The position numbers and the translations under genes are program-made. A stretch of DNA of 64,000 nucleotides, from NCBI GenBank assembly GCA_043800345.1, contig JAZDNB010000009.1, positions 27,340 through 91,339 on the forward strand. Direction: 5' to 3'. Each line of letters opens with the position of its first letter. Position 1 is the first letter of the stretch. Source of the stretch: Candidatus Omnitrophota bacterium. Its GTDB lineage: Bacteria; Omnitrophota; Gorgyraeia; VGKN01. Below are positions 1-64,000 of the stretch, in pieces. The notes beneath the pieces are model-generated. The model did not search any database, was not told the origin of the DNA, and was given only the letters and a program-made list of their open reading frames with translations.

Positions 1-245
1 TAGGGGTAAACATAGATACGAGGGCACCGCCAACGAGGCAAGCCATCGTAAAGCTCCTCGGACCTCTTTCTAACATCATCCTCCTTAGCCTATCCTCATA
101 CCTCCTTGCCAATACCCAGCTCTCAGGGTTCCTCGGCGCTCTCACTATCTGGGTGGTTATCTCTTCAGCGTTCAGCATCGTTGCCTCAGTACGCGGCTAT
201 ACTACCTATAAGACAGGCGACCTCTACGAGGCGGTAGAGCTGCTC
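1..245 (+). repeat. Copy 1 (3' portion only) of the hydrophobic module. The window opens inside this repeat.
   Basis: Encodes GVNIDTRAPPTRQAIVKLLGPLSNIILLSLSSYLLANTQLSGFLGALTIWVVISSAFSIVASVRGYTTYKTGDLYEA. Aligns to 12328-12575 and 14455-14700. Confidence 0.85.
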
Positions 246-3200
246 AGTCAGAAAGACATATCTCCACCAGAAGACACGGTATCAAAACTCGAAAAACTAC
301 CGGAAGTTTTGGTTTCTGCCCAGGATTTTATTAGCGGTGAACATGATGATAATATAGCGAATGATGTTAACACATTATTAGAATCGTATAAGTCTTTTCC
401 GGTATTGGCTGTTATAAGCCTTGTATTGGTACATCTACGTGCACAAGGGCTTAATAAAACAGAATTTTTAAAATCACCCATCGGAAGAAAATTATTATTG
501 AGCAACAGCCAGTTAGATTTCATTTTAGAAATAGCCCGCTTGGGTCTCATAGATAACCTTGAGCAAAAACTTGCCCCGGAGAATGAGAATGCCTTGCTTG
601 AGGCATTACAAAGGCTTTCTGCTATGACAGGAGGCCAAATTTCTATAAATGAGATTTTTGAAAGCATAATTATAGCTTTTAAAATTGAACAGATGAATTT
701 TGGTATTGAAAAAGGTAATTACCGTTCTTCTTTGATAAAAAGGTCAAGGTCTAAAGATAGACATGTTGAAATACCTCTTGCAACAAAGGGGTATTACAAG
801 TTTTTAAAGCGTCTAAGGAGAGAGAAGGTAAATAATATCGTTACCGAGAGATATGTAGCGATGATGGTAGATTTTGATGACACGATAACGCTCGATATGA
901 TAGCAGAGGAATTGAGAAAAGGACATAGGCTTGCCGTTAATACGGCACGAACGGCAGTAAATCTGTATTTGTTCCAGGCGTTACTTGATAAATATGGACT
1001 TACCGAGGAACAGAAAGGGTATCTCACCATATATATGGATATGGGAGCACGGAAATTTACTTATTCGAACAAACAATTTATTGAATCAGAAGAATTTAGG
1101 GCATATTGGTCTGATCATGAGCTACTGGGATACGGAGAAATTTGGGTTGCCCTGCAGAGTACCCTGGAAATGAACGGTTACTCAGGTGATCTTATTACGC
1201 AAACAGCTCCTTATAAATTATATGTTGATATAGGAAAAGATACACCAGGTTCTGTTGCAGAGTTAACCAAAAAGTCCGACTCTATCGCTCGGGACCTACA
1301 GAATAATTTAAGGAAACTTGGATATAATCTCACGGTTATAAGGGCAGGAGATTCAAAGATTATTATTTATCCTGCAGGTATAAATAAACAACGCGCAGCA
1401 GTAGACTATGCCTCATCCCTCGGAGTTTCTCAGGATAAAATTCTTAAACTTGATGACCGCGGGGCAAGCTGTTTTAATAACGGCTTCAGCCTGGTGATGA
1501 TGCCGGGTGCAATTTGGCTTGATGCGGATACAAGGACCGATTTTGCCATTGTTATTACCCCTTCTGATTTACAGAATGAACTTGGGGGACTAAAAAGAGG
1601 ATATGAGGCGACATCGTCTATCCTTGGAACATTTATTATCCTTTCACAGTTACCAGCAGGTACGGATTCGCAATTTATCTCTCTTGTTAAGGGGTTATAT
1701 TCGTTGGATAGAGAAGTGCGTGCACGTACCATACATATGTTAGCGCGCTATAATACCGAACTAGCTATCAGGTATTTAATCGCCTCATTATATGATGATA
1801 AGCAAACAAGCCAGGTAGCGCTTGATTATCTTATTAATTTGAATGTCGGCGACGGGACAGTTGAACGGTTATTAGTTGAAGCCGTAAATCAACCGGAAAA
1901 GTTTTTAGAATTACCGTATACTCAATGTGCTATTCAGAAGGCAAAGAAGAGATCAGCCTCCAGGGTGATCCGCGGATTAAGCCTTCAGGCATTAGCGCAA
2001 AGAGGTTTGGAATTTGTTGACAGACGATCGCTAGCAATCGATGTTCGTGAAATAATAGAAAAAACCCTTAAGACCGATCCGTGGACATGTGCCCAGGAAA
2101 TTTTGGTGTATGCGCAGACAGGCGCAGAAGGCGTAAAAGAATTTCTTATTGAACTGGCAGCACAGGAAAATGTAGAGATACGTGATGCAGCCCTACAGGG
2201 CCTCCTTTATTTGTTAACGGTTGATGATAAACCTTTCTTTTATAAGGCATATGAAAAATCACGTAATAAAATAATATTTGCATCTGTTGCGGGAAAAGTT
2301 TTTGCAGATGATTTAGACGGGTTTTTATCTATCTTAAAGAAAGCTGAAGATGCATCTGTGCGCAGTGCGCTCATCCGCTCACTAGTTTATTCAAAAGTAG
2401 ATAGTGAGATTATGGGGCAAATGCTGCTTGAGTGGGTGCAAGAAAACAGAGTTGATGAAAAAGAGATAATCGCCGTTGCTTTTATAGCAGGAGAAAGATG
2501 TTTACCGCAGCTAAGCAAACAACTTTTTTCTTATCTTTCAGCAACAGCAAGCGTCGAAATTCGTCTAGCAGTTACTATTGCCCTGCACCAGATTATATCA
2601 GTCTTGCCCGTTTCCCAGAATAATCTAAGAGACGACATAATCTCAGGATTATCGCTCGAAGCAGCTAAGACATTAAGTATTAATCCAGAGTTAAGCTCTT
2701 TTATTACCAGAAGTATCACCGGTTTGTTGGGATATCCTGATGTTTCTACTTTTCCCATAGAGAATTATTCCGAGAAGATGGTGAGAGATATAGAAAAGTT
2801 GTGCAGACAAAACGAATATATACTTTCTGTTCGCCTTGCACCTTCATCGCTGACCAAGGGATATTGGGTACCCGGTTCAGACATAGACCATATTAAAGTA
2901 TATCTTGACGCCCGTGCCGATGTGCAAGAAATTAAAACTTTAAAAGATGCGTTTGTAAGTATATTCAAGAGATACGGGGTATTTTTATCGATTGAACCCG
3001 TGAGAGTTGAAACGGTTACCCCTGATGCAATACCGTCTCCTCAGGATGAAAGTAAAGCCAAATTGGCATTATGGGATAACGGTGTTTTTTATTGGGATTA
3101 TGGAAGTATTTATCAGCTTGGTGAAGATTTTGAGAATTGGCTTTATGAAGGTAGATTTGTAAATCCAAAATTTGAATATCGTATCCTTATGATGTTCTAT

Positions 3201-6200
3201 TTGGGTTATTTAAGCAGGGAAAAAATTGAGCGTATACTCAAAGTCGGCCAGGTTCTTCCGGAAGAACTGGAAATTGTAAGAAGACGTATTCTTAGCACAC
3301 TGGATATACCTATTTCTGCTAACGCGCGCCGTGTATTATCATATCTGCATATTCTGACAATGGCAGGAAGTCTTACTGAAATTTATCCAAAATTGATATT
3401 GCCGGCATATCGTAGAGATTATTTTTTGAAAGGCTTGATTGAATTAGGGAATATCGGGCTGGTAACTTTGGATACCGAATCGGGAATGCTAACCACCCCG
3501 TTTTATCACTATGAAAGTAAGATACAGGTGGTTGATGCGTTACAAGAACCTGGAATCTTGAAATGGTTAAAGGCCCGGATGGAACCGGGGCTCTATGCAC
3601 GGGATATTTGCGTTATGATATCTTCAGTTCAAGAAGCCGACCTTGCTATTAATAAGGCATTAGAAGAAGGTTTACCTCAGGTGCAACTATTTATCTCCCC
3701 GGGTAAGGATTTTGATGCAAAACAGGTCGGACAGATATTAGATTTCATAGATAAACGGCGAGCAGAATTAGAAAATTTCCCAATCCTTGCAGGAATAAAA
3801 CTATCTATTACGCCTGATAGCGATATACTTTCGCTTAGAGAATCGGTAGGAATTGCAAACGGGCCTTTGGTAAAACTCTTGAGGGAAAAACATATGCGCC
3901 TTGACTGTATTTCTTTTTCAAATGTCCGCATCCCGTGGATAGACATTGCTACGCGTACCAATGGGTTGGAAATACTAAGACACAATCTTGACAGCCTCCA
4001 TTTTTTTACGTCCTCTGCCACTATCCATCATCTTGATATCGCGAGGATTGAAATAAGTGCCTCTGAAGTTGAAAAATTAGTTGACTTAATTGATGGGGGA
4101 AAGCTTGAACCTAATAAATTAGAGAAAATATTTGCTATGTTAGCAGAATTCGGTATTCAAGTTGAATTGCCCGAAGCTCGTCTTGGACAAGATAAGGTAA
4201 GTATTTATTTTGAGGAAGTAATCAAAAGTTATAATGCTCGAGCTCCGCCGTCTAGACAGATTCAATTTACGGATTCCTCGCGCCATACAGTAGCACTCCT
4301 CCCTGTAGTAAAACGGCTTGGTGTATTAGAAGAAACCTTGCAGCAGATTTTTGAATCACGTCGGTTGAGCGAACAACTCATAGCATATCTTGATTCATAT
4401 TTAACCGCCCATTATACCCGTTTTGATGGAGATCTCGAGGCCCTTATCACCTCCCTTATCGATTCCTATTCCTTAGAATTAAAAACAGACTTTTCTCAAG
4501 TAATATATACGGGTAGAGAAAAAGGCATAGATCACTCCCTCTGGAACGATATGCCGGAGGAATTACGCAGGGTACTTATAAGGCGTAAATTAGACGGAGC
4601 AGATATAAGTAAAGATATAGCGCATTTCCTCGGAAATATTAAACCGGAAGACATCGAGTGGTTTGACATAGAAGATTTTTCTGTAAGAACACGCCATATC
4701 TATAAAATAAATTATAAAATTCAAGTTAAAATCAAGAATGTTCCAACTCCTATCTCCGTCTTTGTTAAAATCACTACTTCTGCCGAAGAAACATTTTGGG
4801 GTGAAACTGCACAACTATTGGGTTTATCCAACCTAAGGGTCGTTGGCCTCCCCGAGAAAGGAAAAGGTCTCTTGCTTATCGAGGCAGGGCCCGGCAGGAC
4901 TCTTGATGACATTTCAGCCAATGATTTACAAAACCGTGATATTGCCAAGGCAGTATTCTCTGCGTTAGGCTCATATGCGCTCCATGATGTGCTTTCCATA
5001 GGAGATGCCTCTTTAGCCAATAATTTAGTTGGTGAAAATATCAGCAATATCCTCTCAATAGATCATGTTGAGTGCCTGCGTAATGAACTTAATATCGGAG
5101 TCCAGTATAAGGCCGATAGAAGGGGTTTGTATCTGGTTACAAAATTACGCGATACACTTAGCCCTGAAGATATCACAGAATTGCTGGTAGCCTATGAAAA
5201 GTCATATATAGCGTCATATATGCACATTTTAAAGAATGCAGATGATATAGAACGCCTTATCATTAAGTATTTTGGTCAAGATAGCGATGCACTGGGCATA
5301 TTTAGAAAAAATCTTTTGCTCGTAGGATCTGATATTTGCGGATTTTTTGATACAAGCGAGAAAATGATCCTTGCGGATATGCCGATAACCAAGGCAATGG
5401 AACATATCCGAAACAAAGTCACCGATCAGGATCAGGCCCGAATAACAGCGCGGGAGGTTATGAATGAAATGGGACTTACTTCGGAGCTCCATATCAAGTT
5501 AATCAACGATGCATTATTCTCGGAACTATCCATAAAGGATACGCTTAGCCAATTAAGAAGGGTCGATATCTCGCAGCCATCAGGTCAACTGGAAAACTGT
5601 GTTATGAAAATTTTACGTAGGCTTGCAGAAAAACAGCTTTTGCAGGAACCGGAAATAGTGGGGATGTTAGACAACATGATAGCGGAAAATGAGGAGATTG
5701 TGCAACAGCTTAGAGCCGGTAGAAGCACATATGTTCCGCAATTACTCTTAGATCATCAGAGCGTTGAAGATTTAACAAGAGCATTCAATGCTATGGGCAG
5801 TCTTTATGGACGGTTGAGATTTTATAATTGGCGGACCAAAATAGACGAAAGGGGAGGTGTAAATAGAGATTGGGATTTTGAACACGGCAGCATGGAAGAA
5901 TTTGACGAATATCTAAGAGAGAATAATGTCTACTGGGCTTATTATAACAGAACCCATTCCGGTGAACATAAGAGGGATCTGAAAGATCGCGTAAGCGGGC
6001 TTGAAATACCTATTTCCCACCAAAAGGAAGGATTACGCACTATAGCCGATGTTATTAAAAAGACGGTAATAGATTTTATACATCAAAAATACGGCGAAGA
6101 CCTGGACGTTGAAGTAATCAGTATCCGCGTCAACGGAAGCAGATTTTATAAATTATCCACTACTGATAAAGCCGCAGATATAGACAATGTAACGGTAGTG

Positions 6201-9200
6201 ACTGCCAGAAGAGATGGTCAGGAAATTCCGATACGGGATATTATATATGAACTTCCCCTCTCGGCCCGTATACCGGGAATTAATTTAACGGGAATGGCGA
6301 TTACAAGTTCCTATTATGTTAACGGACATTCGCACGATCCTCATACAATGCTTACCTACGTTTCATCTTTGAGATCAGGTATTCCTATAGTAGGTCCCCA
6401 TGCATATCAAAGTACTATGCCCGAAGATATACAACTTTTGGATGTGATTAATCTGATAGGGAGCGGTTCCGATTATCTAAGGAGAGGGCCGGGCTATTAC
6501 CGGAAATGGGTAAATAGAACTGCCGAAGTATATCTAGTACTTTTTAAACTGGGACTGCTGGAGAACTTTGACCTTAACGCCCATACTGCCATGATAGATA
6601 AAATTCATAATGCCATCATTAGTAACGATCAGAAATTCTTAAGTGAATTTCTTGCTTGGGCACAAGGTGAAGAAGAGCATTTGACCGCGCTTGTTATAAA
6701 ACGACTTGAGGAATATTCGCACAGAAGAAAGCTGGTCTTATTAAACGGATTTTATTCAACGGCTGATTCCGAAGAAGCATCTGCCTTACAAGATACCCTA
6801 AGAAGTTTAAATAGCGAGTTTGACGATATACAATCTGCGCACAAAGAGATTCCCGTAACAGAACATTATTGGAGCGGTTGGCATCATAGGTTGCACCGTT
6901 GCTATGATGATACGGCTTCACTCGAATCTCACAAAGAACTTTTGGCCGCAGAAGATAAAACATTTGATATCACTTTAGCGCAGAAAAGTCCATATGGAGA
7001 TATTTTAAATGCCCTTTTTGAACGTTATGCTTTAACAACCGGTATAGCCGGAATTATGTTTTCTTCGCAAGAGGCATGGGCATATTCGATTTATCTTGCA
7101 TTAGCGAAAAATCCACATACCCCCGTTACATTATTAAGACAAATTTATAACGTGGTAGAGGCCATGAAGGAAGGAGGGCGAAATGTGCTCGCGCCTTCCT
7201 CCGTCTTCTACCAGATTGAACTTGCCTTGGCAAACAATGTAAATATTGATACCAAACTGCTTAAAAAAATTGCAAATGCCAATTTACCTGATAGTGAAAT
7301 TGGTATAGCTGCACAAAAGACATTAAAAATTAGAGCAGCAGCCAAAGAATTGGCCAAAAGCAACAATTTGCTAATCGCCTATCGTGCAGCAAAAAAACTG
7401 CAGGATTATGGAAGTGTCGTGTCGCCCCTGCTTGTACGCATGATTAGAAATATAAATCCAAAAGATATGTTTACGCCTTTATTGGCAACCAGGATTTTGG
7501 GTACTGTCGGTGATGTAACGGCAACCAGTACTTTAATCGATTTATTAAACCAAGCGTCAAATCATTATTTGGGGAAAGACCACAAAGAAGCCCTGGGATA
7601 TTTTGCCGCAGAGGCGCTCGGCAATATTGGTGATGATAGAGCAATAACCGTCTTATTCAGTCATCTAGGATTTTTCCGATATGACGATGCAATAAGGAGG
7701 GCGACCCATTCGCCGGTTGCCTTTGCCGCAACGCAATCATTGCTTAAAATGAATAAAGATCCTGAAATGACCTCCGCTATTAATCAAAAAGTAATTAGGT
7801 ATATACACGATATTTTAACGTATGATGGAGATATGAATACAAATAACATGGAATATATAGAATTTTGCTATCGCAGCCAAAATATAGTGTACCTTTTAGC
7901 ACGCCTTGACATGGATAGACAGGAAAAAATAACCCTGTTAAAAAAGGTTATTGAAAAAACATCCGAGGTAATGATGCCGGATCTTCTGATGATAGAGATA
8001 ATGCATGAGGCAATTTCCGCACTCGGTGAGCTTAAGGCCGAAGAATGCGTGCCGCTTTTAATAGCGACTTTCTATGACAAACGTGCTCCTCCGGAAGTCA
8101 GAGCAGAAATTATCGAGGCGCTAGGAGATATTGGAACTACTGTGGCAGCAGAATTTATAAAAAATATTGCAGCGACACATGAAAAGAAACCCAAGCCGCA
8201 AGTAAATGTGGACCCGGAACGACTTGTTTATAATGCACTCAGCAGGACAATGCTTCGTTTAGATGCCCGCCAGCATAAAGTTACCGAAGACCACGGTTTA
8301 AAAATTTGGCATGCAAGTTTTCATGGATTGTATGATAGCGGCATCAGGGGGTTAGGTTTCCCCGATGGTGGCGGACAAATTTATTATCACATCTCAGTTG
8401 CTAAACAACTTGGCATGCTCGATGAAGATTTAGAGGTAAGGTCGCTTGTACGCGCAAGCGGTAGTCAGGATTGGGATATAAATGTTGATTTTGGTGCGCC
8501 TATTGACAGACTAAGTGCCCGTGCCGAATTAGACAGGATACCATTTGGCCCGGACGGCGTTATCAATAGGTATGACCTTTGGCACTTTATGGATGATTTT
8601 GACAGGAATATGACAAGATATATGGAATATGCCGGTATGCCGGATGTACTCCATATACATTCAGCTGATGCAGGAACTCTAGCGCTCGCACGATGGGCAA
8701 AATCCCATAATATCCCTGTCGTATTCGTTGTTCACTCTCCGGGACTCGTTAAACTCGAAGCCCTTACCGCATCGCGCTTACCTATATTACGAACAATAGG
8801 TGAGGATCCGCGCAGAGAATTCTTGGGGCTTAAAGAATCAATGGAATTAATAATGAGAATCGAGGCTGAAAATGAATTCTTGGAACTCTCCGATAAAGTC
8901 GTAACCTATACTGATCATGAAATTCGGGAACAATGGAAAGGCTATCCTGCCTATGAAGCCGCAATTAGAGCAAATAAGTTTTACACAATATACCCGGGTA
9001 TTGACCATGATGTTTTTAAACCCACCTCTGCCTTGACTCCTGAGGAATTGGAACGGACGAAACCTGTCAGAGACAGGATAATCAACGAGATAAGAAGGCA
9101 GATTAAAGAGGCAGGTATAATAGGGCCCGTATTTTCCATAGGGACTCTGGCTCGATTAGTCCAGAGGAAGAATTTTGAAGGTTTGGTTGAATCCTGGACA

Positions 9201-12200
9201 CAGTCAAGCGTACTGGTAAATAATAGCGTTATATTTATAGCGGGTGGTTCTGCGGATGTGCTTATGAAAGGGGAGACAACCGAGGCTCTGCGCGGAACAG
9301 AAAAAGAGATTTACCGCTCAATGGTTGAAAATGCTCGTAGAGTTCAGACCGAAGACGGACAGGACGCATCTAAACGGTTGATATTCTTAGGAAATTTAGA
9401 GCATGAGACCGACGTACCCGAATATATGCGTATTCTTGCCGATGGTATCCCGCAAGAAGGAGTAGAGCACCCGCGGCCCGATCATCCGGAGGATTGGGCG
9501 GTGTATCCTTACGGCGTATTTATCAATCCGGCTTTATATGAACCGTTTGGCTTTACACTTCTTGAATCAGCTGCCTGCGGTGCCATACCGATTATGACCG
9601 CTAACGGTGGCGCTATAGAAGTTATCGATGAAGCTGTAAACGGATTTATCGTCAATCCTTCCGCACCCGAGAGTATCAGAAGAGCATTGCTCACCGTATT
9701 TTTCTCTTCCAATAGACAGACGATGAGTGAGGCGGCTATAACCAATGTAGAGCGTAACTTTTCATGGCCTCGACATGCAAGGGAAACTTTAAAGGTATAT
9801 AGAACCGTTACGGGAGAAGAAACGGAGGTAGCGGAATCCCTTGTCCAAAAAACATTTGATTATTATGATTCTTTTATAGCAGCGCCACAATATGTTGTGT
9901 CAGAAACTACTTTTACTCCGGAAGCGAAGATAGATGTATTGTTGGTTGAACCGCAGGATTTTGTAGACACGGCAGTTGCAATAGGAAAAGATATAATAGG
10001 CAGGTTCTCCGATCGCAGTTTAAGAGAGAAGATAGAAGAATACCGAAAGAGGGAAGTTAGAGAAAGAGTAAATCATGAAATCTTGAGAGCAGAAAGTATT
10101 TTCCAAGAGGCAGAGCGTATCAGGAGTGAAAATCCGGACAGCAGGGGTGCAGAAGAATTTGTTAAGAAAACCATTAGTTTGTATGCCCAAGCAGAAAATA
10201 TATATGCGAAGATCGGCGTGGCATTAAGATCTCCCGATGATATTATATCAAGACAGCAACAAATAGCACGGCTTAGAGAAAGCTATATCGTTACCTCAGG
10301 CTATGAGGATACAAGGCCTGATCAAATATGGTATGTTACCTGCTGCGACAGAGATATCGAGCCTCTTCTAGGGAGTTATCTTGAAGAATTAAAACTGTGG
10401 GGTTTCGGAGGAGACAGGATATATGATCCTATAGAGGGAGGAACTTATTATAAAAAAGTTGAGATAGCCATTTTTGAAGATAGCACTGACGAAACGATTA
10501 TTAACAAAAATTTAGCCATAATTGAAAAATATAGAAGTCTGGGGTTGAAAATCAGGTATTGCGGAATCGAAGATTCTTTAGTGAAAGATGCTCCCGAACT
10601 CGGCCCAAGAGACCGTGTTAGAAAACAGTTATGGTATACAAGCCAGAGAGATATTATCAGGTTTTTTGGTAAAGAGCGTGCATTAAGACTGCTGGGGATG
10701 TCGCCAGAGAAATTTGATCTGCCGGCAGAAAGACAGATTACAGAGACAGGGCGCAGAGGTTATGGCAATGCGAGAGAAGGGGTGCGGTTATGGGCGTTAT
10801 ATGAATATAATCGTATGCCTCATAATGTGCTTTTGGGTAGCATAGACGATGATGAGCCTATCGGTCAAATAATTCAGTCAGCAAGCGGCTACAAGGTACT
10901 AAGGCATGCAACTAACTGGTTTAATAACTATGGGAGAATGTTTGAGCGCTATCCCGACATTTCCATACTCTCCGGTAACGTTACGGGCGATAGCGCAATC
11001 GAAGGCGTTGCCCCAAATATTTTTGTTAAGACCTGCAGCCACTTATTGACATTGCTTGACTTTGCCTCGTTTCGTTCGCCACATGATGCTTGGCCTGCTG
11101 AAGACGATATAAGAGAATTATATAGAGCCCAGGCACCAAATCCTGCTTATGGGCTTAATCCCACAGCGCATGCGCATATTAATGAAAATATGGCAGCGCG
11201 GAAATATGCTCAGGCAACCAAGAAACAGTATCGTTTCCCAATCCCAGAACAAGGGCAACTGACGTTAGGTGAACAATTGAGGATGATTTTAGAAGACATA
11301 AATTCTGTATATTTTGGAAGATGGCTTACGAGGCCTATTCTTTATAGACATGGGGGAGTAGTAATCGGAGCCCAAGATGAGCCCATTCCTTATATAAGAA
11401 AAGCGCCTGAAGGTCCGGTCATGGGCGGCCTTCTTTTAATGCGGAAAGATGCTTTTGTCTCATGGCCTTTGCCAAAAGGCGGTTTTCATGATTTACGTTA
11501 TGCAAGTCCTACACATCTGCGCCTACTCCCGAAGTTCGGATTCCCCGTGCATGGAGTTTTTATGCCTGCGCGTCATCAAAGGACACAGGAATATCGTTTT
11601 GATCTAATGCAGAGCGAGGAAATGCTCGATTTTCAAAAAAAGATAAATTATGGATTGGAAGATGAAATTGGTAACAGGTTATTTTTTGCAATGCTAGATT
11701 TTTATCATATTGATAGCGCTGAAGGTTTACAGACCATGCCGTTTGATGCATCGGTATTTGCTCGAGAACACCCGGAGATTTACGATAGAATTGTGAAAGA
11801 TGCCGTACGCACTCAAATTACAAATATAAAAGAAATTAATCGGCTTGTCGGCTTACTTAAGGCGATGTTTAACCAGCAATATTGGTGGCAACTGGATTCG
11901 AATTTTACGCAGGCCATAACAGAGTTAAAACGATTTGTAGCTATAGCAGAGGCAAATTATGGAACATACGATATTACGGATCTTAACGTACGGATTAGAC
12001 ACTATATGGAAGAAACAGGATTTGCAGCTTTAACCGCATATCTTAACGGAATGCGTGACGGGATTGAGGTAGTGCATTCTGTTATTTCAGAAAAGATTAC
12101 ACTTCCTCCGGTAAAGTCTGTTTCCGAACTACCTATATCGGAACCGCAAACCCAATCCACCCTTGCCAATTTCTTCACCTACGCCCTGAAAGGTAAGTTT

Positions 12201-15200
12201 ACCGTCTTAAACTGGATAACGAGGATACTGGGACTACCCGCCATAGTTATGGAAGAACTCATCTCCCATTATCTTATCGGTAATTTCTTTGCACGGGTAC
12301 ATCTCCAGAGCCCAACCTTGAGCTATGTAGGGGTAAACATCGATACAAGAGCACCTCCTCTGCGTCAAGCCATCGTAAAGCTCCTCGGACCTCTTTCTAA
12401 CATCATTCTCCTTAGCCTATCCGCATACCTCTTATCTTCTACCCATCTTTCCGGGCTCCTTAGCGTAATTACCGCCTGGTCTTTAGTTGCCTCAGTACTC
12501 AGCATCGTTGCCTCAGTGCGCGGCTACGCTACCTATAAGACAGGCGACCTCTATGAGGCGGCGCAGCTCTTAAAAGGGAAATACCCAAGACTTATTTCTT
12601 TCCTGGGAATTGAAGAAAGCCGCCTGCTTAGCACACTTTCTAAAATTTCTATTACGTGTGCAATAGCGGCAGTCGTTACCCTTTATTCATTCTTCCGTGT
12701 TAATATCTTCTCCTCTTATACGCGCCCTATAGTCGGAGCGGATGTTTTTATATCTTTCCTGGCCGTTGCTGCATGGTTAATGTGGGTCCGCGAAATCTTT
12801 AATACTATATTTAACAGGGCATTATACATCTTGCGTAAGGGAATTCCCGAACTTACCAGAAGATCTCTTGTTGTTCTTATTGCTACAGGCATTATTGTTA
12901 TGACAAGCGTACTGGCTCCTTTCACCCCGACACTTAACTCAGACACATCTTATATGGCTAGTACGAGTACCCCCCTGGTTCAAAAAAATAATTTTGCCCA
13001 GCTCCCCAGTCAGCGCCTTCCAATAATTCAGGTGACGCCGGAGCTATATCGTGCGCCCGCAGCGCAAGAAGCACTGAGACAGATCACAAAAGAAGAACAG
13101 ACGACCCTTAACGTTATTTTCTCCGAATATGTTGCCCTAAAGAATACGCTAAGAAATAACGGGATAACACAAGAAGAAATCAATGCGCAGGCCGCCCGTT
13201 TTCTTACATCTCAGCTTAGCGCCAGGTGCCCAAGGCTTTATCCTCTATACCGGGAATTTGAAAGACTGTGTACGCGCTATGGCGAAGAAGGGCGCGTTCT
13301 CTTAGCGCTTGGTGCCGGAAGGGATCCTATTTTTGCCCCCCTTATCTCATTTTTTTCCGGTTATCTCGGATTTGGAAAGTATATCAAAGGCGAAGTTCCT
13401 ACTCATGCGGCATTAGTCTCATTAACAGGAGAGGGTAGTCCCATCATGTATGAGATGATACCGGGAAAAGACGTACGCGCTACCTCATTGATCGAATTTT
13501 TCATGCGGTATCCAACCGCGCAGTTATATCTCTTCCCGAAGACCGATACGACGTTGTTTGACGAATTATCCGTTTATTTACAACAACAGGTGGGGGCTAA
13601 GTCAGCATTCGGATATTTCAGCTGGGTTAACGGAAGATTTTTCGGAGGTTATTGCAGTGAATTTATTTATTCAGTGCTTATCAAGATATTTGGAAGTCAT
13701 TTTTCCATAGCACTTCCCGCATATCCACCTACAAACGGATGGTTGTTTTTTAGTCCTTTTGTGATGGGCTCAAAGATCATCTCGCCTCTGCAGCTGGGAG
13801 GATTAACAATTGACGGTAAGCCGCTCCAGCTTATATTTGAAGGTCCCGGATTTAGCGAGACTGTTGCTGCTGCCTTAGTAAGAAATATAGGTAACCTATT
13901 TATATGGGCAGGAAATCGCCTCATCAATGTAGTTAACAATACTGTCAGTCCGGTCTTCCAGCAGGTCCTGTTGTTTGTAGCAACAGGCGTTATACCTTTA
14001 CTGGTATTAGCAAAGAGAAGATTATTTTCATCCCGCCCCGCGCAAGAAACAACAAATGAGGCAGAAGCCGAAGGGCTAACTCTTCGAGAAAAATTAGAAA
14101 TAATCAGCGGAGTCTCCTTCATAGAGATTTTAGTAATTAAACTTTTATCCAACTATGTCGCCATCCCCCTTGCAATAGCGATACCGCTTTTGGCTTCTTT
14201 CATTTTATATGCAGCAGTAAAAAGAATCCCTCTTGAAACACAGGAAGATGCGCGGGATATTGATAAACGCGATACTACCCAATCCGCCCTTGCCAATTTC
14301 TTCACCTACGCCCTGAAAGGTAAGTTTACCGTCTTAAACTGGATAACGAGGATAGTGGGACTACCCGCCATAGTGATAGAGGAGGTCATCTCCCACTATC
14401 TTATCGGTAATCTCTTCGCACGGGTACGTCTGCAGAGACCGACCTTAGGCTATGTAGGGGTAAGCATCGATACGAGGGCACCGCCAACAAGGCAAGCCAT
14501 CGTAAAGCTTCTCGGTCCTCTTTCTAACATCATCCTCCTTGGCCTCTCCGCATACCTCCTTGCCAATACCCAGCTCTCGGGGCTCTTGAGCGCTCTCACT
14601 ATCTGGGCAGTTATCTCTTCAGCGCTCAGCATCGTTGCCTCACTACGCGGCTACACTACCTATAAGACAGGTGACCTCTATGAGGCGGCGCAGCTACTTA
14701 GGAAGACCAAAAAGCAACTTGAGCTGTCAGCAGATGATGAAATAATGCTAGGTACCATGACTCACGGGTGGGGTACCGGCATAAGATGGATGGTAGAGAA
14801 AGAGTCGATACGAGACCTGTGGACAATATCCAAACAATTTGAATTCCAGTTTGGCAATCTAAAAAAACGTTTTCTAAAAACCGAACATGCAAAACTATCT
14901 CCCTATGAACAGAAAATTTTCGATAAATTGGGAGAGCTCTACGTAGCGCTTACCGCATATAAACCTTCTTCGGTAACAATAGGAAAAGCGCTGGAAGGAA
15001 TTCTCAGCGAAGCAAGACGTCAGGAAGGAATTGACATTGCCGAACTCGGGGCTGCCCTAACAGAACTAGAGCAACGTTACGCAAATATTGAGAATGAATT
15101 TAAGCAACAGAAAACCCATGAAGAAATCGCCGCTAACCTCAAACAGGCAATGGCAGCGGCGCTACGTGCTATGATGCCCGGAACCCTGCAAGAAGAAATC

Positions 15201-18200
15201 ACAAGCCATCCTTTCTGGGGCAGGGCAATAGGATTTATGGTAGAGCATTATATTCCCGTAAGAGATCCTCGATATGTGGGCAGGCCCATCCAGGAACTTT
15301 ACCTCATCCTTCAGGAAACCATTAACACGTTATTTACCGAATACCATTACAAACAAGACGGACAGTATGAAGATAGCTATAAAGAAGTCAAGGCAAGAGC
15401 CAGAGAAAACGCTCTGCTTGCAGTAGGGATTATCCGTCCGATACTGAATGAAGTTTTTCAAAACGGCCCTCAAGTGGTTATCGGCGAAGATGAAAATCTG
15501 CGGCGTATCGTTACAAGTTTAGAAAATCAAAAACGGCATCTTACAGAACTTGACTATCAGGAATATATCGCACTTGCGCCTGAAGAAAGAAAATCAAGGG
15601 AGCCGGTTATCACCCGCATGGTCGAAGAAGAACGCAGCAAAAAAATGCATTGGCTTGCGTGGCCTGGACAGAATGAGTTCATCCATGAATTATTTATGGT
15701 GCGTGCTGAAGTATTAATCGGCGAAGATGCAAATTTGCACCACAGGTTTGCAAACTTAATAAGACAGAAACGGCGTCTTGCAGAACTTGCCTATCAGGAA
15801 TATATCGCACTTGCGCCTGAAGAAAGAAAATCAAGGGAGCCGGTTATCACCCGTATGGTCGAAGAAGAACGTAGCAGAAAAATACTTTGGTTTGCCTGGC
15901 CGGGACAGAATAAATTTATCCATGAATTATTTATGCTGCGCGCCGAACTGGAGACAGTGTATCTGTTAGCAATTGCCGGCAATACGATGGATTTTGGAGA
16001 CCAAAAGTTTGTCGCGCGCATTGAACAGGCACAGAAAGAAGGAAAAAGCAGTTTTGACTTTCTGCTTGAAGATGTGGTGAAGATATTTGAAGACGGCCTG
16101 AGTGCTCCTCATAACGTGGATGAAATGTTGGCAGATTTAGTAAAAGGAAGAAACCTCTTAGGAGCCAGACAAAAAAGAATGGGTGACGATTTTTCAGATG
16201 AATATCGTCCGAAGATTACCGTCCTATACGATAATGCGGGAGAGGATATACTGGAATTACTGCACGTTGAATTTTTATTACGATTAGGATTTAACGTGAA
16301 TATGGCAGGAAGGGCACTTCCCGTAATAAACGATGCTACGGCCGATGAATTACGAGATATAGTTACCTGTGTATCATTCCCCGACTATATGGACCGCGTG
16401 GACAAGGCCCGGAAAGCGCTGGGGATTAAAAATGACGCTGCCTGGCGCCAGCTTACACGGCTCAGAGGCGACTTCAACGTGAATTTTAGGATAAGACAAA
16501 GATGTAAGGCATTATCAAGCGGCTCTCGTCTCTACGGAACCGTTCCTGCGCAAATGAGCGAGGAATGCAAAAAAGAAATAGCAGAGTCCTTTATGGTTAT
16601 CGGTTTTGGCCAGGGGAATTTTGAAAGCGTATGGCCGGTATTATGGACACGGCCGTTTTATCATGTCCTGATGCTTAAGACCGCGGCACGGCTTGGAAAG
16701 ACGTTTTCCGACCATTTTAAGGATATGAGCAGGATTATCCTCTGCAATCCGGCGACAAACCGCGAAGAAGAAGAAAAGGCGGAGCAACAGCTGGCGGTAT
16801 CGGCAGGAGGTCTGAAGGCGTTAAATGCCGACGATCCAAGAGTTATAGCCGTGCTTAACGCAATGCGTGCCCACTTCGGAGAAAGGCTTCCAAGCTCGTT
16901 ATCCAATATATTTATCAGGGTCGAAAATTTTATTCCCGGCGGTGTAGTTGGCGAGACGCAGATAGCTATGGCGGCAGAGCGGGCAGTAAAGAAGATGTTC
17001 GGCAAAAACGTGCTTATCGGCCCTGACGAAGAGCAGCTTAGGCTCTTAGGGCAGGCGGGCAATGAAGATATGTGGTTTGTGGTGCTGAGCGGTAAGTACT
17101 TATATATAGGAGATAATACCCACATAGGACCGAATTCCATAGTGGATAATAGCCGGCTTGGCGCTAATTGTCTCGTGGTAGATTCAATGCTGGATAATAC
17201 CTCGCTAAGCGCCGGTACGACCGCAAGGCGTTTAATAAACCGCAGGGGGATTTTATCAAGAGGCCTGAAACTTGAAGATTATGGGGAGATTATGGAGCAT
17301 GGCAGCATTGAGCCGCTCTCGGCAAGAAAGGTGTTTCTGCGCGAGTTACGCAAAAAAGGAGTTACGATAATTGCCCCCTGGCTTACCTATATTGATTCCT
17401 CTGTCACCGCAGATCAGATAGAAGAAGGCGTAGTGCTGCTTCCCGGCGTAGTTATCAGGCAGGATGATGAGGCCAAAGGAAGCGTCCGCATAGGAAAGGG
17501 ATGCGTTCTTGGTTTGGGCGCAAAGATAACAAATACCGTTATAGAATCTTCCGTAGAAAGGCCTACCGAGGTTATTTCCTCATCATTAATGGATTGCCAT
17601 GTTGGAAGCGGTATTAAGATGACATTGGAAGAGCTAGAAAGAGAATCGATCGTTTCCGGCACTTTAAAACCACAGGAAGAACAATTACCGGTCGGATTAT
17701 TATTTGATGAACAGGGTAGCATAACAGGAAGACGTTACAGGATCAACCCACATTCTGTTTTAGAGACAGTATCTAACGAGGAGTATTACCGCCTAAGCCA
17801 AGCCGCCATGAAGGAATATCGGCAGGACTTAAGAAAAAGGCTTGCCGATAGCAGGGAAAAGGCTGAGGAGCTCGCCAAAGAAAAGGGAAGGCCTGTGACA
17901 GCGCGTAAGAGGAATAATGTAACACGATCAATAGAGTTTGTATTATCGCTTGCGCATCTGCCTCAGATATTGGCAGAGCGGTACGTATATGATTGTTTGT
18001 CAAAGACTACAGCCGTTTCTCCCTTGCAAAGGAGCAAGGAAAGGTATAACCGGGCGGCTTTTTGCGAACATCCCTTTGCAGATGATAATGAGACCACATA
18101 CTATTCATTCTTAAGAAGAGAACTCTATAAGATACCGGATGAATCAAAACGTCTTATATGCGCCTTAAAACTTGTTGCATTGGGTAATTACTTTGACCGG

Positions 18201-21200
18201 GATGAGGTATTAAGGAGCGATGGAAAGTTTGCCCATCTGGTACGCCTTATCAGAGAAGATGGGCTCGAGAAGGCATTAGATGATGAGGATATCAGACGTT
18301 ACTTCAGCGCGACATTTGAAGACTCGCAACAGTTTGTTGACGATTTACTAGCTTCTCAAAAGGGGATAAGGACGATAGATGCAAGGGGCAAGGGAACGGT
18401 TCTTCTGAGCGCAAATGACTGCGGTCTAGAAGCGGCTATGCATATGATTCTTGCAGAAGCGCTGACCGATTGCAACTTTAAAGTCGTTATCACGGCAAAT
18501 AACAGTCCTATGGGGCATGATTTAGACGTACGAGACGTCCATGACTTATTCGGTAAAGACAAAAGCGCGGTAGTAAGGGTTTATGGAAAAGAACAATTGG
18601 TGAGCGAAGAATTGGTGCGCTGTTTCAACGAAGGAAGGGTGAGGGTTATTTCAGACGGTTCCGGCACCCGCGGTATCAATCCTGTCGATGTGAGTAGTGA
18701 TTTATACGATGTTATAATGAATCAGGAAGACGCATTGGCATGGATATTGACAGGCGGTTCAAACCTGTCGAATGTTCTTCCGGTGGGACGTGAAATTCCG
18801 CAGCCGAAACTTTACCTTGCTAACAATGACCGTAAAGTACAGATTGTTGTCGGCAAGGCAAATATGAATGTTGAAGAAGAAAGGGCCCTTATCTATTATC
18901 AGCCATATAAGAAAATCTTAAAAATGGAGAGGGATCTTGAAGAACAGTGGAGCGAAATTAGCGACGAATTAATGATTCAGCCCTCGTTTATGGTATGGAC
19001 GAGAGAATGGCACGATGAGAGAAAAGTGCCCCAATTTGCAAAAAATGCTACCTCTAAGATAAAGGAAGCGTTGAGATTTCTTGAAACAAAAGATGAATCG
19101 CTGATCCGCCGAGCACGGTTGCTTGAAGTTGAACTGGTAGAATCGGGCCCGCATATAAAAACTAGATTCCGCAGTAGTTTTGATAAGGTATTTTTTGTCA
19201 ATCCTAAGACCGGCACCGTCTATATAGACAAGAAATTTTTTGAATCCGTTATTGTAAGAAAAGACAGCGAGCTTATCCTGGCTACTATTTTAGGCAAAGC
19301 CGCTACTATGGTGCAATCCCTGGAGACCTATGAAAGGGAAAATCACATAATTTCAAAAGAAGCGATTAGCAGTTGCAACAGGCTGAGCGAGACAACGGGA
19401 AAAATGATCTATCTGGAATTTGATAATGTAGTCGATGATTTCTTGGCAACCGAAGAAACGAAAGCGGCAAGAAGCAGAACGGAGCGGTTTATTAATATAT
19501 TACCCGCCCGCATAAGGCCGGCAATATCAAGGAGTTTGGAGCAAATAAATACCCTGTTGCTTAAGGCCCTGGACGGGATTCACAAACGGCTCTGCGAGAT
19601 AGTGTTTAACCAAGCGCATCTCTCAAGATTGACAAATGACCTTGAGTTGGTTGCCGATGCGATTAAAGTAAAAGATCTGCGTAACAAGCGCATAAAAAAT
19701 ATCCTTAATGGTCTCGGCGGCTCGTTTGTGCGTTTTAGCACTCTTCGTATGATATATAGGGTTTTGATGTTTGGTAATTATCTTACCTATCGCGGCATAG
19801 GCAGAAACGGAGAGGTAAGAAGCGTAGCGCTTAACCATATAAGCAGCCATGGCGTTTACAATTTCTTACGGGTCATCGATGATTTTCAGAGGGGCAGAAA
19901 CGTTAATTTGGGAGAGCTTAGTGTATATGTCCAAAATTACTCAGAATTATTAAAAGATATCCGCAGCCACCTTGAGTATTTACAAACCGTACATAAACGC
20001 TTAGCGGCTATACCATCCGTAGAATACAGAAACGGTATTCATATAACCTATGAACGTTGGGCAGGAGGAAGTATTTATGAATTTGTCATCAATAACGAAA
20101 ATATATCCATAGGGGAAGTCGTAAAAGTCATAGAAGAAATCGCCTCAGAACAGTCGCATGAGCCCCGGACTCTGGAACCCGTAGGCGTGGTGAGAGAAAT
20201 GCCGACATTCAGGTTGCTTGGCAGGCCCGGCGTAATCGGCGGCTTCTTTAGAGTTCGTGGAGGAAAAATAGATGCAGGGATACAGCAGGTTATACTTAGT
20301 CAGCAGTCAGAGCGTCGCACAAAAGCCCAGGCGTATTTCCCAAAAAGAGAGGTTACCTACGGATATATTGCCCCTGAGGCATTGCATCCTCTTGCGGCTA
20401 CATTTATACAGATGAGAGAATTTTCTGATGACGCTGAGGGGTACAACGAGGCAGAGGATTTTGTAAACGCAATTACAAAAGCAAAAACCCCGAAGGATAT
20501 TCTCTATGCAGCATTTTTCCAGGCAATGACGCCTCACAAACCAAGGGAATTTTCACATAAAAAAACGAAATATATCTTGGACCTTGACCTTATTGAAATC
20601 TTAGGCGAGGTCTTATTCATTCTTGGGCAGTTCAAGGAAAGCGATTTTCCTGAAGGCAGTTACCTATATTGGCATGAGGCTATGAGGGCGCTGAAGGCCT
20701 CAATGCTTTCTCAGGAGGTTGCCTCGCACCAGGTGAGGTTAGATCCAATGGTGAAAGAAGTCGTTATAGATTTATTTAGCAAAATTAAAAAAGCAAACCT
20801 TCATAACCATCTTAGCGGATCGGTACGGCCTGAGCTACTGCTCATTACCCTCTTAAAAAGCTATAAGGCGCGCGAGAGATTTGTAGAAGTGATAGTTGTA
20901 AACGACGAGCAGGTCTACCGCAATAAAAGGAAATATAAGACATTGCAGGAGGCATACGAAGAAGACAAAACTCAGGATCCCCGCATAGAGGCGCTGAGTT
21001 TTAATGAATGGGTTGACCTTAAATTCCGCAGGGCATTTGAACTTCCTTCCGATTCAATGAAGATATTAAGTTCATTCATTTCGCAATATTCTGATACCTA
21101 CGGTTTTGACTGTCTCAGAGAGCTTGATATAAGAGAGCTTCTTAAGTCAGAGCCCGTACTTGTAGAACAATGGCAAAACGCAGTGCGCCATATGTGGTCT

Positions 21201-24200
21201 TTTATAGAGTATAAACCTTTTGAGGCGAGAAATGAAATTGACCTCATGGGATATTTTTATAAGCTTGAGCCTGTCTATTGCGTGCTTAAGAGCGACATCG
21301 GAAACGAGGCCACCCGTCTCTTTGTAAAAGATTTAGCCATAGACCTTTTTACCAAAGACGGGGTTAGAGTTTTTGAGCTTATGACCGCAGGTTCCTCCCA
21401 GACCGCGGTTATGGAAACGGGCGGTGTTATACGTCAAAAAAGCAGAGAAGCTATAGCCATAGAACTTGAAAATAAACTTGTCCCTACGCTTGAAGGATTA
21501 ATAGAGGCGGAAAAAGAACTTAACGGAAAGCTTGCCACGGGACTGCAGGTTCTTTTGCTCAAGGAGGACTATAGAAATTTGGGTGTTGAAAAAATGCGAA
21601 TAGAACAAGAAGCGCTCAGTCGTGCCGGAGATTTAAGCGGCGAAGATATTATTAAATATATATTAGGCCCATACAGACAGAGAACAGGCGTGACTAATGA
21701 AGATTTAGAACTTACTCTGGGAACAAGGGTTTTTAACAGAATGAGGAATGCCATGGGGACCGGAGGGGTGACCAGGCAGATAGCCGATGAAATAGGGCCA
21801 GAGGCACTCCAGAGGATATATGTACGTCTTGAAGTCCTGGCAAGGGTTCAGGAGGTTATCGACGCCCAGGTTGACGGTATTATTGCATTAAAAGAAAGAT
21901 GGCAGACTGAAAAGCCGGAATATGCCCAGCGTTTAGTATCTATTGGTACTGCGGGAGAGGAAATTGATTTTGTCTCTTGGACCCACAGAAGGGCGCTGCG
22001 CAAAGCCTCTCAATATGGTTTTAAAATTACCGCGCATGCTGGTGAAGAAATAAGAGATCCGATTGCGTCGGTGGAAAGGGTTAAGTATGTTGCCAAATCC
22101 GTGGATGACGGCGGCTATCAGGCAAACAGGGTTGACCATGCCACTATTATTTCGGTCCATCCGGAAAGACTGCAGGGTTTCCGTTCTCCCAGAGAGCTAT
22201 TTGAGTTGCGCCAAAAACAAATAGAAGCTACCCAGCTTTTGGTGCAGATGGGGGTTCCCGTTACCAAATGCCTGGTAAGTAACCGTTGGATAAGCAAAGT
22301 ACTCCTGGGGGATGATGAGATGCAAATACACTTTTTGTTAAAGATTATGCCTTCCTTGATTGTCCTCTCCCCGGACAACCGCCAAGTATTCGGCAGGGTT
22401 GATGGTGTATCGGAAGAGCTAATCCGCGCCGATACCTCTCCGACGCTTGAAGAGTTATGGGAGTATAATTGCAATATTCGCTACGGAGAATTGTTGACTA
22501 TTGTCGATAATGGTTTTCGGTCTACATTTGTCCAGCCGGAACGGGTGCAAAGCGTATTAGCTTCTGAGCCCGAAGAAACGTCCCGGCTAGCCGCTACCTC
22601 CGGTGCCGAAGAAGAAGCCATAGGCCCAGAGGAAGGGTTTACCGCGAAATCCCTTATAAGCATGTTTATCGGCATTGGCTTAGGCGCACTGCTTGGTATA
22701 GCCTTCCACAGCGTGCTTGCCGGCGGTATTGTCGGTTTTATTTTCTTTAGCCAGATACTTTCAATAATTATAGCGACTTCAAGGTTGAAACATCCGGTTC
22801 TTATAGAGGATGGTAACGTAAAAGCACTCAAAGAAAGACCTGCGCTTTCCAATTTCTTTAAGCTCGCAGGACATACCGCCGATACCGTATATATTAACCC
22901 TTACCTTCCGGAATTCTTCCAGAGATGGTACCTGTTCCACGAGCAGAATGAACAATTGCTGGAAAAAAGACTGCCCAAGCCCATTACGGAACTCATCGCA
23001 ACCGCCTTAGATGTCAGCTATATTCCTATCTCCGTAGGTAGTCTTATGCTTCAGAAGGCAAAGAGTATCCAGGCAAGAATACCCTCCGGTATTTTTGTAT
23101 GGAAAAAAACGGAAGCGTTTCCTTCCGTCCCAGTATCGTCAGGTCTTGATGAGCAGGTATTTGTAAGCGAAGCATCAAGGAGGGAAATCGTCTTTTTTGG
23201 CTCAGGATACATAGGTTTAGTTGCCGCCGCCTGTCTTGCGGATAAGGGGCACAACGTGACGCTTATCGATGTCAACGAAGATACGATTAGCAAATTGCAA
23301 AAAGGCGAGATCCATATTTATGAGCCCGGGCTTAAAGACCTAATAGCAAGAAATAAAGAACGGTTACACTTTGTGTTAAATAGAGCGGGTACCGATACCC
23401 CCGAAGCAGTAGCTGCCACAGAGAGAGCCGATATTATTTATACCTGTGTCGGAACGCCCCAGTCCGACGACGGTTCGGCAAATCTGACATACGTGAAAGA
23501 AGTCGCTACTACGCTTGGAAAGGTCCTTAAAAACGTCTCACGCGATAAGATAATCATCATGAAGTCCACGGTTCCCATAGGGACAACGGAAGGCGAGAAT
23601 TTCGGGGAGGTTATCTATTCCATTGTAGATGAACAATCGCGGAAGTTTATCCATCTTGTAGATAATCCTGAATTTACACGGGAAGGCCAGGCGGTTTCTG
23701 ATTTTATGAAACCGGATAGAACCGTGATAGGAATAAAAGAAGCCGATGCATATGCGCAAGCAGAGATGCGCCTTTTTTATTCGGCTTTCGAAGGCAAAGG
23801 ATACGGAGAATTCCTGCTCACCGACGTGCGGAGCGCAGAACTTATAAAATACGGTTCAAACGGTTTTCTCGCCCTCAAAATTTCATTTATCAACGAACTT
23901 TCTATTCTTGCCGAAAGGTTCGGATTCGATATAAAGATAATAGCCGATCATATCGGAAAAGACCGTCGCATCGGCAGGGCATTCTTAAATGCCTCCCTGG
24001 GTTTCGGCGGTTCGTGTTTCCCGAAAGATGTCCAGGCATTCTGCCATACCGTTGAGATGGCGGGGGTAAGCGATGAAATACCGCATCAGGTAATAGATGT
24101 AAACGAACGACAGAAGAAACGGTTTGTAAAAAGAATCGCCGATTCCTTAAGGAAAGTTGGCGCGCAGGGTCCGGTGACTGTTTCTGTCTGGGGGCTCGCG

Positions 24201-27200
24201 TTTAAGGATAACACCGACGATATACGGGAATCCTCTTCCCTGTATATCATAAGGGATCTTATTGAATCCGCCAAAGCAGCCGGTATTGATATAACAATCA
24301 GGGCCTATGACCCTAACCCGGGCGCATGTCATAATACGAGCTCAAGAACTATAGCCCAGGGAGGGCTTAAAGAACTTATCGACGAAGGAAGCGTCATAAT
24401 ATGCGACAATATCGAAGAGTCGCTTGAAGGCTCTTATGCGATGGTAATTGCCACGGAATGGAAGAATTGGTCAAGGCAGACAGGCAGACCTTTTGGCTTA
24501 AATGATAAGAAAAATCTAAGATACATAGAGGGACGTTTAAAAGGCAGGCTGATATTTGACGGAAGAAACCTCATCGACAAACCGGCACTGCTGGGGACAG
24601 GTCTTACCTATCACTCTGTAGGTCGGCCCGTCTATTACGGCAATTACATTAAAAATTTTATAAGCTCGTTCATAAATCTTTTTAGGCAATGCACCTTCTA
24701 TGGATATGTAATATACTATTGCCTCTCGACCCCCGGATATCGCAGGTTATTATTCAAGAAGGAAGGTCTTGGCTTTACCCTTTGGGAACTTGGCAGACTT
24801 TCAGCGCTTTATTTGAAAGCAACCTTTGCCTATATCATATATGAAGTTGCCGAGAATAAAGGAGCAAACGGCGACGAAGTGCTTAAGGGAATGGGTTATG
24901 ACAGGCGTATCGGCCCCGAATATTTTAAACCAACTCCGGGTAGAGGAGGCCCCTATCTGCCCACGGCAACGAAACTCCTGGTCCAGATAGGAGAAGATTT
25001 CCTCAAACGAGAAGACATTCCCGACGTTACCGATAAACAAAAGCAGCTTCGAGCCAGGGTAAGAAATCTGGAGTTATTAGCAAGCATCGATAAGGCCAAT
25101 GAAGGCCAGGTTATCAAGGTTATGGCGCGCTTAAGAACAGCCCTCGGCGTTGAAAAGGTTGCCGGCGGAAATATAGCCGTATTAGGTACCGCTTATAAAG
25201 GCGCGGCATCTTCTATAGAAGGTTCTGTCGCCATGCGCATTATCACAGACCACCTTGCCTATTGTAGTAGTATAGTAGTATTTGAGCCTGATCCCGAAGC
25301 AAGGGCCAGGGCAAAGAAGATGCTTAAAAATTCCACCAATGTCATTTTTGCCGAAAACATGGATGACTTAAAGAACAAGGCAAGGGGGGTCGGCGGGTTA
25401 GATGCACTCTTAATTCTCACTGATAATGAGGAATTTAAATTGCTCGATACCTCCGGTATTAGAAAGCGTACCGCCAAGATGGTCGTATATGATACCTGTA
25501 ATGTGACAGATCCGGCGAATTTTACGGACAAACCCCATGTTATTTATATCAGAACGGGAAGACCCATGTTTATGGGAATGGAAGTGCTTCCAAGAAACGG
25601 AAACAGAGGCTCGCCTGTTTTGGCGCGAGCAGCCGAAACCCAGCACTCTCTCTTGGTGTCAACCCTCTATAATAACTTTAATTCTGCCGGCACGATTATC
25701 ACACGGATTGTATGGGGCGTGCTGTGGCTTACTGCATTAGTGACAGTCGGGATAAGCCATGAGTTTACCCATATGATATCCGCCCTTAGCCTGTCCCTGA
25801 AAGTAACAAGAAAACGCGAATTCTACAAAGGCAATATTTCGATTGACGGACCTCCCCAAAGGGTTAATATTGCAAAGGCCCTTGCCCCGCTTGCCGGACC
25901 GTTTATCATCCCGCTTTTCCTAACCGCCGTTTCTTTACTGTTAAATGTTCAAATCGACATACCCAATTGGATAAAAATCCTCTACTTAGGTTTTAGCGTA
26001 GTATCTTTCATATATGACCTGTCGTCCGAAGGAGACCTTGCCGAACTATACCGTCCCCTTAAAGGGAGAGTTCAGAATTTCGCCTCAAAGTTATTCGGGG
26101 CCGATGCGAGCCTATTACCAAAAAAGATAGGATTAGCCGTAGTTATTTTCGGAACTATAGGCCTGCTTAATATTGTTTTAATGTGTATTTTTCTCCCATA
26201 TCCCGATGTATTACTTATTCTCTGGGGTAATTTTGGTTTTGGTGTTTTGCTGTTCATTTTTGCAATATTGGGATGGCTGGATACTCTATCCGAACGCATA
26301 GAAAAATTCTATTACATGCATCTATGGCAAAAAGCGCTCCCCTCATACTATACACACGAGGCTTGGAAGGTGGCAAAGGAAAACAGGGTTATTTTCCCAT
26401 ATCTACACGGAGAGGGAAGCAGGGTATCGGAACCGAATACGTACAAATATTTTACCCTTTTCAAATTCGGCGATCCTGAGGCAATAAGAGAATATTCGGA
26501 ATATATGGCGAGCCATATTCGCTATGACATTTCGTCGGATATAGAACCGGAAGAATCAGAATATTATGATTTTTTTGACCCCGAAAAATGGGTTGTATTA
26601 TCCAAGGTTCACCCGGTTCCACCATTACACTCGACACAAATGCTCGGACGTTTATTAGCAGAACGCCTTAAAGTTAAACTCGTAAGCCTGAACGAGCGCA
26701 GTTCTTTCGGAAACTACTCTAAACTTTCACTGGATGAGCGAGAAAAAGTAGTTTATGGGAATTTGGTTGTAGAAAATCCAGAAGAAGTGCGCGGTAAAAA
26801 TGTCATCATATATGACGATGTGAGTATAAGCGGTTTTACCCTGATGGAAATGGCCCGTGCGGCATTTGCGGCAGGCGCCAGGTCCGTAAGAGCCTATACG
26901 ATGTTTGATCCGAAAAATGACCCGAAGTTTGAAATAGGGGCATATAGATATCTGATGTATGAACATCCTGAACTTGTACTACCTATTTTGCAGAGCGATA
27001 TGTCCATAGCGCAGACAGCCATAAAATATCTGATGCGTTTTGCAAGCGAATCGCCCGATGCCTTTGAAAATTTGATGAGACAGGTGAAAGATGAGCGACT
27101 CAGAGAAATTTTAGATCTCGTTACGTCATACCTGCAAATTACATCAAAGGAAGATACGCTTAATCCTACCCCACTCTTTAACATCATTACATCGTTACTT

Positions 27201-30200
27201 CCTGCTCGTGCCTATGCAGAGCGTCCGGACTCCGAGGTTAAACCTGTCGAGATAGGTTTTGCTGTTACCGTTGATAGAGATGGCAAAACAGAAGTGGATC
27301 ATTCTTTAAATGCAAATGCAATCTTTTCTACGCCTGAGATAATAGAACAAGTCGGTGCTCATTTAGCAAAAGCCGTTGATGATAGTATCGACATAAGCAG
27401 GTTTACGCCAGGTGCATATCCGGCCGGGCTCCATATAGTTGCGCCTAATCGTTCCGGAATGCTGACTGCAATAGCATTAGAGAGACAGTTAGGGTGTTCC
27501 CTGCACCGTTTTGATGAAGATTTTCCATGGTTAAAAAAGGGCGATGCAATAATCATAGCTATAGATAAGCCAACCCGGGAACTTCTTAAGATATTAAAAA
27601 TATGCGAGGCAAAGGGGATTTTTGTAGCAGCGGTTTGTACATTGACAAAAAATAATATCTCTAATGTAGAGAAGTATTTAAAAAGGAAAGGCATTCCTTT
27701 TGTATCTTCACCTCATATTCATACGATGTTCGGGGATTTAAATGTTGATATGCAGGACAGAGAACTCTTAGCACCTTTGTTGACTGGAGAATCTTCTCTC
27801 GGCGAAAGATTACAAGGCCTCAAACAGTTAAAAGACAAATCGTTGCGGGGGACATTGCCAAATGAATTTTGCGATTCCATGTTAACCGCCATGGAGGACT
27901 GGCCGAGTCCTTCGCTTGCGGTATTATACGCTTATCAGATGGGCTATAACTACATTACTTTTACTGATAGGCGGGATATAACGCCTGAAGCAACCAAAGA
28001 GGCGCTCGAGGCCGCGCGAATACTGAAAATTTCCGTATGCAGTCCGTATTATACGACGCTTAAAAGGGCAACGTATTATCCCGAAGAAATTGCTCTGCAA
28101 ACGCAATTGCTTAGCGCCATCCCTGAACTTGATATGTTTCAGAGAAAGGTAAAAGAGTCCCGCGGGGTTCTAAAGAGAGGAATAGAGCACTTAAATAAAG
28201 ACGGTATCACGAGTCCTGATCCATACCTGGCATTATCGGCGCAATATTCAAGACAGATCGAAGAGATTGTGCAAGCCTTATGTCCGGTAGTGCTTGAACA
28301 TTTAAGAAGAACTATCCCCGGATTCAAATTAACAGAACAGGATTTTGCACTCTGCATAGGCGGTTCTGCCGCAGGAAGAACAGCTACATTAGCATCAGAT
28401 TTAGAGGTTGATTTTATTGCACGAGACGAAAAGAGCGCAGATGCCGTTACGGAACATTTTGCACCGCTACTAGCCCAGTGCTTACGAACAATCGGAATTG
28501 AGATAACGCCGCCCGATGACTTATTCCGCGCACAGCTTAGAGAACGCCATCTCATTAAAGTAGATAAGCTATTTGACTATCGGGTTGGGGCGTATTCAGA
28601 GCAGGCAAAAGGTTTAATTCGGGCGTTAAGCTATGAATTTGCGTGGGGCTCAAAAGATGTTTATAGTAATTTTATGGCAAGCGTACCTCCTGAACTTAAA
28701 CCCGATATTCCTCATGACATCATGTCACGTATGACAGAGTTCACCGATGGTTATCTGCGTCTATCCGAAGACGGAGAGGGGGAGTTTGACGGGCGTAATT
28801 TCGTAGTATCTGTTGATAGCGAGCGCGACTTAATAATGAACGTGCAGCGTTCATTAAGAGTATTCCAGATAGGTTTATTTGAGAGCCTGGTAAGGAAGTT
28901 GCCGCAATATCTTATGTCAGGTCTGAATCCATCGCTTACTGAGGATGCAATACCGCGAACTATCCCCGAACTTCTTGTTTTCATGAATGAGAGAGGATTT
29001 TTCGGAGATATTATTCCGCAGCAGGAAATAGAGAAGGTTGTTCTGGCCTGGAAACGTACTATTATGGCGCGCCAGATAAAAGTTGCATTAACAGGTGGGC
29101 TTAATAGTGCAGTCAGCTTAGGACAGTTGCCGCCTACGCTTTTGAATGATTTCGTAATCCTGCACGATTTTATCTTAAGTCATGTGATAACGAGAAGGTC
29201 TATTTTTCAGACTAAGATACAAAGATTATTGGGAGAACTGGCATTTTCCATATTTACACGTCTCATGAGAGATGCAGCGGATACTACTTATGATGAAAAT
29301 AGCAGACATTTTGATATCCGGGGGACTATGCGTCATGCTGTCACGGAACAGTCAAGGCTCTTAGAAGCCGTGCGCTATTTAAGGGAGGCGGCCGCTGCAT
29401 ATGCTGCTGGAGATGCGGAGGCATATGAAAAATCCCTGCGCGCCTACGGCGAATACCAGCGAGCTCTCTATGAAGATTTAAAAATTAATTATAGAAATAC
29501 GGATCCTTCGCTTGAGGTCCTCTGCGAATTCGCTAACAAGCTGCCCAAGGTTCTCGGTGCATCGCATATCCCCGGCTGGGGAGGAAATATCGGTATTTGG
29601 GCAGACGAAAAGGATGTAATCGCAATACGCAGAACAATAACAAACTTTATCCGCTCAGACGGTTATCGTAATGTACTTCAAAAACAATACCCAGATCTTT
29701 CTCCGAAGGAGATAAACGAAAAGGTTATGGCAACCGTTAGGGGAGTTATTATATTTACTCCCGGGCCTGCTGCAAATACCGTGATTGAGGGAGATGTAGA
29801 CAGATTGATAGAAGCCTTAAGGGATCCCAATTCTTCAACAGTTGCTTTATTAAAGAAAATCTACGGAGAAGAAGATACTTACAGGGATGGACAGAAATTC
29901 GCATATTATGAGCTGGCGCGCCAAAGATATCTCAGCTTGCTTGAGGAATTTAAGAGGCTCCATCCTGATGCAAAAAATATTGTCGTATCCCGAAGCGGTG
30001 GCAGGGTTATTTTTGCAGGGACACATTCAGATTATCACTACGGGAGGGTTCTTAATGCACCTACATTATCCGATACTCTGGTTGTGATGGCCATAAATCC
30101 ATTGTCGAATCAGGTTCAGGCAAACACCATGGATGAATTATTCCCGCAAGCCAGTTTTAATCCGGAACGCCTTGATATTATAAACATTCCAAAAGAAGAC

Positions 30201-33200
30201 TTAAACACAACCCAATGGTACCGATATGTCGCATATACGCTTTATTTCCTATCTCAGATGATACGTCGGTCAGAAGGAAGGACTCTCGATCAACCCGGGT
30301 TGTATATCTTAGTTGACGGCAGACCCGAGGATAAGGCACTGCCCGTAGGAGCGGGGCTCAGTTCTTCGGCGGCATTAGACGTTGCAGTTTCAATCGCCTT
30401 CCTTGGGTTAACCGGAAGAAAACTTACCGCAAGCCAGATTACGGCTGCCTGCCAGGAAGCAGAGCATGCCTTAGGTTTCCCCTGCGGAGCACAGGATCCG
30501 TTCGGGGCTATGCGCGGTTGGCTTCCCGGCGCAGAGCCGGATAAAATGTACGGACAGCTTATGGACTGTCTGCCAATGGTGGATGCAGGCGGTAGGCCTG
30601 TTTTTAATGCAGAACTTGTAGAGCTACCACCAGGACTTAATGCCGTATTAATAAATACAGGCGCAAAGAGCCCAAGATGGCCGCTTGAATTTTCCGCAAG
30701 AGTTGCCGAAGGAATGCTGGGTACGTTTATGTTAGCGCATATGTTACGTCAGAGATTCCAGACTCAGTTTGACGGACTTCTCAGAGAAGGCGATATGGAG
30801 GAAAGATACTATAGCGATGAAGCAAGCGGTGTCAGGGTAAAACCCGAAAATGCGGGAACATTCCCCTTATTTTATAAACCTTTCCTTGTTTCTTTTCCGG
30901 AACTAAGAAGACTGGGAATAGATATAAGCGAAAGAGAGCTGGCGCATATGATAGATATGCTGCCAAAAGATATGACCAAGGCGCAACTGGTAAAGATTCT
31001 GGGATGGTTACTGTATAACGATCTTTTTGCTTTAGGCGGGCTTAAAGAAGAAAATGTCGATGCTGTGTTTACGATGCTTGCAAAAGGCATTGAGGCAAGT
31101 TTCGACGGCAAAGACTTCGAAAGAGAACGATTGGAAGAGCTAAAAGCTGCGATTAGAAATGAACTAAAAGCGCAGGTAAGCATGCAGGAATTAGAACCTC
31201 CGTCTGCGTCAGTAACAGTTTTTGAAGAATCAAAAGTAGCGAAAGCCTCAGAAGTAGAAGAGAAAGATATAAGAGGCGTAATAAGGGATGATCACGATAG
31301 GCTTTATTCCGAAGCAATGGGGGAGGCATTGGCATTGAGGGCCGTAACCCAGCCCACCAATGTGGTTATATGTCTTACTACGTATGAAAGCGCGGAGTTT
31401 ATAGAACGAACACTCGATGAAATCATGAAAGAAATAAAATACTTCCCCAATTTTTACCGTGTTCAGATATTTGTGTCTCCAAACGGACCGGGATGTAATG
31501 AGATAACAAGCCGAATACAAGAATTTTTCCGCACCAGGGCGCCCGGTTTTGCTTCCCGTGTTTCTGTCTTGCCGCTTACCTTGGGAGGACAAATGTATGC
31601 ACAGCAGTCGATGGTCAAGACGATTAAGGCGCATCCAAAATTTTTCGGGGAAAATCCGATGTTATTATGGATAGAAGATGATGTAAGATTTCTAGACGGT
31701 TCTCTCTATAAAGTTGCGGAAACGTTAAGGACACAGACGATAGAAAAACGCCAGGCCCTCCTTGTAGGGTGCCGCAAAGTCAGGCTTAATCCGGAATCGG
31801 TAAGACAAAAACCGCAAGGGATTTTAAGAAGAATTATGGGCTCAGTCCTTAACGGCAGCGAAAATGAGGATTCGCTCACCAGGACACAACACCTTTCGCG
31901 GGCTATCCCTTCCATGACAGGTTCGAACCTGGCGTTATGGGCTGATGCATGGCCTCTTCGAACATACGATGCGCTTCTCTATAATAAGGTTGGCATTTAT
32001 CCCGATACCGTGCTGCTCAATCTCTTTCATCACTCGGTTCCCGAAGCGGGCATGCGTACCATACCGGTTGAAGATGCAGTAGTATATCAACTTTCGTCGA
32101 GTTCCTTTAGTGAGCGTTTGAGCCGTGAGACAGCTCCCCGCTCAAGAGAAAATTATTTTCCTGTAAGACACGGAAGGATTCTTATAAGCGGTACTCCTCA
32201 TCCGCTTGACTCACTGAAAACGCGTATAACAGTTTTCCTGCGCTACCTCGTCTATGCATACCTGACCGAGCCAACGAGGCGCCGCATAACAAGATCCGGT
32301 TTGACAAAAAGTATAGAAGAAGCCACCTGGACAAGGGCGCAAGAAACATTGGATTGGTCTGACAAAAATACGGATGTCATTCAAGTCAGAACCCTGGATT
32401 CTCATAGACCCGAACATCGTATCCTGCAAGAAGGGATTACTTTTACACAACAACTGTTAGCATATAAATATGCTAGAGAAGATAGGATGGTGCAGGGAGG
32501 AGAAAGATTTGGCATACGTGCAAAGGAAATAGAAAACTCGCCAGCTGCAACATTAGCTATACGGGTTATGAACAAAACACTTAGCCGCCTTAGGAGGGAA
32601 TATCCTCACTCCCGATATAGTGTCGATGACTATAAGCATCTTTTGGCGTATTCTGTACTTGCGCAAGGCTCGCCAAGCGAGATCAGGGCGTTTAAGGTAT
32701 TTTTATTGTCAGGGATGAGTGCAAAAGCAATGAAAAAACGTATTGTCGAAATGCTGAAAAATGGTTTATATGACCTGGTAGAACGCGAAATTCTAAATAT
32801 AGTGGATGCCGATACTATAGATGATGTTCTTCCTTATACGATAGCATATGATAATACTATTTCGCCCAAAAAACGCATAGAGATACTGCTTACCTATCTT
32901 ACTACGGGACAACTGCTTTATAAGGCGGAAGAATTAATCCCTGAAAGATTAGCGCAATCGTATGCAGATATATATAATCAATATACGAACCCTTCAGGGA
33001 AGTGGTTATTTAAAACTACCGATGCGGTATCGTGCGCGCGGCTCTTTAAAGCAAAGCGGCGTATCGCCAAAGGTAACATGGCAGCGGTTGAAAAGTTAAA
33101 CAGAGAGTTTATCCGAGGGTATTACCAGCTTAACCCAAGACAGCGAGCGCAATTAAGTTTGGCACTTCTTAATGAAGAAAACCCGCAATTGTTAGAGCGG

Positions 33201-34280
33201 CGCGTTGTCCCTTCCCCGGAAGCACTCGGTCTGATTTGCGTAGATACCAAAGTCGGAACCCTTGATATTGTAACCGACCCACAGTATACAGCCGAGCATC
33301 CGGAAGCCTCCTTTGCCATGGAAGCGGGAAGCGAAACTACTAATGCCGCCCTGGCACTTGCGAATCTTGGATATGGTGGAATTACGCTTATTCGTCCTAC
33401 CGGTACCGGATTGGTTGGTCAATATTCCAGAAAAAGCATTGAGCAGTATAAAGGTATAACGCCAGTATTCGTCGATACAAAACATGATGATAGGCCGTAT
33501 ATTGCATTGTCTCCTGCGCCGCAGTCTATTCTAAGTCCCCCGAGGCATACTATTAGTCTAACCGAACGCCGTAGGCTTCTCGCTGCTTTTAATGAAAGCC
33601 TGCAAACATCAAAAGAAGCAAGGATGGTACTTATGAGCGGGACCTCATTTGGCGCCATAGACATTATACCCGAGGTCATCGCAAAAACAAAAGAACGAGG
33701 TCTTAAAAGTGCGCTCATATTAGGAGAGGGTTGGCCAAAAGAGTTGGTACTAGACATTATTGCACATCAACCCGATATAATGACAATGAACAAAGATGAA
33801 TTTAAAGTATTATGCGCATATACGCTTGGAGAGAGGGAAACGGCAGCTATAATGTGGGATACTGTTACAGGAGAAGAGATTGCCGCGCTCGCACAAAAAA
33901 TTGCAGATAAAACCAAAGGTATTATCTGCGTTACTCTTTCCGATAAAGGAGCCGTTGTCGCTACAGCCGAGGAGAGTTTTATAGCAAGCAGCACGCAACA
34001 AGCAACCGCAAAGACTACGTTACGTTGCGGAGATGCTTTTACCGGTTATTTTGTCTTGGAATTATTACGCGGCAATACGTTAGGCGAAGCTTTAAAATTT
34101 GCAGTTTGTGCCTCAAGTGCCAAGGCGCAAATTTCCGGACCACAGTTTCCCGACCGTGCTCAAATTGAACAATTGGCACCTCCCGTGATTGCACGTCCGG
34201 TTATTCATGAAATTAAACCTATGAGTGCTCCGTTCTTAGATGATTTAGAAGCCGAAGAAGCTCTTGCTAGGTGTCTGTAA
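1..34280 (+). CDS. Giant multidomain megaprotein, 5'-partial (more than 11,375 aa in window). Reading frame 3 is open from nt 3, so the gene starts upstream of the window. The ATG at 153 is only the first in-frame Met. Stop is TAA at 34278-34280.
   Basis: No stop codon in frame 3 from nt 3 to 34280. The upstream 150 nt encode GVNIDTRAPPTRQAIVKLLGPLSNIILL..., which matches repeat modules inside the ORF. All antisense ORFs across this span are under 160 aa. Many conserved enzyme motifs occur in this frame (see domain features). Confidence 0.9.
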   Translation, partial: GVNIDTRAPPTRQAIVKLLGPLSNIILLSLSSYLLANTQLSGFLGALTIWVVISSAFSIVASVRGYTTYKTGDLYEAVELLSQKDISPPEDTVSKLEKLPEVLVSAQDFISGEHDDNIANDVNTLLESYKSFPVLAVISLVLVHLRAQGLNKTEFLKSPIGRKLLLSNSQLDFILEIARLGLIDNLEQKLAPENENALLEALQRLSAMTGGQISINEIFESIIIAFKIEQMNFGIEKGNYRSSLIKRSRSKDRHVEIPLATKGYYKFLKRLRREKVNNIVTERYVAMMVDFDDTITLDMIAEELRKGHRLAVNTARTAVNLYLFQALLDKYGLTEEQKGYLTIYMDMGARKFTYSNKQFIESEEFRAYWSDHELLGYGEIWVALQSTLEMNGYSGDLITQTAPYKLYVDIGKDTPGSVAELTKKSDSIARDLQNNLRKLGYNLTVIRAGDSKIIIYPAGINKQRAAVDYASSLGVSQDKILKLDDRGASCFNNGFSLVMMPGAIWLDADTRTDFAIVITPSDLQNELGGLKRGYEATSSILGTFIILSQLPAGTDSQFISLVKGLYSLDREVRARTIHMLARYNTELAIRYLIASLYDDKQTSQVALDYLINLNVGDGTVERLLVEAVNQPEKFLELPYTQCAIQKAKKRSASRVIRGLSLQALAQRGLEFVDRRSLAIDVREIIEKTLKTDPWTCAQEILVYAQTGAEGVKEFLIELAAQENVEIRDAALQGLLYLLTVDDKPFFYKAYEKSRNKIIFASVAGKVFADDLDGFLSILKKAEDASVRSALIRSLVYSKVDSEIMGQMLLEWVQENRVDEKEIIAVAFIAGERCLPQLSKQLFSYLSATASVEIRLAVTIALHQIISVLPVSQNNLRDDIISGLSLEAAKTLSINPELSSFITRSITGLLGYPDVSTFPIENYSEKMVRDIEKLCRQNEYILSVRLAPSSLTKGYWVPGSDIDHIKVYLDARADVQEIKTLKDAFVSIFKRYGVFLSIEPVRVETVTPDAIPSPQDESKAKLALWDNGVFYWDYGSIYQLGEDFENWLYEGRFVNPKFEYRILMMFYLGYLSREKIERILKVGQVLPEELEIVRRRILSTLDIPISANARRVLSYLHILTMAGSLTEIYPKLILPAYRRDYFLKGLIELGNIGLVTLDTESGMLTTPFYHYESKIQVVDALQEPGILKWLKARMEPGLYARDICVMISSVQEADLAINKALEEGLPQVQLFISPGKDFDAKQVGQILDFIDKRRAELENFPILAGIKLSITPDSDILSLRESVGIANGPLVKLLREKHMRLDCISFSNVRIPWIDIATRTNGLEILRHNLDSLHFFTSSATIHHLDIARIEISASEVEKLVDLIDGGKLEPNKLEKIFAMLAEFGIQVELPEARLGQDKVSIYFEEVIKSYNARAPPSRQIQFTDSSRHTVALLPVVKRLGVLEETLQQIFESRRLSEQLIAYLDSYLTAHYTRFDGDLEALITSLIDSYSLELKTDFSQVIYTGREKGIDHSLWNDMPEELRRVLIRRKLDGADISKDIAHFLGNIKPEDIEWFDIEDFSVRTRHIYKINYKIQVKIKNVPTPISVFVKITTSAEETFWGETAQLLGLSNLRVVGLPEKGKGLLLIEAGPGRTLDDISANDLQNRDIAKAVFSALGSYALHDVLSIGDASLANNLVGENISNILSIDHVECLRNELNIGVQYKADRRGLYLVTKLRDTLSPEDITELLVAYEKSYIASYMHILKNADDIERLIIKYFGQDSDALGIFRKNLLLVGSDICGFFDTSEKMILADMPITKAMEHIRNKVTDQDQARITAREVMNEMGLTSELHIKLINDALFSELSIKDTLSQLRRVDISQPSGQLENCVMKILRRLAEKQLLQEPEIVGMLDNMIAENEEIVQQLRAGRSTYVPQLLLDHQSVEDLTRAFNAMGSLYGRLRFYNWRTKIDERGGVNRDWDFEHGSMEEFDEYLRENNVYWAYYNRTHSGEHKRDLKDRVSGLEIPISHQKEGLRTIADVIKKTVIDFIHQKYGEDLDVEVISIRVNGSRFYKLSTTDKAADIDNVTVVTARRDGQEIPIRDIIYELPLSARIPGINLTGMAITSSYYVNGHSHDPHTMLTYVSSLRSGIPIVGPHAYQSTMPEDIQLLDVINLIGSGSDYLRRGPGYYRKWVNRTAEVYLVLFKLGLLENFDLNAHTAMIDKIHNAIISNDQKFLSEFLAWAQGEEEHLTALVIKRLEEYSHRRKLVLLNGFYSTADSEEASALQDTLRSLNSEFDDIQSAHKEIPVTEHYWSGWHHRLHRCYDDTASLESHKELLAAEDKTFDITLAQKSPYGDILNALFERYALTTGIAGIMFSSQEAWAYSIYLALAKNPHTPVTLLRQIYNVVEAMKEGGRNVLAPSSVFYQIELALANNVNIDTKLLKKIANANLPDSEIGIAAQKTLKIRAAAKELAKSNNLLIAYRAAKKLQDYGSVVSPLLVRMIRNINPKDMFTPLLATRILGTVGDVTATSTLIDLLNQASNHYLGKDHKEALGYFAAEALGNIGDDRAITVLFSHLGFFRYDDAIRRATHSPVAFAATQSLLKMNKDPEMTSAINQKVIRYIHDILTYDGDMNTNNMEYIEFCYRSQNIVYLLARLDMDRQEKITLLKKVIEKTSEVMMPDLLMIEIMHEAISALGELKAEECVPLLIATFYDKRAPPEVRAEIIEALGDIGTTVAAEFIKNIAATHEKKPKPQVNVDPERLVYNALSRTMLRLDARQHKVTEDHGLKIWHASFHGLYDSGIRGLGFPDGGGQIYYHISVAKQLGMLDEDLEVRSLVRASGSQDWDINVDFGAPIDRLSARAELDRIPFGPDGVINRYDLWHFMDDFDRNMTRYMEYAGMPDVLHIHSADAGTLALARWAKSHNIPVVFVVHSPGLVKLEALTASRLPILRTIGEDPRREFLGLKESMELIMRIEAENEFLELSDKVVTYTDHEIREQWKGYPAYEAAIRANKFYTIYPGIDHDVFKPTSALTPEELERTKPVRDRIINEIRRQIKEAGIIGPVFSIGTLARLVQRKNFEGLVESWTQSSVLVNNSVIFIAGGSADVLMKGETTEALRGTEKEIYRSMVENARRVQTEDGQDASKRLIFLGNLEHETDVPEYMRILADGIPQEGVEHPRPDHPEDWAVYPYGVFINPALYEPFGFTLLESAACGAIPIMTANGGAIEVIDEAVNGFIVNPSAPESIRRALLTVFFSSNRQTMSEAAITNVERNFSWPRHARETLKVYRTVTGEETEVAESLVQKTFDYYDSFIAAPQYVVSETTFTPEAKIDVLLVEPQDFVDTAVAIGKDIIGRFSDRSLREKIEEYRKREVRERVNHEILRAESIFQEAERIRSENPDSRGAEEFVKKTISLYAQAENIYAKIGVALRSPDDIISRQQQIARLRESYIVTSGYEDTRPDQIWYVTCCDRDIEPLLGSYLEELKLWGFGGDRIYDPIEGGTYYKKVEIAIFEDSTDETIINKNLAIIEKYRSLGLKIRYCGIEDSLVKDAPELGPRDRVRKQLWYTSQRDIIRFFGKERALRLLGMSPEKFDLPAERQITETGRRGYGNAREGVRLWALYEYNRMPHNVLLGSIDDDEPIGQIIQSASGYKVLRHATNWFNNYGRMFERYPDISILSGNVTGDSAIEGVAPNIFVKTCSHLLTLLDFASFRSPHDAWPAEDDIRELYRAQAPNPAYGLNPTAHAHINENMAARKYAQATKKQYRFPIPEQGQLTLGEQLRMILEDINSVYFGRWLTRPILYRHGGVVIGAQDEPIPYIRKAPEGPVMGGLLLMRKDAFVSWPLPKGGFHDLRYASPTHLRLLPKFGFPVHGVFMPARHQRTQEYRFDLMQSEEMLDFQKKINYGLEDEIGNRLFFAMLDFYHIDSAEGLQTMPFDASVFAREHPEIYDRIVKDAVRTQITNIKEINRLVGLLKAMFNQQYWWQLDSNFTQAITELKRFVAIAEANYGTYDITDLNVRIRHYMEETGFAALTAYLNGMRDGIEVVHSVISEKITLPPVKSVSELPISEPQTQSTLANFFTYALKGKFTVLNWITRILGLPAIVMEELISHYLIGNFFARVHLQSPTLSYVGVNIDTRAPPLRQAIVKLLGPLSNIILLSLSAYLLSSTHLSGLLSVITAWSLVASVLSIVASVRGYATYKTGDLYEAAQLLKGKYPRLISFLGIEESRLLSTLSKISITCAIAAVVTLYSFFRVNIFSSYTRPIVGADVFISFLAVAAWLMWVREIFNTIFNRALYILRKGIPELTRRSLVVLIATGIIVMTSVLAPFTPTLNSDTSYMASTSTPLVQKNNFAQLPSQRLPIIQVTPELYRAPAAQEALRQITKEEQTTLNVIFSEYVALKNTLRNNGITQEEINAQAARFLTSQLSARCPRLYPLYREFERLCTRYGEEGRVLLALGAGRDPIFAPLISFFSGYLGFGKYIKGEVPTHAALVSLTGEGSPIMYEMIPGKDVRATSLIEFFMRYPTAQLYLFPKTDTTLFDELSVYLQQQVGAKSAFGYFSWVNGRFFGGYCSEFIYSVLIKIFGSHFSIALPAYPPTNGWLFFSPFVMGSKIISPLQLGGLTIDGKPLQLIFEGPGFSETVAAALVRNIGNLFIWAGNRLINVVNNTVSPVFQQVLLFVATGVIPLLVLAKRRLFSSRPAQETTNEAEAEGLTLREKLEIISGVSFIEILVIKLLSNYVAIPLAIAIPLLASFILYAAVKRIPLETQEDARDIDKRDTTQSALANFFTYALKGKFTVLNWITRIVGLPAIVIEEVISHYLIGNLFARVRLQRPTLGYVGVSIDTRAPPTRQAIVKLLGPLSNIILLGLSAYLLANTQLSGLLSALTIWAVISSALSIVASLRGYTTYKTGDLYEAAQLLRKTKKQLELSADDEIMLGTMTHGWGTGIRWMVEKESIRDLWTISKQFEFQFGNLKKRFLKTEHAKLSPYEQKIFDKLGELYVALTAYKPSSVTIGKALEGILSEARRQEGIDIAELGAALTELEQRYANIENEFKQQKTHEEIAANLKQAMAAALRAMMPGTLQEEITSHPFWGRAIGFMVEHYIPVRDPRYVGRPIQELYLILQETINTLFTEYHYKQDGQYEDSYKEVKARARENALLAVGIIRPILNEVFQNGPQVVIGEDENLRRIVTSLENQKRHLTELDYQEYIALAPEERKSREPVITRMVEEERSKKMHWLAWPGQNEFIHELFMVRAEVLIGEDANLHHRFANLIRQKRRLAELAYQEYIALAPEERKSREPVITRMVEEERSRKILWFAWPGQNKFIHELFMLRAELETVYLLAIAGNTMDFGDQKFVARIEQAQKEGKSSFDFLLEDVVKIFEDGLSAPHNVDEMLADLVKGRNLLGARQKRMGDDFSDEYRPKITVLYDNAGEDILELLHVEFLLRLGFNVNMAGRALPVINDATADELRDIVTCVSFPDYMDRVDKARKALGIKNDAAWRQLTRLRGDFNVNFRIRQRCKALSSGSRLYGTVPAQMSEECKKEIAESFMVIGFGQGNFESVWPVLWTRPFYHVLMLKTAARLGKTFSDHFKDMSRIILCNPATNREEEEKAEQQLAVSAGGLKALNADDPRVIAVLNAMRAHFGERLPSSLSNIFIRVENFIPGGVVGETQIAMAAERAVKKMFGKNVLIGPDEEQLRLLGQAGNEDMWFVVLSGKYLYIGDNTHIGPNSIVDNSRLGANCLVVDSMLDNTSLSAGTTARRLINRRGILSRGLKLEDYGEIMEHGSIEPLSARKVFLRELRKKGVTIIAPWLTYIDSSVTADQIEEGVVLLPGVVIRQDDEAKGSVRIGKGCVLGLGAKITNTVIESSVERPTEVISSSLMDCHVGSGIKMTLEELERESIVSGTLKPQEEQLPVGLLFDEQGSITGRRYRINPHSVLETVSNEEYYRLSQAAMKEYRQDLRKRLADSREKAEELAKEKGRPVTARKRNNVTRSIEFVLSLAHLPQILAERYVYDCLSKTTAVSPLQRSKERYNRAAFCEHPFADDNETTYYSFLRRELYKIPDESKRLICALKLVALGNYFDRDEVLRSDGKFAHLVRLIREDGLEKALDDEDIRRYFSATFEDSQQFVDDLLASQKGIRTIDARGKGTVLLSANDCGLEAAMHMILAEALTDCNFKVVITANNSPMGHDLDVRDVHDLFGKDKSAVVRVYGKEQLVSEELVRCFNEGRVRVISDGSGTRGINPVDVSSDLYDVIMNQEDALAWILTGGSNLSNVLPVGREIPQPKLYLANNDRKVQIVVGKANMNVEEERALIYYQPYKKILKMERDLEEQWSEISDELMIQPSFMVWTREWHDERKVPQFAKNATSKIKEALRFLETKDESLIRRARLLEVELVESGPHIKTRFRSSFDKVFFVNPKTGTVYIDKKFFESVIVRKDSELILATILGKAATMVQSLETYERENHIISKEAISSCNRLSETTGKMIYLEFDNVVDDFLATEETKAARSRTERFINILPARIRPAISRSLEQINTLLLKALDGIHKRLCEIVFNQAHLSRLTNDLELVADAIKVKDLRNKRIKNILNGLGGSFVRFSTLRMIYRVLMFGNYLTYRGIGRNGEVRSVALNHISSHGVYNFLRVIDDFQRGRNVNLGELSVYVQNYSELLKDIRSHLEYLQTVHKRLAAIPSVEYRNGIHITYERWAGGSIYEFVINNENISIGEVVKVIEEIASEQSHEPRTLEPVGVVREMPTFRLLGRPGVIGGFFRVRGGKIDAGIQQVILSQQSERRTKAQAYFPKREVTYGYIAPEALHPLAATFIQMREFSDDAEGYNEAEDFVNAITKAKTPKDILYAAFFQAMTPHKPREFSHKKTKYILDLDLIEILGEVLFILGQFKESDFPEGSYLYWHEAMRALKASMLSQEVASHQVRLDPMVKEVVIDLFSKIKKANLHNHLSGSVRPELLLITLLKSYKARERFVEVIVVNDEQVYRNKRKYKTLQEAYEEDKTQDPRIEALSFNEWVDLKFRRAFELPSDSMKILSSFISQYSDTYGFDCLRELDIRELLKSEPVLVEQWQNAVRHMWSFIEYKPFEARNEIDLMGYFYKLEPVYCVLKSDIGNEATRLFVKDLAIDLFTKDGVRVFELMTAGSSQTAVMETGGVIRQKSREAIAIELENKLVPTLEGLIEAEKELNGKLATGLQVLLLKEDYRNLGVEKMRIEQEALSRAGDLSGEDIIKYILGPYRQRTGVTNEDLELTLGTRVFNRMRNAMGTGGVTRQIADEIGPEALQRIYVRLEVLARVQEVIDAQVDGIIALKERWQTEKPEYAQRLVSIGTAGEEIDFVSWTHRRALRKASQYGFKITAHAGEEIRDPIASVERVKYVAKSVDDGGYQANRVDHATIISVHPERLQGFRSPRELFELRQKQIEATQLLVQMGVPVTKCLVSNRWISKVLLGDDEMQIHFLLKIMPSLIVLSPDNRQVFGRVDGVSEELIRADTSPTLEELWEYNCNIRYGELLTIVDNGFRSTFVQPERVQSVLASEPEETSRLAATSGAEEEAIGPEEGFTAKSLISMFIGIGLGALLGIAFHSVLAGGIVGFIFFSQILSIIIATSRLKHPVLIEDGNVKALKERPALSNFFKLAGHTADTVYINPYLPEFFQRWYLFHEQNEQLLEKRLPKPITELIATALDVSYIPISVGSLMLQKAKSIQARIPSGIFVWKKTEAFPSVPVSSGLDEQVFVSEASRREIVFFGSGYIGLVAAACLADKGHNVTLIDVNEDTISKLQKGEIHIYEPGLKDLIARNKERLHFVLNRAGTDTPEAVAATERADIIYTCVGTPQSDDGSANLTYVKEVATTLGKVLKNVSRDKIIIMKSTVPIGTTEGENFGEVIYSIVDEQSRKFIHLVDNPEFTREGQAVSDFMKPDRTVIGIKEADAYAQAEMRLFYSAFEGKGYGEFLLTDVRSAELIKYGSNGFLALKISFINELSILAERFGFDIKIIADHIGKDRRIGRAFLNASLGFGGSCFPKDVQAFCHTVEMAGVSDEIPHQVIDVNERQKKRFVKRIADSLRKVGAQGPVTVSVWGLAFKDNTDDIRESSSLYIIRDLIESAKAAGIDITIRAYDPNPGACHNTSSRTIAQGGLKELIDEGSVIICDNIEESLEGSYAMVIATEWKNWSRQTGRPFGLNDKKNLRYIEGRLKGRLIFDGRNLIDKPALLGTGLTYHSVGRPVYYGNYIKNFISSFINLFRQCTFYGYVIYYCLSTPGYRRLLFKKEGLGFTLWELGRLSALYLKATFAYIIYEVAENKGANGDEVLKGMGYDRRIGPEYFKPTPGRGGPYLPTATKLLVQIGEDFLKREDIPDVTDKQKQLRARVRNLELLASIDKANEGQVIKVMARLRTALGVEKVAGGNIAVLGTAYKGAASSIEGSVAMRIITDHLAYCSSIVVFEPDPEARARAKKMLKNSTNVIFAENMDDLKNKARGVGGLDALLILTDNEEFKLLDTSGIRKRTAKMVVYDTCNVTDPANFTDKPHVIYIRTGRPMFMGMEVLPRNGNRGSPVLARAAETQHSLLVSTLYNNFNSAGTIITRIVWGVLWLTALVTVGISHEFTHMISALSLSLKVTRKREFYKGNISIDGPPQRVNIAKALAPLAGPFIIPLFLTAVSLLLNVQIDIPNWIKILYLGFSVVSFIYDLSSEGDLAELYRPLKGRVQNFASKLFGADASLLPKKIGLAVVIFGTIGLLNIVLMCIFLPYPDVLLILWGNFGFGVLLFIFAILGWLDTLSERIEKFYYMHLWQKALPSYYTHEAWKVAKENRVIFPYLHGEGSRVSEPNTYKYFTLFKFGDPEAIREYSEYMASHIRYDISSDIEPEESEYYDFFDPEKWVVLSKVHPVPPLHSTQMLGRLLAERLKVKLVSLNERSSFGNYSKLSLDEREKVVYGNLVVENPEEVRGKNVIIYDDVSISGFTLMEMARAAFAAGARSVRAYTMFDPKNDPKFEIGAYRYLMYEHPELVLPILQSDMSIAQTAIKYLMRFASESPDAFENLMRQVKDERLREILDLVTSYLQITSKEDTLNPTPLFNIITSLLPARAYAERPDSEVKPVEIGFAVTVDRDGKTEVDHSLNANAIFSTPEIIEQVGAHLAKAVDDSIDISRFTPGAYPAGLHIVAPNRSGMLTAIALERQLGCSLHRFDEDFPWLKKGDAIIIAIDKPTRELLKILKICEAKGIFVAAVCTLTKNNISNVEKYLKRKGIPFVSSPHIHTMFGDLNVDMQDRELLAPLLTGESSLGERLQGLKQLKDKSLRGTLPNEFCDSMLTAMEDWPSPSLAVLYAYQMGYNYITFTDRRDITPEATKEALEAARILKISVCSPYYTTLKRATYYPEEIALQTQLLSAIPELDMFQRKVKESRGVLKRGIEHLNKDGITSPDPYLALSAQYSRQIEEIVQALCPVVLEHLRRTIPGFKLTEQDFALCIGGSAAGRTATLASDLEVDFIARDEKSADAVTEHFAPLLAQCLRTIGIEITPPDDLFRAQLRERHLIKVDKLFDYRVGAYSEQAKGLIRALSYEFAWGSKDVYSNFMASVPPELKPDIPHDIMSRMTEFTDGYLRLSEDGEGEFDGRNFVVSVDSERDLIMNVQRSLRVFQIGLFESLVRKLPQYLMSGLNPSLTEDAIPRTIPELLVFMNERGFFGDIIPQQEIEKVVLAWKRTIMARQIKVALTGGLNSAVSLGQLPPTLLNDFVILHDFILSHVITRRSIFQTKIQRLLGELAFSIFTRLMRDAADTTYDENSRHFDIRGTMRHAVTEQSRLLEAVRYLREAAAAYAAGDAEAYEKSLRAYGEYQRALYEDLKINYRNTDPSLEVLCEFANKLPKVLGASHIPGWGGNIGIWADEKDVIAIRRTITNFIRSDGYRNVLQKQYPDLSPKEINEKVMATVRGVIIFTPGPAANTVIEGDVDRLIEALRDPNSSTVALLKKIYGEEDTYRDGQKFAYYELARQRYLSLLEEFKRLHPDAKNIVVSRSGGRVIFAGTHSDYHYGRVLNAPTLSDTLVVMAINPLSNQVQANTMDELFPQASFNPERLDIINIPKEDLNTTQWYRYVAYTLYFLSQMIRRSEGRTLDQPGLYILVDGRPEDKALPVGAGLSSSAALDVAVSIAFLGLTGRKLTASQITAACQEAEHALGFPCGAQDPFGAMRGWLPGAEPDKMYGQLMDCLPMVDAGGRPVFNAELVELPPGLNAVLINTGAKSPRWPLEFSARVAEGMLGTFMLAHMLRQRFQTQFDGLLREGDMEERYYSDEASGVRVKPENAGTFPLFYKPFLVSFPELRRLGIDISERELAHMIDMLPKDMTKAQLVKILGWLLYNDLFALGGLKEENVDAVFTMLAKGIEASFDGKDFERERLEELKAAIRNELKAQVSMQELEPPSASVTVFEESKVAKASEVEEKDIRGVIRDDHDRLYSEAMGEALALRAVTQPTNVVICLTTYESAEFIERTLDEIMKEIKYFPNFYRVQIFVSPNGPGCNEITSRIQEFFRTRAPGFASRVSVLPLTLGGQMYAQQSMVKTIKAHPKFFGENPMLLWIEDDVRFLDGSLYKVAETLRTQTIEKRQALLVGCRKVRLNPESVRQKPQGILRRIMGSVLNGSENEDSLTRTQHLSRAIPSMTGSNLALWADAWPLRTYDALLYNKVGIYPDTVLLNLFHHSVPEAGMRTIPVEDAVVYQLSSSSFSERLSRETAPRSRENYFPVRHGRILISGTPHPLDSLKTRITVFLRYLVYAYLTEPTRRRITRSGLTKSIEEATWTRAQETLDWSDKNTDVIQVRTLDSHRPEHRILQEGITFTQQLLAYKYAREDRMVQGGERFGIRAKEIENSPAATLAIRVMNKTLSRLRREYPHSRYSVDDYKHLLAYSVLAQGSPSEIRAFKVFLLSGMSAKAMKKRIVEMLKNGLYDLVEREILNIVDADTIDDVLPYTIAYDNTISPKKRIEILLTYLTTGQLLYKAEELIPERLAQSYADIYNQYTNPSGKWLFKTTDAVSCARLFKAKRRIAKGNMAAVEKLNREFIRGYYQLNPRQRAQLSLALLNEENPQLLERRVVPSPEALGLICVDTKVGTLDIVTDPQYTAEHPEASFAMEAGSETTNAALALANLGYGGITLIRPTGTGLVGQYSRKSIEQYKGITPVFVDTKHDDRPYIALSPAPQSILSPPRHTISLTERRRLLAAFNESLQTSKEARMVLMSGTSFGAIDIIPEVIAKTKERGLKSALILGEGWPKELVLDIIAHQPDIMTMNKDEFKVLCAYTLGERETAAIMWDTVTGEEIAALAQKIADKTKGIICVTLSDKGAVVATAEESFIASSTQQATAKTTLRCGDAFTGYFVLELLRGNTLGEALKFAVCASSAKAQISGPQFPDRAQIEQLAPPVIARPVIHEIKPMSAPFLDDLEAEEALARCL
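860..1530 (+). other. HAD-superfamily phosphatase-like domain (IIB-like) in giant protein 1. Motif I is intact (FDDTIT); the C-terminal GDxxND motif is degenerate (LDDRGAS).
   Basis: MVDFDDTITLD matches the DxDxT motif I. Downstream ...GINKQRAAVDYASSLGVSQDKILKLDDRGASCFNNG follows the HAD-IIB layout (sucrose-phosphate phosphatase type). Confidence 0.45.
2790..3080 (+). other. Minimal Pol-beta-type nucleotidyltransferase motif (GS-x9-DxD)
   Basis: RLAPSSLTKGYWVPGSDIDHIKVYLDA. Confidence 0.35.
4690..5110 (+). other. Protein-kinase-like (aminoglycoside/choline kinase APH fold) domain, possibly a pseudokinase
   Basis: VKITTSAEE...LPEKGKGLLLIEAGPGRTLDD. SIGDASLANNLV matches HGDxxxxN with I in place of H. 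SIDHVE matches the IDxE (DFG-equivalent) position. Confidence 0.3.
7400..8170 (+). other. HEAT / PBS-lyase-type alpha-helical repeats
   Basis: Repeated xxALGxIGDxxAxxxL units, for example ILGTVGDVTATSTLIDLL, AAEALGNIGDDRAITVLF, AISALGELKAEECVPLLI and EIIEALGDIGTTVAAEFI. Confidence 0.55.
8290..9810 (+). other. GT-B glycosyltransferase domain (GT4), sucrose-phosphate synthase / sucrose synthase-like
   Basis: FHGLYDSGIRGLGFPDGGGQIYY resembles the SPS N-terminal motif HGLIRG...DTGGQVKY. The C-terminal EPFGFTLLESAACGAIPIMTANGGAIEVI is the canonical GT1/GT4 E-x7-E nucleotide-sugar binding motif. Confidence 0.7.
12155..12575 (+). repeat. Copy 2 of a ~420-nt hydrophobic (multi-TM) module: STLANFFTYALKGKFTVLNWITRI...SHYLIGN...VGVNIDTRAPP..RQAIVKLLGPLSNIILL...RGYxTYKTGDLYEA
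   Basis: About 80-90% nucleotide identity to 14280-14700 and (3' half) to window nt 1-245. The first ~70 nt are identical between copies 2 and 3. Confidence 0.85.
14280..14700 (+). repeat. Copy 3 of the hydrophobic module. Its 3' 245 nt are about 90% identical to window nt 1-245.
   Basis: Direct nucleotide alignment: taggggtaagcatcgatacgagggcaccgccaacaaggcaagccatcgtaaagc... versus window start taggggtaaacatagatacgagggcaccgccaacgaggcaagccatcgtaaagc... Confidence 0.85.
15483..15950 (+). repeat. In-frame tandem duplication, 2 x ~237 nt (79 aa); near-identical copies
   Basis: Both copies encode ...L(T/A)EL(D/A)YQEYIALAPEERKSREPVITRMVEEERS(K/R)K..W(L/F)AWPGQN(E/K)FIHELFM(V/L)RAE. Long runs of identical nucleotides between the two copies. 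Confidence 0.85.
15960..16770 (+). other. DUF89 (ARMT1-like damage-control sugar-phosphate phosphatase) -like domain, copy 1
   Basis: KITVLYDNAGEDILELLHVEFLLRLGFNVNMAGRALPVINDATADEL matches the DUF89 core (DNAGxE...D..L...V....K..P..ND.T..E). Confidence 0.4.
17080..17620 (+). other. Left-handed parallel beta-helix (hexapeptide-repeat) domain, nucleotidyl/acyl-transferase C-terminal type
   Basis: IGDNTHIGPNSIVDNSRLGANCLVVDSML and VVLLPGVVIRQDDEAKGSVRIGKGCVLGLGAKITNTVIESS show [LIV]-G-x-x-x-x hexad periodicity. Confidence 0.5.
17930..18860 (+). other. DUF89-like domain, copy 2 (more divergent)
   Basis: GTVLLSANDCGLEAAMHMILAEALTDCNFKVVITANNSPMGHDLDVRDV parallels the DNAGxE...ND.T motif of copy 1. 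Confidence 0.3.
20750..22400 (+). other. Adenosine/AMP-deaminase-like metal-dependent hydrolase domain
   Basis: NLHNHLSGS matches the HxHLDGS metal-binding motif. FKITAHAGEEI matches HAGE. RVDHATII matches the downstream His/Asp region. Confidence 0.55.
22650..22790 (+). other. Transmembrane hairpin (ISMFIGIGLGALLGIAFHSVLAGGIVGFIFFSQILSIIIATS)
   Basis: About 40 consecutive hydrophobic residues with Gly-zipper-like GxxxG spacing. Confidence 0.5.
23185..24640 (+). other. UDP-glucose/GDP-mannose 6-dehydrogenase domain. The N-terminal Rossmann domain, central catalytic domain and C-terminal domain all appear intact.
   Basis: IVFFGSGYIGLVAAACLA matches the NAD-binding GxGYVG. NPEFTREG matches NPEFLREG. 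LGFGGSCFPKD carries the catalytic Cys. GLAFKDNTDDIRESSS matches the FK..TDD.R.S motif. LIFDGRNLI forms the C-terminus. Confidence 0.8.
24780..25570 (+). other. Second, degenerate UDPGDH-like central plus C-terminal domains, with no Rossmann domain and no catalytic Cys
   Basis: LKGMGYDRRIGPEYFKPTPGRGGPYLPTA aligns to GIGLDxRIGxxFLxAGxGFGGSCFPKD with the Cys replaced. VLGTAYKGAASSIEGS parallels GLAFKxxTDDxRxS. MVVYDTCNVTD parallels FDGRNxxD. Confidence 0.5.
25690..26300 (+). other. Polytopic membrane module with HExxH in a predicted TM helix (GISHEFTHMISAL), resembling M50/site-2 proteases
   Basis: HEFTH lies inside a hydrophobic stretch and is followed by four or more further hydrophobic helices. 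Confidence 0.3.
26600..26910 (+). other. Type I phosphoribosyltransferase (PRTase) domain
   Basis: GKNVIIYDDVSISGFTLMEMA matches the PRPP-binding motif (hydrophobic x4 - DD - hydrophobic - x - SG - x - T). Confidence 0.6.
27420..27660 (+). other. Second, degenerate PRTase-like segment
   Basis: GLHIVAPNRSGMLTAIALERQLG...GDAIIIAIDKPTRELL. Confidence 0.25.
28150..28900 (+). other. GlnD/GlnE-type nucleotidyltransferase motif region
   Basis: FALCIGGSAAGRTATLASDLEVDFIA matches the G[GS]-x9-10-[DE]-h-[DE] Pol-beta NTase signature as seen in GlnE/GlnD. Confidence 0.4.
29950..31100 (+). other. GHMP kinase domain, galactokinase-like
   Basis: GRVIFAGTHSDYHYG matches the galactokinase signature GRxNLIGEHTDY. 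LPVGAGLSSSAALDVAVSIAF matches the GHMP ATP-binding motif PxGSGLSSSAAL. Confidence 0.7.
31340..32100 (+). other. GT-A (GT2-like) glycosyltransferase domain
   Basis: NVVICLTTYESAEFIERTL resembles the GT2 N-terminal ...IPTYN..E.L...L motif. LWIEDDVRF supplies the DxD-type acidic motif. Confidence 0.4.
33220..34160 (+). other. pfkB-family (ribokinase-like) carbohydrate/nucleoside kinase domain at the C-terminus
   Basis: EAGSETTNAALALANLGYGGITLI resembles the ribokinase GG.G.N.A.A.A.LG motif. C-terminal TTLRCGDAFTGYFV resembles the pfkB DTxGAGDxF signature. Confidence 0.5.
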
Positions 34281-34297
34281 TTTTATATTGCGAAATA

Positions 34298-34326
34298 TTG
34301 AAAGTTATAGCAAAATAAGGTATAAT
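34298..34326 (+). promoter_or_regulatory. Sigma70-type promoter for giant gene 2: TTGAAA (34298-34303), 17-nt spacer, TATAAT (34321-34326)
   Basis: Consensus hexamers with optimal 17-nt spacing in a 146-bp AT-rich intergenic region. The ATG is at 34427. Confidence 0.55.
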
Positions 34327-34426
34327 TTAAGTATAACATATTTTAAACATTACTATTATGTAGTTTTAATTAACTTTTATAATTGCATAAATAATTATAC
34401 ATAAATTTAAAAGGTTAATCCTAGAT

Positions 34427-37400
34427 ATGATAGACTGGCAAACAGGAAATAAAAAATTTTGGATTCGCATAATAGCCATTATAATAGCCGAGGTTTTCTT
34501 TTTCACCGGTTTTGACCTTCCATGGGAAACTAATAGCCTGGCATACGCGGCCAGCGAAAAACTAGTTCCCCCCCTTAAGACCGATAAGGAAGGAACGGAT
34601 AGCAGAGAGGAAAATAGGGCAAATGTAATTAGTGCGTCTCTCCTTGTCTATTCGGAACTTTTCCCTCAATTATCCCCCCGCGAGATAATGCAGAAAGTTT
34701 CTAATGAACTGTGTTTTCCCATCACCTGGTACAATGCAATGGGTACCTTTCTGGAAGAGGAAAATGTTAACCCCCGCCATTATATTTTTGAAATTGGAAA
34801 TAAATATTATGAAGTAAAACTGGACATAGTAGAAAAAACCGTGATACAGCATCTAAGAGAGGTGCAACAAATAGTTATGGCACAAAAAATACAGCAAGGT
34901 GAATTTGTGTGTTTAGCTGATATTGTGCCTCAGGGATTGTTGACCGAAGCCAACCAAGGTAAGGCCAACATGAACATTTCCGAAGTAACCCTTCCGGAGG
35001 GAGTACACACTGTATTTAAAGTTGATGACGAAGGAAACATGAATATGGTATCGCAAGATGCGTTGCTAGAAGAAGCCAGAGAGGGCGTAGAATATAACAG
35101 CCTGTTTTTAAAAGTAGGTACGGTTGCCTATATAGTTTTATTAAGGGTCGGACTAGGTGCCGTAGGACCGGAGAATTTACCAAAAGAATTAGTAGAGATT
35201 ATCGGCACTAAAGCAGTAGAAGAATTATTGGCGTTAGATATGGCAAGACATGAAGAGCTTGGTTCGCTCGATGCTCCTTTCGTGCTTCGGTTCATGGATG
35301 TAACTGCTGCCTCTGAAACTCATTTTATGCTTGTAGAGAGCAAGGGAGGAGCGCTCCTGGATAATGAAGCGCGAAATATAACGGTGCTTGAAGTTGAAGC
35401 GGCGAATGTTGATTTTCCAGAATGGATGTGGCCGCGGCCTCACTCACCTCCGCAAGAGAACTCTTTTTTAGTCGCAGTTCTTCCTATCAAGCTTTCTATT
35501 GCCTCTACTACTACGGTAGCGGGTCTATCTGAAGATAAAGATTCAAGAAGAGAAACTGCGGGATTTCCTTCTCAAGATGAGGCCCTTCAACTTGTACAAG
35601 AAGCAAGTCAACATTTAAAAAGGGATGGTATAGTAGCGATTGGAAGTGACCCTTCCAGCATGACTTTTTTGGCGCCACAAGCTGTTGACTCAAAAGCCTC
35701 ACCGCTTCAAACCATACATCCTCAACAAACAAGCAGTGCTATTGTTAATGTTTCAAACACTGCGGCAGCAACTCCTGAGTTGCAGATAATAACCAGTACA
35801 ATAACGCCATCTCAGGAATTTACACCACCCACAGCCACCACAGCAGCCGTTTTCCCTGCAGGAACCACAACTCTTTCTTCTCGACTACCCACGGACATAG
35901 CCGGCACAGTAACATCATCGCAGGAATTTACAGAACCTGTCACTACAGTTCTATCTGCAATATCTCCTGAGGCATCAGTAGCTTCTCCCAAACCGCAAGT
36001 AGCAGTCACTTCAGTAACGCCGTCGCAGGAATTTGCAGCACCCATAGCCGTCGCAGGAGCTGTTATATCTGCAGAAACCACAACTATTTCTCCTGAACCG
36101 CGAGTAGTAGCTAGTACAATAGTACCATCGCAAGAATTTGCGAAGCCCACTGCTACAGTAGAAACCGTTATATCTCACACTATTCCTGTTCAAGCAATAT
36201 CTGTACCTCTAGGAGAAGGGGTAAGAGAGAGAGCTCAAAGAGCAATTACACCTTTAGCCGAGCGATATAGACGAGAGTCGCTAAAGATGCGCGAAAAATT
36301 GAATACATATACACCGCTTGAAAAGGTGTTGTCCGAAGAAATCCTGCCCGAACTAAAAAGATTATTTACACAATATCTTGAACATCCTGAGACTAGCAGG
36401 GAAAGTGGGCCTATTGCGGCGTTTCTTGTTTCTGGAGAAAGCGGAAGCGGGAAGACAACAAGTGTGAAACTAGCCAAAGAATTGTTTATTAAGGAATTAA
36501 CTGCTCTTGCCCTTAAAAAAGGCCGACAAATCGTAGAACCCGTTCTGCACTTACTTTTTGATGACTATATGTTACAGCAAGAAGATAGACCTATTGATCC
36601 CGCGACAGACAAAACTACAGAAAATCCACTTGAGAAATTTCAGATAGAAAGATTCCTGAAAGATTTGACAGCCCTCTTAAAAGGAAAAACAATCTATAAG
36701 CCCGTGTTTGATTCTGATACCAGAGGCCGTGTTAAGTTTGGATTAGATGATAGGGGGATATATGTGGTAAGCGGCTATGTTAAATTTGGTGATGAACGGA
36801 AAGAACTTAAATGTTATATAGAAGTAGATAGTCACACGCAAGTACCTTATCTTGTATTCGAAGGTAAACGATATACAGAGATGCCTTTTAGCTCAATCCC
36901 GATATCCGTTCGAAGGAATGAAAAAGGGAATATCGTTGTCAATATCAGGGGGAGCGATAATGTGATTATTAGTAATGAAGCAGGAGATATTTTTGTTTCT
37001 GCGGGTGATGTCAAGAGAACTCTCGAAAAAGAGAAACAATTAGAGGCGCTTGAAATAATATCACCCCAGGACAAGGTATTGATTATAGAGGGAATTTTGA
37101 CACTTTTTGATAAGGATTTGTGTGACAGATGCCTCACTATGGCGGTGAGAGGAGATTTTGATGCGCGCATACTACGCCAGCTTATCAGAGCGAGTAAAGA
37201 AACAGGACGTAAAACAAGTGACGAGGAATTTATTCGGCATCGTATCGAACTGGTAAATCAGGAAGAGGTTCCCTATGTTATTCCTACACTGAAAAATGCA
37301 CAATGGACTGTTACTACTCTCTCCCGCTCGGAGGCTATTTATGTTTTGTATAGGCATGGACAGCTAGAAAATCCTACTGCCAAGGTTCGCGGTGTCCTTA

Positions 37401-40400
37401 GACAATTAAGAATAGATCCTGCCGATTTAATGAAAGATTTACGGGATGTATATTTTGATGTGATTAAGGCCAGGTTAAGAACCGGGGGCGGTATAGAAAG
37501 CGAAACCACTGGCACTTCATTCAAGGTATTTATTGATACCGCAGGTCTGGTAATCAAGGTTCCTTTGGCGTCGTTTAGAAAAAAATTTGAAGATGAATTT
37601 ACCTCATTTTTCAATACCATTCTTAAAAAGAGGTTGGGCGGTATTATGGTACCGGGAGCTATAGTTAATTTAGGCACTGGCGGTTTGGGGCTTCATGTAA
37701 AACGATATGTAGGAAATGAAGAGAGGGAGCTGGAATGGGTTCTTATTCAGAATAGAGTAGAGCCACTGCGTACAAGGATTACAAGACTGGTTGCTCATGG
37801 TAACATAACCAAAGCCAAGCGGTTAATAGACCAGTATTTTGCACTTCAAAAAGAAATGTGGGCGCGGGGAGTTTTAGACACAGATCCAAAATTTATGGAA
37901 AAATACGGGCTCATGATTATTAACGGAGAAGAACGCTTGGTAGTGATCGGGGTAGACGGTTTGACTGCCAATGCCGATTTGTATGATCAGGAATTATATA
38001 GAAAAGATACTATACGTCCTGTTCATAAGAATCTCCCCTCTGTTGAACTTTTACAATATTATTACAAACAAGCAAACCAAATGCCATCTAAGGAAGATTT
38101 TATAGCGCGTCATTTTGAAACAAGAGAAGGAATGAAAAGAGCGCATACAGTGCCCGACATATCGGATATTGAAATAGCAAAGGAGCAAATGGGCCTTATT
38201 GTCTCAAGAGTAAAAGATGCTAAGATAAAAAGATTAAGAGAACTTTTTAGGACCATACGTTACGGCGCTGACAATCCATTTATTTACTGGGTGAAATTAT
38301 ATCTGGATACTATGTACGCCGATGCACCCCAATATAAAGTTGTAAATTCCCTCTACGAACAACTATTAAAATCTCCGAGTCTGATAGGGGCAGGACGTAT
38401 TGACGTTACATCGATAAGCGACTTAATTAAGGCTATGCCTCAGGCTGCTGAGTTGACCGCTTCTGAAATATACAATATTGCTGATGATATAAGTTCTTAC
38501 ACTCTGCTTCCAACAACAGAAAGTAAATCGGTAGCAAGCGCTCCTTCGTCCATCACAGCCGTCTCATGGCCTAATTTTATTGCGGGGGCATTAGCGGCAG
38601 GAATTATAATCATCCTGCAATATATGAATGTACTCCCTTACCAATATCTCGGCCTTATAAGCTTTATTTATTTTATTTCATTTTTGATTATCCACGAGCT
38701 TGGCCACTGGAAAGATACCGGATTTAGGAAATTTCCTCTCGGGGAACTTTTCAGTAAAGAAGGTATCTCCATACCGGGCTCGGAGGGCCTTTCGGGTATC
38801 AGGATTTCTTTTGCTTTCTTTATCGCCTCCATAGCGTTATTTGCGCTCTCTGCGATTTTCTTACCCCATTACGCAATATATCTTCTGCCCGCCGTTATCA
38901 TAAATTTTATCTATGCTGCTTCAATAGGAGATTGGAAAGATACACTGGCTAAAGTTCGGTTATCAGAACTCCAAAAGGGTACGGTAACCGCAGAAGAAGA
39001 TATTACCTTTTCAATAACAAGGGATTTTGCACAGAAATTTGTGCAAGGTGTCTATGATAATCTTGTGCCCGATGTTCTTAAACGCGTACGGGAAGGCGCA
39101 AGATTAAAACCGAGCATAAAAGAGGACGTGTTTAGTATCAATCCGATGGATGTCTCGGAGAATAGGCGTCTTATGAACAAGGCGCTTGATGATCTAATTG
39201 AGCATGAAGGGGACAGTGTTGAATTTACCATCCTTATGGGAGGACTGGCATCCCGCATGAGGAAAGAGCCTCCCGGAGAGCCTACTCAGGCATTGTTGCG
39301 GGATTATGTAACATGGTTATATAGCCAAGGGTTTGACCCCTTCGCATGGCTTCAGGAACGTTTGGGTATCTCGATAGATAAAAACGATATTAATGCACTG
39401 GCCTTAAATTATCCCACGAAAGGCATAATGCCTGTCGGCGTAGACGGGGAAGGCAGGTTTATCACCAAGGTCGGGGAATTTGCTATCGGTATTCGCAGGT
39501 TACAGGAACTTGTGAATGAAGAACGCAGAAGGCGCGGTAAGGCCGGGAACCCTATTAAATTCAAGATTATTTTAGCCGGAAACGAAGAGGCATATGATGC
39601 GGTTATGGATTGGGACCTTAGGGTCAATAATTACTATGGCCTTGAGCCCGGTCAATTTGAGCCTGCCAATGAGGTATTAGGGCGTTCTTTCGTATCCACG
39701 CCGGAATATGTGATGCGATATGCAGAAAATTTTGGCGGCCGTGACAGCGAAAGGTTTAAAAAAGCCATGCAGGCCGCAGAAGAGAGAAAAGGGGAGGTAC
39801 TTCCGGAGCTGACACCCTGGGGTCATGCTGAGTTTTTAATTCAGACCATCTCAAGCGGCCGCATTATAGAAAAAGCGAGGCGCGGTGCCTTTGCAAACTT
39901 TGTGCGCAATGTTGATAATAGCGGTGCAAAGATTGACTGGATGTGGCTTGTGGAATACGGAAAGGCCCTTGAGGCTCGCGAGCAGGGCAAGGAAATCGGC
40001 TTGGCCCTTGAAGTGAGCCAGCGTCCGCAGGGCGCAAGCGGAAAAGGCGGAGGATATTTTAAACTCGAAAAAGATGGGGAAACCCGCGATATTGTCCTTG
40101 AAGATTCGATATTGCAGATGGTGCGGAAGAATATCCGTCAGAGCGATTGTGCGCAGCTTGAAGAGAGAGGGTTTCATGTTGTTGTCGTTAGGGAGTATGA
40201 TTCAAAAATTATACCGAAGCTTGAGACACAAAAAGCTATGGTGCTTGATGCTTCCCAAGAACTTATTGACCTTCTTCCGGAAGAGATTATAACTACTCGC
40301 GGTACGCGATTAACTAAAGATAAAGTTTTAGAATGGATAAAAGAATACGGGAACACGCTCCCGCTCAACAAACGGCTTGAGATTTATTATAACCCGCAGA

Positions 40401-43400
40401 CAAAAGAAGTTGTGGCATATGAACAGCTGGTAGACCGCAGCTCATATTATGTAAATAATGCGGTAGGCACACTCTTCTGGGATGTTATATTAAAAGATAT
40501 TTTTGGATCATCGGTTGAAGAAATACTTGCGCTGGAGTCTCTTCCTGCGCAAAAGCAAAGGGAAGAGCTGCACAGAATAGCGGAACAGGGCCGTGTTAAA
40601 GCAAATCTTATTTTTGAACCCAAACCGCGCGTTACCGAAGACGAGGTAATCCCCATTATCCGCCCGGAAGGCAATATGTGGGACCTCTTAAAAGCAGTGC
40701 GGACGCTGGTGATAGGAGTAGAGTCGACCGAATCAGCGGCGCGCTCTATTGCTATGGATCCGGAAAATTCCAGGAGTTATGAAGAACAGACCCGTTTTGC
40801 GCCTGTCAAAAGCTGGCTGGATTCTGACCTGTATGCAAAAGATCTCAATAAGACCATCCTTGATTATATGCTTTACGGAGATATTTTCAATCCTGCTTCG
40901 GCCCTGCCCTATCCCCGTAAGGCTCAGGAAATGAGCATAGCGGAACTTTTAGTGGAATATCTTCACAAGGTTCCAGGTTCGGAACATTATTTTGATCACC
41001 CTCTTATGCGCGAAAATTTAATCTCTTATTTAGACGGCAGTCCGCACATCGCCGTTCCTTTAGCGTCTACTTCTGAAAAAATCAAGGTATATGCGGTTCG
41101 TGCAGACATGGGGGTTATTCTTATTGCGCTCAATCTCGGAGAATTTACATATCCGGATCCGCGCGACGGCCGCCAGAAGGCATGGACCTCGCTTTACGGA
41201 AGGAAGAGCATTGAAACAGTGTTGGGCAGAGAGTCATTGGATGAATTGGGAAGCGTTTACCAGGCACAGGATGTTGTTACCTCAGAGGTTTATAGAAGGT
41301 ATACCGTCGCCGATTTAGTAAGAGACGGTCTTGATATCGGAATACCGGAACCCGGTATTCATATAGTACGTTTGACTCCCACAGGCCAGATCAATGAAGG
41401 CGTTGTTCAACCGGTTCCCAGCGAAGATTTTTCTGATATCCTTGCCCTTGCCGTAAAAGGGGCAGTAGCCGGAGAGTTGACGGCAGCCGAGAAGATAGGC
41501 CAAGAAATTTTGAGATTATCCGAAGAAAATCCCGCTCTGCTTAAGACAAAACTGCAGGAGATTACCCGCCTTAGCCCGGAACGTGCGCAGGAAAAATTCG
41601 GATCTGACGGAATATGTGCGGTTATGGCATTAATAGCCACAGTTATACCCGACTTATTGATTGATATGAAGGATTGGAATAGAGAAACATATGATGCCCT
41701 GAGCGATATAGTTACCTATAAAGACAATGCCGATTTATTCAGAGAAGGAAAACTTACTATCCACCTGACAGATCGCAAAACTGCCCTTGTGATTTCCAAG
41801 TCATTTAAAGACAGGCGTCTTTTTATCCCCATACACTTTGCATCGCGTCCTTATCGCCTTACTGACGGTAAAGCATGGTTTAGGATATTGGATCTGGACT
41901 CGGTAGGCGTGTATTCAGACAGGACGTGTTACAGGGTCTATGATTATACGCTTATGCACGAAGAAGGGAAAAGAGGCGGTTTTTATGCTACAGAACATGT
42001 CGGTGAAGATCTTGTCGAGAACGGCTGGGCAATAGGAGTTCCCGTGATTAATGTCGGGACAAAGACAGAGCAGAATGCCCCGCTTCGTTTCCAGATTTTA
42101 GAACTTTACAGGGTGAGTATTGATACGACGTTGACTGGTCCTAGAATTATGGCCGAGATAGTATCTTCTGCTAGCATGCTTACACAAGGGAGAACGTTAA
42201 GAGATGTATTACACAAAATCTCTTCCGTTATTTCCAGATTACAAGTTAGTATCAGTAATCCAAAGACATTACGTAAGCTCTTCTTCTTGCTGGTAATAAG
42301 TGGTTTTGTTTTATTCTTATTAACGGGATGTGCTCCGACCCCGACCGTTAGCGAGAAACCGTTTCTTTTAACACTCATGGAAAATACTGTTAAACTAGCG
42401 CTGTATCTTATTGCAATTGCTGTCGCTGTCTTTGCCGTGATTATTTATGCTATTAGCGGGTTAATAAGCGAAATTATACGTCTCTTTGTAAGAAGAATTA
42501 TGCCCCTATTGCGATCTAGCATTAAAAAACAATCTCCCCATATAGATGTTACAGGACCTCCGCTTCCTTCAGGCCCATTATTTGAAAGATTGTGGGAAGG
42601 AATAGGAGAGTTAACCCCTGACTGGGAAAGAATGACTCTCGTAGCCAATGTGGTACTTGAGCTTATGCAGGCTCGGGAAGAACCGGTGGCACTCGATGAT
42701 CTTTTAGGCCCGTGCCTTGCCCTCCTTAGTGCACATGGTTTTTTTGACACCCCTGTTAAGGTCAGTGAATTATTACATCGCCTGGTAGCGTGCGGTGCGC
42801 TCAGGGAAGAAGGCGGAAGATATGCACTGGCATTACCGGCGCGCATAGTTGCGGTTAAGACAGATAATGTGTATTACATACTAAAAGATATTAAAACTGC
42901 ATTGGACAATATACGAGGCAGAAAACAGGAGGCCTCGGTTAATTTAGAAAATATTATCAGAGAGTATGCGCAGGCAGCTGAATTATGGCCTATGTATCCG
43001 CTAGAGAATCGTTGGCCTATTTTAAGAGCGGTGGCCCTGCTTGATAAAGCTGACCAAAAGCTTTTGATACGCTTCCTTAAATCAAAACCGTCATTACAGA
43101 AATATTACCTTGTCGATTCAATACTGCTTATGTGTAAGGAATTGTCGAAAAATTGGCTTAAGACCCAGGCTTCTCATTTGATAGGACGTACTGTTTACTA
43201 TATAACCAGCGAGTGCTGGCATCTTGCAGGGGGGCTTGGCCGCGTATCGCAATATCATACTGCGGCAATGAAGCAATTGGTCGGAAACAATGCACAAGTT
43301 GCCACAATAGAGCCGTACTATCGTTATAGGCTTAATAAGAGCGGTGAATTAGAAGAAATTGATTACGGTAGTTTACCAATACCCGTTGAGGATCTTCGAG

Positions 43401-46400
43401 CAGAGCCTATTTTTGAATATGAAGTAACCGTCAAAGGAAAACAGGTTACTGCGCAGGTTTTTAAGGGAAAAAATAAGTTAGGTCTAGAGGTTTATTTGAT
43501 AAGAGACAAGGAAGACTATTATACGCGGATGCTCTATAGATATAGTCAATATGGTACGGCAAGCTGGGAAGAATTTTCCGAGTTCATATCCAGAGCCTCG
43601 CTGGAACTAGTAGAGCGGTTAGAATCCGAAAACAAAAAGAAAATGGGAAACAACTGGAAGGCGCCCGTGGTCATTGCAAACGACGGACAACTGGGGGTCT
43701 TTCCTCTTTTCAGGCGTATGCATTATGCCGCAAGCGAGATATTTGGCAATATCCTCGTTTGGTTTGTTACGCATACGTATAAAAATAGGGGTGTTTTTGA
43801 AGGCCGTGATGCAACCGGCCTGGGCTTAAATAATGCGGATAGGGCAAGTACGGTGAGTGCCGTAATCAGAGATGATGTTGCGCCGCGCGATCCGCAGGTA
43901 GCATTAACAGCAGTAACAAACGGCGATAATAGGGAATATTCGGCAAAGGTATTCAGGGAGATATTGCTTGGTTTATTCCCCGATGCGGATGTAGAAGAGC
44001 CTACTATAGAACAGATAATAGCCGCAAAACAGGAAGCCAAGCGCAGGTTAAATCTAAATCCCGACCAGATTGTAATCTCGTATTCCGGCAGGCTTGTTGA
44101 AGAAAAGGCGGGACGTAAAAGGGCATTTACAGATTCCAATATACTGGATTGGGTCAAAGCAGGGGCGCAGGTGATTATCTATGGTAATGTGCAGGCGCAC
44201 ACACAGGCTATGTACGATGATCTGAAAGCACTTGAGGCAAGATTAAATACAGCAGGTTATCCCGGGAAACTTATCGTAATGACGGGTTGGGGCATTACCG
44301 AACAGCTTGATTTATTAGCGGCAACCGATATCCAGGTCCAGGATTCTGACCGTGCGACAGGGGCCTCTGAATATACCGAGGCAGATATCTCGGCTAACGG
44401 AGGACTGCAATTTGGTCCGCCCTGGCTTGAGGGAATCATACAGCGCCAGGGTGTTGTCTTAAACCGGAATGTTGCCGGTTGGGGTAACACGATAATTCCG
44501 AGGGATTATTCACCCGAAGCATATTTGGAAGCGCTTATGTGGGCAGTGAGCACTTTTAAAGAAAATCGTGAAAAATTTGCCGCATACCAGGCTACCTCGG
44601 TAAGGTTAAGCCGCATATTGGAGGCATTATTAACGGGCGCGGAATATCTAAGACAGTGTGATAGGGCAGTGCGCCTAAAAGAAAACCCGCTTGAGCTCTT
44701 GACAGATTTTATTAAAGGAGACAGGGATGTTGAAAGGTATTTAGGGACCGAACGTACAAAAGCAGATTTAGTGGGCTATTTAGACGCTAATGCCTCGGCA
44801 ACACCCAGGGAATTTCATGAAAAAGAAACTGCGATTTTCCCGCTCAAATCCATGGCAGAAAAAATCAAACTATATGCCGTGAAACTTTCGGGAGAAGTTT
44901 TTATCGTTGCCGTTAATACGGGAGAATTCCAATATCAGGGTCAGAAGATAAAAAAGGCATGGAGCCTACTTTATTCTACGCAGAGCCTTGAAGCACTCTT
45001 AGGAGGGGAGGATATCTATGAGCTCTTTAACGTATATCAGGTCGAAGATGCGGTATCTACCGTAGGCGAGCTTTATGGGCGCTATGCGGTATGGGAATTA
45101 TTAGACCGCGGCCTGTCTATCGGTGTACCTGAGCCGGGGCTGCAGATTCTGAGGCTAAGAAGAACCGAAGAAGTAAGAAAAATGCCGAAAAAAGAAATTG
45201 TAAAACAGAATATCCCGAATATGATAGCAGCCGCAATCAACGAAGAGATTATAGAAGGAACCAGCTCGCCTGCGGAATTGTTAACCCATATCATCCCGCA
45301 GTATGTCAACCGTCCGGATGAACTAAAAGATATACTGAGAGAAATTTCCGGCCTTGCCCTTGATGATGCGCGTGCGATGTTTTCCGAAGAGGGGATTCCC
45401 GCAGTTATGGCATTTGTCGGTTTTCTCGTTCCGGAACTTCTTGAGGAGATGAAGGACTGGAATAGCGAGGTCTATAGTATGCTTGATTCGGCGATAAATA
45501 ACGGATTAAACCGGGATTTATTCAGGGAAGGAGAAATCGGATTTCACAAGGCAGACAGAAACACTGCCCTTGTGCTTTCGAGGACTCTTAACGGCCGTCG
45601 CATATTTGTCCCCATCCATTTTGCGAAAAAACCGTATGATGAAGCAGAAGGCAAGGTGCGCTTTAAAGTAGACGGAATGGGTGCGTTGGGTTATGAAGGG
45701 CAAGCTACCCATACGATATTTGACCATATCATGCGATCCTTTTATCCTCCACTATATACCGGTGATGATTTAGCGCGCGGATGGAGGATAGATATTCCCG
45801 TGGTTTCAGGCAAGAAAGATACCAATGGTTTTATTCAGCACGGATGGCGTTTTCAGATTTTGGAAATAGACGCACCCGTGAGTGCGTGGGATATTGTTGA
45901 TCAATTAGGCGAGAGTGCCGCGTCAGCATTAGAATATTTCATTACACCAAGGCAGGCGAAAGACAATAAAACTATTTGTCAGATTGCAACGAGGTTTGTC
46001 GGGCCGTGGGATGAAATAGAGACAAAGATACTTTCCGAGGTAGAAACATTGGGGCTGCCTAAAAATGCCCTTGTACATCTTGTGGGCGCGCTTCCCGTTG
46101 GAATGATGAGCCACAAGTTGAATGATTTCCAGATACCTCATGATGGCAGGGCGACAGGTTTATATTGGTTGGACGTAGAGGGTAAAGGCAAGGTCGTTAT
46201 TAAAAATCCGTATAACGGCCAAAACGGCATGACTGCTTCAATGTTTTCCATTACTGATCCGGCAGGGAACAAGGGTAAGATAGCGTCCATCGCTGCAAAA
46301 TTACATGAGGCAGGGTATCGGGCAGTAATTGATTTTGCCGGTCATGTGGCGGTTGACAGTCCGATTGTTTTCGAACATCCGGATTGGTTTAAGCCATATT

Positions 46401-49400
46401 TACTTGGAGGCAGCCAGGATATTGATCCTGAGCTTATTGACGCCGAAATATTAACAGCATCTAACGGCGAGGCATTCTTATTGTATCTTGATGATAGAGA
46501 CGACAGATGGGCGGATATTTTTAGACGGAATCAGAGTCTGAGCTGGGGGCATGTAAAAGGCCAGCCTCATAAAATCAGGGTTTTGTTAAGGCATCATACG
46601 GGTATCGGCCCCATGAGCGATACCGCAAGCCTCAACTGGGATTTGCCCGAAGTAAGAAATTGGGCGATAGGTATCCTTCGCGGGTGGCACGATGCGGGGA
46701 TTGACGGTTTTCGATGTGACCTTGCGCAAAATGTCCCCGATATATTCTGGAGAGAAGCAAGAGCCGCTTTATCTGGGGCAGTCTTTTTGCATGAAGATTA
46801 TGCTTCGAGCGAGCAAAAAAGAATAAGGCAGACAGTAACGGGCGTAGATGGTTTTTATAACCATGAGCTTTATAATGCCATGCGCGAAAAAAATCCTCAG
46901 CGTATCCGAGATTTACTCGCTCAGCAGGCTTCTTACCTGCGGCATTTAGTCAATTATATGGGCAATCATGATGAGAAATTGGCATTAGCGATTTGCGGAG
47001 GGAACAGAGACCGCCTTATGGCGGCCGAGACAATTATCCAGACCTTGCCCGGTTATAGTATGTATTACTGGGTGCAGGCAAAGGGATGGCAGTGGCAGGG
47101 AGAAGAAATCAAAAGAGAGCTTACCTATGAATCTTTTATGGCACTCTCGGAAAAAGAGAAAGAAGACCCCGCGGTTTTAAGCGGATATAGAAAATTAGAG
47201 AAAATAACGGATCAGCCCTTGTTTAAGGATAGTGCCGAGATTACCGTTCTTGAGTCAGATAACCCTTCTTTTGTAGCATATAGAAGACATTGCCTAAGCG
47301 AAGAGTTCCAGGATGAAAACGCCGTAGTTATTGTTAATTATTCTGACAGCGCAAATATCGGAACGGTTAAATTAGTCCCTGAACAATTGGGCGCTCCCGG
47401 GGGGGCAGAAGAGCGATATTTTTTCCTTTACGATACTATCCAGGATAAGTTGTACCTCTATACTGACAGTGAACTAAGAGATTTCAAACAGAATCTGGTG
47501 CCATGGGAAAGCAGGGTATATCTTGTAAGAGAGATTCATAACCCAAGCGAGGTACTTAAATCGTATAAACGCGGTTTAGGAGATATTAAACTGTTGAATA
47601 TAGAAAAATTATCAGAGCAATCCCTTCCGGTTAGCCAGAGACTGTTACTTCAGGCTGAGATTGGGAGGTTCGTAAAAGATGTCGGGACGGGAAACGGTAG
47701 TTTTTTACAAAAGATGGAAGAAGTTTTTGGTTGGGAAAAAATTGATTGTGACGAGGCTTCCAATATCTTTGCACTTTTATTGCAGGAAAAATTCAGAGAA
47801 CTCGGCTATGAAATTCCGATTTCAGCAACAGGTTCAGAGAGAATACAGTTTATCAATATGGAGGTCCAATCGGTTGCAGTACGCCCCTGGCCGCATTATT
47901 GCATTGTTGTATATTGGGATAATAAACCATGGCTCTATATCGACTCATCTTTTTCCAGATTCTTCAGGTATGACAGAGAACATACCTATGAGGTTTTATG
48001 TGAACCTCTTGACTCGGTAAGTGCATCTCGGATAGAACAAATCATAAGACAAAAAGGTGTCGAGGTGGGTATACTTACGGTTAATGCGGATGAGAAATGG
48101 CATGTACCCTCTTTTGATTCTGCCGCTGTCAGGGATACGGTGATGAAAAATGCGAAGATGCGAGCCGTACTTATGTGGTTTTTACACTCTGCACCAAGAG
48201 ATGAAGAAGAGGTAGCGCCCGCGCAAGCGCGTACCGAGAGAAAAGAAGAAAAAGCGCGTTCTGCCGTATCCTGGGTCAACATTGGCGTTGCAAGCCTTGT
48301 AGTGGGCGTCATTGCTATTCTGCAATATATGAATGTACTCCCTTACCAATATCTCGGCCTTATAAGCTTTATTTATTTTATTTCATTTTTGATTATCCAT
48401 GAGCTTGGCCACTGGAAAGACGCCGGTTTTAGAAAATTTTCCTTCGGTGAACTCTTTACCAGAGAAGGTATCTCAATTCCCGACTCGGAAGGCCTGCCGG
48501 GGATTGTTACAAGTTTAGGCCTCGTCTTCTGTTTATCAACCCTCTTTGTGGTGTCATCTTTATTCCTGTCGCACTATTCAGCGTATCTTATTCCCGCAAT
48601 TGTCATAAATTTAATTTTTGCCTTATCGGTAGGGGACTGGAAAAAAGCACTCATAGAGACAAAGATTGACCGTCCCCTGCGTATACTCACCCCTCTTGGA
48701 AAACGTGCGCGGTTAATAATAAACGAATATGCCCCGTTCCTGCGCAGGGCGGTTACTCATCTTAACGATAACCAGATAGGGCTTATCAGTTTAGCTGCGC
48801 TGGCCGTACTTGGTGCGCTCGTTATAGTGTTGAGAGTTGACGTGTATGCGGTGCCCTTAGCAGGTCTTAGTATACGCAAGGTTTCAACTAACGGCCCCGG
48901 CGGCGATACCGATAGTTCTTCCGCAAATGCCTTGGCCGCTCATATAAGGCAGGAATTCGGAAAACCAGAGCTATATCTTAATAAGCCCGCATTTACAAAG
49001 CAGGAAATACGCCAGCTTCTTAGTTTGCTTCCGAGCATGAAGAGCCGCATGAGGTATATAGACCAGATAGTAGAACGTATCGTGTATGCGCGTAGAATAA
49101 AAGAATTTGAATCGCTTGACGATTTGCGGGTAAGGGCGCGCCTGCCTTACCGAGTAATGAGAGATTTTGAGCTTTTAATTACCGGCGGCGTGCTTATGGA
49201 TGTCCCCTTGGGGGAAAGAAGGCTTGTGCATAAGAGGGCCGTAAGAGAGCCGTTAAGCGAAGAGGTTATTAGTACGGGCCAGATAGTTTCAGAAAGACTT
49301 TCTCAAGAGACAGAGCGGTTGCGCGACATATTCAAGCTTTTATCCGCCGTCGGTAAATCCGAGGATCTTCCTCGCGGTATAAGAGATGAATTGGAACGCA

Positions 49401-52400
49401 GGGGGTATCACGCATTATTTAATCTCTCGCCGGCGTACCAAGAGGCATTATTGCTGCTTCTTGAAATAAAATTTCTCTATAGCATTAGGTTCACCGCGCG
49501 GGAGCGAACCAGATATCTTTTGTATGTAGAGGCTCATGATAAACGTAAATACGAATTATTTATGCGGTTGTCAGCCAAAGATCAGGATTCGGCTGCTATG
49601 GTACGCAGGAAATGGTTTAAAGGTATTGATATTGCACTGCTCGCCGAAGAGATAGCGCTCTATCTTAAGGGGGAGCATCCTCGCGACAAGGCATTTGCCG
49701 ATTTTATTAAGGTTGCAAGAAGAGGCAAGGGCAGGTTGCTGCTCAATGAGCTTATAAAAATACTCTCCCCGCTTTCGCAAAACGCTCTCTCCCTTAATTT
49801 TTCAAAACGAAATTTAAGGCTCGCCTATCTTCTTAAAACATGCAAAGAAATTCTAGGAGAGGTTACAAAAGAAGATAAGGCCGGATTATTGCAGTCTCTT
49901 AATATTCCCTCGGAAGACGACCTTTTGGCTATAGATATCGGGATACTTAAAGAGAGCATTTATAGGCTTAGACAATATGGGCTTACCGTTACCGCAGAAA
50001 GGCTAAGGCTTGACGAAGGCGAGATAGCGGGAGAGTTTCAAAAAGAAATTGCCGGTTTTATAGGAATGCTTGCAGGAAGCGATGAAGAGCAAATACGAAA
50101 TGCGGTGCAGAGACTTAAGCTTATGTATATGCTGCAACCAAAGCTTTTCATGAAGGGTACCTCCGATGGAAAAGACCTGGGTAGTCATAGGTCTTCCATC
50201 GTCCCGGTAAAGAGCGCGGTAAAACTTACTTATTTCGGAGGGGATGAAATAAACTGCGGTGGAATACTCATAGAAGACGGCCGGGAAAAATTAAAAACGA
50301 GCCTGCTCATTGACCCCGGTATAAGCATGGATAGAGAAGCGGAACTCTATTCTAAGATATATATGCGCGACAGGGTAGTGCACCTGGGGATAAGAGACCG
50401 GCTTATTAACGGTCTTATGCCAAGACTTAAGGGCTTATACAGGCCGGACCTTACCGAACCAAGCATGAAAATATCGGCTGCTACGCCTCCCGTAGACGGT
50501 ATTTTGGTAACACACGCTCATATAGACCACATAGGAAATATTGCGTATATCAGGAATGATATCCCCATATGGGTAAGCCCCGAGACGCGTGCGGTTTTAC
50601 GCACATTGGATAAAACAGGCGCAGACATAAAAAATGAATATTTTGATTTTGTAGACAGAGAAACCGGAAGAATGATCCGCAGAAAGATAAATGTGTTTGA
50701 ATATGATGTGCCCTTTATGGTAGGCAAACTTAAGGTTATAGCTAAGCGCGTTGATCATTCGGCAGTAGGTGCGTGTGCGTTTTTTGTAGAAACATCCCAG
50801 GGCTGGGTTTCATATGTCGGGGATATGAGGATGAACTATTCAAGAGATACCGCGGGTACGCTACGGTCGTTTAAGAACCGGACAGAGGATTATATCGAGG
50901 CGGCGCGTCAGCTGTCTCCCGTGGTGCTCTATATAGACGGAACAAATTTTGAGAAACCTCATACCAAAGATACCGAAGAGGATATCGGCAAAAGAACAGA
51001 TGAGCTGTTACAAGGCGATGAAGTAAAAAGAAAACCCGTAGTAGTGAGTTTTAGTTATTTAAATCTGGAAAGGATGAAAATCTTTCTTGAGGCTGCGAAA
51101 AGAAACGCAAGAAAGCTTGTCATCTCCATGAAAGAGGCATATCTGCTTGAATCTCTTAAAGAGATTTTCCTTAGAATGTACTTGGCAAAAAATGGATTTG
51201 AAGAGTTGATTATAATCGTCGATAGGGCAGATATGGCGGCGAGGGTATTACTCCACAGGAAAGAAGAGGGGGCGTTACGCGATGTCATGCTTTGCGGAGT
51301 TATGGTACATATGGAGAACTATTATGCAAGTGGGCTTCTACAGGCTTGTATGGGTTCCGTTGATGCACAACAAGCACAATTAATAGCCTTGGCGCTCGGT
51401 TACAGCAAAGGCAAGCCCCCTAAAACCGACAAGGGCATACCCGAAGCCCGAATAGAGGAATTATTTACCGGCGAAACCGCAGAGGCCATTGCGGCGCGTG
51501 CCGTATTTTTCAAGTGGTTGCATGGTGTGCAAGAAGTTAAGGCGCCGGATGAAATAATGGAGCAGATAGCCGGGCGTTATGTGATTGAGCAGGGCATGGT
51601 GAATGCTGAGGCGGAAAAAGTAAAAACCGAGGGCCACGAGATGCAAAAGTTACTTAAAGAAACCTTTGCGGTATTAGAAAAAACTAACCTGGAAGATCTC
51701 TCCGAGAAAATAGAAAAATTTAGCATGGAAGATTACGGCTATCCCGATCTTGAAAAGGAAGAAGGGTTGCTCGTATATCAGGCCAGAAAAAAAACCGGCA
51801 CATATGACGAAACAAAAGATTACCGCAGGTTTGAAAGGTCCATTCTTGCCAACCCGCGCATACGACGGATAAGAAAAGAAGAAGCCGCTCAACAAAAAAG
51901 CGAACTAATGATTTGTCTTAATACCTACGAGATATCCGAGATACTTGGTATTTTTAAATACGGAGAAGGCGGGGTACATATATATTCTCAATCGCCTCCG
52001 TTTAACGTTGAAACCGAGATAGCCGAAGATAAACTGGATGAATGGCTGGCTGATTATAAAATGACCAAGCGCTATATCCATGCCTCCGGCCATCTTACGG
52101 CAGAACAGATTCCCGATGCGGTGCGCACGATACAACCCGCAAGCGTTTATGTAGTCCATTCCAAAAACAGGGGGTCGCTTGCGCGGATGCTGAGAGAAAA
52201 TGTCATGGCGCAGGGACAAACTACTGTAGTGCTCTACGCCAAGCAATATTCCCTGCTTGAAGGTGAGAGCCGATTTGAATCCCTTCCGGAAGATGTTGCA
52301 AAGATGCTCCCTGAAGCCTCAAGGATATTTTTAAGCCGTCTTACCAAGGACCAGATAGCGGGCATTGTCGAGGAACTGAGCGTTGTCAAAAAGGACGTTA

Positions 52401-55400
52401 CCATCCAGGAGGAAATAAGCGCTATCTTCAGGGATGCGAAACGAAGAGCGAGAATTTTTACGTATGCAGAAAGGCCGGATTCAAAAAACATCGATGATAT
52501 TGCCGATAAAATAGAAGAGCTGCGGCTGTACTTTAAAAGTCAGCTTATAAGGATCCAGATGCAGGAAATGCTCGGTGTGGTCTCCGGTGAAGAACTAAAA
52601 AATGCGAGGTTGGTTCTTTCTGACCGTATCTTCAATGCGCTTGTTGATGAAATAGCAATGCCAAGCCTGATAGCGAGGCTTACCGATAGCATAAAAGAGA
52701 ATACCGGCATATCAATGACAGCGGCGCGAAAAGAAGCGAGAAACATATTTGTATACAGAATAAAGAGAAAATCCGCCGCATTGCTTTTCCATCACTGGGA
52801 AGAGACTAGGGGACCGCTTCGCTTTATGATGATATTTAAGGAAGGCATGAAACCGCTCTATGCCAAACTTGTTACCGGGATAGTTTATGATACCGTAGCG
52901 GAATTTTTTAAAGGATTAGAAGGCGAATTCGAACTTCCCGTACCCGTTGGCGGCAGCATAGATGCCGCAATACGAATAATGGCAAAAGGAGAGCAGGTAC
53001 TCCGTGAGGATGAAAAGGAATATGCGAAAGATATCATCGACGGCCTTGTAATGGCGGTAGCGGACAAAGATCTTATGAAGCAGTTAAAGACAATGGCTCT
53101 TCTATATGCAAGCAGGGGCGTGAGCAGATTACGCAGACGTCCCGAGCAAGGACCAACGCCTGTCGACAGGACCTATGAGGCTATAGTCAATATTATAACA
53201 GAGCTTATTCAAACTATAGCAAGCGGTGATGTCGTGCTTTCCGAAAAACAAGTGAGCGCTTTTTCCTCATTGATAGCCACGAGGATTCTTTCGGAGGTAG
53301 CAAGACAGTTGACGTCGGGAGAAATTACGCTGTCTGAGTTGGCGCGTATTTTAAGGAGCCTCGGTGCCTTAACCGCCTCCCCCCGTAAATCATCACCCGG
53401 ACAGAAAGAACAAGACACAGGTATAAGTATTTCTTCTCCGATAAAAGATATCATCGTTTCGGTAATAACGCGACCTCCTGCAGTTTTAATTGGCATGGAA
53501 TTAATACTGGATATCGGTAACCGTAGTGCGCTCTTTAATTCCATCACTCAATTTTTAATGTACGGCGGGAAAATTATTATGAGCGTGGAGGCAGACAATT
53601 CACAAGTTACCTATGAATTCAGAAAGGCCTTGGTGACATATATCAGGGGTCTTTATCCGTTGGGCGCGCCGGAAGATATGACAGGCGGAATAATTTTAGA
53701 GGATAGCGGAAGGTATTATAATCTGGATAATATATCTTTAAAAGACATTCCCAGGACAGATGTTACCCTATCAGATGATAAACCCCTCAAAGAACAGCTT
53801 GAGGAGCTCATAAAGATCATACGAAAGCAGACCAATGAGATGAGTTTAACCGAGGAAACCGAATGGTATAAAACAAACATAGCTTTGCTTGCGCAGCATG
53901 GTTTAGCGGACAAAGGTGATAAACTTGCACGGGATAGATTTTTACCCCACAAAATTAAACTTTTGAAAGAATTCTCTCTTGACCTGGGGATGATTGATAG
54001 GTATGCACTTTCGACTCTCCAGAGGCGTATCGCAAATCTTAAAGCATACGGTAGCGAGGTAACCGCCAGCAATCTTAGATTGACAAAAGAGCAGTTAGTC
54101 AGGACATACCGCACGACAGTATTACAGTTGCTTCAGAAAGAGCCTGCCGAAGATGTGATCGTGCGCCTTAAAGAACTTTTTAAACTTCAACCCGCTTTAT
54201 TTATGTCAGTGACTGCGGGAGGACGTTTGCTCGGGCAAAGAAGAAAAGATGTAATACCCGAGGCAGTAGGAGGTATTACCTTCTATGGTTCCGTAGGCAA
54301 GATAGGTGGCAATATCATAATGGTTCGGGATGTGGACAGTAAAATAGTTTTAGATATGGGTGCCGCAGGGCACAGTTGGGGAGAATATTTTTCCGGGTGG
54401 AGTAGTTTTAAAGTTCATGAGATGGTAGACGGAAGTCTTGAAGTTGGAATATTGCCGTGGTTGCCTGATGCCATGAGGGAGGATATGTTAAAAGGTAAAA
54501 GCGGCATGATTCCTATCGAGAGCCAAGGCGTAAAGGCGGTTCTTCTTACCCACGCACATCTTGACCATGTTGAGAGCCTTTATGCTCTTGATCCGGATGT
54601 GCTGGTTATTTGCTCCGAAGAAACAAAAGCGACGCTGGAAACGCTTCAGTGGCAGACGCCGGGGAGCATTAGGACGGAGTTAGTTGAGGTAAAAGACAGA
54701 ACCGATATGACTACCATTCCTTATCCGAGATTACCGCGTAACATGGTTACCTTCAGGAGGGATACCCCGTTTCAGGTAGGTTCTTTTAAAATAACGCCTG
54801 TGAGGGTGGGGCATTCCGTACCTTCCGATGCCTTTGTAGTAGAGACTTCTATGGGTAAGATCGTATATACCGGTGATCTCACCGTGCAGAGTCATGACGG
54901 GGCCCGTACGAGAGAATTTTTTGATATGCTTGCTAAAGAACATAATATCCTTGCGCTTATCACGGAAGGCGTTAATGTGCGTTATGAAAAACCCGCTACC
55001 ATCGCAACCGAAGAGGAATATGCACAACGCACAGACCAGATTATCAAGGCGTCAAAAGGAAAGCCTGTTTTTACAAGTTTTTCCTGGATGTATGTGAATA
55101 GGCTTAAAACGTATTATGCACTTGCCAAGGCAAATAAGAGGAAATTAGTAGTACCTCTTAGGAGTCTCTATTATGCGATGAAATTACGCGAACTCGGTTA
55201 TGATATACCCGACCTTTTAAGCGATCCGGATGTGCTCGTTCATGTTCCGGAGAGAAAATGGCAGTACACTATACATCAGTTTATCTATCAGTTGTTCGGA
55301 AAGGTGGCCGACGTAAGAGGAACAAAGGTCAGGCAAAAATTGCCCACCCAGACTAAGATATACGGCGAACTTCCCGACGAAAGAATGGTTAATTCGGAAT

Positions 55401-58400
55401 GGTTATCCAAGGCGCGCAATTACCGCGACCTTATCGTGATCTTGCCGCTTCCTCAGCTTAACGAATGGGATACTATTTTACCCCATTACGATTCGCCTTT
55501 TATATATTCATTAGGAGCGGTATTTAATAAGGACATGGAACAGCTCCAGGAAAAAATACGTCAATGGACAGATAAATACGAATTGGTCTGGGAGAATCTG
55601 TATGTATCTCCCCATATAGAAGAAGCGGACCTGGTCGAGGCAATACGTAGGGCGGTTGATGCCGGTTCTAAGTACGTACTCCCCATTCATACGGAATTTC
55701 CCGAGAGGTTCGGACAGCTTCTTCCGTCATCTGACGCATTCATGTTGTCTGAACCGCTGAGAGAATATACGCTCTTAAAAAGCGAGGATAGGGTCCGTAT
55801 TGCGCATTCCATGCTTCAGATTGAGGGCTTAGAGGGCCCCTTAGTTGATTTTATTAACAACGCTACGGATGCTGATAGTATCAGCCTGCTGGAAGATGTA
55901 CATAGTACGAAAGATAAGACTCGGTTTGATTCGGAAATAAAAAGTTTGATTACGGATTTTGAATCAAAGGTTATGCGGGTTTCGGAGGAAGATTTTGTTC
56001 GTATTGTCCGCGCATATGTTACGGGCCAGACTCTCAGATTAAGGATACGCGCCGAATATTCGCTTGCCTCTGCGGATGAAATAGCCAGAGAATATGCAGC
56101 GCTTTATTCGGCACTGCTTGAGACTGTGGTAGGATTTAACAGATTAAATAATCCTTTACCGGATTTACGTATGTTTGTCGCAGTAGTCGTAGGGGATTTC
56201 TCGAACATCGGAAAAAATCTTAAAGACGCGCAGATTATCTTCACGTATGATGCCCCAAGGGAAAGTAAGGGCGCGCGGAGTGCGGTAATCCTCAGCCGCC
56301 TTACCTCGGAAATGATGTACAAAATAACGGGCGTAGTAGGCATCGATCCCGCAAACGATTTTGATAAAAGGTTATCTTTCGTAAGAGAAAGAATAAATGC
56401 CCTGAATTTCTGGACGGTCAAAAGAAACCGCGATAAAGCAAAGCTTGCGTACGCACCTGCCTATGCAGGAGGCGGCGATGCCACCCTGGTGCAGGAATTA
56501 GCAACGATTCTTAAGACCGCACGTGTCATACAGGAGAGAGAAGTTATAGCAGAACTGCCTGATGGCCTAAAGGAGATATTTGAACCCTTGCGCGGAAAGC
56601 TCTCCAGGAATTCCGAAAGGCTTTTGGGTAGATTAAAAACAGCCGACGCCGTGAGACTTTTGAATTCGCTCTCAAGAGTAAAAAGCCGTGCCGATATGGA
56701 GACGGAACTCGCCCAGTATGAAAGGATAAAAGCTACCGGTAATGCGGCGTTATATTACTACCAGGCTCAGATGTTGCGCCTTGAGGTCGCCGGTATATAC
56801 CATGCGGTAAGCGACGATGAGTTAAGAAGTCAGAAGATTATCCTTGCCGGGTTATGCAAGATAGAGACCTCGGTCGCAGAAACTAAGCCTCAAGCAGAAC
56901 CGCCTGTTATGGTAAGCGCTCAGATGTCTATCCAGCAACAGGTGGAACGTGCATGGCAGGATGAGAACGGGCAGTTAAACCAGATAAAAAGGCGCCTTGA
57001 AGGTTTAATAGAAGAGATAGCGCAGGGCTATTCCCTTGTAGTTATTGCCCCTCATAATCTTGTTGGCTTGCCCATAGATGCCGATTCTTTCACTTTTGCC
57101 ACAACCGTATATCACAGGTTAAGCAGTGAGGCGGAAAAAATAGGAAGAAAGGTAGTTGTTATTACCGATCCTTCCGAGGCAAAAGATGCCGCGAATACGC
57201 TTTATATTTGTATTTTTCCGATATCTCATCAAAACGAAGGTTATGTGGATGCCGATAAACAAATGCTTCGCCTGCCGGAGGTAAAAGGAAAACGGGCCCT
57301 ATTCGTAGGAGACGTTCGCTTTTATCAGCCCGACGCATACAAGCGGAAGGATTCCTTCGGTTTTGATACGATGGTCGTTCAGGATCATCATCAATGGAAC
57401 GATGAATTTATAGAGAAAATGGATGCTTTTTCCGACGAACACACGCTTTTTGTTAACAACCATCTCATACTTAAAGATGAAAAGGCCGATACCTATGCTA
57501 CCGGCGCATTCTGTGCAGACCTCATGGGGACGGAACTTGATCCCTGGTATCTCTTTGCAAAACAATTATCCCTTTTTGGCGATAAGTATCACTTGCATTT
57601 TTCAAAGTTTACTCAAGGGCTTGATGTAAAAGAGGCTGAATATGTCGCTGAAATGCTCACCCTATGCGGTACATATCTGCAAGGTTGGAGCGCAACCACT
57701 GTCCAAAAAAACAAGGTTGTGGCAGAGATTATTGAAACGGTTTCTTCAAGCGATTCTTTCGGCCAATTAAAAGAGAACCTTGAACGAATTACCTCCCTCA
57801 AATTCGGAGCTGATTTTACAAAATGGCACAGGGGCATTATGCAAGACGTGGAAGATTCTATAAGAGATTTTCTTGTCTCTGACGACAAGATTTATTTTTA
57901 TCGCATACAATCAAAAGATAACATAGCGCTTCTTGTTCATAGGATAGTATTCGGCCGTCTTAACGCACTGGGTGAATTTAAAGACAGGATACTCATACAT
58001 TATTATGTCAGAGAAGACGGCAATCTGGATGTGCTTTTAGCGCGGGGGTCTGATTTTACCGCAATCGATGTAAGCGATGTATGTCTGCACGGTCCTGAGG
58101 GAAAATCCTGGGGAGGTGGACATAAAGACCGGGCAGGTTTTAGTACGGCAAGTGTAAAGGAATGGATGGGTGAGGACGCAGAGCAGGGCCAGGAAAAAGT
58201 GCTGGATTTCATTCTTTCCAACCTCAAGGAACAATACGTCCGTTACTATGGGCCAATACGTTATATAAGCGATGTTCATGGTAGCCCTGAGTTGGTAGAA
58301 CAGCAACTTATAGATGCACTTACATGGGCGGGTAATGGCGGCATAGTGATATGCGAACAACTTACCGAAAAGGATCTTGACATATACAGAAGAGTGGCGC

Positions 58401-59404
58401 AGGGAGAACTTTCTCCTTCGCGGCTAGACGATAACCGGGAAATCAAAAAACACTTAAGAGAGAGCGGTTCGCTGCATCCGGAAACGGAGTTTATGATTTT
58501 GAGGGTGTTAAACGGCCTCCGCGGGATGGGAACAGAGCTTCGTGTTGAAACGGCGCCCGAATTGACGCTTACTGCGGAATCGGATACCGATGCTTACCTG
58601 GGATATTTGGATTATGCATCGCTGCGGTTTATTGACGGAAACAGCGAGGAAGCGCTTCAGAACATGAATTTAGCTCTTACGTACTTTGCAAGACATTTGT
58701 CCGAACGCGATAAGATACTCGAAACATTTATAAAAGAATTGCGCAGAAAAAATCCTGCCCAACGGATAGTGGTAGTAAGGGGATACTGGCATACGGGAAT
58801 AGCAATAAAGCTGGCACAAGAACAGACTTCAGGAACGGTTGAAATAAAAAGGCTTACGCCGCGAAGAAAGGGCATTGTTTTTAATCAACTCTCCGAGCTT
58901 ATAAGGAGGGACTGGATGAGTGCAAACCTAAGCACAGAAGACAGGGATAAATTTGCTCTACCTGAAGAGCAAAAAGAACTTATGCTGCTACGTCAACTGA
59001 TAAGCGCGTTTCTAGAAACGGCATATCAGGGAGAAAGGGAACGTTTCATGCTTGATATGACATTAAGAAAAGTCACCGATAGAATGAACCGGCAGGATAT
59101 GGAAAATTTATGCAAATTTGTCAAAGAAAGCATGAGGCAAAATGCACTTGTTACGGCTATGTTTGAGGACCTAGATAAGACAACAAGTGCGGCAAAAGAC
59201 AGAAAGCTTGATGAAGAAATAAAGGCAATCGCAACGGGATATATTTTACGTTGGATGCGCGATAACGGGAAAATAAAAGATGAAGAGCTAAAGTATTTTC
59301 CGGACATAAATATGTTTATGCTTAATGCAACTACTGCTAGTTCCGGAGAACCTGAGCTAGGTACTCTCCCGGACACCCTCCGCAAAACAGAAACTACTTT
59401 ATAG
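34427..59404 (+). CDS. Giant multidomain megaprotein (8,325 aa) with an N-terminal signal-anchor (MIDWQTGNKKFWIRIIAIIIAEVFFFTGF)
   Basis: Uninterrupted 24,978-nt ORF with an ATG start. It is preceded by a consensus promoter and an AAAGG Shine-Dalgarno about 13 nt upstream. Conserved enzyme motifs occur along its length. Stop is TAG at 59402-59404. Confidence 0.9.
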   Translation: MIDWQTGNKKFWIRIIAIIIAEVFFFTGFDLPWETNSLAYAASEKLVPPLKTDKEGTDSREENRANVISASLLVYSELFPQLSPREIMQKVSNELCFPITWYNAMGTFLEEENVNPRHYIFEIGNKYYEVKLDIVEKTVIQHLREVQQIVMAQKIQQGEFVCLADIVPQGLLTEANQGKANMNISEVTLPEGVHTVFKVDDEGNMNMVSQDALLEEAREGVEYNSLFLKVGTVAYIVLLRVGLGAVGPENLPKELVEIIGTKAVEELLALDMARHEELGSLDAPFVLRFMDVTAASETHFMLVESKGGALLDNEARNITVLEVEAANVDFPEWMWPRPHSPPQENSFLVAVLPIKLSIASTTTVAGLSEDKDSRRETAGFPSQDEALQLVQEASQHLKRDGIVAIGSDPSSMTFLAPQAVDSKASPLQTIHPQQTSSAIVNVSNTAAATPELQIITSTITPSQEFTPPTATTAAVFPAGTTTLSSRLPTDIAGTVTSSQEFTEPVTTVLSAISPEASVASPKPQVAVTSVTPSQEFAAPIAVAGAVISAETTTISPEPRVVASTIVPSQEFAKPTATVETVISHTIPVQAISVPLGEGVRERAQRAITPLAERYRRESLKMREKLNTYTPLEKVLSEEILPELKRLFTQYLEHPETSRESGPIAAFLVSGESGSGKTTSVKLAKELFIKELTALALKKGRQIVEPVLHLLFDDYMLQQEDRPIDPATDKTTENPLEKFQIERFLKDLTALLKGKTIYKPVFDSDTRGRVKFGLDDRGIYVVSGYVKFGDERKELKCYIEVDSHTQVPYLVFEGKRYTEMPFSSIPISVRRNEKGNIVVNIRGSDNVIISNEAGDIFVSAGDVKRTLEKEKQLEALEIISPQDKVLIIEGILTLFDKDLCDRCLTMAVRGDFDARILRQLIRASKETGRKTSDEEFIRHRIELVNQEEVPYVIPTLKNAQWTVTTLSRSEAIYVLYRHGQLENPTAKVRGVLRQLRIDPADLMKDLRDVYFDVIKARLRTGGGIESETTGTSFKVFIDTAGLVIKVPLASFRKKFEDEFTSFFNTILKKRLGGIMVPGAIVNLGTGGLGLHVKRYVGNEERELEWVLIQNRVEPLRTRITRLVAHGNITKAKRLIDQYFALQKEMWARGVLDTDPKFMEKYGLMIINGEERLVVIGVDGLTANADLYDQELYRKDTIRPVHKNLPSVELLQYYYKQANQMPSKEDFIARHFETREGMKRAHTVPDISDIEIAKEQMGLIVSRVKDAKIKRLRELFRTIRYGADNPFIYWVKLYLDTMYADAPQYKVVNSLYEQLLKSPSLIGAGRIDVTSISDLIKAMPQAAELTASEIYNIADDISSYTLLPTTESKSVASAPSSITAVSWPNFIAGALAAGIIIILQYMNVLPYQYLGLISFIYFISFLIIHELGHWKDTGFRKFPLGELFSKEGISIPGSEGLSGIRISFAFFIASIALFALSAIFLPHYAIYLLPAVIINFIYAASIGDWKDTLAKVRLSELQKGTVTAEEDITFSITRDFAQKFVQGVYDNLVPDVLKRVREGARLKPSIKEDVFSINPMDVSENRRLMNKALDDLIEHEGDSVEFTILMGGLASRMRKEPPGEPTQALLRDYVTWLYSQGFDPFAWLQERLGISIDKNDINALALNYPTKGIMPVGVDGEGRFITKVGEFAIGIRRLQELVNEERRRRGKAGNPIKFKIILAGNEEAYDAVMDWDLRVNNYYGLEPGQFEPANEVLGRSFVSTPEYVMRYAENFGGRDSERFKKAMQAAEERKGEVLPELTPWGHAEFLIQTISSGRIIEKARRGAFANFVRNVDNSGAKIDWMWLVEYGKALEAREQGKEIGLALEVSQRPQGASGKGGGYFKLEKDGETRDIVLEDSILQMVRKNIRQSDCAQLEERGFHVVVVREYDSKIIPKLETQKAMVLDASQELIDLLPEEIITTRGTRLTKDKVLEWIKEYGNTLPLNKRLEIYYNPQTKEVVAYEQLVDRSSYYVNNAVGTLFWDVILKDIFGSSVEEILALESLPAQKQREELHRIAEQGRVKANLIFEPKPRVTEDEVIPIIRPEGNMWDLLKAVRTLVIGVESTESAARSIAMDPENSRSYEEQTRFAPVKSWLDSDLYAKDLNKTILDYMLYGDIFNPASALPYPRKAQEMSIAELLVEYLHKVPGSEHYFDHPLMRENLISYLDGSPHIAVPLASTSEKIKVYAVRADMGVILIALNLGEFTYPDPRDGRQKAWTSLYGRKSIETVLGRESLDELGSVYQAQDVVTSEVYRRYTVADLVRDGLDIGIPEPGIHIVRLTPTGQINEGVVQPVPSEDFSDILALAVKGAVAGELTAAEKIGQEILRLSEENPALLKTKLQEITRLSPERAQEKFGSDGICAVMALIATVIPDLLIDMKDWNRETYDALSDIVTYKDNADLFREGKLTIHLTDRKTALVISKSFKDRRLFIPIHFASRPYRLTDGKAWFRILDLDSVGVYSDRTCYRVYDYTLMHEEGKRGGFYATEHVGEDLVENGWAIGVPVINVGTKTEQNAPLRFQILELYRVSIDTTLTGPRIMAEIVSSASMLTQGRTLRDVLHKISSVISRLQVSISNPKTLRKLFFLLVISGFVLFLLTGCAPTPTVSEKPFLLTLMENTVKLALYLIAIAVAVFAVIIYAISGLISEIIRLFVRRIMPLLRSSIKKQSPHIDVTGPPLPSGPLFERLWEGIGELTPDWERMTLVANVVLELMQAREEPVALDDLLGPCLALLSAHGFFDTPVKVSELLHRLVACGALREEGGRYALALPARIVAVKTDNVYYILKDIKTALDNIRGRKQEASVNLENIIREYAQAAELWPMYPLENRWPILRAVALLDKADQKLLIRFLKSKPSLQKYYLVDSILLMCKELSKNWLKTQASHLIGRTVYYITSECWHLAGGLGRVSQYHTAAMKQLVGNNAQVATIEPYYRYRLNKSGELEEIDYGSLPIPVEDLRAEPIFEYEVTVKGKQVTAQVFKGKNKLGLEVYLIRDKEDYYTRMLYRYSQYGTASWEEFSEFISRASLELVERLESENKKKMGNNWKAPVVIANDGQLGVFPLFRRMHYAASEIFGNILVWFVTHTYKNRGVFEGRDATGLGLNNADRASTVSAVIRDDVAPRDPQVALTAVTNGDNREYSAKVFREILLGLFPDADVEEPTIEQIIAAKQEAKRRLNLNPDQIVISYSGRLVEEKAGRKRAFTDSNILDWVKAGAQVIIYGNVQAHTQAMYDDLKALEARLNTAGYPGKLIVMTGWGITEQLDLLAATDIQVQDSDRATGASEYTEADISANGGLQFGPPWLEGIIQRQGVVLNRNVAGWGNTIIPRDYSPEAYLEALMWAVSTFKENREKFAAYQATSVRLSRILEALLTGAEYLRQCDRAVRLKENPLELLTDFIKGDRDVERYLGTERTKADLVGYLDANASATPREFHEKETAIFPLKSMAEKIKLYAVKLSGEVFIVAVNTGEFQYQGQKIKKAWSLLYSTQSLEALLGGEDIYELFNVYQVEDAVSTVGELYGRYAVWELLDRGLSIGVPEPGLQILRLRRTEEVRKMPKKEIVKQNIPNMIAAAINEEIIEGTSSPAELLTHIIPQYVNRPDELKDILREISGLALDDARAMFSEEGIPAVMAFVGFLVPELLEEMKDWNSEVYSMLDSAINNGLNRDLFREGEIGFHKADRNTALVLSRTLNGRRIFVPIHFAKKPYDEAEGKVRFKVDGMGALGYEGQATHTIFDHIMRSFYPPLYTGDDLARGWRIDIPVVSGKKDTNGFIQHGWRFQILEIDAPVSAWDIVDQLGESAASALEYFITPRQAKDNKTICQIATRFVGPWDEIETKILSEVETLGLPKNALVHLVGALPVGMMSHKLNDFQIPHDGRATGLYWLDVEGKGKVVIKNPYNGQNGMTASMFSITDPAGNKGKIASIAAKLHEAGYRAVIDFAGHVAVDSPIVFEHPDWFKPYLLGGSQDIDPELIDAEILTASNGEAFLLYLDDRDDRWADIFRRNQSLSWGHVKGQPHKIRVLLRHHTGIGPMSDTASLNWDLPEVRNWAIGILRGWHDAGIDGFRCDLAQNVPDIFWREARAALSGAVFLHEDYASSEQKRIRQTVTGVDGFYNHELYNAMREKNPQRIRDLLAQQASYLRHLVNYMGNHDEKLALAICGGNRDRLMAAETIIQTLPGYSMYYWVQAKGWQWQGEEIKRELTYESFMALSEKEKEDPAVLSGYRKLEKITDQPLFKDSAEITVLESDNPSFVAYRRHCLSEEFQDENAVVIVNYSDSANIGTVKLVPEQLGAPGGAEERYFFLYDTIQDKLYLYTDSELRDFKQNLVPWESRVYLVREIHNPSEVLKSYKRGLGDIKLLNIEKLSEQSLPVSQRLLLQAEIGRFVKDVGTGNGSFLQKMEEVFGWEKIDCDEASNIFALLLQEKFRELGYEIPISATGSERIQFINMEVQSVAVRPWPHYCIVVYWDNKPWLYIDSSFSRFFRYDREHTYEVLCEPLDSVSASRIEQIIRQKGVEVGILTVNADEKWHVPSFDSAAVRDTVMKNAKMRAVLMWFLHSAPRDEEEVAPAQARTERKEEKARSAVSWVNIGVASLVVGVIAILQYMNVLPYQYLGLISFIYFISFLIIHELGHWKDAGFRKFSFGELFTREGISIPDSEGLPGIVTSLGLVFCLSTLFVVSSLFLSHYSAYLIPAIVINLIFALSVGDWKKALIETKIDRPLRILTPLGKRARLIINEYAPFLRRAVTHLNDNQIGLISLAALAVLGALVIVLRVDVYAVPLAGLSIRKVSTNGPGGDTDSSSANALAAHIRQEFGKPELYLNKPAFTKQEIRQLLSLLPSMKSRMRYIDQIVERIVYARRIKEFESLDDLRVRARLPYRVMRDFELLITGGVLMDVPLGERRLVHKRAVREPLSEEVISTGQIVSERLSQETERLRDIFKLLSAVGKSEDLPRGIRDELERRGYHALFNLSPAYQEALLLLLEIKFLYSIRFTARERTRYLLYVEAHDKRKYELFMRLSAKDQDSAAMVRRKWFKGIDIALLAEEIALYLKGEHPRDKAFADFIKVARRGKGRLLLNELIKILSPLSQNALSLNFSKRNLRLAYLLKTCKEILGEVTKEDKAGLLQSLNIPSEDDLLAIDIGILKESIYRLRQYGLTVTAERLRLDEGEIAGEFQKEIAGFIGMLAGSDEEQIRNAVQRLKLMYMLQPKLFMKGTSDGKDLGSHRSSIVPVKSAVKLTYFGGDEINCGGILIEDGREKLKTSLLIDPGISMDREAELYSKIYMRDRVVHLGIRDRLINGLMPRLKGLYRPDLTEPSMKISAATPPVDGILVTHAHIDHIGNIAYIRNDIPIWVSPETRAVLRTLDKTGADIKNEYFDFVDRETGRMIRRKINVFEYDVPFMVGKLKVIAKRVDHSAVGACAFFVETSQGWVSYVGDMRMNYSRDTAGTLRSFKNRTEDYIEAARQLSPVVLYIDGTNFEKPHTKDTEEDIGKRTDELLQGDEVKRKPVVVSFSYLNLERMKIFLEAAKRNARKLVISMKEAYLLESLKEIFLRMYLAKNGFEELIIIVDRADMAARVLLHRKEEGALRDVMLCGVMVHMENYYASGLLQACMGSVDAQQAQLIALALGYSKGKPPKTDKGIPEARIEELFTGETAEAIAARAVFFKWLHGVQEVKAPDEIMEQIAGRYVIEQGMVNAEAEKVKTEGHEMQKLLKETFAVLEKTNLEDLSEKIEKFSMEDYGYPDLEKEEGLLVYQARKKTGTYDETKDYRRFERSILANPRIRRIRKEEAAQQKSELMICLNTYEISEILGIFKYGEGGVHIYSQSPPFNVETEIAEDKLDEWLADYKMTKRYIHASGHLTAEQIPDAVRTIQPASVYVVHSKNRGSLARMLRENVMAQGQTTVVLYAKQYSLLEGESRFESLPEDVAKMLPEASRIFLSRLTKDQIAGIVEELSVVKKDVTIQEEISAIFRDAKRRARIFTYAERPDSKNIDDIADKIEELRLYFKSQLIRIQMQEMLGVVSGEELKNARLVLSDRIFNALVDEIAMPSLIARLTDSIKENTGISMTAARKEARNIFVYRIKRKSAALLFHHWEETRGPLRFMMIFKEGMKPLYAKLVTGIVYDTVAEFFKGLEGEFELPVPVGGSIDAAIRIMAKGEQVLREDEKEYAKDIIDGLVMAVADKDLMKQLKTMALLYASRGVSRLRRRPEQGPTPVDRTYEAIVNIITELIQTIASGDVVLSEKQVSAFSSLIATRILSEVARQLTSGEITLSELARILRSLGALTASPRKSSPGQKEQDTGISISSPIKDIIVSVITRPPAVLIGMELILDIGNRSALFNSITQFLMYGGKIIMSVEADNSQVTYEFRKALVTYIRGLYPLGAPEDMTGGIILEDSGRYYNLDNISLKDIPRTDVTLSDDKPLKEQLEELIKIIRKQTNEMSLTEETEWYKTNIALLAQHGLADKGDKLARDRFLPHKIKLLKEFSLDLGMIDRYALSTLQRRIANLKAYGSEVTASNLRLTKEQLVRTYRTTVLQLLQKEPAEDVIVRLKELFKLQPALFMSVTAGGRLLGQRRKDVIPEAVGGITFYGSVGKIGGNIIMVRDVDSKIVLDMGAAGHSWGEYFSGWSSFKVHEMVDGSLEVGILPWLPDAMREDMLKGKSGMIPIESQGVKAVLLTHAHLDHVESLYALDPDVLVICSEETKATLETLQWQTPGSIRTELVEVKDRTDMTTIPYPRLPRNMVTFRRDTPFQVGSFKITPVRVGHSVPSDAFVVETSMGKIVYTGDLTVQSHDGARTREFFDMLAKEHNILALITEGVNVRYEKPATIATEEEYAQRTDQIIKASKGKPVFTSFSWMYVNRLKTYYALAKANKRKLVVPLRSLYYAMKLRELGYDIPDLLSDPDVLVHVPERKWQYTIHQFIYQLFGKVADVRGTKVRQKLPTQTKIYGELPDERMVNSEWLSKARNYRDLIVILPLPQLNEWDTILPHYDSPFIYSLGAVFNKDMEQLQEKIRQWTDKYELVWENLYVSPHIEEADLVEAIRRAVDAGSKYVLPIHTEFPERFGQLLPSSDAFMLSEPLREYTLLKSEDRVRIAHSMLQIEGLEGPLVDFINNATDADSISLLEDVHSTKDKTRFDSEIKSLITDFESKVMRVSEEDFVRIVRAYVTGQTLRLRIRAEYSLASADEIAREYAALYSALLETVVGFNRLNNPLPDLRMFVAVVVGDFSNIGKNLKDAQIIFTYDAPRESKGARSAVILSRLTSEMMYKITGVVGIDPANDFDKRLSFVRERINALNFWTVKRNRDKAKLAYAPAYAGGGDATLVQELATILKTARVIQEREVIAELPDGLKEIFEPLRGKLSRNSERLLGRLKTADAVRLLNSLSRVKSRADMETELAQYERIKATGNAALYYYQAQMLRLEVAGIYHAVSDDELRSQKIILAGLCKIETSVAETKPQAEPPVMVSAQMSIQQQVERAWQDENGQLNQIKRRLEGLIEEIAQGYSLVVIAPHNLVGLPIDADSFTFATTVYHRLSSEAEKIGRKVVVITDPSEAKDAANTLYICIFPISHQNEGYVDADKQMLRLPEVKGKRALFVGDVRFYQPDAYKRKDSFGFDTMVVQDHHQWNDEFIEKMDAFSDEHTLFVNNHLILKDEKADTYATGAFCADLMGTELDPWYLFAKQLSLFGDKYHLHFSKFTQGLDVKEAEYVAEMLTLCGTYLQGWSATTVQKNKVVAEIIETVSSSDSFGQLKENLERITSLKFGADFTKWHRGIMQDVEDSIRDFLVSDDKIYFYRIQSKDNIALLVHRIVFGRLNALGEFKDRILIHYYVREDGNLDVLLARGSDFTAIDVSDVCLHGPEGKSWGGGHKDRAGFSTASVKEWMGEDAEQGQEKVLDFILSNLKEQYVRYYGPIRYISDVHGSPELVEQQLIDALTWAGNGGIVICEQLTEKDLDIYRRVAQGELSPSRLDDNREIKKHLRESGSLHPETEFMILRVLNGLRGMGTELRVETAPELTLTAESDTDAYLGYLDYASLRFIDGNSEEALQNMNLALTYFARHLSERDKILETFIKELRRKNPAQRIVVVRGYWHTGIAIKLAQEQTSGTVEIKRLTPRRKGIVFNQLSELIRRDWMSANLSTEDRDKFALPEEQKELMLLRQLISAFLETAYQGERERFMLDMTLRKVTDRMNRQDMENLCKFVKESMRQNALVTAMFEDLDKTTSAAKDRKLDEEIKAIATGYILRWMRDNGKIKDEELKYFPDINMFMLNATTASSGEPELGTLPDTLRKTETTL
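35770..36200 (+). repeat. Thr/Ser/Pro-rich tandem repeats (~38 aa x 4) each anchored on PSQEF
   Basis: TPSQEFTPPTATTAAVFPAGTTT.., SSQEFTEPVTTVLSAISPEAS.., TPSQEFAAPIAVAGAVISAETT.., VPSQEFAKPTATVETVISH. Confidence 0.7.
36380..36960 (+). other. Uridine kinase / phosphoribulokinase-family P-loop kinase-like domain
   Basis: Walker A AAFLVSGESGSGKTTSVKLAKELF matches the UK/PRK pattern G.SGSGKTT. Confidence 0.45.
38560..38950 (+). other. M50 (site-2 protease)-like intramembrane HExxH module A
   Basis: ILQYMNVLPYQYLGLISFIYFISFLIIHELGHW has HELGH inside a TM helix. Three further hydrophobic helices follow, then SIGDWKDT. Confidence 0.4.
39100..40350 (+). other. UDPGP-family nucleotide-sugar pyrophosphorylase domain (UDP-glucose / UDP-GlcNAc pyrophosphorylase type)
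   Basis: FTILMGGLASRMRKEPPGEP parallels L(N/A)GGLGT(S/R)MG..GPK. FVRNVDNSGAKIDWMWL parallels NIDNLGA.VD. Confidence 0.5.
41050..42130 (+). repeat. Diverged internal duplication, copy A (~350 aa) of protein 2
   Basis: SEKIKVYAVRADMGVILIALNLGEFTY...GIPEPGIHIVRL...GICAVMALIATVIPDLLIDMKDWNRETY...DLFREGKLTIHLTDRKTALVISKSFKDRRLFIPIHFASRPY...WRFQILE aligns residue by residue with copy B. Confidence 0.7.
43180..44480 (+). other. GT-B glycosyltransferase domain, glycogen/starch synthase-like (GT5/GT4)
   Basis: YYITSECWHLAGGLGRVSQ parallels KTGGLGDV. VVIANDGQLGVFPLF parallels HAHDWQTAL.P. ISYSGRLVEEKAG parallels GRL..QKG. AQVIIYGNV matches the downstream block. Confidence 0.45.
44830..45880 (+). repeat. 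Diverged internal duplication, copy B
   Basis: AEKIKLYAVKLSGEVFIVAVNTGEFQY...GVPEPGLQILRL...GIPAVMAFVGFLVPELLEEMKDWNSEVY...DLFREGEIGFHKADRNTALVLSRTLNGRRIFVPIHFAKKPY...WRFQILE. Confidence 0.7.
46150..47130 (+). other. GH13 (alpha-amylase family) catalytic domain
   Basis: Region I-like AVIDFAGHVAVD. Region II AGIDGFRCDLAQNV (GxDGFRxDaa, nucleophile Asp). Region III FLHEDYA (catalytic Glu). Region IV YMGNHDEK (NHD). Confidence 0.55.
48300..48670 (+). other. M50-like intramembrane HExxH module B. About 115 nt are near-identical at the DNA level to module A.
   Basis: ILQYMNVLPYQYLGLISFIYFISFLIIHELGHWKDAGFRKF. Nucleotides 48308-48430 versus 38600-38720 differ at only a few positions. Hydrophobic helices and SVGDWKKA follow. 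Confidence 0.45.
50200..52180 (+). other. RNase J-like metallo-beta-lactamase + beta-CASP module 1
   Basis: LTYFGGDEINCGGILIEDG parallels the RNase J start (LGG..EIG.N). ILVTHAHIDHIGNIAYI matches HxHxDH. VDHSAVGACAFFVETSQGWVSYVGDMRM parallels HS.PDS.G..IET..G.IV.TGDFK. YIHASGHLTAEQIPDAVRTIQPASVYVVHSKNR parallels HVSGHA...E......KP...IPVHGE. Confidence 0.6.
54260..55710 (+). other. RNase J-like metallo-beta-lactamase + beta-CASP module 2
   Basis: ITFYGSVGKIGGNIIMVRDVDSKIVLDMGA, VLLTHAHLDHVESL, VGHSVPSDAFVVETSMGKIVYTGDL, YVSPHIEEADLVEAIRRAVDAGSKYVLPIHTEF. Confidence 0.6.
57020..58200 (+). other. DHH/DHHA1 phosphoesterase domain (NrnA/RecJ-like nanoRNase / pAp phosphatase family)
   Basis: LVVIAPHNLVGLPIDADSF resembles DHH motifs I/II. 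MVVQDHHQWN carries the DHH motif. WGGGHKDRAGFS matches the DHHA1 GGGH motif. Confidence 0.5.
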
Positions 59405-59541
59405 TCACCTAAACGTAATCTTGCCCCATAGTATAATTCGATAATGATGCAATATCCTTAAGAGAAACCCGTATATTTCCACTTTTTAAAACAGATTAAA
59501 TAAGTTGATATGGTATTGAATTTTTTTGTAATTATGCAAAA

Positions 59542-59563
59542 AAACTGTATCAAAACTGTATCA
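59542..59563 (+). promoter_or_regulatory. Tandem 11-bp direct repeat AAACTGTATCA x2, 17 nt upstream of the -35 element; candidate transcription-factor site
   Basis: aaactgtatca aaactgtatca lies directly in front of the promoter at 59580. Confidence 0.35.
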
Positions 59564-59579
59564 TGAACGGAGAATTTCC

Positions 59580-59608
59580 TTGACAAAATGAAAGGAGGTG
59601 CATATAAT
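59580..59608 (+). promoter_or_regulatory. Sigma70-type promoter for the efflux-like operon: TTGACA (59580-59585), 17-nt spacer, TATAAT (59603-59608)
   Basis: Perfect consensus hexamers with 17-nt spacing, about 150 nt upstream of the TTG start at 59755. Confidence 0.6.
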
Positions 59609-59635
59609 AATAAAAAATTTTAATCCCACACTACG

Positions 59636-59686
59636 CCCCGCGTTGCGGAATGGGTGTGACTGTGCTCTATGAACCTGCGTTCATAG
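59636..59686 (+). promoter_or_regulatory. Two small hairpins in the 5' leader: CCGC-gtt-GCGG (59636-59648) and CTATGAAC-ctgc-GTTCATAG (59667-59686)
   Basis: Perfect inverted repeats with 4- and 8-bp stems. No T-tract follows, so they are not intrinsic terminators. Possible leader structure or operator. Confidence 0.35.
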
Positions 59687-59754
59687 GCGCGAGATTGGAA
59701 AAATAGAAACCACGGGTATTAACCCATGGAGCTTCATAAAAAGGATTCAAATTA

Positions 59755-62454
59755 TTGAGCAAAAAATGCTCCTTCCTTTTAAGAATTCTTTCCTTCCTTT
59801 TTGTTTTATCTTTATATAGCGCAGATTCGTTTTCTGTTGAATTTCATTCCTTACAAGTTAGAGATATAAACGTAAAAATCCTCAAAGATATAACCCGAAT
59901 AACCGTTACTGCCGATAAACCCATTGTGTATTATGAAACAGACGAGTTTGAGGAACCCTATACCCTCATAATAAGCATTCCGGAAGCCACACTTTCTTTT
60001 TCTGACGAACCGCATATGATCATGCCGCTTAAAACTCCATATGTGAGCGAGGTGAGATTACACCAGTTATACGACCGTCTTGCCTATCCTCCCAGGATCC
60101 TCAGAATAATCATTGAATGTAAACAAAAACCGGAATATACAATAGATACGACAGCAAATAATATAACGATGAATATTGACATAGGCGCGTCAAAGGCTCT
60201 CTCGCCACAGAAAGACAAAGAAAAAATTAGTCAGGAAGTATCTACAGAGAAATATCAGGCGCGCATAGGAGAAGCAAAAGAAAAAATCTTTGAGGATTCC
60301 CTTAAGCAGGCACAGGAGAAAGAGCTTAGGGTAATGCTTGAGGAAGAGAAAAAGGAACGTCTCTTAGCAAAAGAAGCACAAAGAGTAAAAGAAGAGGCAA
60401 GACAGAGAGAGCTTAAGCAGTTAAAAAATGACCTCCAAAAAGCTATTCAGCAGGAACGCTACGAAGAGGCGGCGCGGCTCCGTGATACAATTAAAAAGCT
60501 AGAAAAAAAAGAGATGCTTGAAGAAGCCCCCTTAAAAGAAGCACCGCAACCTATAGAAAAAAGGCAACCATCAAGGGCGGGGGAGGCGCTTAGTAGGCCG
60601 TTACGAAAAGAGAGTCAGATTGACGCTCTCAAACAGAGACAGAGAGAGGCAGCAAAAGAAAAAGCACTGGAAAAAGCCCTTCAAGATACAATGCGCGAAG
60701 AAGAAGAAAAAACATTCCCGGAGGCCCAGGAAGATACGAGAGAAGAAGAACAAATTGTCCCGGAGGAAGAGGTGCCTCAGGAGGAGTATGCGCCTCCCCC
60801 GGATCAGGAACATAGCTCGGCAATGGAAGAAGAGCTTTTGCGTTTACAGAAGCAAGAAGAAGTATCTAGAGAGCCCATCGAAGAGGTTGTGCAACCCTCT
60901 TTTAAAGAGGAGCCAGAGAAAAAATCGGCAAGAAAAAAAATAGAGGAGAAACCGCAGGAAGAGCCGGTAAAGAAAGAATCCGGCAAGACAAAAGGAATTG
61001 AACAGAAACCTCCTACAGTTGAAGAACTCCTCCGGAAAGGGGAAGAAGAAAGTAAAATAGTAGGTGCCGCGCCTAAAAAAGAAGAAAAAAAACCAAAGAA
61101 AAAAATAGCAACATTACAAGAGTGTATTGATATAGGACTTGAAAACCACCTTCCCGCAAAGATAGCGCTTGATGAAGTGAAATTAGCAGAACTCAAGCTA
61201 ACAGAGGCAAAAAGGGCACTGTTTCCTTCGGCACAGTATAGAATTAACCAGACCGAAGGCGATATATATGATATCGGATTTATGGAGCGGGAATATACCC
61301 TTAAGATGGAACAGCCGCTTTATTACGGGGGGAGATTAGGCGATGCGGTAAAGAAAGCCCAGCTTAACCTTGAAATTGCAAAACGTAACTATAATAAGGT
61401 GAAAAGCGACCTTATAGAAAAAATAGAGGCAAATTTCTATAGTTTTGTAGGTGCGCAGATGGTAGTTGCGGCCCAGGAAGAATTAAAAGCTGAGGCAGAG
61501 CATATACTGGGTATTGCAAAGCGAAGGTTTGATATGGCGATGTCGACCGAGGTTGAATACTTAAACCTGCAAAACCTGTATGCACAGATACTCTACCAGA
61601 TCAATGCGGCACAGATGGAGATGGGCTCAGCCAAGGTACAGCTTGAACATACACTGGATTTGGACCCATCATATGAGATCGAAATTAAAGAACCGCTGCA
61701 GTATGCAAAGATAGATATAGACCTTGATAAAAGCCTTGCACTCGCATACCAAAACAGAACTGAATTATTTATCAGTGAATTGACAGTAAGAGTGAATGAA
61801 CTTGAAGAAAAAATCACTAAAAATAAAAATCGTTTTAAGATAGATTTTACCGGTTCTTACGGTGAAGGAGGCGGTGCTTATGAGAGTGAGTCGCTTACCC
61901 TTGGCAATACCTGGTATGCTGGTTTTTTATTTACAAAGCCGTTAGGAGGAAATACTATTAGCTATAATTTTACCAAAGATGCAACCGCACCCAAACTTGG
62001 CCAGAGCTCAAGAACGGGCTCCCAATCTCACATATGGGAATTTAATCTGCTTAACAATATTGGACGCTACTCGGAAGAAAAAAGCGCTCAAATAAACTTG
62101 AAAAAATCCATTAGTGATTTGAATGAGATGAAGAAAACTGTGTCAAGCGAGGTAAGGGAGACATTTTTTAGATATGAAAAAGCCATTATGCAGGTGGACG
62201 GCGCCACGATAAAAATTCAGTTGCGGCAAAAATCGATTGAAGTGAATCAGACGAAAGTCGATTTAGATGAAGCGCTTTTATCCGAGCTTCTTGAAAGCAA
62301 AATAAAACTTACCGACGAGAAAGTTGCATATTTAAATGCGATAAACAGTTACTATAGCGCAATTTCTAGCATTAATAAAGCTATTGGGTTAGTCGGTTTC
62401 TATCAGGTAGAAACTCCGCCGCAGGAAGTAGCCGTGCCGGGAGGAAAAAAATAA
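59755..62454 (+). CDS. Outer-membrane efflux factor (TolC-like) with an N-terminal signal peptide, an AMIN domain and a long K/E-rich coiled coil containing a UVR motif. Predicted TTG start.
   Basis: Signal peptide MSKKCSFLLRILSFLFVLSLYSADS. AMIN-like beta-rich segment FSVEFHSLQVRDINVKILKD...NITMNIDIG. UVR-like motif QQERYEEAARLRDTIKKLE. C-terminal region LQECIDIGLENHLPAKIALDEVKLAELKLTEAKRALFPSAQYRI... is typical of outer-membrane efflux protein (OEP/TolC) repeats. AAAAAGG lies 11 nt upstream of the TTG. Confidence 0.7.
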   Translation: MSKKCSFLLRILSFLFVLSLYSADSFSVEFHSLQVRDINVKILKDITRITVTADKPIVYYETDEFEEPYTLIISIPEATLSFSDEPHMIMPLKTPYVSEVRLHQLYDRLAYPPRILRIIIECKQKPEYTIDTTANNITMNIDIGASKALSPQKDKEKISQEVSTEKYQARIGEAKEKIFEDSLKQAQEKELRVMLEEEKKERLLAKEAQRVKEEARQRELKQLKNDLQKAIQQERYEEAARLRDTIKKLEKKEMLEEAPLKEAPQPIEKRQPSRAGEALSRPLRKESQIDALKQRQREAAKEKALEKALQDTMREEEEKTFPEAQEDTREEEQIVPEEEVPQEEYAPPPDQEHSSAMEEELLRLQKQEEVSREPIEEVVQPSFKEEPEKKSARKKIEEKPQEEPVKKESGKTKGIEQKPPTVEELLRKGEEESKIVGAAPKKEEKKPKKKIATLQECIDIGLENHLPAKIALDEVKLAELKLTEAKRALFPSAQYRINQTEGDIYDIGFMEREYTLKMEQPLYYGGRLGDAVKKAQLNLEIAKRNYNKVKSDLIEKIEANFYSFVGAQMVVAAQEELKAEAEHILGIAKRRFDMAMSTEVEYLNLQNLYAQILYQINAAQMEMGSAKVQLEHTLDLDPSYEIEIKEPLQYAKIDIDLDKSLALAYQNRTELFISELTVRVNELEEKITKNKNRFKIDFTGSYGEGGGAYESESLTLGNTWYAGFLFTKPLGGNTISYNFTKDATAPKLGQSSRTGSQSHIWEFNLLNNIGRYSEEKSAQINLKKSISDLNEMKKTVSSEVRETFFRYEKAIMQVDGATIKIQLRQKSIEVNQTKVDLDEALLSELLESKIKLTDEKVAYLNAINSYYSAISSINKAIGLVGFYQVETPPQEVAVPGGKK
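59833..60185 (+). other. AMIN domain (peptidoglycan-associated beta-sandwich found in AmiC and PilQ N-termini)
   Basis: FSVEFHSLQVRDINVKILKDITRITVTADKPIVYYETDEFEEPYTLIISIPEATLSF...VSEVRLHQL...PRILRIIIECKQKPEYTIDTTANNITMNI shows the alternating-strand pattern typical of AMIN. Confidence 0.5.
60190..61090 (+). other. K/E/Q-rich low-complexity coiled-coil linker containing a UVR-like motif (60448-60506)
   Basis: QQERYEEAARLRDTIKKLE matches the UvrB/UvrC UVR motif. The surrounding sequence is an EEKKER-type charged repeat with poly-A nucleotide runs. Confidence 0.5.
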
Positions 62455-62499
62455 AATTTTGTATAATGATATCTCAATAAAGAATACGAGGAGGTAAAC

Positions 62500-63852
62500 A
62501 TGCCGCTTAAGAAAAAAAAGCTTTTCTTTATGGTGTTTATAGTCATAGCAGGTGTCCTTATTCTCTACGCCTATAACACATTTATAAGAAAACCAAAACC
62601 GCTTAAAGAGGAAGGGGTAAAAAAAGAAGAGGTTCAGAAAGAAGAACAGATTATACCGGTACGAGTCTTTAAGGTTGCAAAACAGGATTTTGTCGATTAT
62701 TTTCCCAGCATGGGTACTGCAAAGGGCGCGGCGGAGGTGAATCTTAAATTTGAAGCCACAGGTGCTATTGAGGCACTGAACTATAAAGAGGGTGATGTAA
62801 TAAAAAGAGGCGATGTGATCGCTACATTAAATCAAAGAGATGCACAGCTTAATATTGAATACAATAAGTCTAAGTTAAAAACAGCCCAGGCAGAGACTCA
62901 GGCAGTTAAGAAACGCCTGGAGGTATATCAAAAGCTCTATGAAGCAGGTTCAATCATAAAAGCAAAATTGGATGAGATAACGCAGGAATTTGAGGTAGCA
63001 AAATCAAAGGTAGAAACGGCGAAGCTCGAGGTGGAACACGCTGAAAATGAGCTGGAGAAACAATCCCTCTTTGCGCCGATAGACGGAGTCCTGACGGCAA
63101 AGGATGTCGAGATCGGAGAACTTGCAAATGCCAATACAAAGGTGGGGACTCTTAGCGATCTCAGTGTTATGTATATAGAAATAGGGCTTACCGAGAGCGA
63201 TATCGAGAAGATAAAGGTAGGACAGACTGCAAAGCTTAATTTTGATACATACCCCAACCAAGAGTTTAATGGTGTTATTGATAACATATTCCCGCAGATA
63301 GAAGGTAAAAGCAGGACCCTTACGGTAAAAATAAAGGTTGATAACAAGGATTTGCTGATTAAGCCGGGGATGTTTTCCAGGGTAGCAATAAAAATATTCG
63401 AAAAAAAAGATGCCTTGCTTATACCGGTTGGCGCCTTACGGGGTAAAGAAGGAAAGTATTTCCTATTTTTAGCAAAACAAGAGGGGGCTGCGCCACAGCA
63501 AGAGGACAAAAAAGAAGAACCGGGAAAATACGTGGCCCTCCAACGGGAAGTGAAGCCGGAATATAGGACAATAGAATCAGCTGTTATCAAAGAAGGCTTA
63601 AGCGAGGGAGATCTGGTGGTTACGGAGTCGCAGGGGGAACTGAAGGACAAAAGCCCCTGTGAAGTATTAGAAATACAAGAATCCGGTTCTAAAGAATCGC
63701 AAAAAACGGAATCGGAAAATGAACAGCCCATGCTAGAAAATCCGGAGTCTGCCCAGCCTCCGTCAAATTTGCTGGACATGCAAAAAATTATGGAAGAAAA
63801 ACTTAAAGATAAAAATGCCGAATCTGAGCAACCGGACGTAAGTCAAGAATAG
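62500..63852 (+). CDS. HlyD-family membrane-fusion (periplasmic adaptor) protein of a tripartite efflux system
   Basis: Strong Shine-Dalgarno GAGGAGG 6-7 nt before the ATG. N-terminal TM anchor MPLKKKKLFFMVFIVIAGVLILYAY. Lipoyl/biotinyl-like segment KEGDVIKRGDVIATL. Coiled-coil hairpin rich in A/E/K. Beta-barrel segment VGQTAKLNFDTYPNQEFNGVIDNIFPQIEGKSRTLTVKIKVDN typical of RND/ABC efflux MFPs. Charged low-complexity C-terminal tail. Confidence 0.75.
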   Translation: MPLKKKKLFFMVFIVIAGVLILYAYNTFIRKPKPLKEEGVKKEEVQKEEQIIPVRVFKVAKQDFVDYFPSMGTAKGAAEVNLKFEATGAIEALNYKEGDVIKRGDVIATLNQRDAQLNIEYNKSKLKTAQAETQAVKKRLEVYQKLYEAGSIIKAKLDEITQEFEVAKSKVETAKLEVEHAENELEKQSLFAPIDGVLTAKDVEIGELANANTKVGTLSDLSVMYIEIGLTESDIEKIKVGQTAKLNFDTYPNQEFNGVIDNIFPQIEGKSRTLTVKIKVDNKDLLIKPGMFSRVAIKIFEKKDALLIPVGALRGKEGKYFLFLAKQEGAAPQQEDKKEEPGKYVALQREVKPEYRTIESAVIKEGLSEGDLVVTESQGELKDKSPCEVLEIQESGSKESQKTESENEQPMLENPESAQPPSNLLDMQKIMEEKLKDKNAESEQPDVSQE

Positions 63853-63874
63853 CCACCATACACACTATAGGCCT

Positions 63875-64000
63875 ATGAAGTATCGTGTAATGTTAGTCAC
63901 AATACTAGGGTTCATTTCTTTTTACTATCGGTTTTCTTTTGCCGATACGGTAGTTTTAACTAGCGGTGTTGAAGAAAAAGGTATAGTTGTCGAAGAATAT
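63875..64000 (+). CDS. Start of a secreted or membrane protein (MKYRVMLVTILGFISFYYRFSFADTVV...), 3'-partial at the window end
   Basis: ATG 22 nt after the previous stop. Hydrophobic signal-peptide-like N-terminus. The frame is open to the end of the window. The RBS is weak. Confidence 0.3.
   Translation, partial: MKYRVMLVTILGFISFYYRFSFADTVVLTSGVEEKGIVVEEY

Follow-up and report, generated by a model that had tools for sequence, protein, structure and literature searches.

Two open reading frames of great length, in tandem on one strand, fill the first 59,404 nt of the window (the whole stretch of DNA analysed here, 64,000 nt), and the question they raise is whether they are real genes and, if so, what proteins of this size would do. 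A recount of the reading frames bore out the initial annotation, which had described a first frame open to 34280 and a second one behind a 146-bp gap. In frame 3, ORF1 was stop-free from nt 3 to a TAA at 34278–34280 (11,425 sense codons; the 11,375 aa quoted in that annotation are counted from the first GTG at 153). ORF2 was complete, from an ATG at 34427 to the stop at 59404 (8,325 aa). The window was laid out as follows:

3–34280, + strand: ORF1, 5′-truncated giant gene of at least 11,425 codons; open frame 3, coding signature and domain matches along its length
34281–34426, + strand: intergenic gap of 146 bp; 16.4% GC versus ~44% in the ORFs, stops in all three frames
34427–59404, + strand: ORF2, complete giant gene, 8,325 aa; open frame, coding signature in bins
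59755–62454, + strand: TolC-family outer-membrane protein (AMIN, UVR motif, K/E-rich spacer and OEP); identical to MFH0838638.1
62500–63852, + strand: RND/HlyD periplasmic adaptor; identical to MFH0838639.1

Given an off-frame stop density of 56–93 per 1000 codons, the chance of frames this open was calculated as ~10^-360 for ORF1 and ~10^-262 for ORF2, in line with the earlier claim that such a stop-free frame does not arise by chance. In all 3-kb bins, the frequency of G at codon position 1 was ~0.33 in the open frame versus 0.14–0.26 in the other frames, and codon usage of the two ORFs was correlated at r = 0.97. Real coding is supported by this uniform signal, by the codon usage common to both ORFs and by enzyme-domain matches along both. 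On these sequence criteria, ORF1 and ORF2 were judged to be real giant genes that follow each other on one strand in an uncultured Omnitrophota bacterium, and their annotation as real genes, not pseudogenes, was upheld. The exact sequence of ORF2 was not present in a 15-billion-protein collection, so that no independent gene call was found there. The usual bacterial giant genes are NRPS/PKS megasynthases and repeat adhesins. Condensation, adenylation, KS, AT and carrier domains were absent from the Pfam/NCBIfam matches of both ORFs, as were Ig, cadherin, RTX and dockerin repeats and adhesin domains; scans of the window for tRNAs, Rfam RNAs and TRF tandem repeats were all empty. With no such domains or repeats, the readings as NRPS/PKS, repeat adhesin and pseudogene or non-coding DNA were rejected.

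The gap had been described as promoter-containing. A promoter-like TTGAAA-17-TATAAT was indeed located at 34298–34326, with AAAAGG upstream of the ORF2 ATG, but it is a consensus match only, since 4 promoter-like sites were counted in a 1.1-kb scan versus 2.9 ± 1.9 in shuffles. Upstream of the TolC gene, a perfect TTGACA-17-TATAAT was found at 59580–59608.

At the other end, nt 1–252 were identified as an in-frame copy (78–89% nt identity) of a repeated TM module that reaches 178 nt further upstream in its other copies. Because the window thus opens inside a third copy of this module, ORF1 continues upstream, as had been proposed. A 32-nt exact search of JGI metagenomes for the upstream extension returned nothing, and neither did a search of GTDB-representative genomes with the first 600 aa of ORF1.

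Repeats of this kind also raise the question of an assembly artefact, in which one or both ORFs would be chimeric joins at internal repeats of a short-read MAG. The three ~450-nt module copies (78–89% nt identity), a 237-nt duplication in ORF1 and a pair of modules in ORF2 (88%) are candidate mis-join points, the window starts inside a repeat copy, as is common at contig ends, and ORF1 aa 4030–5330 had zero homologues among 5.8 billion proteins. Nevertheless, the repeats are diverged and not identical, and frame, codon-position signature and codon usage run continuously across all of them. A random join would stay in frame in one third of cases, several joins would be required, and circular long-read Omnitrophota genomes contain ORFs with this architecture that are just as long or longer. 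We therefore regard an artefact as very improbable.

Both proteins were then read along their length. The following features were assigned to ORF1:

1–254, + strand: repeated TM module, partial copy 0 (aa 1–84); 88–94% aa and 78–89% nt identity to the copies at 12328–12579 and 14455–14706
810–1682, + strand: weak HAD-phosphatase-like region with DxDxT motif "DFDDT" read from the translation; Hydrolase_3 (PF08282) sole Pfam match, sub-threshold E = 0.024
1704–1799, + strand: further HEAT repeat
7383–8177, + strand: HEAT/PBS-lyase-type repeats; HEAT_2 E = 1e-14, HEAT_PBS E = 1e-12, NblB/CpcE-like matches
8277–9812, + strand: GT4 glycosyltransferase with insertion, nearest to the sucrose-phosphate-synthase GT domain; Glyco_transf_4, Glycos_transf_1, TIGR02472 (E = 6e-27 and 2e-24, well below the equivalog cut-off)
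12150–12923, + strand: repeated TM module copy 1 and TM-helix cluster (aa 4050–4307); self-comparison, hydropathy
13953–14720, + strand: TM-helix cluster and repeated TM module copy 2 (aa 4651–4906); self-comparison, hydropathy
15469–15942, + strand: tandem in-frame duplication of a 237-nt (79-aa) unit, 84% nt identity
15900–18719, + strand: two ARMT1-like damage-control phosphatase domains (PF01937, E = 5e-20 and 2e-10) around a hexapeptide segment (Hexapep; GlmU-like left-handed beta-helix); GlmU and damage-control phosphatase models also match
21921–22145, + strand: adenosine-deaminase-like segment just under the Pfam cut-off; PF00962 E = 5e-6, 26.3 versus 27 bits, TIGR01430 E = 3e-5
23181–24998, + strand: complete UDP-glucose/NDP-sugar 6-dehydrogenase (N, central and C domains), then a second, partial central domain; PF03721 E = 1e-50, PF00984, PF03720, TIGR03026 (cut-off 189.8 bits) 238 bits for one half and 163.5 for the other, a chunk boundary having divided the match
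25686–26288, + strand: TM-helix cluster of ~5 helices (aa 8562–8762); hydropathy scan
26616–26933, + strand: phosphoribosyltransferase (PRTase) domain; PF00156 E = 4e-9
29943–30518, + strand: galactokinase-type GHMP kinase; GalKase_gal_bdg, GHMP_kinases_N, TIGR00131 E = 2e-10
33234–34187, + strand: PfkB-family hexose kinase, final ORF1 domain; PF00294 E = 3e-16, TIGR03168

ORF2 was resolved into the following features:

34457–34513, + strand: N-terminal hydrophobic signal-anchor or signal peptide (aa 11–29); K/R-rich N-flank, "AYA" behind
35762–36175, + strand: Pro/Thr/Ser-rich linker with repeated "SQEF" units (aa 446–583)
36344–37348, + strand: P-loop uridine-kinase/phosphoribulokinase-type domain; PF00485 E = 1e-7, AAA_16, uridine kinase NF004018 E = 2.5e-13
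38519–38965, + strand: HExxH TM module A (aa 1365–1513), 4 TM helices; weakly site-2-protease-like
39002–40888, + strand: weak UDP-sugar-pyrophosphorylase-like motifs; region 48–55% identical by segment to the protein P0001
40943–42175, + strand: unannotated module X copy 1 (aa 2173–2583), paralogous to 44693–45922; no Pfam family
42278–42478, + strand: TM-helix cluster (aa 2618–2684); hydropathy
43193–43837, + strand: GT5 starch/glycogen-synthase catalytic domain; PF08323 E = 4e-14, GlgA model
44693–45922, + strand: unannotated module X copy 2 (aa 3423–3832); self-comparison
46622–47470, + strand: GH13 alpha-amylase-family catalytic segment and weak GlgE-C-like segment; PF00128 E = 2e-6, PF21702, MalA/TreS models
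48224–48832, + strand: HExxH TM module B (aa 4600–4748) and extra TM helix (aa 4784–4802)
50297–52171, + strand: metallo-beta-lactamase/RNase-J-like beta-CASP domain 1; PF12706, PF00753, weak RMMBL, TIGR00649 E = 5e-11
54287–55186, + strand: metallo-beta-lactamase/RNase-J-like beta-CASP domain 2, paralogue of domain 1; TIGR00649 E = 1e-17

As judged by these matches, each ORF strings together domains that usually exist as individual enzymes of the cytosol, with HEAT scaffolds and long unannotated stretches between the enzyme domains and TM clusters punctuating the chains. The initial annotation had called both frames packed with conserved enzyme motifs; enzyme domains are in fact spread along both, but only ~25% of each protein (tally of matched intervals) was matched by Pfam/NCBIfam models. 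The remaining ~75% of both was devoid of recognisable domains in these scans, and PDB sequence searches with three such dark regions gave no match. Assignments of HAD, UDPGP, adenosine deaminase and DUF294 across the two ORFs were sub-threshold. For the pyrophosphorylase-like region of ORF2, PF01704 was the sole Pfam match (sub-threshold E = 0.046), and P0001, a stand-alone protein of 1,947 aa, was the single homologue found for aa 1350–2650; as an AF2 model of aa 1506–2168, built on an alignment of two sequences, could not be used (pLDDT 36.5), the assignment rests on the motifs and the PF01704 match. About nine TM clusters with ~30 helices over both ORFs were predicted using a Kyte–Doolittle hydropathy scan, in agreement with the published ~22 helices per giant protein of at least 10,000 aa.

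Among the TM segments, the two HExxH modules of ORF2 (88% identical to each other) stand out by an invariant H-E-x-x-H, G, S, N, S and D; in an alignment of 14 copies H59, E60, H63, N129 and D138 were invariant. The module is rare, with 11 cluster representatives among 1.84 billion proteins, 10 of which sit in proteins of 1,017–5,918 aa (the exception is a 244-aa sequence). Among GTDB genomes, the only carriers found were two Omnitrophota MAGs, at both loci within an ORF open across the whole 10–12 kb, and a scan of JGI metagenomes for the module found nothing. The module was the sole part common to ORF2 and the giant proteins of its relatives, and marks a subfamily of giant proteins. A term search of two published giant-gene studies found neither this module nor the placement of giant genes upstream of TolC–adaptor–RND genes; in Nielsen & Lui 2026 (bioRxiv 10.64898/2026.06.07.730766), the same kind of search found no mention of M50, site-2 or metalloprotease, polyprotein, cleavage or "adjacent". 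The repeated TM module of ORF1, which is devoid of HExxH, was considered as kin of the ORF2 module or of S2P and rejected for want of support.

The HExxH modules probably act as membrane anchors and may also be intramembrane metalloproteases. As in the M50/S2P family (E. coli RseP, M. jannaschii MJ0392; PDB 7w6z, 3b4r), HExxH was placed close to where a TM helix (predicted helix 41–66) ends on the cytoplasmic side; a later helix carries a conserved Asp, a candidate counterpart of the third zinc ligand of the family, and the predicted short beta-hairpin and helical-bundle core may correspond to those of M50/S2P. In contrast to M50/S2P, the ORF2 module comprises only 4 helices and ~150 aa and has no PDZ or CBS domain, its Asn-Asp motif differs, and up to two copies are embedded in multi-thousand-residue proteins, where M50/S2P proteases are free-standing; the similarity is statistically weak and was absent by Foldseek.

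If the modules were proteolytic, each giant could be a bacterial polyprotein and not one working megaprotein, a "single-ORF operon" cut into separate enzymes, membrane-bound or released, by its embedded S2P-like modules, whose targets would be the TM helices next to them. Cleavage of giant proteins has precedent as a speculation of West-Roberts et al. (bioRxiv 10.1101/2023.11.21.568195), who considered C39/S8 domains. The position of HExxH together with the invariant N-x8-D of a later helix in 14 copies would suit such a role, and in a PDB profile search the M. jannaschii S2P 3b4r was the best match (E = 0.021), aligned over the HExxH helix. Peptidase_M50 (PF02163) was the commonest weak Pfam match, in 2 of the 14 copies (best E = 0.042). 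In RseP structures, a membrane-reentrant beta-loop sits after the HExxH helix; the predicted model of the module has a beta-hairpin after this helix and a compact helical-bundle core. However, all S2P sequence matches fell below significance, Foldseek of the model against the PDB gave nothing significant (best E = 2.8, no S2P), and the NxxPxxxxDG of M50 is replaced by N-x5-S-x2-D, with neither Pro nor DG. S2Ps as a rule act after a first cut at site 1, for which no protease was visible. ORF1, moreover, would lack a protease, as its TM module has neither HExxH nor detectable kinship. Taken together, the polyprotein reading is unlikely, and the narrower claim, in which the module is an active S2P-like protease that cleaves the surrounding polypeptide at its TM clusters and so makes this subfamily polyproteins, is a long shot. 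If it were true, one ORF would give rise to many enzymes by regulated intramembrane self-processing, at least in this subfamily, and the free swapping of enzyme cargo with the HExxH module kept would be explained.

The genes downstream bear on both origin and function. MFH0838638.1 and MFH0838639.1, 100% identical to the TolC-family protein and the adaptor, are labelled "MAG: Candidatus Omnitrophota bacterium" and lie on a 127,549-bp contig; the assignment to Omnitrophota follows depositor labels. Since the GTDB MAGs bearing the module are Omnitrophota as well, the Omnitrophota-like origin suggested earlier was supported. In GCA_964506845.1 and GCA_020052955.1, a giant gene (8,467 and 9,075 aa, contig-truncated) lies directly upstream of TolC–adaptor–TPR/PDZ–HAMP–RND genes, so that the position directly upstream of a TolC–adaptor–RND efflux operon is conserved. 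In this comparison the OEP part of TolC is 76% and the adaptor 66% identical. Beside this anchor the giant-gene content was almost wholly replaced while the flanking genes are still 66–76% identical, which makes it a natural system for studying giant-gene turnover. The TolC/HlyD pair was also considered as part of a type I secretion system and rejected as such, because NCBI lists the adaptor under the RND type and ACR_tran pumps follow downstream in the relatives.

As the best explanation of the whole, we consider it probable that the tandem Omnitrophota giants are membrane-tethered multi-enzyme proteins. Each ORF would be translated as one polypeptide, threaded by its TM clusters into the inner membrane, with the enzyme blocks hanging on the cytoplasmic face. 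Cytoplasmic placement is suggested by the ATP, UTP, NAD+ and PRPP that the enzymes need and by the K/R-rich flanks of the HExxH modules, which predict an N-in/C-in orientation under the positive-inside rule. Together, ORF1 and ORF2 could form a platform of fixed stoichiometry that makes NDP-sugars and alpha-glucan out of sugars and nucleosides obtained from a host and serves nucleotide salvage, within the host-dependent way of life proposed for these very small cells. This metabolic picture draws on the minority of the sequence, and the function is inferred from the domains. Enzymes fused in one frame, with co-expression and co-localisation guaranteed, are found in the eukaryotic multi-enzyme fusions CAD and AROM and in viral polyproteins. 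By analogy, consecutive or related metabolic enzymes share one frame here, whereas in contrast to CAD/AROM the domains number in the tens, the chains are predicted to be membrane-threaded and domain content differs radically between close relatives; neither ORF gave evidence of substrate channelling or of processing.

A different role has been proposed for the giant protein of V. archaeovorus and the Archaeovorins, namely that most of the polypeptide is exported as an extracellular coat, which attaches to prey or host cells and breaks down their envelope polysaccharides. Such a surface or predation apparatus would account for the ORF2 signal-anchor with its AXA-like site and for the Pro/Thr-rich linker typical of exported proteins; HEAT, GT5 and GH13 are domains cited for that model, and the locus adjoins an outer-membrane channel gene. 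Naive TM counting agrees with it: the N-terminal anchor of ORF2 and its even-numbered TM clusters formally place aa 30–4613 outside the cell. This conflicts with a cytoplasmic placement, except in the case that one of two weakly hydrophobic segments (aa 226–244 or 347–365) crosses the membrane as well. Topology was derived from the simple hydropathy scan and the positive-inside rule. On the other hand, the domains that could be identified (kinases, dehydrogenase, PRTase) belong to cytosolic enzymes that depend on ATP, UTP, NAD or PRPP and would lack substrates outside the cell, and the K/R-rich flanks of the HExxH modules suggest that the blocks beside them are cytoplasmic. Lectin, dockerin, TSP3, Ig-like and lytic-transglycosylase domains were not found in Pfam scans of both ORFs, no T2SS/pilus genes lie in the window, and the neighbours in relatives form an RND efflux set, not a type I secretion system. 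We hold a coat function to be improbable. Nearly every identifiable domain is that of a nucleotide-dependent, cytosolic enzyme in sugar-nucleotide, alpha-glucan or nucleotide-salvage metabolism, which argues for the membrane-tethered metabolic platform over the prevailing idea of an extracellular cell-wall-degrading coat.

ORF1 and ORF2 fit the known "Archaeovorin" or "multi-enzyme metabolic" class of Omnitrophota giant proteins. Genes of this size had been called rare and characteristic of few lineages; the Omnitrophota origin was supported, yet inside the phylum they are routine, with at least one protein of at least 10,000 aa in 93.8% of complete genomes (bioRxiv 10.64898/2026.06.07.730766), thousands of such proteins reported, and ORFs >20 kb in most Velamenicoccia genomes (PMC10066038). 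Two giant genes on an Omnitrophota contig are thus expected, one more example of a class catalogued in thousands, and the locus is a compact, comparatively annotatable case. By the definition of Seymour et al. 2023 (single ORF >20 kb), both are giant ORFs (ORF1 at least 34,278 nt, ORF2 24,978 nt), and an Omnitrophota genome is indicated by flanking-protein identity and the module-sharing Omnitrophota MAGs.

Archaeovorins have HEAT, GT5 and GT1 as signature domains and the 39,678-aa protein of Velamenicoccus archaeovorus LiM as type sequence (West-Roberts et al. 2023, bioRxiv 10.1101/2023.11.21.568195). Of these domains, HEAT_2/HEAT_PBS and GT4/Glycos_transf_1 were found in ORF1 and Glyco_transf_5 in ORF2, and the numerous TM regions were recovered by the hydropathy scan. 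Phylum, the combination of HEAT, GT5, GT1/GT4 and sugar-phosphate-handling enzymes in one ORF, the many TM helices and the mostly unannotated, fast-evolving sequence are all shared with Archaeovorins. In contrast to these, scans of the window detected none of the domains SecA-DEAD, C39/S8 peptidase, methyltransferase, NUDIX and GGDEF. The SecA DEAD/preprotein-binding domain reported for "most" giants had no Pfam match in either ORF; the missing 5′ part of ORF1 may hold one. Downstream of Archaeovorins lie pilZ, solute-binding proteins and glycoside hydrolases, whereas here TolC and an RND adaptor follow; T2SS-like neighbours, typical of full-length giants in the literature, were not found inside the window; the T2SS/T4P-like secretion cluster of Archaeovorins precedes the giant gene, on the side that lies outside it. 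Relative to the study set of >30,000 aa, ORF2 (8,325 aa) is below this size, whereas ORF1, cut off by the edge of the window, has 11,425 codons or more.

For the multi-enzyme class (at least 10,000 aa, many distinct Pfams of which none dominates by copy number), ORF1 has ~12 families with at most 2–3 copies each; ORF2 has the same architecture, yet is below the 10,000-aa catalogue threshold of Nielsen & Lui 2026. In that class GT5-type domains (PF08323) and PF00534 lead the sugar-metabolism Pfam module (bioRxiv 10.64898/2026.06.07.730766), for which HEAT, GT5 and GT1 are signature domains as they are for Archaeovorins. TM anchoring, absence of nucleotide tandem repeats and near-unique sequences are common to the class and the present ORFs, from which, unlike the class, phosphoglucomutase, response-regulator, radical-SAM and ROK domains are absent. 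Tandem giant genes were also found at a further locus, L007, with products of 15,781, 4,972 and 2,214 aa.

Exactly four ORFs of at least 300 aa were obtained for the window by ORF listing, all on the + strand:

153-34280, + strand, ORF1 (5'-truncated giant gene) counted from its first GTG
34427-59404, + strand, ORF2 (complete giant gene), 8,325 aa
59755-62454, + strand, TolC-family gene
62500-63852, + strand, RND adaptor gene

Frame 3, translated from nt 3, comprised 11,425 sense codons before its first stop at 34278-34280; the 11,375 aa stated for ORF1 in the initial annotation was obtained by counting from the first GTG and falls short of this open stretch, whereas the second giant ORF of 8,325 aa was recovered as described, by ORF listing and translation. 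The other five frames carried 741-1,460 stops over the whole window (56-93 per 1,000 codons in the forward off-frames), and given this stop load the open frames are astronomically non-random, with chance probabilities of about 10^-360 and 10^-262 for the two ORFs. In each 3-kb bin, the frequency of G at codon position 1 was ~0.33 in the open frame vs 0.14-0.26 in the other frames, and codon usage of ORF1 and ORF2 was correlated at r = 0.97. Of the 4-kb bins, only 12001-16000, which coincides with the TM-helix-rich, repeat-bearing part of ORF1, showed a negative GC skew (-0.041; elsewhere +0.025 to +0.163), and its codon usage correlated least well with that of ORF2 (r = 0.73).

The first 84 codons of the window were 88-94% identical on the amino acid level to ORF1 aa 4110-4193 and 4819-4901, with nt 1-252 matching 12328-12579 at 78% and 14455-14706 at 89% nucleotide identity. 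As both internal copies extend a further 178 nt in the 5' direction, to 12150 and 14277, the window opens inside a third copy of this ~150-aa TM module, and the GTG at 153 is therefore not the start of ORF1; with nt 1-252 being a partial in-frame module copy, the earlier view that ORF1 runs on upstream of the window was borne out. A window start inside so short a module is unlikely to arise by chance and may mark a contig end where the assembly broke in the repeat; if the source contig ends there, the true length of ORF1 is irrecoverable from that assembly. A chimeric assembly, joined at these internal repeats, is a possible, less supported explanation of the giant frames. A 237-nt (79-aa) unit was duplicated in tandem and in frame at 15469-15942 (84% nucleotide identity), just 5' of the first ARMT1 domain. 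TRF, tRNA and Rfam scans of the window returned no tandem nucleotide repeats, tRNAs or Rfam RNAs, TRF being silent on this duplication because it has only two copies.

ORF1 and ORF2 are separated by 146 bp of 16.4% GC with stops in all frames, and AAAAGG lies a few bases 5' of the ORF2 ATG. The gap had been described as promoter-containing; a TTGAAA-17-TATAAT match is indeed present, but it is a consensus match only, and such matches were not enriched relative to shuffled sequence.

Domain maps were prepared by scanning both proteins in two registers against Pfam and NCBIfam, and TM helices were located by hydropathy scan.

Domain content of ORF1 (all Pfam/NCBIfam) and ORF2 (source in brackets)
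ORF1: HAD-like region, weak
ORF1: HEAT repeats
ORF1: GT4, closest to the sucrose-phosphate-synthase GT domain
ORF1: two ARMT1 damage-control phosphatase domains, hexapeptide segment between
ORF1: adenosine-deaminase segment, borderline
ORF1: UDP-glucose 6-dehydrogenase, complete, with partial internal duplication
ORF1: phosphoribosyltransferase
ORF1: DUF294 nucleotidyltransferase, weak
ORF1: galactokinase
ORF1, C-terminus: PfkB hexose kinase
ORF2, N-terminus: hydrophobic anchor
ORF2: Pro/Thr-rich 'SQEF' linker
ORF2: uridine-kinase-type P-loop domain (Pfam/NCBIfam)
ORF2: UDP-sugar-pyrophosphorylase motifs (PF01704, sub-threshold)
ORF2: GT5 glycogen/starch synthase (Pfam/NCBIfam)
ORF2: GH13 segment (Pfam/NCBIfam)
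ORF2: two paralogous RNase-J-like metallo-beta-lactamase/beta-CASP domains (Pfam/NCBIfam)
ORF2: 410-aa module without annotation, two copies

Matched intervals covered about a quarter of each protein, and ~9 TM-helix clusters were distributed across both. UDP-glucose 6-dehydrogenase was the sole model above the NCBIfam curated cut-off; the partial second UDPG_MGDP_dh central domain that follows it (24807-24998) appears to be a leftover of domain duplication within the protein. No adhesin repeats, dockerins or NRPS/PKS domains were found in the Pfam/NCBIfam scans of ORF1 and ORF2, three dark regions searched from the remainder had no match among PDB sequences, and ORF1 aa 4030-5330 gave zero matches among 5.8 billion proteins.

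ORF1 and ORF2 are most likely two real membrane-threaded multi-enzyme proteins. Large ORFs, Archaeovorins and a multi-enzyme class having already been published for Omnitrophota, both belong to a known kind of giant gene: ORFs >20 kb occur in 77/116 genomes of Velamenicoccia and are common in further classes of the phylum (PMC10066038), Archaeovorins are defined by HEAT, GT5 and GT1 content with many TM helices (West-Roberts et al., bioRxiv 10.1101/2023.11.21.568195), and both leading Pfams of the 'multi-enzyme metabolic' class, PF08323 and PF00534 (bioRxiv 10.64898/2026.06.07.730766), are also present in the window's giants. The enzymes that can be recognised comprise galactose, hexose and uridine kinases, an NDP-sugar dehydrogenase, a PRPP-dependent transferase, GT4 and GT5 synthases, a GH13 domain, sugar-phosphate phosphatases and RNase-J-like nucleases, and could form a membrane-tethered platform on the cytoplasmic face for sugar-nucleotide, alpha-glucan and nucleotide-salvage metabolism. 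We favour such a platform over an extracellular cell-wall-degrading coat because other organisms keep all of these enzymes in the cytosol, and because they depend on ATP, UTP, NAD+ or PRPP; naive helix counting from the ORF2 N-terminal anchor gives the opposite topology, in agreement with the coat, and the topology evidence is weak.

The 4-helix TM module of ORF2 bearing an HExxH motif is present at aa 1365-1513 and 4600-4748, the copies being 58% identical over 149-aa aligned windows, with identity rising to as much as 69% in the conserved core. It had no matching Pfam family. Three observations point weakly to a link with site-2 proteases: Peptidase_M50 was the commonest weak Pfam match among the copies; the best PDB match of the module's profile was 3b4r, the site-2 protease of M. 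jannaschii (E = 0.021), over the HExxH helix; and an AF2 model (pLDDT 82) consisted of four long helices, the one bearing HExxH being followed by a small beta-hairpin. H-E-x-x-H, G93, S97, N129, S135 and D138 were invariant in 14 copies. Judging by its K/R-rich flanks and the loop that follows the HExxH helix, the module may be oriented N-in/C-in; the neighbouring enzyme blocks would then be cytoplasmic. That the modules cut a polyprotein into separate enzymes is possible, though less supported than intact multi-enzyme proteins. Searching 1.84 billion cluster representatives with the module's profile yielded only 11 proteins that carry it, ten of 1,017-5,918 aa and one of 244 aa, some with two copies; a GTDB scan recovered it from two Omnitrophota MAGs, in each of which the whole 10-12-kb locus was a single open frame. 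The repeated TM module of ORF1, also considered as a relative, lacks HExxH, and no relation was detected.

The proposed Omnitrophota-like origin proved right: the TolC-like protein (59755-62451) matches MFH0838638.1, 'MAG: TolC family protein [Candidatus Omnitrophota bacterium]', encoded on a 127,549-bp contig, at 100% identity, and the next gene product is identical to MFH0838639.1, 'efflux RND transporter periplasmic adaptor subunit', likewise labelled Candidatus Omnitrophota. The GTDB representatives searched do not include this genome, and a scan of JGI metagenomes gave no match. The TolC protein (59755-62454) is of unusual build, with a weak N-terminal AMIN domain, a UvrB/UvrC (UVR) motif, a ~300-aa Lys/Glu-rich low-complexity spacer and an OEP barrel. 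A perfect sigma-70 consensus, TTGACA-17-TATAAT (12/12), at 59580-59608, ~150 nt 5' of the TolC start, suggests that the efflux genes have transcription of their own, separate from that of the giant genes.

TolC relatives were found in two MAGs, GCA_964506845.1 and GCA_020052955.1, with contig-truncated giant genes (8,467 and 9,075 aa) upstream. In GCA_020052955.1 the giant gene lies directly upstream of TolC; in GCA_964506845.1 one 962-aa HD/HDOD-domain gene (L002 6611-9499), missing from the window and GCA_020052955.1, intervenes. Adaptor, TPR/PDZ, HAMP and RND-pump genes follow in both. Their giants differ in Pfam content (histidine-kinase ATPase, DUF218, methyltransferase, Fe-ADH, signal peptidase II) and had nothing in common with ORF1 or ORF2 by tblastn and phmmer except one ~150-aa TM module, the HExxH module. 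The flanks are conserved (TolC barrel 76%, adaptor 66%; the N-terminal part of TolC much less so, at 40-43%), and the locus has thus been kept while its giant-gene cargo turned over almost completely, in agreement with the poor conservation reported for Omnitrophota giant ORFs (PMC10066038; bioRxiv 10.64898/2026.06.07.730766). By term search, neither bioRxiv 10.1101/2023.11.21.568195 nor 10.64898/2026.06.07.730766 mentions M50, site-2 protease or metalloprotease, and the former is also silent on TolC and efflux; the protease-like module and the TolC-efflux placement are modest, partly tentative additions.

ORF2 aa 1350-2650 had a single homologue among 5.8 billion proteins, a stand-alone protein of 1,947 aa (P0001) at L001 617-6460 (Logan SRR31065122 contig) with ordinary neighbours (NamZ, SSF transporter, rhodanese). 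Segment by segment, it shares 48-55% identity with ORF2 aa 1526-2154, a block that therefore occurs in giant and normal-sized genes alike. Tandem giants were also found on one strand of L007 (1-34919; ENA ERZ27252253 k141_2263623, 165,645 bp), encoding proteins of 15,781, 4,972, 2,214 and >1,306 aa; the 4,972-aa protein combines the HExxH module with a glycogen-phosphorylase domain, and a small 23S_rRNA_IVP-family gene lies between the 15,781-aa and 4,972-aa genes.

Follow-up and report, generated by a model that had tools for sequence, protein, structure and literature searches.

A repeated hydrophobic module in a giant Omnitrophota gene and its resemblance to site-2 proteases

Why does the same hydrophobic sequence recur, in frame, along a single giant multi-enzyme gene, and what kind of membrane domain does it encode? 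The question is raised by g1, an open reading frame that occupies nt 3..34280 (+ strand) of the window, that is, the whole 64,000-nt stretch of DNA analysed here. It extends over 11,425 codons without a stop and its 5′ end lies upstream, outside the window; the protein is longer than 11,425 aa. Its product is a multi-enzyme protein with HEAT repeats and GT4, ARMT1-like, UDP-glucose dehydrogenase, PRTase, GHMP kinase and PfkB domains. A second giant ORF, g2, encodes 8,325 aa, and g1 and g2 combined contain more than 35 hydrophobic segments besides GT4, HEAT, UDPGDH, PfkB, GHMP, PRTase, starch-synthase and MBL domains. SecA_DEAD, C39 and S8 domains were not detected in the portions of g1 and g2 inside the window, and neither rRNA nor tRNA was found in its 64,000 nt. 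Searches of genome and metagenome collections gave no match to the window.

Giant multi-enzyme Omnitrophota proteins rich in transmembrane (TM) helices have already been described (West-Roberts et al. 2023, 10.1101/2023.11.21.568195; Nielsen and Lui 2026, 10.64898/2026.06.07.730766). The traits of this class are seen here: g1 is longer than 10,000 aa, and g1 and g2 combine numerous TM helices with a range of different enzyme Pfam domains. In the published proteins too, ORFs exceed 8,000–11,000 aa and include numerous internal TM helices, Pfam domains of sugar metabolism and kinases (GT1/GT4, starch synthase, HEAT) are tiled along the polypeptide and domains are repeated within a single chain; the nearest relative of the module studied here also comes from an Omnitrophica MAG. 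Both surveys noted the many TM helices and speculated about cleavage, naming no membrane-embedded processing or anchoring domain; neither refers to a module of the M50, site-2 or intramembrane-protease kind. The giant multi-enzyme context is thus known for Omnitrophota, whereas the site-2 protease (S2P)-like module has not been described.

An in-frame module with sharp borders

A hydrophobic module of ~432 nt (143 aa) recurs in frame within g1, all copies lying on the + strand. Copy c1 (nt 1..252) is partial, as the window begins inside it; its C-terminal 83 aa comprise the end of a hairpin, the GPLSN helix, TM3 and GDLYEA, with the Asp codon at nt 219–221. Copy c2 occupies nt 12150..12581 (aa ~4050–4193) with EELISH at nt 12252–12269, and copy c3 occupies nt 14277..14708 (aa ~4759–4902) with EEVISH at nt 14379–14396. 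The three copies of the preliminary description were confirmed, but the count is incomplete: a divergent fourth copy, c4, is located at nt ~25650..26117 (aa 8550–8705) and carries the canonical HExxH motif as HEFTH (nt 25758–25772) as well as GDLAEL. This copy is ~30% identical to c1–c3 (Smith-Waterman z=7.9, P~2e-5 vs shuffles), and an HMM built from the type-A copies alone scores it at just 3.2 bits.

The likeness of c1–c3, with an overall DNA identity of 78–90%, is far beyond chance. In the repeat search nt 1–252 matched nt 12328–12579 (78%) and nt 14455–14706 (89%), and nt 12150–12449 matched nt 14277–14576 (87%). Over the 82 shared codons, nucleotide and amino acid identities are 89/87% for c1 and c3, 78/76% for c1 and c2 and 79/79% for c2 and c3; the latter pair is 83–84% identical over the full 432 nt. 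The additional ~170 nt, ~70 of them identical, that c2 and c3 had been said to share upstream were measured as 178 nt with an exact run of 68 nt (12160–12227 = 14287–14354). Calling the DNA near-identical was an overstatement, given a dS of 0.21–0.60. The borders of the module are sharp: identity drops to the ~25% background in ~30 nt on either side, the flanks are unrelated, and no direct or inverted repeats were found flanking the copies.

Repeats of this kind raise the concern that mis-joined or collapsed sequences have altered the true copy number and order. The window begins in a copy, and so does L002, an unrelated contig of an Omnitrophica MAG, whose start lies 16 nt from that of the window in module coordinates; exact shared runs reach 68 nt. 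The earlier warning of an assembly hazard is plausible in this respect. Nevertheless, we regard an artefact as highly improbable. Since 10–22% of positions differ and the flanks are unique, c1–c3 are not artefactual duplicates of one another; one frame stays open across all junctions for 34 kb, exact repeats of at most 68 nt fall short of the usual final k-mer and read lengths, and L002 independently has a single ORF with a pair of copies separated by ~2,200 codons.

Mosaic identity among the copies

The identity between paralogous copies is mosaic and exceeds what uniform divergence predicts. The 68-nt exact tract of c2 and c3 (P=5e-5) is accompanied by 32 consecutive third codon positions without a difference (P=4.5e-4), and dS between these copies is 0.21 in the N-terminal part versus 0.60 in the C-terminal part. 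Copy c3 switches between c1-like and c2-like sequence near nt 170 (max-chi-square breakpoint test, P=0.012). Copies group by genome: their amino acid identities are 73–86% in the window and 72% in P0001, the closest relative (MBM3253204.1, a MAG protein annotated as Candidatus Omnitrophica bacterium), compared with 45–62% between them. The dN/dS of 0.25–0.33 among copies indicates purifying selection.

From these sequence patterns, the copies are likely kept alike by intragenic gene conversion. The preliminary description had offered recent duplication or gene conversion: the exact tract, the breakpoint and the split dS favour conversion, and dS values of 0.2–0.6 speak against a very recent duplication. 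Grouping by genome would be equally expected from independent lineage-specific duplications without any conversion, and, as their flanking blocks differ, copies in the window and in P0001 cannot be paired as orthologues by position. We consider this explanation somewhat unlikely, as duplication followed by divergence predicts neither the three-fold dS gap between the two halves of c2 and c3 nor the change of c3 from c1-like to c2-like.

Relation to site-2 proteases

Hydropathy and AlphaFold secondary structure yield three hydrophobic helices per copy, and c1–c3 end in RGY(T/A)TYKTGDLYEA, in line with the ~3 TM helices and terminal RGYxTYKTGDLYEA reported before. The module starts with an amphipathic N-helix (TQSxLAN), followed by TM1 with the zincin-motif position and a short basic β-hairpin; TM2, opening with GP(L)xN, then leads to TM3 and to a helix that begins with an invariant Gly-Asp. 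Pfam and NCBIfam models, including those for M50 (PF02163 / PF13398), matched no copy or relative even at E<=10, and only 3 relatives were found among 1.84 billion representative proteins. Relatives carry EELFH, EEVVAH and EELSQ (the latter in P0003) at motif 1, and GPISN or GPVSN where c1–c3 have LGPLSN. Across relatives 35–60% identical, the EE, H and D are kept in a hydrophobic context.

M50 proteases are marked by a zinc-binding and catalytic HExxH motif in a TM helix and by a third zinc ligand, the Asp of NxxPxxxxDG, in a later TM helix. The g1 module resembles the S2P enzymes B. subtilis SpoIVFB, M. jannaschii S2P (mjS2P) and RseP in that a TM helix with the zincin-motif position precedes a β-hairpin (cytoplasmic in S2P), the next helix opens with (A/L)GPL and the third helix is followed by an Asp at the candidate ligand position. 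The (A)GPxxN/H feature that follows the hairpin in M50 is present as LGPLSN in c1–c3, where hhalign and Smith-Waterman align it to the AGPL of SpoIVFB and mjS2P; in addition, hhalign places HEFTH of c4 onto HELGH and PLAGP onto AGPL. Distances from motif 1 to GP and on to the Asp are 42–49 and 46–54 residues in the modules versus 44–47 and 47–50 in SpoIVFB and mjS2P, and motif 1 is separated from the invariant Gly-Asp by 92–100 residues versus 94 in S2P. The Asp of c1–c4 lies just past a hydrophobic helix and is without the N..P context of NxxPxxxxDG. The module also differs from S2P in having neither a PDZ nor a CBS domain, in replacing HExxH by EE(x)xxH in c1–c3, and in that several modules sit within a single giant multi-enzyme polypeptide, S2P being an enzyme that stands alone. 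HExxH is not found in c2 or c3; among the g1 copies c4 alone has it. In the 19,750 aa of g1 and g2 we found 3 HExxH motifs versus 0.46 expected, all of them at a TM-helix end within a repeated membrane module.

The AlphaFold model of c3 is of moderate quality (pLDDT 70.9, pTM 0.57, alignment of 8 sequences). Among PDB entries it comes closest to SpoIVFB, mjS2P and RseP, with structural scores under the usual significance thresholds: in Foldseek against 350,542 PDB chains the top 3 were two SpoIVFB entries and mjS2P, and two independent structure-comparison programs ranked four different S2P structures on top. The model of c4 is poor (pLDDT 57), and its structure matches are meaningless. By sequence, shuffle-controlled Smith-Waterman comparison with mjS2P gave z=5.7 (P~4e-4) for c4 and z=5.8 (P~3e-4) for P0003, collinear over ~123 aa with NIISAFLPGGD aligned to NLIPAFPMDGG; for the type-A copies the similarity to S2P by sequence alone is weak (P~0.025).

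Motif order and spacing follow the M50 catalytic core and the predicted fold resembles it, from which we infer that the module descends from S2P. If the likeness were a coincidence of geometry and short motifs, the copies would be plain membrane anchors, a lineage-specific three-TM bundle without protease ancestry. Such a bundle would account for the lack of profile-database matches and for the subthreshold structural scores, but we judge it unlikely: four S2P structures came out on top in two programs, c4 and P0003 resemble mjS2P beyond shuffles (P~3e-4), the spacing agrees to a few residues, the sole HExxH motifs in 19,750 aa fall at the aligned position, and conserved acidic residues and a His within a hydrophobic helix are unexpected for a simple anchor. 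As described earlier, an intragenic repeat does encode ~3 TM helices, yet the label of membrane staple falls short of the module, which conserves the charged and polar motifs EE..H, GPLSN and GD and a β-hairpin, arranged and spaced as in the S2P core.

The CPBP / Abi family (PF02517, M79) was considered and rejected as an identity for the module. Its motifs are EExxxR, FxxxH and HxxxN/D; within a TM helix, c2 and c3 carry EExxxH, which is similar to motif 1, EExxxR. However, FxxxH and HxxxN are absent, there is a single His per module, PF02517 gives no match and the fold search favours S2P over Rce1-like structures.

Anchoring, cleavage and the evolution of giant genes

We think it fairly probable that the module is an S2P-derived, compact integral-membrane domain that is used at least four times in g1, mostly as a pseudo-protease anchor, and is homogenised by gene conversion. 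The exchange of HExxH for EE(x)xxH in c1–c3 and the relatives suggests pseudo-proteases or a non-canonical polar or metal site; judging from sequence, c1–c3 are probably pseudo-protease membrane anchors, whereas c4, with HExxH and Asp, could still be catalytic. Copies c1–c3 would mainly serve to pass the giant chain through the inner membrane and keep it there between enzyme blocks, with the hairpin and the GD helix at the cytoplasmic face, and conversion under purifying selection would keep the copies alike. A precedent is provided by the iRhoms of the rhomboid family, relatives of intramembrane proteases that have lost canonical catalytic residues, kept the membrane fold and are thought to be non-catalytic (PMC3149277). 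The parallel with iRhoms and Derlins, whose canonical catalytic residues are gone and whose membrane fold is conserved, is one of function only, and the function of the module is predicted; in fold and class they are unrelated (serine rhomboid versus zincin), eukaryotic and stand-alone.

Modules had been proposed to punctuate g1 between enzyme blocks. By hydropathy, TM clusters in g1 are not confined to the repeated modules: three hydrophobic helices lie directly 3′ of c2 (nt 12621..12935, aa 4207–4311), two to three directly 5′ of c3 (nt 13938..14234, aa 4646–4744) and three directly 3′ of c4 (nt 26091..26300, aa 8697–8766), all on the + strand. On the suggested alternation of cytoplasmic and periplasmic exposure of the enzyme blocks, helix counts from hydropathy give contradictory topology parities along g1. 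Were every nucleotide-dependent enzyme block cytoplasmic, the orientations of c2 and c3 would have to be opposite.

Two membrane modules of g2 bear on possible activity. Copy 1 (nt 38540..38970, + strand) is laid out as TM, HELGH, hairpin, TM and TM-GDWK, and copy 2 (nt 48245..48680, + strand), also with HELGH, is 60% identical to it in amino acids; at the DNA level nt 38612–38799 and 48317–48504 are 88% identical. Their layout is analogous to that of the g1 module, while the sequences are not demonstrably homologous.

Active, self-processing proteases would cut neighbouring TM segments and free the enzyme blocks of a giant polyprotein; candidates are c4, the g2 HELGH modules and perhaps EE..H copies with a Glu/His/Asp metal site. 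Copy c4 and both g2 modules retain HExxH together with an Asp further downstream that is predicted on the same side of the membrane, the g1 modules each adjoin 2–3 extra TM helices as possible substrates, cleavage would lift the parity contradiction, and post-translational cleavage has already been suggested for giant proteins of Omnitrophota on other grounds, their C39 and S8 domains. Against this, the first His is missing in most copies, as is the catalytic Glu in the best alignment; P0003 has EELSQ at this position, and a conserved cleavage motif was not identified. S2P enzymes such as RseP and SpoIVFB moreover normally require earlier site-1 trimming of their substrate. Self-processing is, in our estimate, quite unlikely. 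A more elaborate version appears at least as doubtful: giant Omnitrophota ORFs would be membrane-tethered polyproteins with their own site-2-type proteases, in which the intact-HExxH copies (c4 and the two g2 HELGH modules) cut TM segments beside degenerate copies and release enzyme blocks, and the degenerate copies dock or present substrates as pseudo-proteases and serve as in-frame recombination junctions at which blocks are shuffled.

With the S2P-derived anchor as the preferred reading, the module offers a concrete handle on how proteins of 10,000 to 150,000 residues are produced, inserted and put to use in bacteria. It is a recurring conserved module, probably derived from S2P, in which intact and degenerate motif states coexist at one locus, and other giant genes can be screened for it as a possible anchoring or cleavage site. 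It is also a plausible cause of contig breaks in such genes. As all copies are in frame, they could act as junctions at which enzyme blocks are swapped or lost with the reading frame unbroken; P0001 contains a homologue of a g2 block (45–50% identical) with g1-type modules on either side, which is consistent with block exchange at modules. This suggests a route for giant-gene evolution in which in-frame modules homogenised by conversion would provide the junctions for the exchange of enzyme blocks.

Giant genes and the repeated module

The first giant open reading frame (g1; nt 3–34280, + strand) is open from the window start, its 5′ end being absent, and spans 11,425 codons; the second (g2; nt 34427–59404, + strand) encodes 8,325 aa. 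Pfam domains are tiled along g1 (HEAT repeats, GT4, ARMT1-like, UDP-glucose dehydrogenase, PRTase, GHMP kinase and PfkB kinase), and g2 carries PRK, starch-synthase GT5, alpha-amylase and two metallo-beta-lactamase-fold domains. Hydropathy places clusters of transmembrane (TM) helices at intervals along both. Giant TM-rich ‘multi-enzyme metabolic cluster’ proteins are already known from Candidatus Omnitrophota (10.1101/2023.11.21.568195; 10.64898/2026.06.07.730766) and g1 and g2 are of this type. Directly downstream of them lie a TolC/OEP-like gene with AMIN and UVR motifs (59755–62454) and a gene for a HlyD-type membrane-fusion protein (62500–63852), whose products belong to a tripartite export or type I secretion machinery; the window stops before any ABC or RND partner.

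A threefold repetition of a ∼420-nt module in g1, claimed in the preliminary description, was reproduced with its coordinates by our repeat search: nt 1–252 match 12328–12579 (78%) and 14455–14706 (89%), and 12150–12449 match 14277–14576 (87%). The full unit comprises ∼432 nt or 143 aa. Every copy is in frame with g1, the spacings of 12,327 and 2,127 nt being divisible by three. Identity between the second and third copies (c2 and c3) rises from a background of ∼25% to 63–100% from 12150/14277 and returns to background after ∼12580/14707. Over the 82 codons shared with the partial first copy (c1), nucleotide/amino acid identities are 89/87% for c1–c3, 78/76% for c1–c2 and 79/79% for c2–c3. The three hydrophobic helices and the C-terminal RGY(T/A)TYKTGDLYEA found in each of c1–c3 bear out the earlier prediction of about three TM helices ending in RGYxTYKTGDLYEA. 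Neither flanking direct nor inverted repeats were found at the module borders; a mobile-element origin was dismissed, as the borders show no target-site duplication or inverted repeats.

BLASTP and a local HMM revealed a fourth, divergent copy (c4; aa ∼8550–8705, nt ∼25650–26117), ∼30% identical to c1–c3. Its kinship to the other copies is real but distant: Smith-Waterman alignment of c3 and c4 gave z = 7.9 (P ∼ 2e-5, composition-preserving shuffles), yet an HMM built without c4 assigns it only 3.2 bits.

Other duplications were observed in both genes. At g1 aa 5148–5316 (window 15469–15942), just upstream of the ARMT1-like domain, lies a tandem 237-nt duplication (84% nt and 69% aa identity) that Tandem Repeats Finder did not report at score 80. 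Two internal pairs occur in g2, each at 30–37% aa identity: aa 2173–2583 and 3423–3832 (window ∼40943–45922), and aa 5165–5580 and 6519–6923 (window ∼49919–55195), the latter enclosing the metallo-beta-lactamase-fold domains.

Relatives, motif layout and catalytic state

When 1.84 billion representative proteins were searched exhaustively by HMM, only three matched: P0001 (MBM3253204.1, a 2,779-aa fragment from a Candidatus Omnitrophica MAG with two module copies), P0002 (a complete protein of 4,384 aa, whose single module copy precedes VanY, M15 and beta-lactamase domains) and P0003 (complete, 667 aa, carrying a c4-like copy). Because of the origin of P0001, the window is tentatively placed within or close to Candidatus Omnitrophica. 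Scans of every module copy against Pfam and NCBIfam gave noise only, and module profiles matched no PDB sequence. Word-indexed protein searches with c3, the 8-sequence module alignment and the g2 module described below were all without a match, and pattern scans of GTDB species genomes, JGI metagenomes and IMG/VR yielded no further module relative.

The contig encoding P0001 (L002; NCBI VGKN01000052.1, 8,337 nt, from an Omnitrophica MAG) is open at both ends and starts inside a module copy; relative to the module, its start lies 16 nt downstream of that of the window. The two starts suggest a common assembly break point, with contig breakage at the module, in keeping with the earlier warning that the module is an assembly hazard. 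That the copies themselves are artefacts of collapse or mis-joining is unlikely, judging from the sequence: they differ at 10–22% of sites, have unique flanks and lie in a single frame that is open throughout.

The module begins with the amphipathic TQSxLAN helix, continues with a hydrophobic one that bears EE..H, and then has a basic loop, for which a beta-hairpin is predicted. After the loop come a helix with GP(L)xN at its start, the third hydrophobic helix and a helix that opens with an invariant Gly-Asp. At the EE..H position, c4 has a canonical HExxH (HEFTH). Three HExxH motifs were observed in the 19,750 aa of g1 and g2 against 0.46 expected, and each of the three lies where a TM helix of a repeated membrane module ends, one in c4 and one in either copy of a separate g2 module.

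The best c3–c4 alignment sets the second Glu of EE opposite the first His of HExxH, Val or Leu opposite the catalytic Glu, and His opposite the second His; in the relatives, the same position reads EELFH (P0001), EEVVAH (P0002) and EELSQ (P0003). Most copies thus depart from the canonical motif and are probably inactive, unless they have a different polar or metal site, while c4 and the g2 modules keep HExxH plus the Asp. The copies had been likened to ‘membrane staples’ between enzyme blocks; the conservation of EE, H and D across relatives only 35–60% identical argues against such a featureless anchor. Further HExxH motifs occur at aa 898 of P0001 (RHEILHW) and aa 877 of P0002 (YHEMLHL; locus L003), in a non-hydrophobic region upstream of the modules; g1 and g2 contain no such soluble HExxH.

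Ancestry and membrane topology

The HExxH motifs at TM-helix ends in repeated membrane modules suggested a site-2 protease (S2P, peptidase family M50) core. An AlphaFold model of c3 was made from the 8-sequence module alignment (pLDDT 70.9, pTM 0.57); that of c4 was too low in quality for use. In a Foldseek comparison of the c3 model with 350,542 PDB chains, SpoIVFB (8vjl, 8vjm) and the S2P of M. jannaschii (mjS2P; 3b4r) took ranks 1–3 (E 0.16–0.54). Smith-Waterman tests with shuffles, carried out after the SpoIVFB and mjS2P sequences had been checked against the PDB, gave z = 5.7 (P ∼ 4e-4) for c4 and z = 5.8 (P ∼ 3e-4) for P0003 against mjS2P. The latter alignment is collinear across ∼123 residues, with EELSQ opposite HELGH, LGPL opposite AGPL and NIISAFLPGGD opposite NLIPAFPMDGG. 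By hhalign, HEFTH falls onto HELGH and PLAGP onto AGPL (E 0.062), and the spacings from motif 1 to GP and on to Asp are 42–49 and 46–54 in the modules versus 44–47 and 47–50 in SpoIVFB and mjS2P. The M50 family HMMs matched no module copy. As these tests agree with each other, though none is decisive alone and the family HMMs fail, we regard descent of the module from an S2P as likely, with some room for doubt. We do not class the module as a member of M50, because c1–c3 lack the defining HExxH. Two other identities were dismissed: CPBP/Abi, since motifs 2 and 3 are absent, and Aspzincin (GTxDxxYG), whose spacing does not fit.

The g2 module occurs at window 38540–38970 (g2 aa ∼1372–1514) and 48245–48680 (aa ∼4607–4751). 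Its copies share 60% aa identity, with a 188-nt DNA stretch at 88%, and comprise a canonical IIHELGHW at a TM-helix end, a hairpin, two further TM helices and GDWK. Compared with the SpoIVFB and mjS2P pair, it scored E 2.8e-4 by hhalign. The g1 and g2 modules could not be shown to be homologous (hhalign E 0.11, Smith-Waterman P > 0.05).

Hydropathy and the positive-inside rule were used to assess topology. Basic residues outnumber acidic ones in the hairpin loop (KR/DE of 5/1 in c3, 3/1 in c2 and 6/2 in c4), and the loop between TM2 and TM3 is short and uncharged. In P0002 a signal peptide, the module, a very basic loop and five hydrophobic segments precede periplasm-type VanY and beta-lactamase domains. 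The basic hairpin loop and this layout fit a predicted 3-TM module oriented N-out, hairpin-in and C-in, which is likewise the orientation of S2P. Three helices follow c2 in g1, two or three precede c3 and three follow c4, and the helix-count parities from hydropathy are mutually contradictory: placing all nucleotide-dependent enzyme blocks in the cytoplasm puts c2 and c3 in opposite orientations, and setting all g1 modules N-out makes block A (HEAT and GT4) periplasmic.

Evolution of the copies and block shuffling

Values of dN/dS among the copies (0.25–0.33) indicate purifying selection on the module. The preliminary description had proposed recent duplication or ongoing gene conversion. With dS at 0.25 for c1–c3 and 0.54–0.60 for pairs with c2, the duplications are not very recent, and that part of the proposal is not supported. 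Gene conversion fares better: c2 and c3 share an exact run of 68 nt at 12160–12227 (P = 5e-5 if differences are placed at random) as well as 32 consecutive identical third positions (P = 4.5e-4), and their dS is 0.21 in the N-terminal 60 codons versus 0.60 in the C-terminal 82. Moreover, c3 is a mosaic, c1-like at nt 20–170 of the shared part and c2-like at 171–237 (maximum chi-square P = 0.012), and copies group by genome (73–86% identity in the window, 72% in P0001, 45–62% between the two). Taken together, these sequence patterns favour gene conversion among the copies. An RNA element behind the 68-nt tract was dismissed, there being no Rfam match and no tRNA.

P0001 aa 1141–2308 correspond to g2 aa 1520–2708 (window ∼38985–42550; 45–50% identical) and lie between two g1-type modules, and P0003 joins a g2-like N-terminus (aa 1–139) to a c4-like module; these arrangements indicate that blocks and modules recombined between lineages and giant genes. 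At g2 aa ∼2590–2720 (window ∼42194–42586), beyond the block that g2 shares with P0001, MLTQGRTLRDVLHKISS is followed by three TM helices and, further on, by IDVTGPP. The segment bears a faint resemblance, without statistical support, to the TQSxLAN helix and IDxxxPP hairpin of the g1 module, of which it may be a decayed copy.

The giant-gene papers (10.1101/2023.11.21.568195; 10.64898/2026.06.07.730766) mention no M50, site-2 or intramembrane-protease module, and a full-text literature search pairing ‘site-2 protease’ with Omnitrophota retrieved no paper. The giant, TM-rich multi-enzyme context was already known; to it the module adds an orphan domain family, mostly degenerate and resembling the S2P core, that is reiterated inside giant polyproteins.

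Follow-up and report, generated by a model that had tools for sequence, protein, structure and literature searches.

A giant Omnitrophota gene that joins about a dozen sugar and nucleotide enzyme modules with several membrane spans

A gene that runs without interruption for over 34,000 bases, located in the 64,000-nucleotide stretch of Candidatus Omnitrophota DNA that was analysed (the window), really does encode about a dozen sugar and nucleotide enzymes together with several membrane spans in one protein, here called P1. The original prediction had suggested that this protein is a membrane-tethered metabolic assembly line. The fusion of roughly a dozen cytoplasmic-type enzyme modules that depend on NAD+, ATP, UDP-sugars or PRPP in one chain is supported, with transmembrane (TM) clusters between the modules, and membrane tethering is plausible, but an ordered, channelled line is not supported. 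We consider it probable that P1 is a membrane-anchored 'beads-on-a-string' giant of the Omnitrophota, in which enzymes are co-localised but work independently, with the nucleotide- and cofactor-dependent modules on the cytoplasmic face.

A single open frame

3..34280, + strand: giant open reading frame P1, at least 11,375 aa visible, 5' end outside the window

The P1 frame is open from base 3 and contains one stop in 11,426 codons, so that the claim that one reading frame chains the modules together is borne out. The listing of open reading frames gives P1 as 153..34280 (11,375 aa), and the remaining five frames carry 355-854 stops each over the same span. Codon-position GC is steady over all of P1, and each of the nine motifs quoted in the original prediction was found in this frame where it had been placed. 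P1 extends past the left edge of the window, and bases 1-252 of the window are a third copy of a 148-aa repeat that occurs inside P1 (89% and 78% nucleotide identity). Since the window opens inside this third copy, the start of the protein lies upstream of it. The visible part already amounts to at least 11,375 codons, where the single-ORF criterion for giant proteins is at least 10,000 aa.

The presence of internal repeats with 78-89% nucleotide identity, one of which the window starts in, as well as the absence of an exact 46-mer from the window's start in two public contig collections (genomes and metagenomes), would be in keeping with an artefact caused by misassembly across repeats or by the assumption of a wrong genetic code. 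Such an artefact is nevertheless extremely improbable. Specifically, so low a number of stops is impossible by chance or by in-frame joining of unrelated pieces, the coding signature is uniform along P1, and a wrong genetic code would generate extra stops, not fewer. Separate Omnitrophota assemblies also have equally stop-free giant frames together with a collinear homologous stretch of 1,400 aa.

Enzyme modules along the chain

825..1502, + strand: HAD-IIB-like phosphatase module with motif I DFDDT, the Lys in IYPAGINK, and LDD; moderate confidence, from weak sequence matches and Foldseek
1650-2252, + strand: weaker set of HEAT/PBS-lyase-type repeats
7350..8222, + strand: HEAT/PBS-lyase-type repeats (HEAT_2 1e-14, HEAT_PBS 1e-12, alphaRep matches)
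8298..9827, + strand: GT-B glycosyltransferase (GT4), sucrose-phosphate-synthase-like, EX7E motif intact
15912..18818, + strand: DUF89/ARMT1 #1, left-handed beta-helix (GlmU C-terminal-like) and degenerate DUF89 #2, a supermodule complete only in Omnitrophota
20790..22472, + strand: adenosine-deaminase-like amidohydrolase, borderline, about 210 aa inserted between HNH and HAGE
23184..24632, + strand: complete UDP-glucose 6-dehydrogenase (UDPGDH), every catalytic residue present
24765..25052, + strand: degenerate partial second UDPGDH copy, central domain, Cys to Tyr
26616..26933, + strand: type I phosphoribosyltransferase (PRTase) fold, PRPP loop VIIYDDVSISGFT
28254..28511, + strand: Pol-beta-type nucleotidyltransferase motif, DUF294/GlnD-like, sub-threshold
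29943..30527, + strand: N-terminal half of a galactokinase/GHMP kinase, equivalents of Arg37, Asp46 and Asp186 kept, Glu43 to Thr
31359..31832, + strand: claimed GT2-like segment, unconfirmed
33309..34151, + strand: PfkB-family sugar kinase (1-PFK/hexose-kinase-like), catalytic Asp kept, GAG to RCG

Significance in these scans was judged by the Pfam curated GA thresholds, by NCBIfam and by PDB sequence searches. Pfam places about 13 families above threshold and three just below it, with none present in more than two copies. Overall, families were assigned to only about one third of P1, and about two thirds is without an assigned family. Most of the predicted families were recovered by the profile searches, but three were not. 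The early 'NTase motif' and 'APH-like fold' have no profile match in P1 aa 480-2400, and the GT2-like segment (aa 10403-10560) has no profile or PDB match, with a weak local GT-A resemblance seen in a single-sequence AlphaFold model of pLDDT 39.1.

Toward the N-terminal side, the HAD-like phosphatase predicted from FDDTIT is a weak recovery. DFDDT fits the DxDxT pattern and all of the top-50 Foldseek matches are HAD-IIB phosphatases, but these come from a low-confidence single-sequence AlphaFold model (pLDDT 49.7), and the sequence scores are sub-threshold (Hydrolase_3 E 0.059; PDB 3dnp E 0.008). A homologue search with P1 aa 1-1200 returned no homologue whatever. The HEAT repeats were recovered as predicted, and so was the sucrose-phosphate-synthase-like GT-B enzyme, which matches Glycos_transf_1 at 1e-14, the TIGR02472 sucrose-phosphate-synthase glycosyltransferase domain at 3e-58 and PDB 2r60 at 1e-24.

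Both of the predicted DUF89-like domains match ARMT1/DUF89 (5e-21 and 4e-6). DUF89 #1 has intact metal-site motifs DNAGE, IND and GQGN (DNxGE, ND and KGxxN in the family), and these do not vary among six homologues whose identity to P1 in this segment is only 24-45%; the second copy is degenerate, has none of these motifs and reads NDCGLE. The hexapeptide beta-helix of the original prediction is seen as a GlmU-like NCBIfam match (3e-10), but its Pfam hexapeptide score of 24.5 bits is below the GA threshold of 27. When P1 aa 5100-6299 was compared with 1.84 billion representative proteins there were only 18 matches, 11 of which have E <=1e-10 and are proteins of 1,340-4,565 aa, with the remainder short and weak. 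Among the best 10 of these matches, seven are named Candidatus Omnitrophota/Omnitrophica and two just 'bacterium'. Of the 12 GTDB loci with the complete supermodule, 11 carry the title Candidatus Omnitrophota/Omnitrophica and one just 'bacterium', and GTDB loci from other phyla have a single DUF89 only, never the complete supermodule. Frames were seen to stay open over the full length of 22.6-kb loci. P1 is 45% identical to MFC1667530.1. Among the related giants only this supermodule is common, and the flanking modules differ. Note that the supermodule matches among Omnitrophota fragments come from blastp; a phmmer comparison of P1 and P2 segments (P2 is the second giant, described below) with these fragments gave matches only for the P2 kinase-like region (P0139) and one further P2 segment (L013). 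As a separate observation, one member of the homologue cluster is binned as Syntrophorhabdaceae.

The C-terminal block contains the complete UDPGDH. The N, central and C domains of the full UDPGDH copy all score above the Pfam threshold (1e-50, 2e-40 and 7e-29), the module matches PDB 2y0e with 287 bits across its full length, and it contains GxGxxG, the catalytic Cys in GGxCFPKD, the Lys/Asn/Asp residues and the UDP-binding motif. The predicted pair of a UDPGDH (GFGGSCFPKD) and a truncated degenerate second copy is thus recovered, the second copy being dead and having lost the catalytic Cys, Lys and Asp (GRGGPYLPTA). The best matches to this region are the stand-alone tandem UDPGDHs P0001 and P0002 (943 aa), with 455 and 417 bits. 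They share with P1 the layout of a full copy followed by a second copy, but are only 35% identical to it, and P1 differs in having a second copy that is cut short and no longer has its catalytic residues. P0002 is, unlike P1, an ordinary-sized gene, located in a polysaccharide biosynthesis cluster. No fused relative of the P1 UDPGDH region was found, and when metagenomes were scanned with the UDPGDH-PRTase region, all matches were ordinary single-domain UDPGDH genes, 34-40% identical.

Several of the neighbouring modules were also found as predicted. These are the PRTase with its VIIYDDVSISG motif (Pribosyltran 4e-9), the galactokinase (TIGR00131 8e-17, with GHMP_N, the GalK signature and a kept P-loop) and the PfkB kinase (PfkB 3e-16; TIGR03168 4e-18). 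GHMP_kinases_C has no match in P1 in the Pfam and NCBIfam scans. Two other predictions hold in part. The GlnE/GlnD-like nucleotidyltransferase has a DUF294 match, but a sub-threshold one (19 bits vs GA 21). For the adenosine-deaminase-like module (HNHLSGS/HAGE), the HxH and HAGE motifs align to adenosine deaminase and TIGR01430 matches at 6e-9, but the Pfam score is just below GA (26.2 vs 27), the two motifs are separated by about 210 extra residues, and the downstream His/Asp-Asp set was not found.

Inspection of catalytic residues, as had been proposed, separates the intact modules from the degenerate UDPGDH copy 2 and DUF89 #2. Key residues are intact in the full UDPGDH, DUF89 #1, the EX7E motif of the GT-B enzyme, the PRTase loop and the GHMP P-loop. 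Judged by these residues the full UDPGDH copy is apparently active, and UDPGDH copy 2, DUF89 #2, PfkB (GAG to RCG) and the galactokinase (Glu43 to Thr) look dead or altered.

Membrane segments, HExxH modules and neighbouring genes

12150..12923, + strand: 148-aa repeat copy (EELISH, RAPP, GPLSN) and TM cluster A, 5-6 helices
13953..14720, + strand: TM cluster B, 5-6 helices, ending in the second 148-aa repeat copy
22650..22772, + strand: TM hairpin C, 2 helices
25695..26270, + strand: TM cluster D, 4 helices, HEFTH in the first helix, no Pfam family
34427..59404, + strand: second giant open reading frame P2, 8,325 aa
59755..63852, + strand: TolC/OEP-like (AMIN, UVR motifs) and HlyD-type membrane-fusion genes, with a perfect sigma-70-like promoter upstream at 59580-59608

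TM segments are interleaved among the enzymes, as the original prediction had it. A crude hydropathy scan places about 16-18 helices in four clusters of P1 (aa 4073-4257, 4601-4829, 7500-7540 and 8515-8706); the N-terminus and any signal peptide lie outside the window. Clusters C and D have even helix counts, so the enzymes of the C-terminal block can share one side of the membrane.

Some membrane regions of the two giants contain HExxH motifs, specifically HEFTH at aa 8536 of P1 and two copies of HELGH in a conserved 136-aa repeat of P2, and the motif is degenerate (EELISH) in the 148-aa repeats of P1. RAPP occurs four times in P1 against 0.1 expected, and modules in which [RG][AG]PP is followed by HE(x)xxH recur in other Omnitrophota giants. 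The TM HExxH and RAPP-HExxH modules match no family and no peptidase in Pfam at E<=5. The link of the HExxH modules to M50/site-2 proteases is therefore no more than a resemblance.

P2 encodes an N-terminal anchor that matches the N-termini of two other giants, a uridine-kinase-like module, a GT5 glycosyltransferase (Glyco_transf_5 4e-14), an alpha-amylase/GlgE-like module, two RNase J-like MBL modules and the two TM-embedded HELGH modules. Its aa 599-1374 are 44% identical to an Omnitrophota giant.

Relatives and possible function

Giant proteins of this general kind are known. Multi-enzyme metabolic clusters form class 1 of Nielsen & Lui 2026 (bioRxiv 10.64898/2026.06.07.730766), and West-Roberts et al. 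2023 (bioRxiv 10.1101/2023.11.21.568195) described Archaeovorins that contain HEAT repeats, GT1/GT5 and glycolytic enzymes. All multi-module homologues of P1 are giants, most of them cut off by a contig end, and come from MAGs and SAGs of Candidatus Omnitrophota or from records titled 'bacterium'; sequence comparison therefore places P1 with these multi-enzyme cluster/Archaeovorin-type giants, not as a new kind. These homologues are strong indirect support for an Omnitrophota origin, the window itself having no marker genes. Both the giant fusion and the reading as membrane-anchored cytoplasmic enzymes have already been published in the two preprints. Like the known members, P1 has more than 10,000 aa tiled by many distinct enzyme Pfams of which none dominates, HEAT scaffolding, GT1 (and GT5 in P2), HAD, sugar-metabolism and kinase content, interspersed TM helices, and a mostly unique sequence with some common modules and homologues only in Omnitrophota. 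The giant of Velamenicoccus archaeovorus LiM (39,678 aa; Seymour et al. 2023, PMC10066038) is, by its description, similar in being encoded by a giant Omnitrophota ORF, in having dozens of TM helices and in coming from a bacterium that is host-dependent or predatory.

There are also several differences. P1 and P2 lack SecA_DEAD, C39/S8, NUDIX, PPDK and methyltransferase domains in the 19,700 aa that are visible. A divergent SecA_DEAD is present in most full-length giants but is not universal (West-Roberts et al., bioRxiv 10.1101/2023.11.21.568195); no tile of P1 or P2 matches a SecA family at E<=0.01, and one could lie in the N-terminal part of P1 beyond the window. Similarly, no C39/S8 peptidase is present in the N-terminal 1,000 aa of P2, and the P1 N-terminus is outside the window. 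The class is neighboured by T2SS/T4P or GH2 genes whereas P1 neighbours TolC-like and HlyD-like genes, with no T2SS/T4P or glycoside-hydrolase genes downstream of P1 within the window. Finally, the set formed by UDPGDH, galactokinase, PRTase, the adenosine-deaminase-like module and two DUF89 domains is not singled out in the two preprints.

The activities in P1 (sucrose-phosphate-synthase-like, UDP-glucose dehydrogenase, galactokinase, hexose/1-phosphofructokinase, PRTase, deaminase and damage-control phosphatase) form no single pathway, module order is not conserved beyond DUF89-beta-helix-DUF89, and several modules are degenerate; an assembly line is for these reasons unsupported. CAD, AROM and NRPS/PKS proteins likewise join several enzymes covalently in one polypeptide, but their enzymes carry out consecutive steps, the order of their domains is conserved, and in NRPS/PKS the intermediates travel on carrier domains. 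In P1 the activities are non-consecutive and module order is not conserved among relatives. NRPS/PKS-type logic was rejected given that P1 and P2 have no carrier (PP-binding), condensation or KS Pfam matches. An RTX adhesin was likewise rejected, as there are no repeat-adhesin or HemolysinCabind matches and the C-terminus of P1 is a PfkB kinase. The earlier view that P1 is not an adhesin-type repeat protein stands. Comparisons with phages, plasmids or E. coli were set aside as irrelevant.

In the beads-on-a-string reading, which we think probable, the TM clusters would pin the P1 chain to the inner membrane, with the sucrose-phosphate-synthase-like glycosyltransferase, DUF89 phosphatase, UDPGDH, PRTase, deaminase-like, galactokinase and PfkB modules presumably on the cytoplasmic face. 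There they would work side by side in no fixed order, in what is likely a small, host-dependent cell. With P2 (uridine kinase, RNase J-like, GT5 and amylase-like modules), P1 may bring about a local concentration, at the envelope, of sugar activation, glycan synthesis and nucleoside/nucleotide salvage, and the HExxH modules embedded in the membrane may cut or trim the chain. In a rival reading, P1 would be a polyprotein precursor cut by HExxH or other proteases into individual enzymes, some membrane-bound and some soluble, with fusion serving co-expression and stoichiometry and not a permanent tether. The TM-embedded HExxH modules of both giants, the recurring [RG][AG]PP-HE(x)xxH modules with their excess of RAPP, and a Peptidase_M54 domain in a related giant that also carries two PRPP synthetases are all compatible with cleavage, and West-Roberts et al. 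propose post-translational cleavage by C39/S8 (bioRxiv 10.1101/2023.11.21.568195). We regard a polyprotein as unlikely, as the HExxH modules match no peptidase family, the motif has decayed in the 148-aa repeats of P1, and no third metal ligand or cleavage site was identified. A more specific proposal, which we hold to be distinctly unlikely, is that P1 is a membrane-tethered salvage and sugar-activation 'metabolon' at the contact with host or prey, with the HExxH and RAPP-HExxH modules as self-processing proteases. If true, the giants would be bacterial polyproteins that deliver fixed enzyme ratios to the envelope.

The predation hypothesis for Archaeovorins suggests instead an extracellular or prey-directed effector, with modules at the surface or delivered into prey or host where they attack glycans and nucleotide pools. 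The literature reports that attached V. archaeovorus cells up-regulate the giant, for which degradation of polysaccharide on the prey surface has been proposed, and for many giants predictions show signal peptides as well as TM helices, with the metabolic part outside. Published topology predictions in which some giants have their metabolic content outside the cell count against a cytoplasmic reading. The TolC-like and HlyD-like genes directly downstream and the RNase J-like nucleases and amylase-like module of P2 also fit an effector, but the downstream genes have their own perfect promoter-like site, T2SS/T4P genes are absent from the window, and Pfam scans of P1 and P2 revealed no RTX, dockerin, lectin or secretion-signal domains. 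Moreover, UDPGDH, galactokinase, PfkB, PRTase and the sucrose-phosphate-synthase-like glycosyltransferase require NAD+, ATP, PRPP or UDP-sugars which, by established biochemistry, are unavailable extracellularly. An effector role is quite improbable on this evidence, and we argue from the cofactor-dependent modules that at least the subclass of P1 does not act as a wall-degrading coat outside the cell but works on the cytoplasmic side, or else within another cell. Least probable among the functional readings, and very improbable in itself, is that P1 consists mostly of pseudo-enzymes whose folds are kept for ligand binding or scaffolding in a structural envelope protein with little catalysis. 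The catalytic and cofactor motifs of the full UDPGDH and its score to a solved enzyme, the invariant DUF89 #1 metal site, and the intact EX7E, PRPP loop and GHMP P-loop oppose this reading; the altered UDPGDH copy 2, DUF89 #2, PfkB and galactokinase modules, the undetectable C-terminal GHMP domain, the insertion in the deaminase-like module, and the long unassigned spacers and HEAT repeats are what it could draw upon.

Giant proteins occupy a large share of the very small genomes of tiny, probably predatory Omnitrophota. P1 adds to this category a well-dissected case, together with one supermodule that is complete only in Omnitrophota. It is unusually readable, having a complete, apparently active UDPGDH and several modules with intact active sites, and its cofactor-dependent modules are small, expressible units for testing on which side of the membrane they act. 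A nucleotide-salvage theme runs through P1 and P2 (PRTase, deaminase-like, uridine kinase and RNase J-like modules), to which relatives add the PRPP synthetases already mentioned and, in a giant that also contains HAD, GT2 and deacetylase modules, a guanylate kinase.

The P1 reading frame and its extent

All four ORFs in the window lie on the plus strand:

153..34280, +, P1, the giant multi-enzyme ORF (11,375 aa, ORF call)
34427..59404, +, P2, the second giant ORF directly downstream (8,325 aa, ORF call)
+, two further ORFs of 899 aa and 450 aa

The P1 frame is already open at base 3 and contains a single stop in 11,426 codons, as compared with 355-854 stops in each of the other five frames over the same stretch. 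Codon-position GC is also stable in every 3-kb tile across P1, so that its entire length looks coding. A 148-aa TM repeat occurs inside P1 at aa 4000-4147 and 4709-4856 (80% identical to each other), and the first 34 residues of P1 match the C-terminal end of this repeat. Specifically, window bases 1-252 show 89% and 78% nt identity to the internal copies at 12328-12579 and 14455-14706, respectively. Since the window opens inside this third copy and the frame is already open at base 3, P1 is cut by the window and extends upstream of it, so that its full length exceeds 11,375 aa. There is also a tandem 237-nt (79-aa) duplication with 84% nt identity immediately upstream of the first DUF89 domain (window 15469-15942).

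Enzyme modules of P1

The original prediction described P1 as a chain of enzymes that normally occur separately, and each motif that it quoted is found in the P1 frame at its given position. Searches of overlapping 1,000-aa tiles with Pfam and NCBIfam, together with phmmer against PDB sequences, confirmed this observation for most of the domains. Clearly recovered are HEAT/PBS-lyase repeats (1e-14), two ARMT1/DUF89 domains, a type I PRTase fold that includes a good PRPP loop, and a GT-B glycosyltransferase with an intact EX7E motif (EPFGFTLLE), for which the best model is the sucrose-phosphate-synthase GT domain TIGR02472 (198 bits, 3e-58; 1e-24 to the H. orenii SPS structure 2r60). The UDP-glucose dehydrogenase is complete, scoring 287 bits along the full length of PDB 2y0e and containing GSGYIG, STVPIGT, NPEFTREG, the Lys/Asn pair, GFGGSCFPKD and AFKDNTDDIRES, with at most 35-40% identity to database sequences. 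Its second copy is partial with the catalytic Cys, Lys and Asp replaced (GRGGPYLPTA). A galactokinase is represented by its N-terminal half (TIGR00131, 8e-17), which keeps the equivalents of Arg37, Asp46 and Asp186 as well as the GHMP P-loop, with Glu43 changed to Thr. The C-terminal PfkB kinase (TIGR03168, 4e-18) keeps the catalytic Asp, with RCG at the GAG anion hole.

Three further segments are coherent but score slightly under curated thresholds. These are a left-handed beta-helix similar to the C-terminal domain of GlmU, a DUF294/GlnD-type NTase motif, and an adenosine-deaminase-like segment in which HNH and HAGE align to ADA with a spacing about 210 residues above the usual. The HAD assignment draws on four weak but concordant lines of evidence, namely a DFDDT that fits DxDxT and follows a hydrophobic strand, a Hydrolase_3 match (E 0.059), a match to the Cof-type structure 3dnp covering the motif III region (E 0.008), and a Foldseek top-50 consisting entirely of HAD-IIB phosphatases (ISN1, phosphomannomutase, sucrose phosphatase) obtained with a poor single-sequence model (pLDDT 49.7). 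The predicted early NTase motif and APH-like fold found no profile, PDB or motif support in aa 480-2400. The GT2-like segment likewise had no sequence match, and its model (pLDDT 39) shows a local GT-A resemblance over the first 80 residues only. Overall, family assignments cover roughly one third of P1.

Related giants and the DUF89 supermodule

P1 aa 5100-6299 was searched exhaustively with HMMER against 1.84 billion representative proteins, giving only 18 matches. Eleven of them (E <=1e-10) are proteins of 1,340-4,565 aa; the other seven, with E from 8e-6 to 8e-4, are weak matches to shorter proteins. When the best 10 of the 18 were looked up, seven carried source names of Candidatus Omnitrophota/Omnitrophica, two were titled just ‘bacterium’ and one was nameless, with most flagged as partial. 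Their cluster co-members are mostly Omnitrophota, with one binned as Syntrophorhabdaceae. The homologue MFC1667530.1 is collinear with P1 aa 4871-6254 at about 42% identity, and the N-terminal 1,200 aa of P1 have no detectable homologue in the protein search. The sequence of the window had no match in the public contig collections searched.

The DUF89-beta-helix-DUF89 supermodule (~1,000 aa) is also present in twelve other giants at about 24% identity, and the metal-site motifs DNAGE, ND and GQGN of its first DUF89 domain are invariant in an alignment of six of these giants. Scanning 185,579 species-representative genomes with the supermodule alignment located it complete at 12 loci, of which 11 carry Candidatus Omnitrophota/Omnitrophica titles and one just ‘bacterium’; all other phyla in this set gave matches to a single DUF89 domain only. 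In three of the 12 loci the frame is open through all 22.6 kb retrieved.

Modules beside the supermodule vary. For example, guanylate kinase is joined by HAD, a polysaccharide deacetylase and a chitin-synthase-like GT2 at one Omnitrophota locus (L006), and an M54 metallopeptidase (Peptidase_M54) by two PRPP synthetases at another (L015). Among the fragments of relatives retrieved, the supermodule is the only module of P1 with a counterpart. The giant family is thus a patchwork of sugar and nucleotide enzymes whose order is little conserved, and nucleotide enzymes recur across it. At a third locus (L002, contig k141_529575), the complete 4,565-aa family member P0129 lies directly downstream of dnaA-dnaN-gyrB-gyrA, beside the presumed replication origin, and is followed by an autotransporter-type OMP gene.

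Membrane segments, P2 and the likely arrangement of P1

Hydropathy scans place four TM clusters in P1, and four RAPP motifs occur versus 0.1 expected (P about 4e-6):

P1 aa 4073-4257, +, TM cluster A, 5-6 helices
P1 aa 4601-4829, +, TM cluster B, 5-6 helices
P1 aa 7500-7540, +, TM cluster C, 2 helices
P1 aa 8515-8706 (window 25695-26270), +, TM cluster D, 4 helices
P1 aa 1363, 2644, 4066 and 4775 (window 4239, 8082, 12348 and 14475), +, RAPP

Clusters C and D sit within the ADA-like-to-PfkB block, and their even helix counts would allow the flanking enzymes to remain on one membrane side; the parity of clusters A and B is uncertain. Hydropathy is a crude predictor, and the topology of P1 is thus something we infer. 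The first helix of cluster D contains HEFTH, and P2 has HELGH twice, likewise in TM helices and within a 136-aa repeat (63% identical; window 38555-38962 and 48260-48667). These HExxH modules matched no Pfam family and resemble intramembrane metalloproteases in layout. In related Omnitrophota giants (P0121, P0124, P0125/P0139, P0126/P0141, P0128/P0143, P0129 and P0130), [RG][AG]PP is repeatedly followed 13-73 aa on by HExxH or HExxxH, which looks like a recurring module lacking a family match.

UDP-glucose dehydrogenase, galactokinase, PfkB, PRTase and the SPS-like GT require NAD+, ATP, PRPP or UDP-sugars, and are therefore workable only in a cytoplasm. The explanation that we favor, and regard as somewhat better than even, is that TM clusters hold the P1 chain in the inner membrane with its cofactor-dependent modules on the cytoplasmic face, where they would work independently but co-localized, activating sugars, making glycans and salvaging nucleotides for a small cell that depends on a host. 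The predicted membrane-tethered assembly line is partly supported: TM clusters between the enzymes are consistent with a tether, but an ordered line is unlikely because the modules do not catalyze consecutive reactions, their order is not conserved across relatives and carrier domains are absent.

Processing of P1 as a polyprotein, for which the TM-embedded HExxH modules of P1 and P2 are candidate sites, has perhaps a one-in-five claim. Display or injection of P1 as an effector is less probable still; the function favored for the ‘Archaeovorins’, Omnitrophota giants with HEAT, GT5/GT1, TPR, NUDIX, glycolytic enzymes and many TM helices, often with SecA_DEAD and C39/S8 domains, is prey attachment and wall degradation (West-Roberts 2023, bioRxiv 10.1101/2023.11.21.568195). 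A largely pseudo-enzymatic scaffold is very improbable; the second UDP-glucose dehydrogenase has lost its catalytic residues, and the first is complete. An artefactual frame is effectively excluded by the near absence of stops, the collinear independent homologue and the long open frames at related loci.

As a class, the predicted observation and its central idea are already in the literature. ORFs >20 kb of obscure function occur in most Omnitrophota classes (Seymour et al. 2023, PMC10066038), and a catalog of 916 proteins of at least 10 kaa, in which a class of ‘multi-enzyme metabolic clusters’ is defined, found TM helices or a signal peptide in 94% (Nielsen & Lui 2026, bioRxiv 10.64898/2026.06.07.730766). 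P1 is thus of a known, functionally unexplained kind. It adds a closely dissected case in which nucleotide salvage and sugar nucleotides form a clear theme, a supermodule seen complete in Omnitrophota only, and membrane-embedded HExxH modules.

P2 has uridine-kinase-like, GT5 and alpha-amylase/GlgE-like modules as well as two of another type:

50294-51136, +, RNase J-like beta-CASP metallo-beta-lactamase module
54284-55201, +, RNase J-like beta-CASP metallo-beta-lactamase module

This combination fits an RNA-to-nucleoside salvage theme. P2 aa 599-1374 share 44% identity with a stretch of an Omnitrophota protein of 7,014 aa. Its start (MIDWQ... plus a TM helix, window 34427-34525) matches over the first ~30 residues the N-termini of P0121 and P0129 (MLSWQ..., MLDWQ...), suggesting a conserved N-terminal anchor or leader of the giant family. 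Sigma-70-like promoter matches are present in the gap on either side of P2, one of 11/12 upstream of P2 (window 34298-34326) and a perfect TTGACA-17-TATAAT before a TolC-like gene (59580-59608), and the giants may be transcribed separately from the downstream genes. The TolC/OEP-like protein (59755-62454) has an unusual combination of an AMIN domain match and a UvrB/UvrC motif N-terminal to its OEP repeats, and is followed by an HlyD-type membrane-fusion gene (62500-63852).
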